Shown one piece after another: positions 1 to 64,000 of a DNA stretch of 64,000 nt (positions are counted from its first letter, which is position 1; every line of letters starts with the position of its first letter). A model generated the notes under the pieces. The model saw only the letters and a list, made by a program, of their open reading frames with translations. It was not told the DNA's origin and searched no databases. The DNA is from Hyphochytrium catenoides. Taxonomy: Eukaryota; Protista; Hyphochytriomycota. A program made the position numbers and the translations under genes. Location: NCBI GenBank assembly GCA_900088475.1, contig FLMG01002942.1, positions 1 to 64,000 of the forward strand, read 5' to 3'.

Positions 1-52
1 AAGAACAACCACAAAGAGTCAGATGAAAGAACGTGAGAGAAAAGTTTGATCC

Positions 53-3000
53 TCAACAGTATAGTGGAATCCATGGGTTGTCTGACAAGCAGCCCTTTTT
101 TACGTGCTTCAGCAAGTTCTCCCATTCCTGCTTAGCCTTGGAAGAGAATAGCGGTAAGCCAGTCTTGCTATCCTTAAGCTCAGCGTAAAGATCAAAGATC
201 ATCCCAAGCCTTTGCTCCAGCTGTTCTGGAGCAGGAATTCGCCTCCGGACTCTGGCTAAGAAATAATTATAGTCTTCAGTAAGCTTCGTCTGCAATGCCT
301 GAGTGCTCATCCCTAGTGACGAGCACAATCGTCGTGAGTTGTTACTAGCCAATTCACATATGATGCCAGACGACTCCTTCTTCGTCGTCGTTAGCGATCA
401 CGCACCCCCATGATAACAATCTTCCTACCTTGACGATGTAAAGCATTACAGACGGAATCCAAGTCCTCCTTATACGATAAACATTGCATCCCTTATGCGG
501 CTGCAGAACATTTGAAAGGCTCCATGCTTCTTGCTTAGGCACCTGGTTACCCGCATCATGGCGTGAACTGCGTCCAACTTGATCTAGCATTAGTACCCGT
601 AATACCAATGAAAGAGAAGAGAGTTGTTTGCGGTTAGAAAGGTACCACCATGATGCACTCAAGCAGATGTACAGTGCAACCTACACGTAAGTCTTCCCAC
701 TTCACAGGAGCGCCCGATTCCTCCATTCGAGAAACCCACTCTTCCCGATAGGACCAGTCTTCTGCTAAGTCCTCTTCGTCTTCATCGTTGCCTTCTTTAT
801 CTTGTCCAGATTTCTGTTCATCTTCAGGTGTTGATTGAGACAACCCAGAGAGATATAGTCTTATAAACTCTTTATCCGCCTCAGTGTGAAAGCCATCTTC
901 CCAATCTTCGCCGCCCCTGCCGCCAGGAGTTTTACAGCTCTGTTGCCCTTCCTGCAGCCGGTCAGGCGATCTTGATCCTTCGCCTACATTCTCATATCTC
1001 TCCTCCTGACATGATGCTTTACGCTGCACAGGTGTTTGAGTGTTATCCTTAGAGTGATCGTCTAAAAATTTTTTGCGGATAAACTCTGTGGGCTCTCTAA
1101 CATTCGCGAGTGGCCATACCACTATGCTCCCAAGGGCATCCTTCATGGTGACTGCCGACATATCCTCCTTCCTTTTTGCAGAATAGAGAGGCAAAATGAG
1201 GTTTGGTACCTTAGCACTGACAACTCTGACAGCCAGACGCTTAGGGTTGATGGAGAGCGCTCGACCGTGTGTGGAAACTGTCTGTCGAGTATTCACAGAG
1301 GATTTAGGAGGCGCCGGCAAGTGAACTAGCTCCCCAAACCCAGCCAAGGTCTTCCCATTCTTAGAGAGTAAGACGATTTTAGAGCCTAGCTCTGCAGTCC
1401 TTACATCTAGCTCTGGCAGCTCCAGCAATGACTTCTTCTTATCAAGGTAATCTGCAATTAGGAAGGAGGCCACGGCATCCATACTGGCATACTCAATCTG
1501 CTCTTCACTCAGATTCTCTTGGTCCCAGTTCGAGATGCGCAGGGTGTTAGATTTGTTCAGTGCCAAACCCAAGACAATGTTTGAGAGAGTGCTGAGAGAC
1601 ACGTTTCTCTGAACGGGAACGCCTTTGTCAACAGCTAAGTCCGCAATATCTAAGAGCGAAGAAACCTTGACTTTGAATGTCCGCTCCAGCCGAAGAGCAT
1701 CTTGCCTGATGCACCTGCCAACTTTTCGTATTCCCGGGTCTGCCAGCAGCTCTGCTATGCAGTCGGGCAGAGTAACTGGCGTCTGAGCTCTCTTTCCGGA
1801 CTGCGTCACCAGTCGGAATAGTAGCGGTCGAATCTGCAGTGTTCGGGAGTCCCTAAATGCCAGTTGCAACAAAGACACGCCATATCCTTCTCCGGTCGCG
1901 TGACCATTCTTCATCAACGTCCACTCGATGTCAAGACCCACGACTCCTCCACCGAACTGTTTGATTTCCTGGCAGAGTTGGAAGCTGGCGACGCGGTCTA
2001 TCTCGGAGATAATTGGTGCGAGCACAATGGCGCTAGCGACATTTGCCAGTGGGCTACTTTGGCAGCTGTTGCCGGGCAGCGGTGGTGTCCTTCCTTCATC
2101 TGTCTGCTGTGTAGGCGAAGACGGGCGGAGAGATGGCAGGTGTGTCAGGAATGCTTGGGAGGCTGCGCAGCACTTGTCCAAGAAACAAAGTTCAGGACCC
2201 TCCTAAAAAGGTGCCCTTATCCGAGTGGAAAGACCTGCCAGCAGCTTGGACACTTCCTCGTACGACTCGTTCTCAAGAAAAGAAAAGCTCACCACCTGAT
2301 GGTACTCGTTAAATAGAGTATACAGAAACGTAAGAGGGGTCTCACCTCCCACCTTAACCCTCTTTGCCAGTTTGCATGTTCCATCAGCCTTCAAGATTCT
2401 GCAATCTACCATCTGCATGTGGCGATCAAGGAAGTTCTCGCGTCTTTCCATCGCCTCAGTGAGCACAGCGTTCAAATACCCATCGGACGGCGGTTTGCCG
2501 TCATACGGCCCTTCAAAGGCAGGAAAGTCACCTAGTTCGCTTAAAAGTTCGCGAATTCTTTGTGTTGAACCTGTTAAGGTAGTTTGATAGCCACCATCGC
2601 CCACAATAGCTAGTTTTGCTCTTAGAAGTCTTGAAATGTAGTTCCTTGCCTTGGTATAATAGCTGCTCAAATAGTTGTCTTTCAGAAGCCCTTGGACAGT
2701 GGCTATTCCTAGCCCAGGTGAGCTGGTGGTGAGCTTGCGCATGGCGTCAATAACAGAGAGACATATGGCGCTTCGCTTAGTAATAAAACACGGGAAGTCG
2801 CTTGCAATGTCGGGAGCCATAAAGTCCAGAAACTTTTGGCTATAGCCGTTGAACGATTTTGCGCATGCGGTGCAATGGTATCTCTTACAACTCACCCAAT
2901 ATACATCATCCCAACCTTTGACCCTGCGCCAACCATGGGGATTGAAGCCCTCGCTGTCAACATTTTGATCCGACTTGCAGTCAGGGCAAGGAAGGACTCC

Positions 3001-3942
3001 TCTCTGGAATGCCCTCCGATGGACAAACTCAGGGACCCATATAAAGCCCTTCTTGAGACAGTCTATGACGGGATCTAACTCGTCTCCTCCTGACAGAAAG
3101 GCGGGATTTGGGGGCAACACCCAGTACGTATTTCCCAAGGGCCAGGAACCCTGGATACGCATTTGAAGTGATTGCTTTGTAGACCTGCGACCAGGTTTCA
3201 GCCTGATATTGGCCTTGAACTTTCTGAGCTCTTCGCTCAAAAAGGCTTGCTGAGGTGGAGGGGGAGGCTCCTCCTCTGGTAGTCGGTCTCCATCTAGGCG
3301 CTCATCCCTGTCTTCTGGAACTTCGAATTGATCGGGTTCATCATCGGCTTCTGACTTTTTGTTGCCAGCAAGAGGAGGTCCGCTACCCTGCTGCCCTGCG
3401 GTAGCCCTAGTGGAGACAGAAGCACTGTTTGCCTCAGTATTGTTGCTGTTGGCTGCTGAAGTGTCAGTGCCAAATGCTTCTCGTCTTCTCCCCAATGCAG
3501 CTGCCGTGGTATTAGCAGCGGCTCCTTTGCCATTTAAGTTTTGTTGTTGCCCATTCACTTCAGCTTCTTCTGCTAGTCCTGTGGCTAAAGAGGATGATGT
3601 CGTCAAAGGAATGCCACCAGAAGTACTGCTGAAGGACAACTGTATTGACATATTGTTGTCAGCTAGCCGTGTGCGTTTCTTGGCCCGCTTGACTTCTCTT
3701 TCACGCAGATACCGCTCGCGTCGCCGGGCTCCGCCTCCTCGTTCCTCATCATCTTCTTCTACTTCAACCTGCCGGGGAACGGTCGCCGATGAGTTACCAT
3801 CACCCATTAACGGCCACGCTCAGAACGTCTAATTGGCAACTTTGCACAGTACCTCCTTCTTTTGCTTGGGACAGGTTGTAATATTATGGCCTTTCTCACC
3901 GCATCCGCCGCAGGTAACCTCACTTCCCTTACGGGGAGCCAT
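53..3942 (-). pseudogene. Dada-type transposase gene, multi-exon, disrupted; 3' end outside the window
   Basis: Manual splicing: ATG 3942; introns 3852-3769, 684-584 (TACTAAT branch site, joins EDLR|IKLDAVHAMMR) and 428-313. ORFs 2203..3807 and 634..2181 are one frame split by a single TAG at 2205-2203 (APF*EGPELCFLDKCC). A frameshift lies near 470-475 (FIV/YKEDLD). The catalytic E would lie beyond base 1. Confidence 0.8.
1445..1944 (-). other. DEDDy (WRN/DnaQ-like) 3'-5' exonuclease domain inside the transposase
   Basis: ExoI GLDIEW, SLLQLA, ExoII IRQDA, SLSTL, SNW, ExoIII QIEYASMDA; all catalytic residues are present. Confidence 0.92.
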
Positions 3943-5106
3943 GATCGTCGTCGTTTGAGTACGCCACCACCTGCGATGCTGTAAAAATCGGCTGAAAGCC
4001 TCCCTTTCTCGCCACAATAACTTGCTGCTTGACACTCGTTCCCAGCACGACGACGGGCGGAGACCGACCTATCATCATCTGACGCAAGCAAGCAATAGCA
4101 GCACAAGCAGGGGGCAATAACGCGGCAATAATGCTGCTGCTGCTGCTTGCTGCTGCCTGCTAAGAAGAAGGAAGTGGTAGGAACTAGGGAGTGAAATGTA
4201 AGAAGGATGTGAGAAGCAAAGTATTTGATGAAGCAAAACTCAGCAGGTGCGCAACCCGTCCATCTCCCAGGTTAATACTACTTGGCCTGGTAGCCCAGCA
4301 TAAGGGCACCCCTGGCTAGAGGAAAATAATGGTACTAAGCCCTGCAGACCCCGTGTAGCCAGCGATAGGACTCAAAGAGTTGGCACATAGCCTTCAACGT
4401 ACGACAGTTAAGGTCGAAATCCCCTAGACATGAGGGCGATACCAAAATGACTGAAAAGTGCACGGTTTTCGATTTACAGTGGTAAGACATGAAGCGGCTT
4501 TGTGGTCCAAGTGGAGAGAAAATGAGAATGACAAGGCAGAGCCCACACTGGTGAAATAGACGCCCCTAGAAGGTGACTGAGAAGGCAAGAAGCACCAACC
4601 AGAAGAATGCAGTAAGAGTCCTACCTGCGGGCCTTACACTTGGGAGACGATATACAATTATCCTCGGGGGAGCTCTTGTAGACTTCGCTGAACGAAAGAA
4701 AGAGAGCAAAAATAGAACAAAAGAAGAAGAAAAAAAGATAGAGAAGTGTTAGTTCTTAGAGTCACTTCATTCACCTCATTAAAAGACCACAAACTATCGA
4801 GAAGGCGAGTCTAGCAAGACGACAGTTATTGTTGAGACGCTGTCAATGAAAGCGACCAGCGTGAATTCTTCACTAGCAACCACGTGCGGCACCAAAAAGT
4901 GATGGAGGAACTATACAATCAGTGACGCCAATAGATTGATGAAGCAGCTACCTGTGATTACACTTGGCCTACTATGTGGACAATTACCATGGAATTACGA
5001 TACGCCTTCTTCTTGTTCAGTAGGCTTCTACGAAGAAGGGCAGGAGCTAGGCAGCCAATGGTCCGTAAGCCAACCAGACGACTATCGCGAGTCAGAAGAA
5101 AGATTA

Positions 5107-5346
5107 ATGAGAGAAAGGAAGCAAGAGAAAGTGAAAGAGTGAGAGCACAACGAATTGTCCATCAGCCAACTAGCCTCAGACAACAAAGAAAGTGAGTCCA
5201 TAGTGGCTGAAAGAAGCTATGAATCATGAGAGGCAAGGAAGCGAGAGAGTGAGAAACAACAAGAGCAAAGGCGGATTGGCCATCAGCCGACTAGCCTCAA
5301 ATAAGAAACAAAGGAAGATCCATAGTGGCTGACGAAAAAACTATGA
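5107..5346. repeat. Two degenerate ~119-bp tandem units, each with an internal inverted pair
   Basis: Units start at 5107 and 5226; both contain ccatcagcc(a/g)actagcctca and tccatagtggctga. tcagcc(a/g)acta and tagtggctga are near reverse complements. Confidence 0.75.
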
Positions 5347-6573
5347 GAAGATGCAGCTGGAGGGCACGAGAGAGTAGAACTTCGTCAAACACTGTCCGTA
5401 GAAGAAGTGGTTAAGTGGTGCAACAGGGAAGGAAAAGGAGTTGAAAGTACAGACCAAGGTGGGGTGATCACCTTTGTAGAAGGTAAGTGACCAGGTTAAA
5501 AGAGCCAAAGAAGACAAGATGAGATAGGACAAGAAAGGAGTTGGAGCTCCTGGACTTACATTCTAGATCAAAGACTACACATCATCCCGGAGGTCACGGT
5601 ACCTTCTCTCTTTTCAGATCTCCTGGACCAGATGATGAACACTTATCTGATTGAGCATGGAGTCAATTGTTCAAACAACAGCGTCGCAGCATTGGGAGGC
5701 TGCCGGTTGAGAACAGCTCCCATGATGCCGAGATCATCAGGAAGGAAGAAGATGGTCCGCTTCAATACTAGCTGCTGCTACCGACCTGCTCGTCGAGAAA
5801 GAGTCAGGCAGGGTAGCAGAGGAAAATTGGCGAAGCATGACAGAAATGGCTATGACTTGCTAACCGAGTTATTGTCACCACCAGTAGACAGTCATCATCA
5901 TGCTCGGACGCCTTCAGAGGTCCAGTTGTTCGGTTCTGAACTTGTCCACTAACAGGAAGGCCCAGAGCAGCTTTTAGCGAGTAGGTATGCAGTTACTACT
6001 GAGGTTGGCCGGAAATCGGGAGAATTGATGACAGATGAGATATGTTTCTCTAGTAAAAGCTGATGAATGATGGAAGGCGCAATCGATAGACAGGACAGGA
6101 CGGGTAGGTTTTCCTCATCATGGTCTCCCCTACAATTTCTGAATTTTCCATGCTTTGGCCATTAATAGCCTCCTGCAAGGCCGACTGCAACAAGCCACAT
6201 GCGGTGCAAAAGACTATTCAAAGATTGCAGACTGTTATCTTCATGCTGGTGACGAGAAGGGGGCATCCGAACTAGTTCCTAGTGCGATAACATGAATGCA
6301 TGCAGATGAGATGAGAAGTTCATTTGGGAAGGACAAGGTCCAGTACAGGGTAGAAGAAGCGAGCTTCTTTCTTCTCGGACAATGTGCAAGGATGAAGAAC
6401 CTCAACAAGAAGAAGTGAAAATGGGGCAAAGGATAGCTTGCGTATACACGGCCTCTCCATAAATAGAGGAAGAGCAGAGCAGTAAGGGGTAAGAGGTCGA
6501 CGCTTAGATTCATAGACAACGGAGACTTCCTAGTTACCTACTAAGGCGACTAGAACGTTATAGCTGACCAACA

Positions 6574-7437
6574 TGAGTATTTCTGGTGAGATCTCTTTAT
6601 CGAGAGCCCCAAGCGATCGTTGTTGGCGAACCGTAATGCCTTTACTCACGGGAAACGCAGGAGCGAGCAGAGAAAGCGGAAGAGTGGAGCCTGGAAGCGA
6701 AGGCCTTTGGCTACGATACTGGCGCTCCTTCTTTTACCCCTCATCGTCACCTCGTCTTGTGCTTTGTCACTCTCAGTCTCTCAGAAACACACCTAGAGAT
6801 TGCTCTTCCTCTATCTCTCGCCCTCATCCTTTCTTATTTGTTCTCTGTTTGTCTGCTCTCCCTACTCTTTAGTCTCGCTTTCGTTGCCCTCTTTCTGTCC
6901 TCCCTTCGATCGCCTTCTCTGCCTCTCTATGTCACTCTCTCTTCCCATTTCTCTCTCACTTTTGTCTCCTCTCTATGCCTTGTTCTTCCTCTGTCTCGGT
7001 AGTAGAACCAGATCTTTCGGTCACTACTATGTCCCCCGTCGTGTCTTGGGATTTTTGCTGAGCTCCAGCTTCCTTCTTCTACAAAAAAAGAACACAATAG
7101 TAAGGCATCATAACGTGCTGCATTCTTGGCTAAGACGGCCCAGTACGGTTGATGTCGTGCTGGGGTAACCTTATCTGCTGACAGGAGGCCATTTATTCCT
7201 GGTTGTTGATGATCCCTGTTACGGTGTAAGTGATACCAGAAAGAAGCTCTTTCGCAACCTCCTCCTCCAACGTTAAGTTCTACTTCTGTTTTCTCACCTA
7301 GTCCCCCCTCTCTTACGACCACTTCTTTATTCCCTTCCGTCACCTTCGTCCCCTCGTGGAATGTGTTCTTTGTGAGAGGGAAATGACGGACTTCTCCCTG
7401 TCACTCAGATATTGTGTGTCTGGCTCGGATCCTAACA
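6574..7437. mobile_element. Possible solo LTR
   Basis: TG...CTAACA ends (TGTTAGG on the - strand), ~860 bp, CT-rich core; no clean 5-bp TSD. Confidence 0.3.
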
Positions 7438-7994
7438 ACAGTCTCGACCAAGAGGAAGAGCTGTATTAGTAGCTAAAAGCTAGGTCTAGATAGCCATCAT
7501 CAGCCACGGACCACTAAGAGAAACGTTAGTTGGCAGTAATACCGTCTTCTTCTTCTTCTTATTTAGCGGTCCCTACTACGAAGGACCTGTTCCCTTCATC
7601 GTCTCCAGAAGCTCCTCACCTTCAATCCGTCGATCGCGCCACCTGACCCCCAGATTGAGAAAGTAGGCGCCGAAGATAGAAGAAGAAGTGAAGAAGAAGA
7701 AGGGAAGTAGAAGGTGTGCCCCTCCCTTCACTCTTTATGTTCAAGAGTATTTTTTCTCTCTCACTGGCACCAACCAGGATTCTCTTTGTGACAACTGATA
7801 GAAGAGAGACAACTGAAAGGGATTAACCTCTATTTTCTCTATTAGCTCGCGTGCTACTTAACCTTTGCTGGTCTCAAACCGTAAGAAAAAGGACCGGTTT
7901 CCGTTTGGAAATAGTGTTGGTATCCGCTTCATCCGCTGGCGACAGCGGGAATCACCACTTGACAGGCAAGTAAAAGAGACAAGTATAGAGGAGA

Positions 7995-9432
7995 ATGGAT
8001 CCCCTGTGTCCCCTTGGGCCGTAGTCCCTCCGAGTCCCCCTCCTACTTATCTGAGAAAGAGGCACCTGAAGGACAGCTGCAACTCCAGCAGCGGGAGCAC
8101 GAATGACGACGAAGAGGCGGACCTGGCGGAGGAGGAAGAAGCCAAGCGTCAGAGGCGTTGTCAACACAATGATAGAGAGCGCAGGAGAGTCAGGGACATC
8201 CAAGAGGCTTTCAGGGGTCTGAGAACAGCCCTTGAAGAACTGGGATATTGCTACCACCGTAGCCAGCTTTCTATCTTGAAGAAGACAATGGAGATGGTCC
8301 AAGATATGCGACGCTCTATTGAGCTAAAAGAACGAGGAGGGCCTTGTCAAAGCGGCCAGCCACCTCCGCCAAGAAAGATCGAAGGCAACGAGAACGAGAA
8401 GGGGAATCACCAAGGACTTACCTCGGAGCGCTTGCGTTCTGTTGCTGCCAACGTCGAGTACCAAGGTGCAGAGGGCTGAAAAGAACGGTAGGTTCTTCCA
8501 ATTTTTCTCCCTTGCTGTCTCCTAATAATCTCGCTCCCGTGGCTGACAGGTGGATCGGCTCCGAAGAAGGCAGCAGTCCTCAGCGGTAGATGTGAGCTTT
8601 CAGTGATACCTCCTTTGGCAGAAGAGAAGGAGAATGGGCCCATCACGATGTCGGAAGGTGCCCCGCCCCGTCTTCTTCCTTAACCAGAGAAGCGGAAGTA
8701 ACTATTCTGCCTCTTCCTCCTAGGAAACATATCACCCCATTATTGTCGAACATAGTTCAAGGAATTACCGAGAAGGGGGAGATTGGGTCTTGTCTCAGGC
8801 TTAGTGGTCTAAGTAGTACTATGGCCACAGGATGCGGCAGCAGCACTGCCCCTATAACAACATCGACGCGCCAACAGATGGAGAGTCATCCAAGGACGAT
8901 AAGGGAGGAGAAGAAGAACGAAGAAGAAAAGATCAACAGACTCTTCTAAAGCCCTCCCGTCTTGCTACTGTTGCAAGCCAAAAGATGGCGTACCACGAGG
9001 AACAAAGAAAGGAAAAATAGCAGTGGAAGAAGAAGAGATACAGCAATCAGCACTATCTCTTCTTCTCTCTGTCGCTGACCCGCATTACCCTCTCATTAAC
9101 CCTCTGTCCGAGCTGACTAGTCTGACAGCAGCAGCTTCCCCGGGCCTCTCGTCTTCTGGAGAATGCTTGTGTCTCTTTAGTCAAGACCCCCTAATGAAGG
9201 TTTGCTGTTAGCTAGCGAGGCGGCAGGGCTTGTGCTGCCCAGTCAGTGCTCTATTGGCTTCAAAGCGGGACAGTCCACCCTCCTCTCCCTCTCTCCTTCG
9301 AGGGCATTCCTACCCTGCTCTGACACCAGAGAAGAACTATGTTCACAAGACCTCTTACTAGGCTCCTTGCTCTCTCTCTCTGGTGCGGTCCAAACCGGCA
9401 ACGCTGAGTCAGCCCCTTTTCTGTTGCCCTAA
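7995..9432 (+). pseudogene. bHLH subfamily A copy 1, disrupted
   Basis: bHLH HNDRERRRVRDIQEAFRGLR..GYCYHRSQLSILKKTMEMV. Relative to the paralogs, ATG 7995 is followed by a 1-nt deletion and a second frameshift lies near 8435. The intron 8488-8549 is at the paralog position. Exon 2 homology (ADPHY..LSEL..AAASPG; LPSQ..G.KA) is broken by stops and frameshifts. Confidence 0.8.
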
Positions 9433-9857
9433 AATAAACCACCCTGGGCGGTGGATAGTAATAGGGTTGCTAGAGGAAGCGCCGTCGTCTCCCTGGCTTC
9501 ATTTTTTCTCCTTCCTTTTGTTATAACTTTTCTACATCCTTCTCCTCCGTTCGAGTTTGTTCTCACCGCTCGCCGTCCTTCTCCTCTCCTTTCACCCGCA
9601 TTGTGGCACTCTTGGTTCCTTAGTCTCAGTTTGCTCCTCTCTCTCTTTCGTTCACTGCCTGAGGAGCGACGTACCAGCAAAACAAGAAAGTCTGAGCGAA
9701 TCGCTTGTTTTACCAGCCCTTGGAAGGAGAAGACGTATCATCACTCCTTTCTTTCAATGGGTGAACCCTAAGACCTGCGCTCATAAAATAAGTTCTCTTT
9801 TTTTCTCACAACGATGCTCTACTATACCTCTTTTCTATATCTCTTGGTTGTCCCAAT

Positions 9858-10445
9858 TGTAGGTCTCCTTTCTACCTGGCCCGCTCCAGCTGGCTCTATC
9901 AGTCTTTGTTAGCCCTACTAGTACAAGGGATGGTGGTGGCCAGACTCGTTTGATGTCGCTTAACGAAGTCGAGGGCAGGGAAAGAACTAATTCGTCTCCC
10001 GTCCACCAACCGCCATATGCGCACTGGAGGAGGAATAATGAGGAGGTAGAAGAGCCACATTGGGAGACTGGGGGGAGCACCTGACGCAGCAGGGATATAC
10101 TATGATAAAACGCAGAGAGGGGAGTACTGCGCAACGGTGGGACTCGGCGGACATGTCTGACACCCATCATCATCAAAGAAAGCGATCCCTAGAGGACGGG
10201 AGGCAAAGAAAGAGAGGGAGAAAGAGAAAACGAGACACAAACAGAGAGACAGAGAGAGCGAGAAAGAAAAGAGAGAGAAGAGAGAGAAAGAAGGGGGAAG
10301 AGACAGAATAAGAGAAGGTGCAAGTGGTGAACACACAGAATAGCAACACCAACAGAGAGAGAGCGACGCAAAGAGGGAGAAAATGAAAAGCAAAGCGAAG
10401 GTACGAGTCACCGTTCATTCTTCAATAGCTCTTCTATTCCTAACA
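9858..10445 (+). mobile_element. Possible solo LTR
   Basis: TGTAGG...CCTAACA near-inverted ends, GA-rich interior; no TSD found. Confidence 0.25.
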
Positions 10446-13400
10446 AGTGCTACTAACGGTAACGGGCTTCACCCATAGCGAGCCTAAATCCACACATTCT
10501 CCTCCACTAATAATGGCAGCAGCAGCGACTCATCGGTCGTCGCATGCCGTAGGTTGAGGGGAGCATATAGATCTATGGTGGTATGGAAACTATGATACAG
10601 GAGAGAGAACAGCAGGCAGGTAGAAACTGGTGGGACGATGGAGAAGAGGAGAAGAGAACAGAGTCGTAGCACCAAACGCTTGTTCACCTCCCCGTAAAGC
10701 TCCAATAATTACTCTTCTTGACCCGGGACCTTCTTCCCACCTACGTGACTGGTCCGCTTGCGCCATTTTGGCGTCCTCAGATAGAGTTCCTAGAGCTGTG
10801 TTCCCCCCATCGCTCTCCTGCATGATGTTTGCTACAAGCTTTCAACGGGCCTTTCCTCACTACCTACTTTCCTGTACGTTTCTTCTTTGCTGAGCCTTCG
10901 GTGAATACTCTAGCAACAACCGGAAAGCACCCTTTCCTCGAGTCTCGACCCTCAGATCATGATAATGCAATACAACCTGCAAGTGACGACTTTGGATGAC
11001 TGACCTTGCAAATTATCGGTTCATCTGGGTGAAGCTCCTTTCCGAAATGACGATTTATCATCCTACGCAGGAGCGCTAGCGACTTGGTCGTGGCGGCCGA
11101 AAGAGGAGCTGGCAGTCTATAGCCTGATTATTTTTAGAGGGACAGCCCAAGGTGGTGGGTGCTAACCAAAGACCCAGAGCGTAGAAACAGGTAACGAAGA
11201 AGAAGGAAATGGTAGCACGCACACCAGCTATAGATCATTTTTCAAGGGCCCTGCTGTACAGCCCACGGCACCCTTTATCCGTCTACTGTGGAGCCCAGAA
11301 GTCGAAGAAGGTAGGTCTACTAAGTCGCACGAGGAAGAAGCCCTACGCCCTCTAACTGTTATCCCGAAAGGCATGCTAGGAGGGAATGACTGTCATGCCA
11401 CCGTTATCACCCCTTCGGTCCCGCTTGCTTGAGCTTCTTGTCTTCTACACAGCGATGCCCCCTGATGGATTGCACATCTCATCAGTCTCTATTGAAGATT
11501 TAGAGGCAAGCCAAAGCGCATGGTAAGCCGTACCTTGGACGAATGTATCCAGCCGTGAGTCCTAATGAAGACCACAAAAAGCTGGCATCAGTGGCACCAG
11601 TGTTGACAATCTTTATCTGTTGCTGATCAACTCTTAGCCGATGTCCCAGCTTCATGGACTAGCTCCCAGCGCTCCGATGCCCGGCATCACTCTTACGTGG
11701 GTGTTTTATAAAAGTGTTTTCAATCAGTGGGGGCAAAGAGAGGCTGACTTGGAAATATGACTGGTGAATTGATTCTCCTTGTTCTCGGTACTTCCATCTC
11801 TTGCACTTTCCAGAACGCAAGGAGGGCGCGTTCCAGAACATGTCCCCATCCTCCTCGAAGGTTCAACATTTAGCGAGAGACGAGCCAGCTGTTTGCGCTT
11901 CGCCAGCATGTCAACATGCACATTTAGTACGACGAGCACCAGCCTTGTCAGCACCTTCACCTGTCTAATAAGTATGGTGGGCCGGAGAGCTCCAAATAAG
12001 AGATCTCTTTGGCCGTATTATTTCTTCCCGTCACCGCATTACACGCTGCCTAACCTACTTCATAAGTGTTTCTAGGAGTGCCGTGGTGTCCCATTACGTT
12101 TATCCCTAACCCTAACCCTTATCACCACTATCAGCTTTTTCCCCCCTACTGCCACCACTTTCCTTTTTATAAAGGTTGCGGGACAGCAGCGTCAGCATCT
12201 TTATGGCCGGAATAATATATCGTAAGGAGCGTGACAGCGGCTCATCAAGGTGGGACACTAGCATGAGAGAAGAGATGAGCACCTTCTTGTTGCAGTCAAG
12301 GGTCTCTGATGGCCAATAAGAAGATGCTGCTGCTGCCTGTGCATCAGCAGCCAATGAACTGTTGGAGAGCGGTAGCAGAATGAAGATTGATGATGACAGA
12401 GCACCACCTCATATCTTTTTTGTGTCAACTCTATCGTAACAAAGAGGAATGCTCTAGGGCTTTGTACTACTACCATGCAGAAAGGGAAAGGAGCGAAGAG
12501 GGATGAGTAGGGGAAATGGCCCAGAGGAGCTAGCGGTGGCTTTCCATCTTTCCGCCGGGGTTAAAGTCCCTTCTGAGTCTGCTGCAACCAGTTCTTGTCA
12601 CAACCAGTCCCCGTAGTAGTTTGGGCACAAAAGGTTGCTTGTTCTCTATTTGGGGCACAATGTACGTGGTTGCCTTTGGTTCTAATGGGTTCTCTAGTCG
12701 TGTGGGGGCATAAGGGAGAGCATTATAAAAGCGTTTTCGGTAGGTCACAATTAATGACTTCGGTCCTGGGGCCTAGTTTCCTGCTTATCTTTTCATGGTA
12801 TGATCTGTAGGTGTCTTTTTTCGTTTCCTATTTTCGGAAGCAGAGAGCAGTTTCGGTGTGGAGGGTGTGTAGGAATCGATACTATCGGCAGTGATGGATG
12901 AAGGGAACACCAGAAGATAGCTGGCTCTTTTCCAGCTCATTATTGTTCTTCTCTCCTCTGACGTCTCCTGTTGTGCCCCAGTTGCCTTCATTTTGAGGTC
13001 GTCGCTCGGTAGTAGTTCTACCTCTTTCTCCTCTTTCTTCTGGCACTGGATCGTCCACATCGCCTTATTAGAACTACCCGCCTCCTCCCCTCCACCTTCA
13101 CTGCCCCTTTCCTTCCTAGAAGCTTTCATTCTAGACCATAATGTATTGCAGTACCATGCAGCAAGGAAGGGGAGAGAAGGAGGAGAGAAGATGAGTACAG
13201 CTGTAATCCTTTTCATAAAAGGTGACGCCACGGATGTTTTTCTGTTGTTCTCCCTCCTCCTGCTTCCCGTACTTTCGACGCAAAAGGTATGCTGGTCCCT
13301 AAGTTCAGGGCAGTATAAGGGATTGCCCAGATGCCAATGAGCACTCGGTCATGTGGCGCTCTCTGAAGCTGTCCCACACAGCTAAATTTTGGCTTTGGAG

Positions 13401-15416
13401 AGAGCTTAGTGGTTCTAAAACGCAGATCGGAGCTTAATATCTTGTTTTAGTATGAGATTATCGGAAATACGGGAAACTTTCGGTAGATCCGGGGACTGGG
13501 TTAGCATGATGAGAAGTGCTTAGAGAACGTGTCACATACCGGCCCTTTCCAAGCTCATTGTTCTGCATCTCTGACTTGGACCCCTGACCGCGTCTCTTCT
13601 CTGTTAAGCATTCCAGTGCCGTATTTGGGACAAGTCTCATTTATCATAGTCAATCAGGGTATCCGACCTGCTTAGGCGGTCTTTATCTAAAATCAGTTAA
13701 AGGTGTGGTGCAAGCTTTGGAGAGTTGACGTGGCAGGAAAGCAGCCTTTTTGTTTTTATAAAAAAATAACTGATAATGAGCCACCATCTCGCCCCCCACC
13801 CGATGTTCAAGCACTTTTAGAACTCCGACTTCTTTTATAGTGGACCCAAAGATTCCATTCTCTTCATGGCCTGAAATGTTCAACGGAGGACATGGAGACA
13901 CATCGGGTTTTATTTTTCAAAGTCTGGGTTTAAGAGAGAGAGAAGAAAAGGGATATAGATCCAGTAGCGACCTCAGGTCTGCTGCTCTTGTACGTGCTCT
14001 CAGGCCACCCTCTGTCCCTTCTAACCAATCCCACTTCCTATACCAACATCTTTGGCCCGAGATGCGACTGCTTGTCGGTCTCTCATCTGGCAACATCATT
14101 ATCTCTCAGTCTGTGGGTTCCTTGGAGCCGAGCCTTCAACCCTTTGAAAGGAATGCAGCAGAAGACTCTTTCTTGAGAAGAAGGTCACGTCGGCACTGAA
14201 GAACCTATCCAACCTGAGTAGTGGGCGACGAGTAAGCAAGCCATGCAAGAACCAATCCTCTATTGATTCTTCCCATTCCTTTCCTCGTTTCTGCTGCTAC
14301 CTGATATTAAGGTTCCGGTTCATCATCATCGTCTGAATGACTGGTGTCTCTTGGTGTTTCTGCTGCCTATAAAGGAGAGATATGGGCCTCTTGCAGGCGG
14401 GCTGGGGCGAGCAGAGCCTCGCGGTACAAAAGTAACCTTGAGATCTGCACCACCACCATCTCGCTCCACGAGGTCAAAGAAGATTGCGAATAGCTTGAAT
14501 AGAAGGACGCCATGCTATGCACACGAGACGACGTACTGTACTGTTGTCGGACAAAATTTAGAATAGCTAGGAAGGAGTTTGGCGGAGGGAGGAGAGACCT
14601 GTGTCTGATGATTCCGGCGCAGGTAGTACCTGATGCTAGATCTTCTCCTCTTCCTCCTTCTCCTTTTGGTCATTTCTTTTCTCTCGCTCTGTGTGTGCCC
14701 ACCCTCATCATGTTCTCTAGCAGAGCAGAGAGGAGAGACTCCTCCCTTTTTGCTCTTTGACGTATATAATAATCCATATCCTTATGTCTATTAAGCAATT
14801 AGTAGCACCAAGAAGTATACCTTGTGACAAGTTAAGCTGCTGCTTGCAGACGAAGAAGGATGTCCTTTGTCTTCTTCCATCTGCTCAGTACAGGTAGTGA
14901 GAATAGTCTTCTGCTGGTCCTCTCACCTTCTCTACCTCTCGCCCTGTTGGTTTCGAGAAAGTTCCACTGTCAGTTAGTATCACACACGACCCGCAAATCC
15001 AGCTCATGCTCCGGCAAGAAGAAGGGCTGGGAGAGGATCTGCCTTGATGGTGAGGCAACGAGAGACAAGAACATGCTGCACCAACTTTCACTGAACTAAC
15101 TGTGGTGTTGCTCTCGCCGCCGCCTGTCACCGCATCCATGATATCTTGTTGATCATAGTAGAGGACGAGCTCATTTTATTCCTTTCGTGGAAGTGCACAA
15201 ACGTCTTCTCTGGCCGCCTCCGCCGCAGGAACCCAATATACATTACCTGTTACGTAAGATGTGTTAGCCATGCATTGGTAGCCAGAAATCTCGTCAGGAC
15301 ACGAGCAGAGCGAAAGGCCAACTCGAGACGAGACCTCAATTCTCTCGTCACATCCTTCAGCAGAACCTCACCTTGCGCTAGGGCAAGAGCAGCGACAACA
15401 ACTAGGAGGGAGAAGG

Positions 15417-16837
15417 ATGGAGACATCCGATTCTGCCTGGGCTCTTTCCTCCTTTCCTCTTCCTAGTTCTTTGAGAAGAAAGAGGCACCTCGTCGATAAC
15501 GGGAGCTGCTCTAGCAGCGGCAGCAATGATGATCAGCCAGAGACGGAGGAGGAAGAAATCAAGAGGCAGAAGCGTTACTTACATAATGACAGAGAACGCA
15601 GGAGGATTAAAGACATCCAAGCGGCCTTCAGCGGTCTGAGAACAATGCTAGAAGAGCTGGGTTATGGCTATCATCGTAGCCAGCTCTTTATTCTCAGAAA
15701 AACAATGGAGATGGTGGAAGAGATGAGAGATTCTATAAAAAGTGACCCTCAACGAATACGACTCTCTCCTCTCAATGGCCCAAAAGCCCGACAGCCAACT
15801 CCGGAGAAGGAAGTGGTGAAAGAAGAAGACAAGAGGACCCAACAAGCGTACGCCTCGGAGACTTCGCCCCTACTGCTGCCAAGAAGAACCAAGATACGGA
15901 AGATGAACGAGAGTATCGGTAAGGCCATATGTTCTTCTTTATCCACCCTCCCCTTCCCGTGCTAAGTAATCTACTCTTCCTCCGCGGCTTAATAGATGGA
16001 CCCATGGTCCAGAAGGCAGTAGTAGGGGATTGTAGAGATGAGGTTTCCAAGATTCCCGTTCTTCGCACAGAAGAACAGAGTGAGAAGGGTTCCGTCGTTA
16101 TTATCCCTGGAGCTGCTTCTCCTTTAACCTGCACCAGGCAGGAGAAGTTAGCTATCCTGTCCCCTAATCATGGGAGACAGATCCCTTCCTTCCCTAACAT
16201 AGGTCAAGCCCCTTCCCAGCAAGAAGAAGGGAGCGTTCAATGTTCTAGTGAGCCTGGCCTACTAGGTAGTATCGTTATCAGCCCACCAGAAGACAGCCAC
16301 TGGGCCAAGCACAAGCAGAAAGAACAAGAAGTAAGGAGAGGAGAAGGTACAGAGGGTTCTTCAACCTCGTCATCCCTTACTACTATCCCAAGCCAAGAAA
16401 AAGAGGCCCAACAAGGAGAAAGAGAAGGAGGACTGAGAGAACAAGAAGAGAAGCAGCAGTTAGCGCTTTCTCTTGTTCTTTCATCCGCTGATCCGCACTA
16501 CTCCCTCACTAACTCTTTGTCGGAGCTGGCCAGTCTGGCAGCAGCTTCTCCAGGATTTGCTCCTCCGCCTGCTTTTATGGCTCCAGCAGGAGGTGTCCAT
16601 CATGAAGGTCTACCGCTGACCAGCGAGACGGCAGGGTTTATGCTTCCCAGTCAGGGCGCTGTTGGCCTAAAAGCAGAAGAGGCCACGCTTTTCTCATTCT
16701 CTGCCTTTCCTACTTACCACCGGAGGATGGAACTAGACTCAAGAGCTCTTCTATGGGGATCATCATGTCTCTCCTTAACTGGAGCGGGGAATGTCACCGG
16801 CAACGACGCCCTGTTATCTCCCTTCGCGCAGCTTTGA
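15417..16837 (+). CDS. bHLH transcription factor, subfamily A copy 2; exons 15417-15918 and 15996-16837, 447 aa
   Basis: HNDRERRRIKDIQAAFSGLR..GYGYHRSQLFILRKTMEMV. A GTAAGG...CTAAG...AATAG intron (15919-15995) joins the two listed ORFs in frame (ESI-D-GPMVQK). Confidence 0.88.
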
Positions 16838-16898
16838 GCACTAACGAGAAAAGTAGTGGGAGAGGTTGATAGGGAAGGTCCTCGCCCCTCCTTCTAAA

Positions 16899-16947
16899 TG
16901 TCTGTGCACCTAGAAAGAACTGTCTGTGCACCTAGAAAGAACTGTCT
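16899..16947 (+). repeat. Perfect 22-bp tandem duplication in the 3' flank of copy 2
   Basis: tgtctgtgcacctagaaagaac occurs twice; the paralogous site near 22995 has one copy. Confidence 0.9.
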
Positions 16948-18758
16948 TTCCTCTGTTAAGATTGCCCGTTGCATTCTTCTCCTCGCTTCACGGTAATGTG
17001 TCTCTTCTTTCCTCTGTTCCCTGTGTACGATGGTGGATGTTTTCATTCATTCTCCATTCTTCACCTCTCTTTGATAGTAGTATATTATAGGCAAGGCCAC
17101 TGTTACCACCGTCTTGTCGTCGCTTCAAAAGAGGGAATCGGCCGAGGGGAAACAAACAGAGGATAGGGCGAGAAACAGAGGAGCAACAGGTTGACAACTC
17201 CAAAGTGGTCCCTTGCTACGATGGCAAGCCAGCAACGACATACAGCAAATACAGCGAAGAAGGACGTTCGGGAGAAGAGGCACAGGCGAGACCTCTTCCT
17301 CTTGCTTTCCCTTCCTCTCCTGGTTGGTGACCGCATTACTCTCTTTTTTACCCTCTGCCCATAGCGGCAGGTCTAGATGCAGCTTCGACGGCGGGCTCCC
17401 CTTGCTAAGTGTTATAATAATGCCATCATATATGAAGGCGCCTTTGCTTTTTTTTCAGTGGACAGTAGGGGGATTAGGGGTGCCGGCCGATGTGCTGGAG
17501 GCATTAGAGGAGGACACTTCATGCTCCTCCGTCCTCCTCCTCTTCCCCTTCTCCGAGGACGTTCATATCCTCCTCCCCTTCTTTTTATTCGACAGAGAAG
17601 AACTACGTCCAGAAAGACACACTTTTCGTGTCTCTCGGTGTTTCTCATGCGAAGAAGACAAAAAAGTTGTAACAGGCAGCACCACAACGTCTCCGTTTTA
17701 TGCTTTTATTATTCCTAGGTGACTAACTAAGTCCTTAATACAACCTCCCTTTGCCCTTCAGTTCCCTTATATGCCCTCTCTGCAGCCCTCTTGGCGCAAT
17801 GTCTGTCTCTCTCTCTTTCTCCCTGCTCTCTCTCTCCTCTCTCTTCTTACGTTTGTGTGCTTCTAGTTCTTTCTTCCGTTTTTGCCTTGTAGTTAGAGAG
17901 CAGCGTTCCTTTGCGGTGGGGCTTAACAGAGGTCATAGGATAATAAAGGAGAGGGGAAGGCTAGCAGTGTGAACGGGTTGCAGCTTCTCTTTCTCCCTCC
18001 TTATATCTTCGTTCAGAGCTGGTATGCGGAAAAAAAGAGATTTGACACTTTTGGAAATGAAGAAGGGGATTAAGATCGCAAGGTATTCGGGTGAGGGTGG
18101 GCCTGGCCACCCACTATCGGAGCTCAATATAAATCTGGAGAAAGAGGTGGTGGCTGAAGAACTGAGGGCTGCCAAACTGATTCTTGACACTTCTTCCCAA
18201 CACAAGCTTGCCCATTCTTTCCAAGAGGCCAAAAAAGTGCTCGCCGCTCATTATTATGCGAGCGCCTCAGCACTGATTCTCTTCGTCCATGGAGTTACGA
18301 CTGTCCAGGTCTCTCTGTCTTTCTGCCAACCTATACGAGTATTCTCTCCGTCCAATGTTTCTTCACCTCCCAGGAGGGAAGAACAACAGAAATCCCAGTT
18401 CTCTGTACTCACTATGATCTCCCCTTTTATCATCATTATCACCTTGTTGTTCTTTTGAGCACCTCTTCGCGGACTACTCGTACTTATAGCCGATGCTAGT
18501 TCCATTCTACCTTCTCATTACCAGCTCATCGCCTTGAGTGAGGTCCCATGTGGTCTGAGGAGAGATCAATAACACAAGAAGAGGACGGCTAACAAAGGAA
18601 AGTATCAGTCTCATGACCTTATACGAACATTAGCTGGGTGGGTGGGGAGCAGCCGCTGGTCGTCATGCCAAGGGTTAGTACTTTATCTTGCGGGCTCACG
18701 GGAAGGAAGAGTAGGGATGATCCAGAGAGGAATGTGATATTATGTACCATCATCAAAC

Positions 18759-21700
18759 GTATTGCATTAGCATGCAGCAAGGAAGGGGAGAGAGGAGAGA
18801 GGAGGAAAGAAAGATGTAGGTGACACAACGGATTTTTTACCTTCTTCCCGTTGTTCTCCTTCCTCCAGCTTCCGTTACTTTCGACACAAAAGGTATGCTG
18901 GTCCCTAAGTTCAGGACAGTCTAAGGGATTGCAGATGCCAATGAGCACTCGGTCATGTGGCGCTCTCTGAAGCTGTTCCATACAGCTAAATTTTGGCTTT
19001 AGAGAGAGCTTAGTGGTTCTAAGGCCTTAAAATGCAGATTCAATATCTTGTTTTAGTATGAGATTATCGAAAATACGGGAAACTTTCGGTAGATGCGGGG
19101 ACTGGGTTGGCATGATGACAAGTGCTTAGAGAACGTGTCACATACCGGCCCTTTCCAAGCTCATTGTTCTGCATCTCTGACTTCGACCCCTTGACCGCGT
19201 CTTCTCTGTTAAGCATTCCAGTGCCGTATTTGGGACAAGTCTCATTTATCACAGTCAATCAGGGTATCCGACCTGCTTAGGCGGTCTTTATCTAAAATCA
19301 GTTAAGGTAGTGGTCCCATAGAGAGTTGACGTGGCAGGAAAGCAGCCTTTTTGTTAACTGATAATGAGCCACCATTCGCCCCCCATGATGTTCAAGCACT
19401 TTAGGACTCCTACAGGTACTTCTTTTATGGTGAGCCCAAAGATTCCATTCTCTTCATGGCCTGTAATTTTCATCCTGAAACATTGACACAGGTAGCTATT
19501 GCCTTCTATTTTACTCAGTCAGCAGGGTACGTTGGAAAAAAAGAAGAAGAAAACGGGAGATAGATCCAGTAGCGACCTCAGGTCTGCTGCTCTTGTACGT
19601 GCTCTCAGGCCATATCCTAAGGGGAACCCTCTGTCCTTCTAAACCAATCCCTCTTCCTATACCAACATCTTTCTTCCTCCTCCACCACCACTCAGCATCA
19701 GCGTGAGATGCTACTGCTTGTCGGTCTCCGATCTGGCAACATTACGAGTAGTACCTCTCAGTCAGTAGGTCCCTTGATGCCTCCAACCCTTTGAAAGCAA
19801 TAATGCAGCAGAAGACTCTTTCTTGAGAAGAAGAAGGTCACGTCGGCACTGAAGAGCCTGTCTAACCAGAGTAGTGGACGACGAGTAAGCAGGCCATGCA
19901 ACCAACAACGTTAGAGGACCAATCCGCCAATCCTCTATTGATTCTTCCCATTCCTTTCCTCGTTTTCTGCTGCTAGCTAAGGTTCCGGTTCATCATCATC
20001 CTCTGAATGATGAGGAGTGGTGTCTCCTGGTGTCTGATCTCCAGCCTTTCCAATGTTTCTGCTGCCTATAAAGAAGAGATATGGCCTCTTGCAGGCGGGC
20101 TGGGGAGTGCAGAGCCTCGCGGTACAAAAGTAACCTGGAGATCTGCACCACCACTACCTCGCTCCACGAAGTCCGTCAAAGAAGACTGCGAATAGCTTGA
20201 AAAGAAGGACGCCATGCTATGCACACGAGACGACGTACTGTACTGTTGTCGGACAAAATTTAGAATAGCTAGGTAGGAGTTTGGCGGAGGAAGGAGAGAA
20301 TGGAGTTTGCTATGGACAAGCACCAAGGAGGAGAAGAATAATGGTAGCGCGTGCCGTGGTGGATGCGAGAAAGCGATGGCCAGCAGCAGAGAGGAGATGG
20401 TGCTATATCTCCCTTCATAGTGCTCTTCTTGCGTTAGGCCTGTGAAGCGGGTTCGTTCCGGCGTGGGTGTGTATCGGTTGGCAAGCAGATTCTCCTTCCT
20501 TCGTGCACCTTCTTCTCTTCTAATGGTCTGAGTTAGACAAAGACGTCTGCCTGTGCACTTTCAAGAGAAGGATGGGTGAGCTCCTCGACTCTTCAGGGTA
20601 ACTGTTCTGCGCCGGCCCGCCGCTCCATTTGTGTTAGTGATGATGGCGGCCGTGAACTCTGACCTCGATCTTCAAGATTCAGGACCGTTTAACGATGGTC
20701 TTAGGTAATCTCCCGCGCTTTTTACTGGCATTCTGTTTCTGATGATTCCGGCGCAGGTAGTACCTGATACCAGATCTTCCCCTCTTCCTCTCCTTCCTCC
20801 TTCTCCTTTTGGTCACGTGTTTTCTCTCGCTCTGTGTGTGCCCACCCTCATCATGTCTCTAGCAGAGCAGAGAGGAGAGACCTTTTTAACCTATTATTTT
20901 AAGCAATTACTAGCACCACGAAGTATACCTCGTGACAAGTCAACCTGCTGCTTGCAGACGAAGAAGGATGTCCTTTGTCTTCTTCCATCTGCTCATTAGT
21001 GAGAATAGTGTTCTGCTGGTCCTCTCACCTTCTCTACTTACCTCCCGTCCTGTTGGTTTCGAGAAAGTTCCACTTTCAGTTAGTATCACACCCGACCCGC
21101 AAATCCAGCTCATGCTCGGAAAGAAGAAGGGCTGGGAGAGGATCTGTCTTGATGGTTTGGCAACAAGAGACAAGCAGATGCTGCACCAACCTTCACTGAA
21201 CTAACTGTGGTGTTGCTCTCGCCGCCGCCTGCCACCGCATCCATGATATCTTGTTGATCATAGTAGAGGACGGGCTCATTTTATTCCTTTCCTGAAAGTG
21301 CACAAACGTCTTCTCTGGCCGCCGCCTCCGCTCGAACCCAATATACATTTCCTGTTACGTAAAATGTGTTAGCCATTGTTAGCCAAAAATCTCGTCACGA
21401 CACCAGCAGAGCGAACGACCAACCTGAGACCAGACCTCAATTCTCTCGTTACATCCTTCAGCACAACCTCACATTGCGCTAGCGCAGGAGCGCAGCGACA
21501 AGATAGGAGGGAGAAGAATGGAGACATCCAATTCTGCCTGGGCTATTTCCTCCTTTCCTCTTTCTAGTTCTTTGAGTAGAAAGAGGCATCTCGATAGCGG
21601 GAGCTGCTCCAGCAGCGGCAGTAATGAGGATCAGCCAGAGACGGAAGAGGAAGAAATCAGGAGGCAGAAGCGTTACTTGCACAATGACAGAGAGCGCAGG

Positions 21701-23148
21701 AGGATTAAAGACATCCAAGCGGCCTTCAGCAGTCTGAGGACACTGCTAGAAGAGCTGGGTTATGGCTATCATCGTAGCCAGCTCTCTATTCTCAGAAAAA
21801 CAATAGAGATGGTGGAAGAGATGAGAGATTCTATAAAAAGTGACCCACAACGAACACGACTCTCTCCTTTCCATGGCCCAAAAGCCCGACAGCCAACTCC
21901 GGAGAAGGAAGTGAAAGAAGAAGACAAGAGGACGCAACAAGCATACGCCTCGGAAACTTCGCCCCTACTGCTGCCAGGAAGAACCAAGATACAGAAGATG
22001 AAGGAGAGTATCATTGGTAAGGCCCTATGTTCTTCTTTATCCACCATCCCCTTCCACTGCTAAGTAAGCTACTCTTCTGCGGTCCAATAGATGGACCCAT
22101 GGCCCAGAAGGCAGTAGCAGGTGACTGGGGAAAAGATGAGGTTCCCAAGATTCCCGTTCTTCGCACAGAAGAACAGAGTGAGACGGGTCCCGTCGTTATT
22201 ATCCCTGGAGCTGCTTCTCCTTTAACCTGCACCAGGCAGGAGAAGTTAGCTATCCTGTCCCCTAATCATGGGCGACAGATCCCTTCCTTGCCTGACATAG
22301 CCCAAGTCCCTTCCCAGCAAGAAGAGGGGGATGTTCAATCTTCTAGTGAGGCTGGTCTATTAGGTAGTATCGTTATCAGCTCACCAGAAGACAGCCACTG
22401 GGCCAAGCACAAGCAGAAAGAACAAGAAGTAAGGAGAAGAGGAGAAGGTACAGAGGGTTCTTCAACCTCGTCGTCCCTTACTACTATCCCAAGCCAAGAA
22501 AAAGAGGTCCAACAAGGAGAAAGAGAAGGAGAACTGGGAGACCAAGCAGAGAAGCAGCAGTTAGCGCTTTCTCTTCTTCTCTCATCCGCTGATCCGCACT
22601 ACTCCCTCACTAACTCTTTGTCGGAGCTGGCCAGTCTGGCAGCAGCTTCTCCAGGATTTGCTCCTCCGCCTGCTTTTATGGCTCCAGCAGGAGGTGTCCA
22701 TCATGAAGGTCTACCGCTGACCAGCGAGACGGCGGGGTTTATGCTTCCCAGTCAGGGCGTTGTTGGCCTTAAAGCAGGGGAGGCCACCCTTTTCTCTTTC
22801 TCTGCCTTTCCTTCTTACCGAAGGATGGAACTAGACTCAAGAGCTCTTCTATGGGGATCATCATGTCTCTCGTTAGCTGGAGCGGGGAATGTCACCGGCA
22901 ACGACGCCCTGTTATCTCCCTTCGCGCAGCTTTGAGCACTAAGGAGGAAAATAGTAGGAGAGGTTGATAGGGAAGGTCGTCGGTCCTCCTAAATGTCTGT
23001 GCACGTAGAAAGAAATGTCTCTCCTCTGTTAAGAAGGCCGGTTGCACTCTTCTCCTCGTATCACGGTAATGTGTCTCTTCTTTCCTCTCTTCCCTGTCTG
23101 CGATGGTGGAAGTTTTCATTGGTTTTCTCCATTCTTCACCTCTCTTTG
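18759..23148 (+). repeat. Segmental duplication unit B (upstream region plus bHLH copy 3)
   Basis: Matches 13143-17073, has ~440 extra bp at about 20300-20735, and ends at the Copia-like junction. Confidence 0.93.
21518..22935 (+). CDS. bHLH transcription factor, subfamily A copy 3; exons 21518-22016 and 22091-22935, 447 aa
   Basis: Same bHLH as copy 2; the GT-AG intron 22017-22090 restores the frame (ESII-D-GPMAQK). Confidence 0.88.
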
Positions 23149-24269
23149 TCACCTGAGCGCAACAAGACGACGAATAAAGGCTAATAAACATGGGAGATCC
23201 TTTATCCCTTCAAGAGTAAGATTGGTGAGGTGGGGGCGAACAGCAGGCACAGGAGGTTAATAAGGACGGGAGAGAGACTATTATTGAGTTGCGGACTTTC
23301 CTGCTTACATTGGGTCCTTGGGTTAGGGTCAATGTCGGCAACTCTGTTAATACTTGAGTTCCTTACTAACAAGCATAAAGATGGAGAAGATTCAGAACTT
23401 TCCTGAACGAACAATGCAGGCCAAGCGACCTGCTCAAAGAGATGATGACCAACGAGACTTCAGTGACAAGCTCCTCATTGCATCTATTCTAATGGGTTTG
23501 CCAGAATCGTTCCGAGGTACTGTTGAAGCAATTCAGGTCCGCGGTAACGGGCACTCTGACTGCTGATCAATTGGAAGAAATTCTCATCGACGAGATAAAT
23601 CGACGTAGAGCTGTAGCTGTTCAACAGGAGACTATTACTGGTGAAAGAGGAGCTTATCACACCGAACGTTCGGATATATATCACACCGAACGTCTGGATT
23701 CTCAGAAAGGAGAGACAGGAAAGGTGGACGCAATCCTTGTCCTCATTGCAATGGACAGACCCACCGTGCAGAACTCGGTTGGCGAAGAATTGGATGCCGC
23801 CAATGCTCATCGACGACCAGTAGGGTGGAAATCGCGCACTAAGGGTAAAGATAGTAAGTCAACCGCAAAACCTGCAGCTGCTTTTGCGGCCTTTATTAAT
23901 GCCCTTGACGCGAATCAGCGCGAGGAGCTAATCAACTCTCTTGGAATCGTTGCTTATACCAAGTCTCCCCCTCGCGCGGATGAGAACGAACGAAGAAGGC
24001 TCAATGCGACATCACAAGCAAAAGTGGCTTTCCCAGACAGCAACAATAAAGCGCGGTAAATCATTGATAGTGGTGCAACAGATCATATCACTGGCAACCG
24101 GCAACTTTTCCAGGACTACAAGGGTCATAGATCCATCTCTTCGCACTGCCGATAACAGAAGTGTAAGCGCGATCGGGCAAGGGACAGTCAAGCTTTCTCT
24201 TACATCTCCGACCAACAGGACGGGCACTGTAACCCTTCAAAACGTTTTACATGCGCCTGGATACATGGC
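23147..24269 (+). mobile_element. Truncated, degenerate Ty1/Copia retrotransposon: putative LTR 23147-23371, gag and protease fragments
   Basis: UBN2-type gag motif LLIASILMGLPESFRGTVEAI; protease region *IIDSGATDHITGNRQLF..TADNRSVSAIGQGTV..TLQNVLHAPG with frameshifts and a stop. The TGTCA...TAACA segment starts exactly where homology to unit A ends. Confidence 0.85.
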
Positions 24270-24858
24270 TGTACGGGTGGTGAGGCCTCCAGTGAGGTTA
24301 CATCATTGACACCGCCTCCTTTGGGTCATCATGCCCTCCTAGGCAGAGCTCTTTATGAATAATGAAGAAGAAAGATAGGAAAAGCTCAACAACGCTGGAC
24401 GGGTAGCCAGCCACAAGGGAGAGACAGAGAACAGAGCTATGACAGTCACAGAGAACAGAAAAAATAGCAAGGAGTAATCAAGGCAGGGCGAGAGAGAGAG
24501 AACGAGACAGAGAGAGAGTGTGTGTGTGTGTGTGAGGGAACAAGAGAGTAAGAGAGAGTGTGTGTGTGAGAGATAGTGTGTGAGAGAGGGTGTGTATGAG
24601 AGAGAGTGTGTATGAGAGAGAGTGTGTGTGAGAGAGAGTGTGTGTGTGTGTGAGAGAGAGAGGAGAGGAGAGTGAGAGAGAGAGAGGAGCAGGAAAGGGA
24701 GTGGTGGCGGACGTAGTGTCCGACCCCCGTCTTTCCCTCCTTCAGAGCAGGGTTTTTATACAACTTTTGTCCGTTCTTTTGAGTATAAGGGACAAGCCCA
24801 AGATATGACCGTATCAATATTAGGAGAGTTTGCTTCTAAAGGACATATCGTTCTTACA
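24270..24858. mobile_element. LTR-like segment interrupting the Copia pol, with a (GA)n/(GT)n tract at about 24490-24690
   Basis: TGTA...TACA ends; begins where Copia coding similarity stops; no TSD. Confidence 0.35.
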
Positions 24859-24869
24859 GCTTTTTGGTC

Positions 24870-25065
24870 ATCTCTCTCTCGCTCTCGCGCTCTCTCTCTC
24901 TTTCTCTCTTTCTCTCTCTCTCTCTTTTTCTCTTTCTCTCGCTCTCGCTCTCTTCTCTGCCTATCTCTTCCTTTGACCTACCAGCTCACTCTTCTTTTTC
25001 ATTCTCTCTTTCTCTCTCTCTCTCTTTATGTCCCTCTCTTCTTTCTCTCTCTCTCTTCTCTCTCT

Positions 25066-25110
<45 letters not shown>
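24870..25110. repeat. (CT)n-rich microsatellite
   Basis: Directly visible; further CT tracts at about 25348-25384 and 26205-26270. Confidence 0.95.
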
Positions 25111-25345
25111 GATGTCTCCCTATGTCTCTCCCCTGTCTTCACGTCTGTCTCTTCACTTTGTCTCTCTCTTGCTGTATGATTGCATGTGCAGCTTGACGCT
25201 CAAGCAACTGTGAGATTCCTCTTCCTACCCTCTCCGGCTCCACTCTTACACTGCATCATTCGAAACCATTGCCCTCCCTCCTGCTGCGGCCACCACCACC
25301 GTTAGCACCTGGCTTTCTTCCTTGTGCAGTCCCCTTTTGTCCCCT

Positions 25346-25387
<42 letters not shown>

Positions 25388-25649
25388 CATCGCATCTTGG
25401 CAAGAGAGAGAAAGAATCCAGAAACTGCACTGCCAACTGGCGTCATTGCTTACTCTCATTTCCCTATTGTCAGACCTTTGAAGAGGAATTGGAGACATCT
25501 TGCTGTCTCGCTCAGAAGCTAGCAATGGCAAAGCTCTTTCTTTTTCTCTCTCTCTGAGCAGCGATAGCTCGGACTGTCAATCTCCTTCTCTTCTCAGAAC
25601 TTTATAGTAGTGGAACTGCCAAAGCTCTGAAGGAGGAGAGAGAGAGATC

Positions 25650-26207
25650 ATGCTGACAGAAGAGGAAAGAGGGAGCTTTCGTTCTCTCTCGTCTTCCAGC
25701 AGCTCGTCTTCTTCATCCTCTCTCCTCGTCGTAATCCTTCCTGTTGCAGCTGGAGTGCCTCTTCTGCTTCTTCTCTCTTGGTGCTTGTGGCAGAGGAGAA
25801 ACAGACAGAGAGAGAGAAAGGACGACGATATTCCTGAGAAGAACCAAAATTACGGAGTTGCAGACATTGAATCTCCTCCTTACTCTTCCTTCCGCCACTC
25901 TCTTAGCAACGTAAGGAGAGAGGAAGAGAAGGTGCAAAAAGCTCTCTCTTCCTCTTCGTCATCTTCCCTTCTTTCCTCTCATCAAAGGATTGGCGCTGGA
26001 CTGATAAGCGGAAAGGACGAAGAGAGAGCAGGAGGAAGAGAGGGAGAAAAAGAGAAGACACAAGGAGAGAAGATGAGACAATCTTCTGTACCCGTCGAGG
26101 GTGCTTGGAGAGGAGACAATGTCCTAGCACCAGGAGGAAACGATCTCAAGGCTCTCCAGTTAAGAGAGCTGCAGGAGTGTATTGAAGGTTGTCCCTTTCT
26201 TTGTCTT

Positions 26208-26238
<31 letters not shown>

Positions 26239-28909
26239 TGTTCTCGCTCTCTCTCTATCTCTCACTCTCCCGCTCTTCAATCTCCGTTACTCTTTAGGGC
26301 CTTTGGTCTCTCCCTCTCTTTCCTCTTCTTTCTGTCTCCGTCTTGTTTAGGACATCTAGTCTCCATGATGTCCTCTATTCTTTCTCTTGATCAATGTCCG
26401 TGCCTGGCGAAGGAGCTGGTTTCGCTGCTTCAAGGTTGTTTTCTGCAAGCTTTCCCCCTATTGTGGACCAGCCCGTGCTCTCTCATTGTCTCTATTTCTG
26501 TTCTTTCTCTGTCTTTGGATCATTGATGCCTTACTTGCTTTCCTCCTACTCCCCTACAGCGCTGTTTGAGACACCTGAAGGTGCATGGATACGTGTGGCT
26601 GACGTTGACTACAAGCTCAGTCCCGGCACGACCTCCATCGAAAGTGGAAGAGGGAGAGAGAGAGAACGCTGGTTTCTTCTCTACGAGTGCTCTCCCCTCA
26701 ACAGATCGAGAGAGAAGTTCTTGATTAAGCTGTTTCCTAATATTCTGAAGCCTAGGGCCATGACGGAGCATCAGGCCCTTCGTTCTCTCTTGGCTTCTCC
26801 TTCCTCGCTCTCTCCGCACATTATGGAGGAGATCGCATTTGATGGAGAGGTTCGGATTGTGAGGAGAGAAGCGAAGAGGGAAGGAGAGGAACAGGGCTTT
26901 CTTCTCCTCCCTTGCGCGGCCATGGTTTTAGAGAAAGCCGGAAGCACCCTCTTGCAGATGGTTGGCGACGCGATGGATCTAAGCAGCCAGAGCACCGTGG
27001 CTATGATCACAGGTGGGACACAAGACGAAGAGAGAGAGAGAGTATCAGAGAAAAATGATAGAACAATGGGTGGATAGTGCTAGTAGAGAAGGTGAGGCTT
27101 TGATGTGGGACTCTTCTCATAGAAAGAGGGACAACGACGAGAAAGGGTAAGGAGGACGATAGAACTAGGACGGGACAGAACACATCCTTCTCTCCTCCTA
27201 AAGTCACCTGCTCAGCTGCATCTGACTCCCAAATGCTGGTCTACCCGCACTTTATTTTTTGTCTCTTCTCTCCCTGGCAATTCTTTTAAGCTCACTCTTC
27301 TCTGGATCTTCTCTTCTTTTCCTTCAATGCTAAATGTTTTCGTTGCCCATCTACAGAGAAGGTTGTTGAGTGTCTGGCACATCTACATCTTCGAGGGTTT
27401 ATCTATGGAGATCTACGGTTAGACTCTATCGTCAACGTCGGACAGTTCCCGCCCCAGCTCAAATTGATGGGCTTCGAGGGTGCCAAGAAAGAGAGAACGC
27501 TGTTCTCTTCTGAGTGTGTCTCACCCGAGTATTGCCCTCCGGAGATGGCCGTCCATTTGACCAAGAAGAAGGGCGGTGATAGGGCGCCAGAAGGAGTGAA
27601 AGCGCATTCAAGCTATGACATCTGGTGCCTCGGCGTCCTTATCCTTAAAATGTATGCAAGGGGCCAGCCGTTGGAGGAGTTTCGCAATCTAGAGGAGACG
27701 GGAGCAGGGAGGAGACTGACGACAGATAATATCTGTCTCTCCTCGTCACCAGCAATCATCGCAGCTCTTGCTTCTCCCTCTTTCTCCTTTCAAAGGAGCA
27801 TTAGAAAGTTTGTTAGGCACGAGCCTATGCAAGATCTAGTCTCTCTTTGCCTTCAACGCAACCCTCAGAGCCGCCCCTCTGCCCGCTCTGTTATCTCTCT
27901 TCTCTCCCGCATCCGCTTCCAGAGTGGAGAGGCTGCGGATAACAGGAGAACCCGAAGAAAGAAGGCGAGAGAAGATATCGACCCTGAAGAGGAAGAGGAA
28001 ACGAGAAATAGATTGAAAGAGCTTCGCGGACAATCTCTGCCTTCTCTATGGATACTTCTTCCTGAGTCCAGGCCAAAAGAAGGTGGAGGCTGGGGCAGGA
28101 GACTGAAAAAGTCGAAAGTGTTTGACCAAGAGTTTTCTCTGGAGTTCGTCTGTGAAGGGCATTCTGGGGATATTCCTTGTGCATCAAGGCAGCCTCTTTC
28201 TCTTTCTTCTCTCTCTCTCGCGTCATCTGGTTCGTCTCTCTCCTCCTCATTGTCCTCATTGGCCCCTGACCCCTTGGAGCTTCTTCGTGGCGCTTGGCAA
28301 GTCTTCCACAGCACACTGCTGCTTATCAGGGCTGCGGGGATTGTGGAAGACGAGTCTGCGCTCTCTCTCCTTGGCGCATTAGGAAAAAGAGAGCCTGTCG
28401 GGAACCAGCAACATATGTATGAGACCCTCCTTTCTTCTCTCTCTTTCTCATCTCTCCCTCCTCCCAGTGAGGCTGCCGTGAGGCTGCAGAAAGAGCTGGA
28501 GGTCTTCACTCTTTTGGAGCTGGAAGGAACGAGAAAGAGACAAACGACAGCAAGCAGGGAAGGTATGGGAGAGCTCATAGGTGAGGCTCTTGGCTTGATG
28601 AATGCGATGCTCGCAGAAGATAGACGAAAGGAACTTCTGTCACTTCTCTCTTCCCTCTTTCCTTCTAATGATTGGACGAAAAGCGCAACGTTGGGCGGTC
28701 TCCGTCCGGTGAGGGTGAAAGCCTCTCAACGGCTCAACGAGGAAACAGAGATACGCTGGGTTTGCGCTAATCATGCGAGAGACTCTACTTGGTATGAAAG
28801 AGGGAGTTTGAGAGAGAACGATAACTACTCTTCAGATGAGGAAGGAGAAGAAGACGAAGACACTGAAGACGCAGAGTCTGAGCGACCCATGGGCTCTTCT
28901 TACTATTAG
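25650..28909 (+). CDS. Single-pass membrane pseudokinase with C-terminal Cys/His domain; exons 25650-26187, 26351-26434, 26560-27012, 27357-28909 (875 aa; true start may be upstream)
   Basis: TM LLVVILPVAAGVPLLLLLSWCLW followed by a basic stretch. Kinase motifs: FLIK, TEH, MVLEKA, HLHLRGFIYGDLRLDS, LKLMGFE, SPEYCPPE, YDIWCLG, CLQRNPQSRPSA. Three phase-1 GT-AG introns keep one frame. Confidence 0.8.
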
Positions 28910-31900
28910 TCTATCTATCGGCCATGCTCAAGCTTGGCTGGACGATTCGAAGAGGCACTTCCTTCTTGGTCGAACGAGTACTCTCTGCTTGCCGTTCTCT
29001 AGCCTTTTGTCTTGCAGCACAGGATGGTTCGCGCTCCCTCTCTCTCTCTCCCTTATACTAATCGCACATTTGATGATGGCTTATCTTTTACATTGTCGTC
29101 ACTTATAAAAATATATATCATTACTCTCCCTGCGCTGTTCAAGCAAGCATAAAACGACTATAAATGGTATGATGACATTCCCTTTCCACGACTCAGTGGT
29201 CGTTCGCATTACCTCTATAAAGCTTCTGACGAGTAAATGCATGAGAGAGAGAGATGTCCTGGTGGCATCATCATAGCAACGCTCATCAACGCTTAAAGAC
29301 ACAGTTGAACACCCGTAGGGAATAGAGGAAAAAACATTCTGAGGCGCAGCTTAGAGACATGCTTAGATCGTACATCCCAGCTAGCGATAATCTCAAGGTC
29401 AAACACCAGAGAAAGAAGGCAGGTGCCACGTGGAGAGGGCACGACAGAACCTTTATAAGCCGTCGACCACTTTGTCCTCTTCTTACTGCTCGTCTGCATG
29501 GACAGTATCAACAAGCAGCATGCATGGAGAGCGGCACAGCCCGGAGCAAGTTTCCGTTCGCTCCTTGTAGCACAACCTCTAGATGCTTGTTTTTAATCTT
29601 CTCTTGCTAATGCTGCATGTTCCGCCCACAAGGGTCGACGGGTACTTACTTTCCTTTCACCTCTTCCCGCCTGTATGTTTTTTGTTGTCTGATTCTTAGT
29701 TGTTGATGAGCACACAGAAGGACGACTTAGCTTTTTCTAGCGCTGTCCTACTATCCAACGAAGAAGAGGCAAGAGTGGATCATGAGAAGACAGTCAGTGA
29801 AAGGGCTCCTCCTCTCTTTTGATTGGCCTCGAAGCCTTTTGTACCATGTCAAGCAGATCGCTGGGCTATTGCTGAAGTGCCTTCTTCTACTGCTCCTTTA
29901 CCCATCAGCGGTACTGGTGCTATTTCCTCTTGCTTGGTTGGCTCCATGGGTTTTCGCACTACTAGGTCATCATCTTTCCCCTCTCACTCCTCTATTTGCT
30001 CATTGGCTCTTTTTCTAGTTAAGAGGCTCGGGGAAGATGATAGGGAACGGCGCATGGTTTTCTTCTCCTTTGTACAGGCAGCCTCTTCTCTAGCCTTGTC
30101 ATCTCAAGCACCTCCTTATAGAGAGAGATGATGGCAGCTGCAACACCCGCCTTTCTCTTCTGATCATCACATTTAACGGACGGGACTATCCGCCGTACTG
30201 CCAGACATCTTTGTGCTCTGTCCCTTCTTCCTCTGCTCCCTCGCAAGCTCTGAACTAATCACATTTAGCAGACATTGTGTTAGTAGGGACTAGCGGACTG
30301 TGCGGCCTAACTCGCAAGGGAACCACTGACCGTCACTCCTCTCTCCCGCAGTCAATGTTCAGCTTCATTACCTCTCTATCTTCGATCTTCTCATAGTTCA
30401 CAGTCGCGAGGAGAGTAAAAGCTGCCACCAGGAAGAGGAGCAAGGAATCGAACTTTGCGGGGTGGTGACATCTGAGAGATCATAGATAAGAGAATGGCAT
30501 CACGGGGCCATCAATGTGATAAGAGAAGCAACTGCTACAGGGGGGGAATGCCTGAGGGAAGAAACGAGGCATTGAGCTTCTTCAGCCGCTGCGATTTAAA
30601 GAGAGCATGCAAGTGGGAAGAGACGGACAAGAGACAGCAGGAGAAGAGGGAGGGAAGAGGTTGAGCGCCGATGAACGATGATAAAATCCAGCAGAGAACG
30701 TGAGACAAGGGGCTGCTGGGACCATCAGCAACTTCAAGGACAAGAGCTTTGTTGGCTGCGGCCGAACTAGATTCTTTCCTGTCACAAAAGAAGGAAATGA
30801 ACAAAAGAAGATTTTTTTAAAATGTGTCTCTTGACAGGTTCGGAACAATGTGGAAGCAGCGGGAGGAAGAAGACACTTTCCCGCAGGGAGGAGTTCCTTC
30901 TTTGCTCTATCCTCTTCCTCTTCTAATTGGAACGGGGGTGCTGCTCCGCAGATTGTTTGACTAAAAGAACTCCTGCTCTGAAGGTGCGGCTCCCTCACTG
31001 AACCGTCCTTCGTTCTGAGCTGCGGGAGAGAAAAAGGAGGAAGGCAGATTCCGACTGGAAGGGTTAGCGTCATCATCTCCTTTCAATCGCTTTCCCAATC
31101 CTCCCGTCTCAGCTGTCTAGTGCAGCAGCATGCAATGTCGCAAGAGTTACGACAGCAGACCTTTTGAAAGAACCTTGTCTCGGCCACCGACAGGCTCACT
31201 TAGATCAGCATCGTCTCTGCCGCTTCGAGAATCAGTCTTCCTGCTGCATCATTCTTAGGGTCAAGGCTATCATAATACCGCCACTATGAGACACTTTCGT
31301 CTCTTCTTCATGAAATGACGAGAAGGCATAGGGTGGTGAGAGTAGCGATGGCTATCAGCAGCGGATGAGGTAATAAAAAGAAGAAAAGGCGGAGATGTGA
31401 CTGCTGTCCGTTCTCTGGCTACCCATATCCCTTCTCTGGCTAATGTCCATCTCCACTCCTGCAGATACGAGAAGGGTAGATAACGTAACCATAGGTCGTA
31501 GCAATAGAGTCCTACCCGAGAGGTGACGGTGAGCTGCGACGATAGATCATTCCTGGAATTTCGTGAAGCGGCAACGGCCAAGCAATGCATGGGAGAATAG
31601 AGTGGTAGAGACGGGCGAAGACGGTAGGAAAGCTTCAAGTGAGACCAGACGGCGAGTGCAGCTGCAGCGCTCTTCTGCTCATGTTCTGCCTACAGATCTG
31701 CGGCACTGTGAGTCACTGGAAGCCATCATTGGCAAGCACCTAAATATCCAGTTACTTCTAGTAGGCTTCTAAGGCACACAAGCTTCGATAGTGAGGGCCA
31801 AGGAATCAGTATAAGGTAACCGCCACAAGGTCATGAGCAGAGATGCATGATCTCAAGGTTCTGTCGGTTGGTAGCAGCGCAGTGACAGAGCAAAGGCCTG

Positions 31901-34900
31901 TTCTTCCTTCTTCTCTTCGCCGAGGGTCAATGGAAAGAGGTGGTAGAGGTGGCATCCATGTACAAACTTCCGTGATGAAGTCAAAGAAGATCGGTGTATA
32001 TGCAAGGCAGCCATAGAAGCCAAGAAATTTCCTTTGAACTGTAGATATCAAGGTAGCATAATAAACCAGTGATGGGAGGAAAGAGATGCGTAGAAAGTTC
32101 CGTCATCGGTCATAAGAGAAGAGACAGCCATCCTTCTTTTCTTGAAAAGTTTGCGGGAAGAAGAAGAGTGAGTTCCATAGTGACATAGGATACCCTGTCC
32201 TTCTTTCTTCTGAGAGAACATTAGTGCGTCTGGCCGTTCTCGTCGCACATCCTCCTGTCAGCTCAGAGCTTCATAGATAGTATTGCCTCTACCGCTATAA
32301 TAAGAGCCTGCTGTTCCTTTTGATGGAGAAGAGATAATGGTCAAGAGGCTTACCTTTGATAATGAGGACGAGAGCTCAATAGCAGGGGCCCGACACTAGC
32401 ATCGAGGGAAGACAGAAGAAGAAAGAAGCTCAACCTTCGCCACCATTTTTGATATTTCAGTTCCAAGAACACTAGACATGATCCGTATCTTTGTTCCTAA
32501 AGATAGCACCCATTATCATCATCGTCTTTTGACAGCGGGCGCTGCTTCTCCTGCTTGGTTTCTGTTGGCCGTTTGACAGGAAGGAAGTAGTATAAGTGCA
32601 CTCTCGCTATGCCTGCCATGACAACATAGAAGAAACAAGACAGCCCATTCTTCTAGTCTGTGAACAAGAGCGACCAAAGAATAGTTGTTCCTGTTTTTTT
32701 GCGCTAGAGAAGCTATCTGACTGCTGCTTTCCTCCTCACTCCCACCACGGTCCTGCCCGTCCACCCGTCTAAGAAAACAACAAGAAGAGATAGGTAGTCC
32801 ATAATAAAGAAGCGGAAGTGATGACAGTTCATGACAGTTACCTGATGATGGCTTGGTGGTGGTGCACCTTTTTCAAACAGAGGTGTATTGCCTTCGTCTC
32901 CTTCTTCATCAATGGACGTCTCGACCTTCAGCAGTAGTGCCGTAGATCAATCATCAGAAGAACAACCCTCATTCACTGCTTTCTTATAAAAAGCTAGAAG
33001 AGGTAAGAAGAGAAGCGGAGGATAGATGATTTCCTCATGGTCAATGGCACTGCCAGCCAACTCCTGATGTTATAAAACAATAAGAAGACCTCACGAGCCC
33101 AAGAGCCGCTTCCCACAGACAGTGATAGACATAGGACAAGGCCGTTAGATGATGAACATCAGACGAGACAGAGTCGCTCCCCCTTCTTCTTCTCCTCTCT
33201 TTGGGTTACCGAAGAGCCAGCGCAACACCAAAAGTCTCAGGTTTACAAACCGTTACACAGGCGGAAGGGAGCGAATAATGGATGGCCCTTAGGGGAGACA
33301 CCCACCCATCCCAGACTCCCCAATATATTTATAAGAGCCACTCCCCCACCCGCCTTCTGGCAGGACCGCAAGGTTCTATCTAGGACACAGAGGACAGGGG
33401 AGAGGCTCGCAGTCTGACAGAGTAAGAGACTAGCCACTTGGGAAGCCAGGAAATCTATAGAGTAAACGGTCAACACACAAGCCAAGCAAACAAGCACATC
33501 ATCTTCCTTGGTCAGCAGCTTCTTCTTCTTCTTTCGCCTTTAGTTAGTTCAAGGCATTGACCCGCCTGTCGGGGCGATCCCTTGTTTGTAGGCCAAAGAA
33601 AAGCTTCCTCATCCTGCTCCGGACTGGTCAAAGGCTGATGTCCAGAATGTGGCGTGTCCCCAAAATTCTTGGGAAAGAAGGCGGAAGCTTGATATCACTA
33701 TCTGGCTGGCGGTGGGATCTTGTTCTTTTATAAATAGTAGTTCTAATATAAATAGTAGTTCTAATAGCTCTTCTGGTCCTACAGGTAGTCCTAACCGGCC
33801 AATGTTTGGCCACTTCTCAGTGATGTGCGTACAGGTAGTGATGCGACTTATTTGGTATGGGCAACAGGCACGATAATAACAATGTACGGGATGATGTGCG
33901 GCAACAAGTAAGAAGAGGAGCGCTACTACTGGCCAATAGAGCAGACAAGAGAATGGTCATGATGCCTCAATCAACGATAAAAATCTATCAGCTCAGACCC
34001 CAGGTGGTGGCTGTGGCGCTTGCAACATTATCATCAGTGCCAATACCTTTTCCGGTTCCGATGACTGGTTGCTAGTGACTGACTGATGGTAGGAGGAGCA
34101 GTTAGCACTTCGCATGCATTCGGCGCTGCCCTCTTGGTTGTTCTCTTACTCTAATAATGAGGAGATTGACACAGGGTGTGATGCCAGCGCGAAACTGACC
34201 ACACAGCTACAGTCTGACCACACAGTGAGAAGAAGTTGCGATCTATATTCACCCTTTGTACGAGGAAGAGCTGGTTCAAGACAACTTGGGGGCTAAGACC
34301 AACCTATTGGCACTCCATCAACTTAGAAAGACTCAAGGGTAAGAAGAAGTAGGAATATGATCGCTCACGTGTCGATTAGAGCTCTTCGTTCAACCCAGAT
34401 ACACTTACGAAGGGGAGGAGGAACTAAGAAGTCAGCTTTCTGCCACCTCGCCCCTTGCCTGATGCTTGGTTGAACTCGGCACCATCGTTGCATCGCTGCT
34501 AGATCTCCATGTGAGTCTGTTAGAGTAATAAGAGTCCACTGCTGGTCTCTGTCTCCGTCGTCAATAGGCAACCCAATCCTAATAACCCGTAGCAAACAGA
34601 CTAGCCGCGTCTAGTAATGGCCACACAGCCCTCGGCACCATGGGCTCAACCCATTTCGTTCTTCCACAGCCATCTTGTCTTCAATGCAGCTTGAACTTCT
34701 CTTTTTTGGCCGGTGTATCACAAAACCCGGCCATCCTCTTGACGTAAAAACGCAGCGCTAGCCATCTTCACTTGTCGCATCGTCACTTACCATGAACCCA
34801 TCCTTCTCCCTACCTGCTTGCACCCAAAGTTCTTATCCGCAACGTCAACCAGGTAAGCATAGCAAACATCCTCGTCACGTCATCAGCACCCGCCCTAGCT

Positions 34901-36124
34901 ACCCTTAACCACCCAGTCATCTCTCCACCTCCCTGTCTTTGTCCTACATTTGAAGGTCAAGCGCTTGCTGAATGCGTCCTATGCATCTCACTGTTGCCCT
35001 TCTTCTGGTCCTTGCACTGGGTCGTCCGTGAAATAGGGAAGAGACCCCTACCCTTCCTGAATGGCGAACACCAATTGATTGACAAGGTGAAAGTTAGTTT
35101 GATAATCAGCAGTGCCCATTCTCTCTGGTTAAGTGATCCCAACTCCTTGTACTAAGGCCTTTTTGCCGGTGATCTCCGTTGTGTTGATAGAGTGTCAATA
35201 TTGCTGGCTACGCCGTCGTCTATTACTGCAGCAGATCACGGAGACAGGCGTGAAGGAGATCCTACAAGTGACACCTCTGCACTGTCGGGAGCCGCCGCCT
35301 CTTATGGCGATAACCGGCTGCTGTTCATCACTCCTCCGCCCATACCCTAGTTTAAGAAGCGCACCTTCATCATTGGGGTGTCGCTCCTACTCCTCCTCTG
35401 ACGTCGATCTTCTCCTTACACAGACACTACTTACTGACCCTTGTCACTCTGCTCTTCCAGTCCTCGTCGTTGATCTTTTCTACTCTCTGTGAAGCTGGTA
35501 GACTCTTCTCTGTCAAGGTTGCGTGTGTCCTCTGCCTCCTGCCGCCTGCTTGAACTTGACTCATCCAGAGCGTGTAGCGTTCCAAAAAGGCAGTTCTAGT
35601 GATGGTGCCAGATATTAGAAGCTGATGACGACGGGATTTAAGCCCTTAAGCCTTCCCGTTACGGTCAATATGATCTTCGCATCACCGCATGCACACAGAA
35701 GCAGGGGCGCCTAAGCTAGAGGATTGCCGACAAGGCCTAATCTTCATCAAAGTTCCTTGGCTTCAGTAAAGTCTAGAAATAAGAAAGGGCAGTTGTTTGT
35801 GCTGCCCGTTGGGCCCGCTCCCATCTTATGCAGGTCTTGTGCCCGCCGCCGTCTACTTCCTCCTATTAGCTCACTACTCTAATATATGAAGACAACGCAA
35901 GCCGTGCTGCCAATGGATTCACTTCCCTGTCATAGCTCTTGGTGGTCTTCCAAAGACCGCCAAATGTCTCATTTCCCACAGTCGAGGAAAGGACTCACAA
36001 TGGTGGTACATAGATTACTCTTCTTACATCCTGAGAAAAGGAAGAGAGATCACAGTAGACATGAAGCGATCTGCTCACCAAGCGGAGCTTCCCTGACGAA
36101 CGGCCTGCTGGCTATATACTAACA

Positions 36125-37309
36125 TCAACAGAGTAGTAGATCTTGAATAGGCTCATGATGCTCTGTCTCTTTGCTCCTGTTTCTCACTAGTTCTTCTAGC
36201 CGCCTTCTCTCTTCCTCCATTTGCTTCTGTTCCGCTTTTGGCCCGGATGGCAAGCCTTCAGTGCCAGTCCAGCTGCTACCACTTGAGCAACTGCTAAAGT
36301 CGTCCTCATCATCATGGTAGCGGTGGATAAGAGGGAGTAGAGACGATGAGAATGTAGAACTGTTCACGGTGGCGGCGGGTATGTACAAACACTTCTCTCC
36401 ACCTCCGTCGTACAAAGTGGCCGGATAGTGTGGCTGGCTTTGTGGTGGAGAGGAAGAAGAAGAAGGGGAGCTCCCTCTGTCCGCGAGTCCAGCAGGAAAG
36501 GGACTTAGGGTGGCTGGAATCACCTTCGTTCCCAAGCGGGCAGGAGGAGATAATGGAAAGAATGCAGGGAGGAGATCGATGGGCGGGCCGTTGTTCTTGA
36601 AGATAAGTTGACGGTGTTGTCCTAGTGCTTGATTTTCTTTTTCTTGAACGTATTTGACACTGCCGAGAGGCTCACGCCCGCCCGGCGCTTCCTTGTTGGC
36701 TGAGTGACTGGAGGTCGTGGCGCCCGATAGCAGCGAAGCTCGTTGTTCTTCTTCTGTTGTCCTCGCTGCTTCCATGGCCAGCTCACAGAGAAGTTGTCTT
36801 TCTGCCATCGTCAGGCCAGTTTCTCGCTTCTGTCTCTCATCTTCAGCCAGTAGCTCCGTTGGCTCCCTTGCGACCTCTTCCTGCTGTCCCAGGAAGGCTC
36901 CATATAGTTGTTGAGCTTCTTCCTCCGGAGGCCTGTCGGGCATATTATTGACCGATAAGGAGCCACTACCGGGTGCCCAGGCTCTAAGCTTAGGAATACC
37001 GTCAAGATCAGCTTCCGTCGTCTTTCCAAGCCTTTCGGCTGGCCAAGACCGTCCTTCCCTTATAATCAGCAGCTGAGCCTGCAGGCATCCGATCGTGTGA
37101 ACCATATCTCGGACCATCTCTAAGGTTTTTGCTAGGATGGACAACTGGCTGCGCTGGTCTCCATAGCCCAGGGCCGCCACCTGGACACGAAGGATGCGGA
37201 AAGCATCTGCGATGCTCTTCACGCGTCTTTTCTCCCTCGCGTTATGGATTGTGCGCTTCTTCCGGATGTACTCCGCATCGGTAGTGTCAAGACCTCGTTT
37301 CCGCGGCAT
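36125..37309 (-). CDS. bHLH transcription factor, subfamily B1, 394 aa, intronless
   Basis: MPRKR..HNAREKRRVKSIADAFRILR..GYGDQRSQLSILAKTLEMV; long open frame. Confidence 0.9.
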   Translation of the reverse strand: MPRKRGLDTTDAEYIRKKRTIHNAREKRRVKSIADAFRILRVQVAALGYGDQRSQLSILAKTLEMVRDMVHTIGCLQAQLLIIREGRSWPAERLGKTTEADLDGIPKLRAWAPGSGSLSVNNMPDRPPEEEAQQLYGAFLGQQEEVAREPTELLAEDERQKRETGLTMAERQLLCELAMEAARTTEEEQRASLLSGATTSSHSANKEAPGGREPLGSVKYVQEKENQALGQHRQLIFKNNGPPIDLLPAFFPLSPPARLGTKVIPATLSPFPAGLADRGSSPSSSSSPPQSQPHYPATLYDGGGEKCLYIPAATVNSSTFSSSLLPLIHRYHDDEDDFSSCSSGSSWTGTEGLPSGPKAEQKQMEEERRRLEELVRNRSKETEHHEPIQDLLLC

Positions 37310-38269
37310 CTTCCTTAGCTCTTGATCTACTCGTTCCTATCTTCCCTCTCCCGCTGTTCCCGTTTGTCAGTGCCAATGATTCCTTAGATGGACCAGGAAA
37401 GAAAGACAGCAGCGGCGGGTTATCTGCTTGCTTCTCTCTCCTCTATATCCTTACCCTAACGTGTCGCCGCCGCGCAACAACAGACAATTGCCGCTGGCTG
37501 TCAACAACGTCTTACCATTCCCAGTCCAAAGGCCCTTGTGATGCTAAGCTGCTAACTGACGCCTCTTACCGACTTCTACTACTGCTCCAAGAGCTGCAGA
37601 GGAGCGATCATCTGTACGTCTTTCGTTCCCAAAGTCTCTTCCTCTTCCACCTCCTTCCTACCACTCTGTCTCACAATCACGTTCTTGCACACTATGCCTT
37701 CTTGACGGCTGTCCTCTCCGTCACATAGAACGACTCTCTTCCTCTCTTTGCCCTTCTTCTCTTCATATCCTCTCTGTCGCTCATTCCCTACTGTTGCCTC
37801 TCATCCCTTATGTACCCTCCAGCACACAATCGAGTGCCGCCTGACCCAAATGAGTGGTGAGGCATATGCTGGAGCGGTAAAATCTAGAAGTTAAAAACCG
37901 GTAAACTGTCATGCGCCTCAATTTCTTCTCTCTTCTTCTTTCTAGGAAAACAGACGAGGATCCTCTCTTGACAACATTGTTCTTCTCAGGAAGGAAAAAG
38001 AAGCTAGAAAGGAAGAGGAAAAGGCTTGAAGAGTAGAGGGGAAAAGGAGAGAGGAGAAGAGAGAAATCTTAGCATAGGAAGAAGAGGTATGAAGGATCTT
38101 TTAGGAGGAGGACAGGAGGAAAAAAGAGGGAGAGACATAGAGGAGAGAGAAGAAGATGCGTCAGGAATGTAAAGATGGAGGGTCCCGTGCTAGAGAACAG
38201 GACAAGTGAGGGTGTGATAGGGTTGACACATCAACTTACTCATAAGATAAGACGACACAGAAGGAAAGC

Positions 38270-38284
38270 GAGACAGAGAAGATA

Positions 38285-38315
<31 letters not shown>

Positions 38316-38335
38316 ACAAGAGAGAGAGAGAGAGT
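38270..38335. repeat. (GA)n microsatellite
   Basis: Directly visible. Confidence 0.9.
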
Positions 38336-41300
38336 CCAGTGCTACGCTGCTGGACGCTCAGAAGGAAGTGAGACAAAGAAGCCCCTCTTTGGCGACGCAT
38401 GGCTGCCCCACACTGCTCTCTTTAGCTCCCTTTGGAGAGGAGAAAAGAGAACAGAGCCGAGTAGTCAAGAAGAAGAACGGGGCAGTCGAAAAGGAGAGCA
38501 GCAGCTAACAGCAGCAGGGCGCAAGAGAGGGGCTAATGTAACGAGAGTGGTGGTGCAGACTCAGAGCAAGAAGGACCAAAAGAGAGGCAGATGTCGACTC
38601 TCAAGCTGGTTTGGCTTTCTTGTCCGTCAAAGAGAGTGGCACAGCCAAACAGTGACCGCACTCTCCTCAAGACAATCAGCACTTCCCTTTTGCCTTGCAT
38701 GTGCTTTGGCCATCCGCTCCTCTTTCGGTCACATGTTCATGTTTCCATGTGTCCTGATCTGTCCCTAGGTCTTCTCTCTCTCCCCCCTCTCTCTCCTTTC
38801 TCCCACTCTGTTCTTTGTCCTTCCTTCACAAAAAGCACCAGCCGGGCCCTTCCTTCTCCATCAGCAATGATACGTTTGAGGCGGAGAGTTTTTACGCGGA
38901 CGGTAGGACGAAGAGAAGTCAAGCGGAAGAGTGACGAGGTACGGGGGAACCCAAAGATGGACGTCTCTCTCTTCTTTCCACGCGGGCGTCTCTCTATCTC
39001 ATCTCTCTCTCTACGGGTCAATTCCGTCTTTCAACAATCATCTTCTTCCTCTCCAGGCCTCGCCTAGCTTCCTTCTGCGCACCCAGCTGCTCTTCTATCT
39101 CTCTCCTTTGTGGAACCAACAGTGCCCATTGCGGGACGCTATAGTTTTTGGATGTTACGAGGGTATGCCCAGCCCCGTTCTTTCTCTTAGTAAAAATATT
39201 AGTAGAGCACTGTGACCGCTGTCATATAAGGAGAGGACAAAGCTGAGGGAGCCATAATAAGGAAAAGAAGACTGACGACCATCGCCGTCTGTCTTCATGA
39301 TCTCTAGGAGGGAGAACGAGGGACGGTACAGCGCCGTCGCTGGTGGATCAACAACTACCGATGACCAACAACGCCTCTTAGTCCTTCAACTGTTGCTCGT
39401 CTCCATCGCTGGTCAAGTGCTGTTGCCAAAGAAGAAGCGATAAGCAGCAGGGTAAAGCAAAGCTCACATTACCATCCAGTCGTTGAAGGGAATAAGTAAA
39501 GCACCACTACTTCTATCCAGCTCGTCGTTCTGCAGCTTATTGCTTCTCACGGCTTCTGGCTCTATTTGCCTATGTATTTGCTGCTCTACGGCATCCCTGC
39601 GGCTGCTGCCTAAGAGTTGTGGAAGGCGGAGGACAACACTAACGATGAGTGGTTATCTACATCGAACTGCTGGAGAGAGCAATGATCACGCAAAGAAAGT
39701 AGGCAAATAGGTGCGATGGCTTAGACTGGAGCTCCAAGGAAATGTTTTCTTCCTCCGTGGTTTGGTCGCTCACTGCGGCACCTTCTTCTGCTCTTCAAGA
39801 GGAGTCAGCAGTTTGTTCCTTCTGTCATCATCAAGAGGAGTAGATCTATGGAAGGAGTAACCTGCCGTCTGCCAGTAGTGTTGGAAGTATATGATGGATT
39901 AGCAATAGCAAGAAGTAGCAAACTAACTGTTCAGGCACTGAGAGTAATGTTTTCCTTCCAATAAATGGACAATCAAGAGATTGAGATGGAGATCAAGGAG
40001 CACAGTGTGACGATGATAGACGCATGCATCTTCTGCACAAAAGCTGCTCCTCTAGCACACGAGAAACTCTTAGCAGCAAGGACCGGATTAGGAGTTACTC
40101 TCAGCAGACAGCTCAGTGGAATATGTTCTTACTATTGATGACTTGACAAGCCGTTTTCTCCGTTTACGGCTGCCTGTTCATCATGTAGCTCATCACCACT
40201 CTTAGAGAAGACGGCTTCCAAGATGCTATCGACCAGAGAAATCCAGGCTACGTTGTTGGTCAAAAGCAAGGGCCGAAGAATGGTGGTGACGAGAGAGAAT
40301 GACCATGGAGGCTGCCTCCCTCTACCTTTCACCAGGTGTCGTGAAGATTGAGGAGTGAACATGCTGCAGACCAATGGGCGTTTGCTGATGAATAATTGCT
40401 AGCACCTTTTAAGTTTATAGAGTTTCTTGTTTTATAATAGGGAAGAATGAATAACATTATCTCCTGGCGACAATAGTCGTGACACGACGGAGATGAGACT
40501 GAAGAGGAGCTCTTCTTCTATCTGAATGAAGGAACCTCGTTTGGCCACCTCGACCCAGATGCGTCATCATCTCGTTCTCAAGGAAGCCAGACTGATGATA
40601 ACAGTAGATGGTCGATCAGCGTGACCCAGTAGCGATGGAGATCTTCAAAAAAGGAAGACTTTCCGACAAGGAGAATGCAGATAGGGATATATAGGACAGC
40701 GAGATATACGGATAGAGAAGATAGGGCCAACTATAAAGGACCGCAGTTGAAGCGAAGATGAGGGAAGGAAGAAGACAGATATAGTGAGCAAGCTCAGAGG
40801 GAGGAGATGACGACCATAGGAGGAGCGCCTAGCTACAGAGAGAGGGAGATAAAGCATCATAAGCACAATCATCACCAGAGCCCTAAGATTATAGGAAGTG
40901 GAGAGACTAGCGCAGAAGAAGGCGAGAAGAAAGAGTGGCCAGAAAGAGCCGGACAGCAGGCTCCCTGCATAACGTTCTCTTTACGACCTCGCACTTCTCA
41001 GCAGCAGAGGACGGTGTCGTGGTGGGACCCAAGATGGCTTACTGGCCACCAGAGCGCCATGATGCTGAAATGTGCGGCCGGCCCCGCTCCAGAAGAGTGA
41101 AGAGGTCATGAACAAGCTATGCACTCAGTGCTTTCTAAAGGTGCTGGTTCAAATCACGTCCCGAGAGCATGGGCTGCTGCAGCTGCAGCTCCAGAGAAAG
41201 TGGAATCAGAACATTCTGGCAGTAGCATCATGTTATTACTGATGTCATGAGAGGGAACTGGATAGTTGCTGGAGTGCTTATGTCCACTCCGGCCATCGCA

Positions 41301-42479
41301 AAGCACTATTGATCGCTCAAGAAGGATGTGTGACGTTCAGCTCCATCGACGCGCCTCTCCTACGCTCAGTGCTCCTCTGGCTCACAATCATTCACGGGTA
41401 TGACGGCCGTCACATTCTTGGAAGCTCCTCAACACTCTTGCACTGTGTGCCAGCGCCTCTGCAGCAGCGGCCGTCAACCAGCGCAGCAGCTCTAACAAAA
41501 TAAGGAGTCTAGCACGAGGGGCATTCCCCTAAAGGGCATTAGGTGACGCAGTTGAGAGAGGGACCATGACCAGACCAAAGTGGCGCAGTCAGCACAGGAT
41601 CTCTTAGGGTGGCCGCCATCAGCATAGCTAGAGTAGTAGCGTTCCGTCCTCCTCCCACGTTCTGCCAGTTCTCAACCTCTTATTAGCTCCACTTGCTCCC
41701 CTTCTTTGCCCACTGCCTCTCCCCTCTTCTACTAGCCTCCAGGGCCCCTATCCTTCCTCCTCTCCTTGTAACTTCTGCTTACCGCTCCAGCACCATCATC
41801 CACAAAAATAATGGCGGCCTCATACCTGCAAGGCGGATAGTAGGCCGGCAGCAAGAAGCTAGCCTTCTTAGATCCCTGGATATCAGCATCAGCATTGAGG
41901 AACAGAGTAATAAGCGATGTTTTCGGACCCGCGTTTGCGCTCCTTTTCCAGCAGTCAGGACTCCCCTATCTTGTGCTTGATGGTCTCCTATCTGCCTAGC
42001 CGTCCTCCTCTTCTTCCTCTCCTATTACTCCAGCGGTACTAGTGCTAAGTAGCACTGCCCCTCAAACCCACCATCATGCCCAACCTCTCTTCTAACAATA
42101 TTACATGGATGCTAGCTGCTAAGATCTTCTCATCACCATGATCTTCTTCTCCACTATTTATCAGCAGCCTCCTGCAGCACTCCTTCCTCCTCCTCCTTTT
42201 CTCCTTGCTGTCTTGGCCATAAGTAGTAGCAGGCTTGTTCTTCTAACGCCTCGTGATGATGTTGTTATGGACCTACTAGTTCTACTCCGGCCTGTCCTCA
42301 CCCCATCACCACCTAGTAAGTAGAGGATGCTGCTGTGTGCCGGCATTAGCATCAGCGCCAGAGAAGAAGGACAAAGTGACGGAGGCGCCCTGGCTGACCA
42401 CTCCGCAGCTCTTCGGTCATCAAGTTCCGTAGTGGTGTCAGGTCCGTCAGATGAGGGGAAACTGAGAGGGGGCACAATG

Positions 42480-42644
42480 TTTCACTGCGAAAGATTCCGT
42501 AGGTTTCCCTAATTTTCTTGCAAAAGTTTATTTAATTTTGTAACTTTCAGAGGAAACTTACAAAATGATCGGGCTGTATCTTTTTGGGAAGATTTTTCAT
42601 CTGCCATCAGAGCAAAAAATCTTTCCCGCAACTTCTTTCACTGC
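42480..42644. mobile_element. 147-bp AT-rich MITE-like insertion (42489-42635) with 9-bp TSD
   Basis: tttcactgc at 42480-42488 and 42636-42644; both ends start GAA; internal 14-bp stem at 42535-42566 and a second stem gggaagattttt/aaaaatctttccc. Confidence 0.65.
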
Positions 42645-44806
42645 CGCCGCCGCCTCCTGGGGCCTAGGGCTCTCGTCTTCAGATGACGACAGGAATCGCT
42701 TACTTAGTGTCTCCTCAGGCGGGAGCACTGATCTTGATAGCGGGCCCCGATAGCTTAATGAGGGCACCGTCTAGCCGTCCTATTGTGACCGCACGCAGCG
42801 GCAGCACCACTGACCGCAGCGGCACCACCATCATGCTGTCCCAACTCTAGTTTGGACCTGTAAGCTCGCTCCGTACCTGCGGATCTTGAGCTCGCTGCTG
42901 CTGCGCCTGACAGCAGTTTCGCAGAGAGCAACCAAACAATGGATTTATTGACTGTTGTTGTCAAGCAGCACGAGACAAACGAGGCAACAAGGATGATGAT
43001 GGACCCTGGTGCATCGAAGCACCATGCTTCCTCGCTGCTACCGGGTTTTCCTTCTGCTTCCCAGAGGGCCCTGTCACAGTGCTGTGAGCTTCGAACCTGA
43101 CATCCAAGCATAGGTCCAACGCGTGCAGGCCACAGATGAGAGAGGGCACGGTTCTGATCAACAAGATGAAGGAAAAGGGACGGCCAAATATATTTGCTGA
43201 GGAGGCTCAGCGCGACGTCATAAGCGGCAGAAGTATCCAAACCTTAGATTATGCATCCTTTTTTTGCCTGAACTGACCACCGTCGGCCATACTTGGAACA
43301 GGAGTTCCCTCCTGGATCATTGCCCTTTCTAGTTGCTACATGTCCAGTCACATTGAGCTCTTTGGTTTATCATCGTCCCATTCTTTTATTCTGCGGTTGG
43401 GCTGACATAATCTCTTTCTCCTTAGCCCATGAGCTACCATGCCCTTCTTTTCTTGGAGCAAATGTGTACAGTTCCTTCCAAAAAGTTCACTAGCTCCTAG
43501 CTGCCGATGCGGTCACCGTTGTCTAGAGCCATCAATCCCCTCACAAGAATCAAGGGCTCGCATACTTTGGCCCTGACTCCCTTCAGCGAACGGCACAAGT
43601 GACTCTCGTCAGTGTCGCGTCACATTGATAGCTGAGTAGGTAGAATGGCAAAGGCCAAACTGCTAAGCCGTTCGTTCGCTTATTCAGTGATACAAGGGGT
43701 CCCGGTCATCTATTTTATGTTCCTATATATCAATATCAAGATGCTCTTTCTCCGTTGATGCAGATGATGCCTGCTAGTACGCTTGCACACAAGAAGAACT
43801 AGCTCACCGTTTATCATGCCCGAATGCCAAGTGAAAAGCCCAACAATGTCAGGCGAAAAACCTCCTTCTGAGTGAGGACTAAACATCTGCTTATGACTTA
43901 GAGAGTCGCAAATGACATATTGCCTGCTTCTCATCATGACTAGAGGACTATTAGTTCTTTCCTTGCGTTGGCAGTGCCTTGAGAGATTAAGCTCTACTGG
44001 GTCTTCGTATATCACGTTTGAACCACGGAAGTACCTTCTACTACGCTACGTACCGTACTGCCTGCCACTTACCGACACTCCCGATAGCGTTGTACTGAAG
44101 ATAAGCAGAGGGACTGTCCGAACTCTTTCCACAAACTTCCTTATCTCAAGAAAGGTGTCAGGCAGAGTGCAGCGCGTGTAGCAAGCCACATAGTTAGGCT
44201 AGAAAGGAAGTCGCCGTAGATCGCCCGTTGGCACTGCCAGCCACTGTAGCGCAGCAGCTAGACCACCTCTAATGACAGCTGGTCTCCACGTAATATGTCT
44301 CGTCCTTCAATCAGCGCATGCTACCCAGTGGTTGCTGCTTGTCCTTCAAAGCTTGGTAATGGACCCATCCAGCTACAGCTACTACCCTGTCTTCATTGCA
44401 TTCTCACAAAGCTGCATCTTTCTCTAGCAATAGTAATCCCGAAGAAGAAGCCTCTAGGGTTCTTGATTGACGGAGCAGCGTCCTAATAGAGAAGAAAGGG
44501 ACTGCGCATGGAGGAGGAGCCCCAAAGGACAGGAGACACGTTATTAGGGGATACCACTTTGTTGGAGGGCAATCGCTGTCATGGCAAAAAGTGTGGGTCA
44601 ATTCTAGTTTATTGCTGATCCTTCCCTACCAGGCGGGCCATAAGAAGAGAGCCTATCATTGTGATAAAGCCTCCATCCATCACCACCTTCAAGCGCCCAC
44701 CAGCACGAGGAGGGGTGGAAGAAGAGTCTTATGCGCCTATCCTACGTTATTCTAAGCTGCTTAATCAAGAGCAGGAAGTGCCGTCAGTGTACTTGGAAGC
44801 AGCATT

Positions 44807-45664
44807 CTAATCCGTGGGTAACGGCAGCAGTAGGAGCTCTAATAGCGAAGCCTGTGGCTTCTCTACGGCTTGTTGGCTAGTGCAGAGGGTGCCGCCAAAA
44901 GCGTATAACGTAGTCGGTAATGAAACGGCGCTGTTTGCCGAGCTCCTTCCTCGGTGGTGGTCAGGTTCCATGTCCTTGTCTCGTTGCCATGGCAGACAGC
45001 TTTTCACGGTTTGCTTGACGACGCTGGCGGCATCCAAATCTACGGCTTCTCCAACTAGGGCGGCGGGAGGATGATCAATTGGCGAAACCACAAGCGCTGC
45101 TGCTTCACTATCCAGGCGGCGACTAGAAAGTTGGGGCGCTTTTTCCGTCGCAGCAAATCCTAGCATATTACTCTGTTGTCGTTCGTCCTCTGCCGTCAGC
45201 GGCAGGAAGAATTCGTCCCCTGCTGCACACCCTAATGAACTTTCATAGAGGGAAGAAGAAGAAGAGGAAGGCGAGCAGCAAATAACCTGTTCCTCTGATG
45301 GCTCCGCAGCTGCAAACTGGGCGGCGCAGCCACCGCTTCTCCATTTGCTCCCCCTGGAAAGTAAATCTTGACTCAAGTCGTGGTAGTGGTGGTGGTAGTT
45401 GACTTTGTTGCTTAACAGCCAAGCCTTACTCTGCAGAGAGGCAATGACTTGGGCCATTTCCTGAAGCATTTCAGAGGTCTTGAGGAGGACCGCCAACTGG
45501 CTCCGCTGGTCCCCGTAGCCCATCTCCGCAACTCGAGAACGTAAAATGTCGAAGGCATGGGCAATGCTTCTCATCACTCGCCTCTTCTCCCGTGTGTTAT
45601 GGGCGGTCCGCTTCCTCTGAATATAGTCTGCATCTTGGGGATCCACTGTTCTTTTCCTTGGCAT
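44807..45664 (-). CDS. bHLH transcription factor, subfamily B2, 285 aa from ATG 45664
   Basis: MPRKR..HNTREKRRVMRSIAHAFDILR..GYGDQRSQLAVLLKTSEML. Confidence 0.87.
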   Translation of the reverse strand: MPRKRTVDPQDADYIQRKRTAHNTREKRRVMRSIAHAFDILRSRVAEMGYGDQRSQLAVLLKTSEMLQEMAQVIASLQSKAWLLSNKVNYHHHYHDLSQDLLSRGSKWRSGGCAAQFAAAEPSEEQVICCSPSSSSSSLYESSLGCAAGDEFFLPLTAEDERQQSNMLGFAATEKAPQLSSRRLDSEAAALVVSPIDHPPAALVGEAVDLDAASVVKQTVKSCLPWQRDKDMEPDHHRGRSSANSAVSLPTTLYAFGGTLCTSQQAVEKPQASLLELLLLPLPTD

Positions 45665-47695
45665 GTTCCACAACAGCAAATAACAGAAAAAGGAGAGCTA
45701 GTCGAGCACCGCCACGCACCGCGGACTCTACTTCTACAGCATAATGCGGGAGAAAAGCACCGGAACAACAGCTATGAGAGTAGTTAAGATAGCTCTGAGG
45801 AGCACGATGGAAGACTGTGAGCTTCTCAACAACAACTAACCCTAAGGATCCCACGTTCGCTGATCTAAACCTATTGCTGACTGCGGTGAAAACTGTCAAG
45901 ATCTTTTGCATCGCATCTGGTTATTGCTTTATGACAAAAAGGCAGGATGAGAAGTCTCCATTTCTGTGACTATTCCTTCATCAGTATAACTAGGACTTTC
46001 TCTTTTGAAAGGGAACCGAAAGCGAAGCCGTCAGCAGAGAATCCGCGACAAAGTAGTTAGTTCTCCATTCTCCTTGCTGCTGGCTAGTAGCAGCCTCTCC
46101 TCTGGGCATGGCGCTGTGCTATTCGAAGTATTTGGGGAAGAAGAGAAAGATAAAAAGTAGTGTCAATACCAAAGGTCAAAATAGAAGAGAGCACGGCCCC
46201 TAGGCTCCTCGCTCCTCTTGGCTTCTCATCTTCTTCTGCAGGCCCACTAGCAACGGTCATAGAGTAAAGGCTGCCCTCATAAAGATTCCTGCTACCGTGC
46301 GACAACAAGCGACCGGTAAAGGCGAAGAAAGGCAACCCGCCATGATGAGGCAACGCTTTCAGCTGTAGGATGAAGGATCCACATAATCGTAACAGTGAGC
46401 GCGTACAAGTGGTGGAGGCTGTGCTTTTGCGGTTGATGAGGCCAGTAGTGCTAAAGGAGGGGCGCTGATGATGAGAGAGTTCGATTGCGAAGCTACTACC
46501 ACTCTGTGTCTCCTTACTTTCGCCACCACGGAGTAAGAAAGAACCTGCTATGGCGACTTGCTGGCAGGTACTGCTGAGCGAGATCGTGTGGCTCATTGTT
46601 ATTAACAGGGACAAGTGGTCAACGAGTGGCATTCCCCCCGCCCACAGTCACCTGCGAGATCACTGCCAGTAAGAAAGGGGAAAGCGAGGGCAGAAGCATG
46701 GAGAAGCTAATGATGGGTGACCAAAAGCTAGATGCTCACTTGTCAGACCCTTCTCAATCATGGCTCAAAGCTCTAACTCAGCTTGGTCAAATAAAGCAAT
46801 GTGTCAGGCACGGTGCCTCTTCCTTGCAGGTATATTGGTTGTCTGACAGCAATAAGCCAAGAACCTGCTAGGAATGTCTTTTCTACTCTTCTAATCCTTG
46901 CATGATGCCTTTTGTTGTCTCTTCCTCCTCCTGGGAAGAAGGAAACTCCTCCTTCCTCCTTTTCAACTTCTGTCACCATCAACAAAGCTGCATAATAAGA
47001 AGAGAGGAACTGCAGGAGGTATGACGGGGGAATCATTGGACAATCGATGAAGGCCAAGTTAAGAGGAAGAACCAGGGCAAGGAAAGAGCGATCAGATCAT
47101 CAGTCCATCTCTTGTCGAACAATGGCTCCTTCAGGCCCAAGACTCATAATAACTGCACTGTTATTATCTTAGGGCTGCGTCTGTGTGGATGACTGTCCGT
47201 AACACAGAGGACCAGAAACCGCCCCTTTGGAACTTTATTGACATAGAAAAGGGTCACTCTTTGGAGAACCAACTTCGCCCACCCATCCTAGTGACCCCCG
47301 TCCTCCGGCAGCATGAATTGGATTTTATCATCCACCCGCACGCCTACGAGCCCTGTGGACAAGCGAGCTATATCTGCCTACCCCATGCTAATCCCATTAC
47401 GCAGTACTGGGCGTGGAGAGCATAGATATAAAATGAGCCTGACAAACAAGAAAAGCCCTTAGTTGTCGCAATAAAGTCTGAGTACATTATAACCAGTAAA
47501 CCACAGCTTATTATACGATCCACGTAAAAGTTATCACTTGCTTTAGGTATTGTATCCTCCTCTTCTTGTCGCATCCCGTGCCCATCTAAGCATAGAATGG
47601 GCCGCTCTCTTCGACTGCTGCAGCTGCAGGAAGGCCACTTAACGTCGGCAATTCTTTTTTCCTTAGATTGTCGGTATCCATTGACTGGAAAATGC

Positions 47696-47787
47696 CAGCC
47701 ATGTTATTAGTAAGGACGACACCTCATGGCGCCCCATAGTATGCTATGGGGATAATAGGTCATGAGTTTTCATACTAATAATAACTG
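47696..47787. repeat. Imperfect ~92-bp foldback (MITE-like or hairpin RNA)
   Basis: Nested pairs ttattagta/tactaataa, ctcatg/catgag and ccccatag/ctatgggg. Confidence 0.7.
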
Positions 47788-49742
47788 CAGCTTGCTCCTC
47801 TAAAGGGAAGGAATTGGAGCAACAGTCTAGGGCCTGCTATTATTATAGAACTAATAGTAGGCGCTGTCAAGTCATCAGTCGTGAAAAAAAACAGAAAGTG
47901 GAGCAGAAGCAGTGACTGCGGGAACCTTGGTGTCCCATTTTGCATCATCATTCTTCCCTCTTCTCTTTGCTGTCATCACTTCTACTGAGTCCACCCACCG
48001 TGAGTCCAAAGGCGGCCACAGCCACCGCAGTCCAAAAAGTGAGAACAGAGTCGGTTGAATGGAGGATCCTCAGCCTGACGCTCCTTTCTTGTCGGCTGGA
48101 GCCGCGCCGAACTGGTTCTCATGGCTGTCCCACCACGTCATCCTTACTCCTTGTGTTCTTATCACAAGAGAGAAAACTTCACGACGGATCTTTTACTGTT
48201 GGTGAGACAGACGTTTGTAAGAACCATCGAATCTTCTTGGTAAGCACACGCCTTCCGCCCTTAGCTACCTGGTTGGCTTAAAGGCCGGGCATCCTTGCCT
48301 CATAATAGCAACGCCTTCATTATTATTACTTCACGTCTTCAGTAGTTAAAGAAACGATACAAAAAACTTCTGCTCTCGGCCCCAATCCGTGCTTTGACAT
48401 AGTACCAGGACACCTCGGAGGGTGGTCCACAGAGCCAGCTATCATAAAGTAGTGTTATGGCTTATTATAATTGATGAAACGCGGAGGGTGGAGGTTAGCT
48501 TTTATCTGCAGTGATCCGTTCGCATCATCCTACTTTATATAAAGCGTTGACTACTGGTGATAGACCTCCTTGCCACCACCTGCCAAAGCTTCGCCTTTTT
48601 TCCTAACTTATGGCTGCAGAGCAAAGCTGTCGCACTTTCTTCTCTACTACCATGCCAGCCAGCAGCACCTACTACTACGACGGCACCGCATCATCATCGG
48701 ATTCCACATACGGACATTCAACAAAGAAGCTATCATCAATCCTATCGCTAGAAGAGTAGTGATGTCTCCTGATGACTGCCACACCACCACCTCGTCCAGT
48801 TGGTTCTGCAGATGTGAAGTATGATGCACTGGTGTTATGCAACGACATGAGAGGCCTATCATAATAAACACGACCTTTCAGCAATAATAATCCTTGCACG
48901 TAGAAAGCATTTTTCATCTCCTTTTCTTGGCATAGGCGGGGCCTTTCTTCCTACGCTGCTGCCTCCCTGTTGGTCGTGCATGTACCCTAGGCGTAGACGC
49001 TCCATACATGTACCATACATCCGTATAGTATGGATGATGCTGGCCATCATTATCCTTCCGGACCTTGGCATTGCAGAGGACGTAGGCTGTTATCAGACCG
49101 AGACTCTTACCACGTGCTCCATTTGCTGACAGCAGGAGGAGAAGGCCGGCGGTAGACTGTGGGACGACTTATTTGGGGCTCATACAGCATGTCCAACACT
49201 TCGAGGCTCGCACAGCGTGTAAGAGGTATCAAACTTATTACCTTTTAGACGTGACATGATCTTCCGTATCATAGGACCATGCAGGCATTTCCCCTCATCA
49301 TGATCTTCACGTTACGCTTCTTCTCGGTCGACACCCAAGTCACACCTCTAGTAATGAGGTGCGATGCAGAAAAAGTTCTACGGATCAAGAGCGGCCTTTC
49401 TGGAGGTGGACTAGTCTCATGATGCCTTCTGCTATCACATCAGAACCGTAGGCGCGTAACCAGCTAGGATCTTGCTTGCTCTCTTCTATTGCCGCTTACA
49501 TCTCCGTGGCTGAGCCAGAAAGCTCCACTTGTCGGCTTGCTTCTTCTCTTTGTTATAGGGCAAGCTTGGCAGACAACGAGAAGTACCTAGCGACACAGTC
49601 AATATCTCCCGTGACTTGTCGCTTAATGGGTCTTATTATTATGGCGTTTTCCTCTGTCTTTCTGTCTTATTAGTGATACATGATCCTCATACGACTTTTA
49701 ATCCTGCCTTATTAGGAGGACCATAAGGTGCTCTCTTTGCTC

Positions 49743-50384
49743 TCAGAGAGGAAAGAAGTCCTCGGTCGTGTCGGAGCTAAGCTGTGGCAGGGTTCCATCA
49801 TCAACCCGTCCTGCGTCAGTCAATAGCGCAAGACAAGTCATCAACTGTGCATTTGATGACAATTGCTCCTCATCCTCTCCGTAGTATTCAACCTCTGCAC
49901 TAACGGCATCGCAGCTATTGCTACCGCCGTTGCTGCTGCTATCGTCCTCACCACTGCTCCCTGCTGCTTCTTCCTCTTGCTGGCTGCTTAGATGATGCCC
50001 GTACTGGCAACTCATCAAGGTCTCCTCGTACTGCTTGCTCAGGTTGTGCTCATACTGCTGCTCGTTGGTCATGTGATGCAAGGACTGCCAAGAGACTTCT
50101 CGGTGCGCTGCTGCCTCAGATGTGCCAATCGTAGTGGTGGTAGGGATGCTCTGCTGCAGTATTTCTATGGTGTGAGAGAGGTCCTGCACCATATGTACAG
50201 TTTGGGCTAAGACGGCAAGCTGGCTACGTTGATCTCCATAGCCCATCACAGACAACTGCTCTCGCAGAATAGCAAATGCTGCGGCAATTCCTCTGACACG
50301 GCGCTTTTCCCTGTCATTGTGCTTAGAGCGCTTCCTCTGGACGTACTCCGGATCCCCTCTATTCACACTGCGCTTTCGGGCCAT
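49743..50384 (-). CDS. bHLH transcription factor, subfamily B3, 213 aa from ATG 50384 (an in-frame upstream ATG exists at 50549)
   Basis: MARKR..HNDREKRRVRGIAAAFAILR..GYGDQRSQLAVLAQTVHMV; start chosen by alignment with the paralogs. Confidence 0.87.
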   Translation of the reverse strand: MARKRSVNRGDPEYVQRKRSKHNDREKRRVRGIAAAFAILREQLSVMGYGDQRSQLAVLAQTVHMVQDLSHTIEILQQSIPTTTTIGTSEAAAHREVSWQSLHHMTNEQQYEHNLSKQYEETLMSCQYGHHLSSQQEEEAAGSSGEDDSSSNGGSNSCDAVSAEVEYYGEDEEQLSSNAQLMTCLALLTDAGRVDDGTLPQLSSDTTEDFFPL

Positions 50385-52141
50385 GGTTGTGAGAAAGATG
50401 TAATTCGCTTCTGTGTAGCTGTGAAGCGAGCTCCTTGAAGACGCTACTTCGTTGGGGCCAGAAAGAAGTGTGTCGACTTTATAATTTGAGCTTAGTTCTT
50501 GGTTGGCCAGACTGGTCTGATCAGAAAATTGGCCAGGATAAAGGTGCATGGAGTGTTCTTCTTAGGGTCTCCCTGTGTGATCCTTTCCAGCCCTGACATC
50601 CGCTGCTGCTGCTGGTTTTTCCTCCACCACTGGACTAACTACTATCTGAGTTGGTCTTTCCAGAAAGATGACAGAGGAGGACTACTTTTGCTGAGAGTGA
50701 GAAGTAGATGCTTCCTCTTTTCTCCGTCTTTCTCGCCAGTGCGGCGTTAGTGGTCAAGACCAGCCACCCTAGTACATAGCTAGATCTGGAGCTGCTTATT
50801 ATAGTCAATGATGGAGATTGATAAACAGTGTCGTGGCGTTACGGCCGCTGCTGCACAGATTAGAAGGCTTCTGACGAATGGTAAGAACCGGTGGGTGCCT
50901 GCCGCATCCAACTCCTTTCGAAGACAAGCATGTAGCCCCTAGCGGAAGAATAGGAAATGAAGATGATGAGGTACAATCACCATGATAGCTCACCGAAGAG
51001 TTAATATTAGCCGCGCGGCAAAGCGTGACAACCGTGGCGGTCGGCGGCGGCGTACAGCAGCAGAGCTTAAAGAAATAGCTCGCAGCGAGGCAAGGAGGAA
51101 AAGGTACTCTTCCGGATCTAACGCTTAACTAACGATGAGTAATATGTCTAGCAGTTCCTTCTTGTATAGTCATTGCCCTTCTTCGTGCGATGTCCACCAC
51201 TTCTCCGCTGCGCGAGAGAGAAGAGGTTCTCGCTGTGGAAGGAAGGAAGGAAGGAGAGCATGAGTCAGCGCACCCGACTGCAGGAACAGCCAAGAGAAAG
51301 AGAGGATCGCTTCACTGCTAATAAGTGACTCTGTCAAAAGTCTGTATGCTGGGCGCAGTATGAGAGACAAGTGCTCCGCTTGGTAACAAACCACCTCATA
51401 ATATCGCTCCCCACTCTTTACTGAGCCTGCCATCCACATTGTAAGATGCACGTGATGATGGGAAGAAGGGCTGCTGCGGGTTCGGTCCTAATGGATAGCT
51501 CCCTTCAACAAAGTTCTTCATCCTTCTTTTCAATTTTCCTGGCCTTCCGTCTCCGGCATTTGTCCCGGGTCACACATTTTATAGAAGCTGGAGAAGAGGA
51601 AAAATCTTCTTACCTCTTCTCCCTCTTCGCCTTCCTTCTTGACAAATCAGGTAGATGCAGCAAAGTGGCACAAGGGATAGAGAGCTCGCAACGCAGAGCA
51701 AGTAGGCCAAGATTAATTGGAAGTGGTGGGAAGGTCGACGAAGAAGTGTCTGTCTCTTTTCTTCTCTCTCAGAGACATGTCCAATCCAAGGTTGACGTTC
51801 TGGCTCTTCGATGATTCATACGGGCCCTTTTCTCCGCTGTTAACCTTTGATTGGTAACCTCCTCCGTGGCGTACCAGGCTTATACCGTGGGTCGCCTGGC
51901 CGCATGACAAAGCACCGCTGTCGTCTGAGCTGCTGTGCAGGCCGTAGATCTATTATGCAAAGTAGCAGGAGCAGGTAGCTAGTGAGGCGGTCTTTGACCA
52001 TGAGCTTTCCCCTTCCTTCCCGCCTGTCTCCATGTTGCTCTTTCTCCTTCACATCCCCTGCTCTGAGAAAACATGGGACTTCACTCCTGAATGTCCCTCT
52101 CTTGGACGGAGAGATTCCCACTTCGCACCACTGCCTAATAA

Positions 52142-53110
52142 AAGGGCTGAGAACCAAGAGAAGAGGAGAGTTAACAAGTTCTGATGATGTCATTGGACCT
52201 GATGCATGGAGAGAGGCAGATCAGAACAAGATGGCAGAAGGTACTCCCAGCGATGGCGGTTAGCAGCGCTCGTTTCTTAGTGGCGTACTTATGCTTGATA
52301 ACTTCTTGTCCTTCTTCTGCATTTCTTTTCTTCCGCTTGGTCAGTGAGGAGCAGGGGGCAACGTGTGGACGAGATCTATCTTTCTATCTCCTTGGGCGGC
52401 CAGAGCAGAGCGCGCGGGAGAACGGGCAAAGAACATAGACTTAGATGTATGGGTGTGCCGCTTGATGCCAAGGCCGTGGATGGGGGAGAGGCAGCACTAA
52501 ACGAGATGATCGAGAAGAAGGAGAGAAGCCAATGCGGAACAAAGACGAAGAAGGTAAGGAAACGGTGCAGTCGTTCGATGAGGATGAGATGATGGCGAGC
52601 AATAGCTTTTAAAGCAATTTAAGGGTTGAGAACCAAGCGAAGAGGAAAGTTAACACGTTCTGATGATGTCATTGGACGTGATGGAGAAAGGCAGATCAGA
52701 ACAAGATGGCAAAAGGTACTCCCAGCGATGGCGGTTAGCGGGGCTGCTCGTTTCTTAGTGGCGTACTTGTGCTTGATATCTTCTTGTCCTTCTGCACTGC
52801 GCTTCTTTTGTTCCGCTTGGTCAATCAGTGGGAGAGAGCAGGGCAACGTGTGGACGAGAAGATGGTCTCTCTCATTCTTTCTCTTTGTGCCAGCAGGGCA
52901 CAGCGAGTGGGAGAACGGGCAAAGAACATAGACTTAGATATATGGGTGTGCCGCTTGATGCTAAGGCCGTGGGTGGTGGAGGCAGCACTAAAGAGAGAAG
53001 ATCGAGAAGAAGGAGAGAAGCCAATGCGGAACAAAGACGAAGAATCGTAAGGAAAACGGTGCAGTCGCTCAATGAGGATGGCATGATGGCGAGCAATAGC
53101 TTTAAGCAAA
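52142..53110. repeat. Head-to-tail tandem duplication of a ~480-bp unit (52142-52620, 52621-53110)
   Basis: Shared blocks such as ggcagatcagaacaagatggca and gagaacgggcaaagaacatagacttagat; many indels; no conserved ORF recognised. Confidence 0.92.
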
Positions 53111-54365
53111 TACGAGTGGTAGGGAAGAACCATACGAGACAGCTTAACGTCGTGTTCTTGTCTCTTCTTCCTGAGGCTTATTAGCACTACTTTCTTTAAC
53201 AGGAGTGCTTAGAAGTAGTAGTCTTTCTGCAGCTCAAGCCAGCAACTATTAGCCTTTAGACGCATAAGCCACGACTTGATGGACGGACAAGGCCGAGGTA
53301 GCGACAAGAACAGAGTGCTGGCAAGTGCACTAACACCAGCTGCTGCCGCTACTCCTCGCTGTTATGACGAGCAGACATGGGCGAATCATCATAGACAAAG
53401 GGAGCGGAAAGAAGAAGAGGCCCTGCTGCAAGGAAGGGGGTCACAGTTTTCTGATCGCCACTGTCATGCAGGCGCTGGTGGTGGTGGTGCTTTGCTGCTG
53501 CAGCTGGCGTCCAATTTCTTGGCCAAGTTGTTGATAGTTCTCACCAGCAGCGGGGATGCTTGATACTATTTGGGGCCACCACCATGTGGTAGGCCTCTGT
53601 CTCTCGGCTGTCCCACTCACTGCTGCCCGGGTATTATTCTTCTCAAGAGAAGCAAGCAACGAGAGCTCAGGAAGGTGGTGGGAAGTCAGAAGGAACAGAG
53701 TCGATGATCGGTGTGGCCGTTCTTTCTCCTCACACGTTCCCACCAAAGCAGCGATTTTGAAGGTTTGGTGGTGCTGAGCAGGATATGAGAAGAAGAGGAA
53801 GGTAAAAGAGAGCGAAGGGGAGGGTACTCTACCAGTCAGAGATGAGAAAGAGGGGGTGGTTCCTCTCTTCTTCGCTGGCTGCTTTTCCTCATCGTCTTCA
53901 TGCGGGCAACGCACGTCGTTCTTTCCACCACCACCACCACCAGCCTTAGATAGTAAGTATGCTCTCCCGTCCTTGTTGCATCTCATGACTCCACCGCTGC
54001 TGCTGCTGTTCTTTCTTCATTGTCCTCCCATGATAAGGATGGTGGCAAAGCAGGCGAGCCGAAGCCAACGACGAGGAAGAAGAGCCATAGTTTAGCTGAC
54101 TATTGTCTAGGAGGAGGCTAGGGAACGAGAGAAAGGGAACAAGAGATGACTCCAACTCTCCTTGGCACTCACTAACTGATTATCTCTTACGTTATGCGAC
54201 AACATTAGGATAGTTCTTGTGTTGCTTTCGCTGGCGGGACGGTTGCACCTTTCCTCACCGCGATCTAGAGTATAAATCAAAGGAGATGTGCAATACCCAA
54301 TCTATTGAATCTTCACCGATTCTGAACAATACAACTATTACAAGAGAAGAGACCCAAGACCCCCT

Positions 54366-54457
54366 CGTTCTCTCTCTCTCTCTCTCTCTCACTCTGACTC
54401 CATCCCTCTCTCTCTCTCTTTCGTTCTCTCTCTCTTCTCTCTCTCTTTCTCTCTCCT

Positions 54458-54500
<43 letters not shown>

Positions 54501-54750
54501 CCCTCCCTCTCTGACTCTTTCTCTCTCTCTGACTGCCTCGCTCTCTTTCTCTCTTTCTCTCTCCCTCTTTCTCTCTCCTCCAGCTCTCTCTCTCTCTCTA
54601 CCTCTCTTTCTCCCTCTTTCTCTCTCCTGCCCCTCTCCCTATCTCTCTCTCCCCGTTCCCCCTCTCTATCTCTCACTGTCTCCTCCCCCCCACTTCTCTC
54701 TCTCTCCCTCTGCCTCCACTTTTTTCTCACTCTTCCCTCTCGCCCTTTTC
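54366..54750. repeat. (CT)n-rich polypyrimidine tract
   Basis: Directly visible. Confidence 0.95.
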
Positions 54751-56436
54751 TCATCAGCAGTCATGGGTCATGGCTGCTGCTTCTCTTTTTTCCCAGTCAT
54801 TCCACGCTTGTACCTTCTTTGTCTTCTTCCTCAACACGTGCTTCTTTCTTCCTCCTCTCCTGCTGCTTGCGTCGCTGTCGTCTCCAGATCGTTTTCCCTT
54901 CTTCCCGCTCCCGGCCTCGCTCAGAAGGTCATGACTCTTCTATCTTCCTTCGTGGGCCTAGGACGGAGCGAGCGGTGATCTCATTAGTACGCCACCGCTC
55001 TTCTTTGTTGCGTCACTCAACGTGTTGTCTCAATGACTAGACGCCTTTATTTCTCCCACAATCATGCCGGTCATTCGCCGGTCTTGCTTGGTAAACTAGT
55101 GTCCATCGTCCTTCACCACTTCCGTTCTTATTGCTGCTTAATATGCGTGAAGGTGGCCGAGCCGATGATGCCGCTTCCTGGTGGCAATCCTTGTACCCTG
55201 TCAGGCTTGGCGAACCACGCCAACAAATTGTCTTCTCCTATTTGCCGCGCCAGCAGCGGCAGATGAATTTTTTCCGGCTGCCGGCCGGCCTACTGTTTAC
55301 TTACTCGTTCTCATCCTTCTCCCCTTAGTCCGAAGTGAAAGCAGCAGATGTGAGTAAGAAGCAGCAGCGAGTACCCGCAGATAAAATTCATTCTAGATGC
55401 TGCTGGGACGAACCGGCGAAGCAAGCTATTACTCCCTATCAAGCAGCTCACCCACCTCTTATTGCTCAGCAGCGAGGGCAGAGACGGGACAGATAGATGC
55501 CTGGGAGGAAGAGGTAATGGGAAGGAGCATGATCCATCCTCCATCCCCTTGGTAATGGTAGAGCAAACTCCTCACGACGGTAATGCATCGTGCTAGACGG
55601 AAAGCAGTGGCTTACCGACGAGATACATTGTTCTTCTTCATCACTATTTACCGAGAACCACTAGTATGACAGGCGCTAACAAATGGATTGATTGGCCCTA
55701 TCAAGGAAGAAAGGCTCAGTGCATCACTGCCTTCAGTAAACGCATTCATCCTGTTCTTCCCTTGTTATTCTGTTCAGCCTGCCAGCACTCCTGACGTAGC
55801 ATGCTGTCCATATTATGCGAACAACAGCAGCCAATGGCAGTTAGCAGTTTTCTGCAGCGGCCTATTATTAGTCTTCTCCTTCTGGTCAACAATAAAGAGA
55901 AGATTCAAGGCCATGATAATGGGCATGAGATCTGCTGTCTTTTCGCAGATATGGCCGACGGCACACATCAAGCCTCGTGGCGGGAAGGAGTTGACTCATA
56001 AGAGGCGCGTCTCGCTATAATAATAGGACAGTGGCGGTGTATTCGACTACTCGGCAGCACTGACTCTATTTCCAGCAGTTAGAGGAATTAGAGAAGAGGA
56101 TGATATTTCTTTCAAAGGTAAGGACAAGCAGTTCTAATGTTTGAGAGTTAGTTAGATTGTCTCAAAGTGCAGGCAGCGACAGCCTTTGTGTTGCCAGCCA
56201 CTCCCTACTACCGATCGTATTGACAGGTGACTACGCGCCCTTCAGACCTTGGTTTCTCTAGATGACAGTCATCTCCTTAGTCATCTGTGCTGCTATGGGT
56301 ATATTAGGATGTTTGACACCAGTGCGTGGCTTGTGCTTGTCCTCAATAGAGAGGTGGTGGTGGTGCTCCTTGCTTAAGCTGAAGCTGTGGCTAGTTGCCC
56401 GTAGCGAGCTCTCCTCCTGACATACCTCGACTCTTA

Positions 56437-57432
56437 CTACTGCGCTGTAAGCTGAAGAAGAAGTCTATTAAAGAGTTCCACGTCATAGCAGAGCGCTGGA
56501 TGAGGGAGGAGAGGAGAGAGAGGATCTCTCATCCCTCCTCCGCAGCGGAGGAAGTCTGCCATACCCTCAGAAGACACGCCAACGTCAAGACGGGTATCAC
56601 TAGTCGATGGGAAGGACGCGGTAGGAACAATCCAGCTTAGAGTTGAAGGCAAGGCACTGAAGCTGCTCATCCCGCTATAGGAGAGCCCAACCACCTTTTC
56701 TTCCTCAGCCGGCGTCATAGGGTACATTCTACTCCCGTCCGATGCTGGAATCAACGTCACTTCAGACTTATCTTCTTCGGTAATGCTTTCAAAGGCTGCA
56801 GATGTCATCCGACCTTGGTCACACTGGCTAGCAGTGACACAGACAGCGTGCCCCTGGAGGTTTCCAGACAGGGAGCCGTCTGACACCTCCAGCTCATGGT
56901 CTTCGGCAGATAGGCAGCAGAGGACACAACGCACAGCGGACTGATTGGTCGTCAAAGGGGCTTGCCAATCCTCGTCTGAGCATGATGCCGCAGCGGCGTC
57001 TACTAGGCTTTGATTCCTTAGAGTGGCACTCAAATCGTCTGAAGAAGGAGGAGGATGGCAGACGATATCTTCGGAAGGGAGAGGCAACATCCATGTAGGA
57101 GAAGACGCATCGTGGCAAGAAGGAGAGACGGAAACTCTTTGCTCTCTACTTCCCCTGGCTATCTCCTCAGACCCTCTGGATTGTTCAACGAGTTCTCTCT
57201 GCAGTAAAGTTATACCGTTGTTCATGTCGTGCATCATCTCCAAAGTCTTGGATAGGACTGATAAGTGGCTGCGCTGTCCCCCGTAGCCCATCGCCTCCAC
57301 CTTCTTCTTCAGAATGTCGAATGCTTCCGCAATGCTCTTTACTCTTCTCTTTTCTCTAGAGTTATGCTTCGCACGCTTTCTCTGGATGCAGTCACTGGCG
57401 TCCGGGCTATCAGCTGTCCTTCTCCGAGGCAT
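56437..57432 (-). CDS. bHLH transcription factor, subfamily B4, 331 aa
   Basis: MPRRR..HNSREKRRVKSIAEAFDILK..GYGGQRSHLSVLSKTLEMM. Confidence 0.9.
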   Translation of the reverse strand: MPRRRTADSPDASDCIQRKRAKHNSREKRRVKSIAEAFDILKKKVEAMGYGGQRSHLSVLSKTLEMMHDMNNGITLLQRELVEQSRGSEEIARGSREQRVSVSPSCHDASSPTWMLPLPSEDIVCHPPPSSDDLSATLRNQSLVDAAAASCSDEDWQAPLTTNQSAVRCVLCCLSAEDHELEVSDGSLSGNLQGHAVCVTASQCDQGRMTSAAFESITEEDKSEVTLIPASDGSRMYPMTPAEEEKVVGLSYSGMSSFSALPSTLSWIVPTASFPSTSDTRLDVGVSSEGMADFLRCGGGMRDPLSPLLPHPALCYDVELFNRLLLQLTAQ

Positions 57433-60400
57433 GTTGTCCGATATCTTCCTTTGTTGCCTTCGTTGTTGTAGCGATCTTGTCAGCCCTTCTTAGTTCACAT
57501 CCATGCGCCTGAATAGGAGACTCACTATCTCCTTTGCGGAAGAAGATGGCACCGCCGCCACCGAACTGTTGTCGTGTACCTTCTTTCTCCTCTCGGGAAA
57601 GGCTGGAGAAGTGTGATCTCTTAAGTATTGCCTGTCTCGTCCTGGTGGACGTTGAGCATACCAGCAAATGATTATGCAGGAGCTCTTGTGGTCCAGCCAC
57701 CAGCTCTTTAGGGCTGGCTTCCCTAAGCAAACAAACGGTCTTGCGTACTCTGAAGCTCCGCCGTCTTCATCTCCACCGGATGGCAAATAGCCAAGTGTTG
57801 ATTGATGAACCATGATGTTGGTTCGGAAGTAATAATAAATAGCAATCGCCACGGTAGGTCTGACGATCAGCCAGTAATTGCTAGGACTTAGACGGATGAG
57901 AGGGAAGAGAGAGAGAGATTTTTGTCCAGCCCGTTGCCTGGTTGTGACTCCCGTCGGTGGGGGATAAGAGAGAGGGGACGGACAAACCTTCGCCTCCGAT
58001 CGCTCGTCCTGTCGAGCATCCTCCTTGGTCTCCTTGAAGAGAGGCGTCCATCGCCACGACATAGGGCAGCTTATTAGGTCATCAGCTTCGCAAGAAGAGG
58101 ACAAACAAACGGAACCACCCAGCCAGGAATGTCCTGTGAAAAGCGGGCAGCACCTAGGAGGAGAAGCAGGCATCCGTCTGCTTTTCCTCCCAGTCTCAAC
58201 ACTCTCTCGTAGTGTCGTCGCCCCACGCGTGACGCACCGAAATTCTTCTATGGCACCCATCAGATATGGATGACGTCCTATGTACCTAGGTGCTGCTGCT
58301 GGTGACTGTGGAAGGTCGGCGCTCGGCCAAAGGTGAGGGGGAGGCCGAGGCAGGAAGCAGGAGGAGGTAAAGAGAGCAGTTAAAGTGAAAGGCAAGGCCA
58401 CCAAAAGCGTAATAACTGCACCAGTTCTTCACCTGCCTGCCTCCTACTACTGGAGAAACAGAGGAAGCCTGTCTGCTTTTCTTCTTGCCCTCCCGAAGTC
58501 CGGACGTACGTACCCACTTATGCTGCGGATCCTCGCACAGTGATGATTCCTTTCTCCTCCTCCACCACCGCCGCCGCTTCGCCCTACTCCTAGTAGTGAC
58601 CATGACAGCTGTAGCTTGGGAGAGAAATAAGTGAAGAGGAGGAGGAGGAAGAGTGTACGGACCAAGAGGCGGTGAGGAAGATGAGAGAAAGAAGAAAAGA
58701 AGCGACGAAGGAAGGTCAAAGGAAGGAATTCAGGAGAGAGATGATGGGATCCTCCTCCTCCTCCAATCAGGAGCATGACGAAGGAGGTGGGAGAAGGGTT
58801 TGGTCGTTTCCTCTACCTGGTGGAGAATTTTGGTGACCTCTGGCCCTCAAGATTCGTGTGTGATTAACTTTCCGCCTTTCGTGGTTGATATTCATGCGGA
58901 AGTCGGGTATGATTACAGACTAACTAAGGACACACATCGTACGGGGTTATTTTGGCTGGGTTCGATAATATATTCGGTTTGGAATGGTTAATGTCGGTAG
59001 CCTAGGGAAACAGAAGAAGAAGTAAGAGGACGATCGTCGAGGCCCCACCTTCACAGCAGCAGCGAGGGCACTAGCTAGGATAAAGAAGAAAGGGAGGAAG
59101 GGACAAACAGCGGGGACCAACATGATCTTGGATTATATAGTAGGGCTATACTTCTTGATATTCGTCCTCGTTTGTTGGTCACAGTCTCTTCTTCTTATGG
59201 ACTCATCACCGTGCATCGCTTAGTATTATTATCCCCCCTCTGTGCGCTCTGGTGGGTATGGTGGGTTGCTAGCTTTGCCGGGTTGTTGGTTGTTCCTGCT
59301 GCGGTTGGTGGTAGCAGTAGTTCTACTACTGATGAAGAGGAAGATTGCTGTTCGCTTGCCATCATCTTCGTCTTTGTGCTTTCTCTATAATAATAGTAGG
59401 AGTCTGATGATAGGGTCGATGATTCTTCTGCGGTCGTAGATTCTCGCCTTTTTCTTCTGATGAGCTGGTGGTCGGTGGTAATAATGGAGCAGCCATCCGC
59501 AGGAGGAGGAAGGAGACGAAGGCAAATGGTGGTGGAAGCAGCTGTTGCCTTGGTGAAGCCGGAGCTCCTCCGAGACAGAAGAGCTTCTTTGCTTCGAAGA
59601 CGCGGGGCCCTACTAGTTCCTTACATGGAAAGACGACGGTGGGTGGAGGAGAGGAGGAAAGAAGAAGCGTGTGCTGTCATAAAAACCATTATCGTCCATA
59701 AAGAAGACGGGAATTATCGTTGTCTCATCGGATGGTGGTGATAATAGTGTCTCAGATTGGTAAGAAAGTCGCTGCGTCCCCTTGCTAATAATGGTGAAGC
59801 AGCAGGAAGAAACGAGTACGTACTGCTAATGACGGTGCGTCAGGCACAGCTGGAAGGAGGAGGATCAGTCCTCCTTCTTCTTTTCCTTAGAAGTACCCCT
59901 TTCGGCTTCAATAATGGCCAACCTAGGTGCGTGCATCTGCATGTGCAAAGTACCGGTGATAGAAGCCCAAGACAAAGATGTGAAGAGACTTTGTGATGGT
60001 GCGATGTCTTGACTTGGTGGAGCACCTAGCAAGTTTGTTAGTTTGAAGTCGACGAAGAGGAAAAAGAGCTGGAGAACAATGACGTTCTTTATAGCAGTGT
60101 TGCTTCATCGGCAGCGCCTCCGTGGCGGCAAGCATTTCAACTCCTTACCAAGAACAACTTCCGCCTATATGCATCTACCACCGTAGCAGGAGGTCGGGTG
60201 CAAAAGGACGGACGAAGTGCCAGAGACGTAATGTGAGGAAGAGTTGGAAGCAAAATGAAGGCCGCAGATAAGATTTTGATGAGGAAGCAAACAGCAGCAG
60301 CCTGCGCTGGAGCCACAGAAAAAGAAGGAGTATGTGTAGGCATCATCAAGGTAAGGCTCAGCAGGTATATTAGATATAGCTGGTGCTGCACGCAGCAGAC

Positions 60401-60591
60401 AACACGTTACCTGCAAACTTTTCCGCTTGAGCCGTAACCTGGTCAAAAACAGACAAAGAAGTAGTTGAGGGCCCCGGGCCCGGCCAGGAGACAGGCGGCG
60501 GTTAGAACTGTAACACTAGCAGCTGCGGCTGATGCCAAGCTACATAACTTACGTCAGAATATTATACTTTGCCCGCTTAACCGAGTGTTGC

Positions 60592-60710
60592 TCAGATCCG
60601 CCGGCGGCTTCAGCATATATCTCGGTCGTCTTTAGCAGGTAGGGTTGCAAGCAGCAGCAGCGTTGACCGAGATATGCTGAAGCAGCCGGCGGATCTGACG
60701 ACCGAGATAT
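60592..60710. repeat. Near-perfect ~35-bp inverted repeat (arms 60592-60627 and 60665-60698) plus an extra partial arm
   Basis: tcagatccgccggcggcttcagcatatatctcggtc versus gaccgagatatgctgaagcagccggcggatctga: one mismatch and a 2-nt bulge. 60697-60710 is the exact reverse complement of 60617-60630. Confidence 0.92.
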
Positions 60711-62766
60711 GGTAATATTATCCTTACCGAGGCGCGCTGCTGGTGGAGACATGGTAGTATTATCATATAATTGATGTATGATGATACCGGTGCTGGAAAG
60801 GGGCATCAAGAAGTTAGGCTTCGTTGTTCGTCTTACTGCTCCAGTATCTAGCCCTGCAGGGTACCGGAGGCGGAGGAAAGGGAGAGGATCATCATCCTTC
60901 TGTCTCAAGGTCGTCCTATCCGAGGCCGTACTACTAGCGGTAGCGGTTAATTATTATTCACAAAAGGCTGTGATCATAATGAGAGTCCCTTTCTCTCTTT
61001 GTTACTTTTGGTGCATCCTCCTACCTCGTTGAGGCTCGGATAAGGCGGTCACTCTCCATGGACGACGGTACTTCTTACTACTTGCTGCTGCTGCTGACGG
61101 CGGAGAACAAGTGAGCTCGCATCAGGTCGGTGGTGCTTCATCTAATAATGAGCGCAGCAGGGTGATCTTCATTTCTGATGGCAACAATAGAATATCCTGC
61201 TGTCACCACTCTCCTCCTCGTGGACTGCTATGTATAAGGGATTAATGCCGTAGGAAGGAGAGTGTACCAGCGATGATGAGGAATAAGCTTTGGCCAGGAG
61301 AAGAAGTCATCAATCATCATCGTCATCATCATCATCAGAAGATAGACGAAGAAGCATCAGCAGCTCCAAGCACACCGGTGCCTCCTGCTGCTGCTTCTGC
61401 TTCGTCCTAACATTAAACCAACCCTGAGTCATTCTTGATGGAACACAACTAATTTCGGAAGTGCGAGCACTAACCACAAAATTGCTATGGAAAGCAAAGT
61501 TAGTTTCGGGAGGTGAGTTCTATCATGGTGAACGAGTTCAAGAGCAGTGGAGATGACTAATATGTTTGCATAGACCCCCTTTCGCTTGATTGAGTGTAAG
61601 GATAGAAAGGATAGAAGTCATTTCAATGATTATTAGTGGGTTTATATTTGTGGGTGGATTAGGGAGCATCGTCTGGGCCATCATCGTCGTTCCCGCCTTC
61701 TACTGCTGCCTTCTGTTGATGAGCTAGAGGCTGCTGCTGCCTGGAGCTCGAGCGAGCGAGCTGCTGGAGAAGACAGCAAAAGACGAGGACAGGTGACAAG
61801 AAGGAAAGCAGGGTTCAGTAAGAGGCAAGACCTAGGGAAGCAGCACCAGCAGCAGCAGGCAGTAGCAGCTCCACCAGCACCAGCAGCAAAAAAACACAAG
61901 GGGCACTAGAAGCGACAGCCACAGCAGCAGCAGCAGCAGCAACAGAAGCAGCACCAATAGAGGTAACAGCCACAGCCACTGGACGCGGCATCACTTAAAG
62001 TACGCGACAGAGTTCGCAGATAGTGTTTGAGGACATCGATAACCATCCATCAGTTGTTGGGTGTCCATCATCGCCATCCACACAGAGCATTACTCACAAG
62101 AGCTCCCGTAGCTCAAGCCTTGTGCGGCTAGCTGGTGGTGGGGCACAACAACCGTCTAACTTGAGGCATTCGTATGCAGTGGAACCGCGTACTACGAAGC
62201 AAGCCTATGTGATATACCCCGCCCAACAAGAGGAGATCGCTTACACCTTGCGATCCTGGTGCTCTTCTTGACGAAGGACTCAGACAAAAGCCCAAAAAAA
62301 GAGGAGCAGTGAAAAGTGGTCGAGTGAGGAAGGCCTATCAATCCCTTTGGAGCTCCTCATCCTCGGCAACTTGCAAGCACAAAGGAATAAACAGCCCTGT
62401 TTAAGTAGGGCAAAAATTTGGATAGTTACAATCGATGGCTATGTCACAAGCCTCGGAGCAGGAGGACTTAGAAAGCGTCGGTAACGGAAGGAAGAAGGCT
62501 CTCCCCGTAAGACTACTGCTATTCTTTGTGCGCTAGATAGCGTTTTCTGCCCTCTTTCTCTTACGTTCTTTTCGGCTCACAGACTGTTTTAGACCAGCAT
62601 GGTGACATTGCCCTTATCATGTTGAACTCTCTCCCTTCCTCCCTCTCTGTCTGTTGACCTCTCCTCTCTATCCTCTCTGGTATCTGTCACTCCTTCCCTA
62701 TCGTCAGCACTGATGATGTCTCATTATCAAGCCCATATCTTCTCGTCTCTTTTATCTGCAACACCC

Positions 62767-64000
62767 ATGTCGGGGCCTTTCCTCACGCAGGCTAGTAACG
62801 AGGACTATAGCAAGCACGAGTACTGGGAGGAACGCTTTGAGAAGTAGGTGCCGAGAAAGAACTTCAAGCGGCTCTCTCCTTTCTCATGGCTCTAGCTTAC
62901 TACATCTCTCTCACGTAATCGTAGTTTTTCACCGCCAGTCGTCATGTCCTGCTAAACCCCATCCTGTCTTCTCCTCCAAATACTGATGATTAGAGAGCTG
63001 AACAAATCTTATTCCTCCCCTTGTTGCTTGCTCGGACCAGAGAGGAGTCCTACGAGTGGCTGGTGCCTTACTCTGGCGTCTCTAGCCTTCTAGAACCCTA
63101 TCTCAAGCCGACTGAGAGGATCCTTGTGGTAGGTTCACCCTTGAGCGCCACATCGGAAAGCCGAGGTCTTCTTATCAATTATAGACTCTGTCCTTCAGTC
63201 TTGGCACTTGCCCTTACTCTATACAGCCAGCAACATGTCCTGAACTCAATCCGACTTTACTTTCCTAGTTGCAGCTTTCAATACCTCAGTGTTCCTTCCT
63301 CTTAGCTTGGACATTTTCTCTATTACTTCTTATGCTTTCGGCTCTGAATGTTGACGACTCTCCTCTTCCGTGTTTTGATTATGCCGACCAGTGCAATCCC
63401 ACGGCCTGATATTCACCTCAACAGGTTGGGTGTGGCAACTCCTCCTTTTCCTCCGATCTGGTGGCTGCTGGATATCCCAATGTCATCTCCTGCGACTACT
63501 CGTCAGTCGTCATAGACAAGATGAGGGCAAAGTACCCTGAGCTAAAATGGGAAATAGCAGACATGACAAAGCTGAGAGAATACTTTGCGCCTTCATCCTT
63601 TGACATCGTCATAGATAAGGCAGCCATGGATGCTCTCATGGTACGCGTATTCTCTACCATTTACAAAGCAGCTCTGTTAGGCTCTGCAATGGTTATCTGC
63701 CCTCCCAGACTTGCACCTGCGCACGACAGACTCTCCTCCTTCTTCTGTCAGTCAATGTAGCTTGAGTAGCTCCCGCAAGTAGCTCGGCCTGGGAGGTCGC
63801 AGTGCTACCACTCGCTCTTGCGACTCTTGTTACGGTCGTCTGAGAGTTTCGCATTCAGCTACCTTGATGGGGTCACCTTCCTTGTATTCAAGCTTTAGTT
63901 CTCTCTTTGCTTTTCTCCTGTTCCATCGCTGTCTTGGAGTCCTATACCAACCTTCTTTGCAGTGTGCGGAGGGCGATGTCTGGAATCCTGAAAGCGCTGT
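62767..64000 (+). CDS. EEF1AKMT4: EEF1A lysine methyltransferase 4-like class I SAM methyltransferase; exons 62767-62843, 63041-63128, 63425-63640, 63963->end (partial)
   Basis: Spliced product: DYSKHEYWEERFEKEESYEW..ILVVGCGNS..DYSSVVI..ADM..FDIVIDKAAMDALMCAEGDVWNP; all introns are GT-AG and in phase. Confidence 0.85.

Follow-up and report, generated by a model that had tools for sequence, protein, structure and literature searches.

Why do seven bHLH genes lie together, in two groups that face each other, within some 50 kb of DNA from a soil eukaryote whose genome has no public annotation? A sequence-only reading of this locus had taken it for an undescribed system. In our analysis the window, i.e. 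the whole 64-kb stretch of DNA examined, most probably (with a probability of about 0.8) contains a tandemly expanded, lineage-restricted subfamily of bHLH transcription factors with two branches, A and B. The clustering itself is most simply read as the trace of repeated local duplication and not as the sign of a co-regulated unit. Paralogous transcription-factor genes are often found in tandem arrays, and the label of an undescribed system is therefore too strong.

Comparable arrangements are well known. The achaete-scute and E(spl) complexes of Drosophila consist of paralogous bHLH genes that arose by local duplication and stand in tandem with multi-kb spacers between them. Similarly, the subgroup Ib pairs of Arabidopsis are tandem bHLH duplicates, and such expansion is ordinary outside animals.

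Layout of the cluster and structure of its genes

A family profile run against all six reading frames recovers exactly seven bHLH domains in the window, each at 121-129 bits, with no other match exceeding 6 bits. All seven ORFs also match the Pfam domain HLH (PF00010) at 28.9-41.6 bits, i.e. above its gathering score of 20.7 bits. Subfamily A comprises three genes on the + strand (start-to-start spacings of 7.4 and 6.1 kb) and subfamily B four genes on the - strand (8.4, 4.7 and 7.0 kb), the two groups being convergent and occupying ~50 kb in total. The sequence-only reading had thus correctly counted seven bHLH genes in facing groups, and its estimate of about 5-8 kb between neighbours agrees with the 4.7-8.4 kb found here. 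Its shared motif likewise holds, with H, N, R, E, R, R, I, A, F, L, G, Y, R, S, L, L, T, M and I invariant, and its division into two subfamilies is matched by a clade of B1-B4 and a metagenome relative (support 98/99). Six of the start positions that it gave can be retained (15417, 21518, 37309, 45664, 50384 and 57432), but the seventh, 7995, is an ATG that lies out of frame.

In subfamily A, A2 and A3 could at first sight be taken for ORFs of 181-182 aa, a reading we rejected because GT..AG introns of 77 and 74 nt lead to two-exon models of 447 aa for each protein. Exon 1 of A2 (15417-15918, + strand) encodes an S-rich, acidic N-terminal stretch followed by the bHLH domain (Pfam HLH 35.1 bits). 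Its donor (G/GTAAGG, the slash marking the exon border) opens the 77-nt GT..AG intron at 15919, and removal of this intron (15919-15995) joins ORFs of 182 and 302 aa in frame. Exon 2 (15996-16837) adds a low-complexity tail of 280 aa with a conserved C-terminal block, and the spliced translation is open throughout. A3 is structured alike on the same strand, with a bHLH-encoding exon 1 at 21518-22016 (Pfam HLH 41.6 bits, the highest score), a GT..AG intron of 74 nt at 22017-22090, and exon 2 modelled at 22091-22935. Both genes are embedded in the units of a tandem segmental duplication of 4 kb on the + strand, of which the first (13140-17073) carries A2 with about 2.3 kb of upstream DNA and the second (18756-23148) carries A3; identity between them in self-blastn is 80.6% upstream and 89.1% in the gene. 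Between the units lie 1.7 kb of unique DNA, and no N letter occurs anywhere in the window. Judged by this comparison, A2 and A3 are a recent local duplicate. Their dN/dS is 0.41 overall, 0.23 in the bHLH domain and 0.20 in the C-terminus.

A1 is less complete. Its bHLH open frame (7865-8479, + strand; Pfam HLH 37.4 bits) includes an intact domain at about 8132-8344 and no in-frame ATG ahead of it; the ATG at 7995 belongs to another frame, and the codon aligned to the start of A2 and A3 is ATA (7988-7990). A tblastn search of region 7001-11500 with the A3 protein found a remnant of the subfamily-A C-terminal region at 9023-9420 on the + strand, which contains the motif ALSLLLSVADPHYPLINPLSELTSL.AAASPG and then a frame change. 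Between the open frame and this remnant, stops appear in the alignment to A3, and at the DNA level 8961-9298 matches 22477-22808 at 70% (self-blastn). A1 may be decaying, having lost the start codon as well as the middle part of the gene. Its dN/dS against A2 is 0.16-0.18.

The genes of subfamily B, all on the - strand, are single ORFs that open with M(P/A)R(K/R)R. B1 (36125-37309) encodes a protein of 394 aa, residues 8-80 of which form the bHLH domain (Pfam HLH 35.4 bits). Over 37095-37349, run X1 shows both haplotypes collapsed, with one synonymous difference from the window, and over 36789-37043 they differ from each other at 20 positions and by an in-frame 3-nt indel; the domain is the same on both haplotypes, and the tail next to it differs by about 8%. 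B2 (44807-45664, 285 aa, ATG at 45664) has the lowest Pfam HLH score of the seven, 28.9 bits. Alignments place one extra residue (M) at the junction of its basic region and helix 1, after site 13, and because of this insertion B2 may bind DNA poorly. B3 (49743-50384, 213 aa, ATG at 50384) scores 36.3 bits and has a close counterpart in the metagenome contig L002, which is 94% identical over 49595-50936 and encodes the protein P0002. A stop upstream of MARKR in L002 backs the start of B3 at 50384, and between the two sequences dN/dS amounts to 0.18 overall, falling to 0.07 within the domain. We also considered L002 as a spliced transcript and rejected this, as the 48-nt gap in its alignment to the window has no GT..AG borders. 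B4 (56437-57432) encodes 331 aa and scores 37.8 bits.

The domain and its predicted activity

The basic region (H5, N6, R8, E9, (K/R)10, R11, R12) is invariant or conservatively replaced in all seven proteins and runs without interruption into helix 1. AlphaFold2 predicts a canonical bHLH domain with a pLDDT of 89, as a helix at 2-36, a loop, and a helix at 45-69. The best 50 structural matches from the PDB listed are all bHLH proteins (TM up to 0.80), E47 (TM 0.78) and Max (TM 0.75) being the best solved matches to the model; in a search of the PDB with the sequence profile, Max and E2A/TCF4 come first. Substitution rates show that purifying selection has preserved the domain across duplications so old that synonymous sites are saturated: dN/dS within it is 0.07-0.29, and dS is saturated among the B paralogues and between A and B.

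Among animal bHLHs, group A follows the rule 'xRx' at sites 5, 8 and 13, and group B the rule 'BxR', where site 5 is H or K and site 13 is R (PMC3502508). All seven proteins read H/R/(V or I) at sites 5/8/13, which fits 'xRx'; 'BxR' fails in each of them, H5 being present and site 13 being V or I. The proteins likewise fall outside the Hairy/E(spl) group E, which is marked by P at site 6, an Orange domain and a C-terminal WRPW (site 6 is N in 7/7), and outside the Id/Emc group D, whose HLH has no basic region (the full basic region is kept in 7/7). A leucine zipper is absent: conservation in subfamily B ends at TI..LQ, ~10 residues past helix 2, and gives way to divergence, and in subfamily A it ends sooner. 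Pfam detects no significant domain other than HLH in the seven proteins and none in their tails, and in a protein-atlas search the tail encoded by A2 exon 2 resembles disordered tails of animal transcription factors only weakly (score <=0.86).

From these features a conventional mode of action may be proposed. A conserved, bipartite-like basic motif, RKR...(R/K)(R/K)KR, just upstream of the domain would direct the proteins to the nucleus. By homology, helices 1 and 2 would mediate dimerisation, and the intact basic region (H5, N6, R8, E9, R12) would bind E-box DNA (CANNTG). Given the group A pattern at sites 5, 8 and 13, CAGCTG- or CACCTG-type sites are more likely targets than CACGTG. The fast-evolving low-complexity tails, finally, may confer activation or partner functions that vary from one paralogue to the next. 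A signal of auto- or cross-regulation was also looked for in 1.5 kb upstream of each bHLH gene and was not upheld, as E-boxes are not enriched there (1.3-6.0 per kb; the window as a whole averages 3.3) and these regions share no 9-mer apart from simple repeats.

Relatives of the family

Close relatives are restricted to two metagenome ORFs among 1.84 billion representatives, after which scores drop from 126 to 59 bits. One of them, P0002, is either an allele or an orthologue of B3, with 94% identity; the other, P0001, is a further B-type member encoded outside the window. Both are carried by contigs of only 1.3-2.1 kb, and no further relative with genomic context was found in the metagenome contig collection or among the IMG/VR viral contigs. 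In a tree of 83 columns whose outgroups are top matches only, the cluster's family forms a single clade (support 97/89), and its nearest neighbours in the same tree are Max-like sequences on long branches, with no placement in an animal group.

The animal class I E-proteins (E2A/E47, TCF4, TCF12 and daughterless; group A) come closest in several respects. E47 is the best structural match (TM 0.78, rmsd 1.6 Å, 33% identity), and TCF4 (50.7 bits) and TCF12 are among the best sequence matches outside the family. The basic region and helix 1 of TCF4 (P0005), NNARERLRVRDINEAF, resemble the family pattern HN.RE(K/R)RRV(K/R).I..AF, and E-proteins share with the family R8 and a hydrophobic site 13, in keeping with 'xRx' (PMC3502508). 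Unlike E-proteins, however, the family has H at site 5, as in group B, and a unique GY..(Q/H)RS(Q/H)L signature in the loop and at the start of helix 2. It carries no other E-protein domain, its genes are short, with one or two exons, and its clade is not nested in the E-protein branch.

The group B bHLH-Zip protein Max is the best PDB profile match (37 bits, E 2e-8). It shares the H5-N6 pair with the family, and the alignment reaches about 10 residues past helix 2; unlike Max, the family has V or I rather than R at site 13 and lacks a leucine zipper. The Drosophila complexes resemble the window in their tandem bHLH paralogues with multi-kb spacers, but the family here is an unrelated subfamily with N instead of P at site 6 and HLH as its sole Pfam domain, and the window has two converging subfamilies. 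Plant bHLHs mostly carry H5-E9-R13. The family, by contrast, lacks R13, and no close plant relative occurs among its top 150 matches.

The window thus adds a previously unrecorded bHLH subfamily and extends 'xRx', usually treated as a trait of animal group A, to a family that does not nest with the group A proteins sampled. If the host turns out to be only distantly related to animals, the pattern would count as a convergent case that deserves mention in surveys of how transcription factors evolve.

Origin of the cluster

In our view the family is a new subfamily within a known kind, bHLH; it is specific to its lineage, forms a tandem array and represents an ordinary gene-family expansion. Several expectations of the sequence-only reading are compatible with this view. 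The proteins are indeed lineage-specific, being absent from public protein sets and nearly so from metagenomes (two ORFs). Independent evolution likewise finds support: as the family forms a clade apart from the sampled animal bHLH matches, its clustering probably arose independently of that of the achaete-scute and E(spl) complexes. The tandem cluster is real, but the family is not confined to it, P0001 being encoded elsewhere. An embedding in dispersed repeats had been named beforehand as evidence against the cluster; self-comparison of the window reveals only local duplication and simple repeats, with no bHLH copy inside a dispersed one. No new mechanism is indicated, tandem expansion of transcription-factor families being common, and the cluster would provide a handy set of candidates for life-cycle regulators in the host.

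That the cluster instead represents a functional unit, with A and B proteins as obligate or combinatorial heterodimers and the genes co-regulated or expressed in stages (life cycle, mating) as in achaete-scute or E(spl), seems to us unlikely. It is true that the two subfamilies point towards each other, that the intergenic spacers are long (4.7-8.4 kb) and that the basic region is kept in 7/7. Moreover, A and B have the same interface residues (I, A, F, L, L, L, T, M, I), which makes cross-dimerisation sterically plausible. However, the genes share no upstream motif and show no E-box enrichment, at least one B-type member (P0001) outside the window means that linkage is not exclusive, and tandem duplication alone accounts for the arrangement.

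It is quite improbable that the array is largely dead, i.e. made up of unexpressed pseudogenes left over from duplication. A1, in which ATA replaces the start codon, stops interrupt the middle part and the frame changes near the C-terminus, would suit such a history, as would B2 with its insertion in the basic/helix-1 helix and its weakest Pfam score. Against it, six of the seven ORFs are intact and keep their conserved starts, every unsaturated comparison gives a dN/dS well below 1, the ORF of B3 is intact in a second, 94%-identical sequence, and the sole listed variant in the B1 domain is synonymous while the B1 tail varies.

By analogy with the paired homeodomain genes of basidiomycete mating loci, the facing arrays could also constitute a compatibility or cell-identity locus under balancing selection, at which A and B bHLHs work only as particular heterodimers. 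We consider this highly speculative; if it were true, the conserved DNA-binding domain, the rapidly diverging tails and the strongly diverged haplotypes would reflect balancing selection and not genome-wide heterozygosity.

Hardly credible, finally, is that a transposon or an integrated virus carries the genes as cargo, as the transposase-like gene pair might suggest, or that A2 and A3 are two haplotypes assembled in tandem, an artefact that a highly heterozygous genome (haplotypes up to about 8% apart) is able to cause: self-comparison of the window finds no copy flanked by long direct or inverted repeats, none of the intergenic ORFs has a Pfam match and IMG/VR viral contigs hold no relative, while A2 and A3, at 80.6% identity upstream and 89% in the gene, are more diverged than the haplotypes and stand apart by 1.7 kb of unique DNA in a gapless window.

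Beyond the bHLH genes, the window contains the transposase-like gene pair at 634-3807 and ten further ORFs without a Pfam match; no tRNA, rRNA or Rfam match was found in it. Protein searches with the transposase-like ORF and with the kinase described next gave no match, and a protein-atlas search with this kinase yielded no usable taxa. The sequence-only reading had recognised one other cellular gene among the bHLH genes, and the only one recognisable between the two groups is a protein kinase, encoded on the + strand at 27464-28909; it consists of a C-lobe and a long tail (Pfam Pkinase 34.2 bits), is unrelated to the bHLHs, and may have its upstream exons in the ORFs at 25650-27077.

Seven bHLH genes in two facing arrays

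ORF listing and translation of the window revealed seven reading frames with a common basic-helix-loop-helix (bHLH) motif, namely three of subfamily A on the + strand (A1, 7865-8479; A2, 15417-15965; A3, 21518-22063) and four of subfamily B on the - strand, starting at 37309 (B1), 45664 (B2), 50384 (B3) and 57432 (B4). All seven match Pfam HLH (PF00010) at 28.9-41.6 bits, above the cut-off of 20.7 bits, and a family profile built from these domains and one relative, searched against all six frames of the window, recovers exactly seven domains (121-129 bits), with no further family domain and no other score above 6 bits. The invariant domain columns (H, N, R, E, R, R, I, A, F, L, G, Y, R, S, L, L, T, M, I) reproduce the shared motif described in the sequence-only reading. 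Taken together, these three results demonstrate that the observation is real and far beyond chance.

The B genes are single ORFs of 394, 285, 213 and 331 aa (B1-B4, - strand), all with the N-terminus M(P/A)R(K/R)R. The start of B3 at 50384 is corroborated by a stop 5' of MARKR in L002, a JGI metagenome contig that is 94% identical to window 49595-50936, flanks included. B2, with the lowest Pfam score of the seven, has one residue inserted at the junction of basic region and helix 1, which should rotate its basic region relative to the dimer interface.

A2 and A3 each consist of the bHLH ORF and a 302-aa ORF in a different frame, and a common GT..AG intron of 77 or 74 nt joins these into 447-aa proteins. 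Both lie within a tandem segmental duplication (13140-17073 versus 18756-23148, 81-89% identity). By contrast with the other starts, the one proposed for A1 at 7995 does not hold, as the ATG there is not in the reading frame of A1; an ATA at 7988-7990 aligns with the A2/A3 start codon, and the frame has no ATG 5' of the domain. A1 retains the C-terminal motif of its subfamily (about 9023-9151), but its alignment to A3 contains stops between the bHLH ORF and this motif, and a frame change follows 3' of it. The A1 domain evolved under constraint (dN/dS against A2 0.16-0.18), and the gene is either recently disabled or else spliced differently.

Constraint and haplotypes

Between A2 and A3, dN/dS is 0.41 over the whole gene, 0.23 in the bHLH domain and 0.20 in the C-terminal block; between B3 and L002 it is 0.18 and 0.07 for whole gene and domain, respectively. 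Synonymous sites are saturated in comparisons within subfamily B and in those of A with B, with a domain dN of just 0.28-0.61. Judged by their sequences, all but one of the seven copies seem intact and under constraint.

Contigs from a DNA sequencing run (X1) covering 34000-39900 represent two haplotypes at about half depth each, up to about 8% apart locally, and the genome is that of a strongly heterozygous diploid, or a hybrid. Within B1, the haplotypes collapse into one in the domain region (37095-37349), with one synonymous difference from the window, while in the tail (36789-37043) they differ at 20 positions and by an in-frame 3-nt indel; the DNA-binding domain is constrained and the tails are free-running. 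One X1 variant has 27 other letters in place of 79 nt at 35750-35830.

Relatives, domain type and predicted action

When B1 was used as the query, a word-seeded search over 5.8 billion proteins matched a single one. With the domain profile, two proteins scored 126-133 bits in a full HMMER scan of 1.84 billion representatives, after which the score fell to 59 bits. The named matches thereafter (TCF4, TCF12, ATOH8, Max) are animal proteins, as is an unnamed oribatid-mite protein that is presumably PTF1A-like. One and the same JGI metagenome sample contributed both close relatives, whose contigs measure 1.3 and 2.1 kb. P0002, encoded by L002, is a B3 allele or sister-strain orthologue. P0001 (346 aa, N-terminus MPRKR; positions 568-1608 of the 2092-nt contig L001) is a fifth B-type member, with 63% identity to B1 in a local BLASTP alignment and 71% over the 73-column domain. 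Since the window does not encode P0001, either the family extends past the cluster or the cluster runs beyond the window's right end. The window's own proteins were not found in a collection of 15 billion proteins, and the assembly is without annotation. A tree that includes 58 outgroup domains recovers the family as a single clade (97/89), and likewise the B type (98/99); closest to the family are Max-like sequences on long branches, and the tree places it in no particular animal group. The bHLH subfamily is genuine and previously unrecorded.

In the AlphaFold2 domain model (pLDDT 89), a loop of eight residues links helix 2-36 to helix 45-69; among solved structures, E47 (TM 0.78) and Max (0.75) are nearest, and bHLH proteins make up the 50 best structure matches listed. 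A profile search of PDB places Max first (37 bits), followed by E2A/TCF4 (29 bits). Sites 5/8/13 in the usual numbering are H/R/(V or I), in agreement with the 'xRx' of animal group A and not with the 'BxR' of group B (PMC3502508), and site 6 is N, not P. The alignment reveals no leucine zipper, conservation stopping about ten residues past helix 2, and the bHLH ORFs contain no significant Pfam domain other than HLH. A conserved RKR lies about 12 or more residues N-terminal to the basic region's (R/K)(R/K)KR, and together the two resemble a putative bipartite nuclear localisation signal. Most likely, the proteins would act in the standard bHLH manner, as dimers in the nucleus that bind E-boxes, probably those of the CAGCTG/CACCTG class, with the divergent tails conferring paralogue-specific output. 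Regions 5' of the bHLH genes display neither E-box enrichment nor a shared motif.

Surroundings and meaning of the cluster

Comparing the window with itself yielded solely the A2/A3 duplication, weak matches involving A1, one tandem pair and simple repeats of the (TC)n type, with no long terminal or inverted repeats flanking any copy. The tandem pair (52142-53109, between B3 and B4; units of about 480 nt, 85% identity) has overlapping ORFs on both strands. Each cluster half has one place with long, imperfect (TC)n repeats of 120-175 copies (24871-25108 and 54369-54711), and AG/TG-rich microsatellites occur at 24526-24701. The window contains no tRNA or Rfam matches, none of ten intergenic ORFs has a Pfam match, and no relatives were found in viral contigs.

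Only two other loci were recognised in the window. One, outside the cluster (634-3807, - strand), pairs a 534-aa ORF with DUF6729 (45.6 bits) and an adjacent 515-aa ORF with a DNA_pol_A_exo1 3'-5' exonuclease domain (58.9 bits), which look like a transposase-plus-exonuclease element; its DUF6729 part had no match at E <= 1e-5 among 5.8 billion proteins. The other is the kinase (27464-28909) between the two groups, confirming the earlier statement that a single other cellular gene is recognisable among the bHLH genes. Three ORFs in a row on the + strand (25650-28909; TM-like and S-rich, unannotated, and a kinase C-lobe followed by a tail of 330 aa) probably represent exons of a single membrane-associated kinase gene, for which no close relative was found.

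The bHLH subfamily has expanded through local duplication into two facing arrays. The previous suggestions of combinatorial A/B dimers, of expression tied to stage or mating, and of a transcription-factor 'complex' are proposals only, none being required by the sequence. As tandem arrays are a common arrangement for transcription-factor paralogues, the interest of the cluster is modest.

Two soil metagenome runs from 2025 contain short pieces identical or nearly identical to window 37167-37317 and 35826-36010, including a 151-nt read that matches 37167-37317 exactly, which places the organism or a very close relative in soil.
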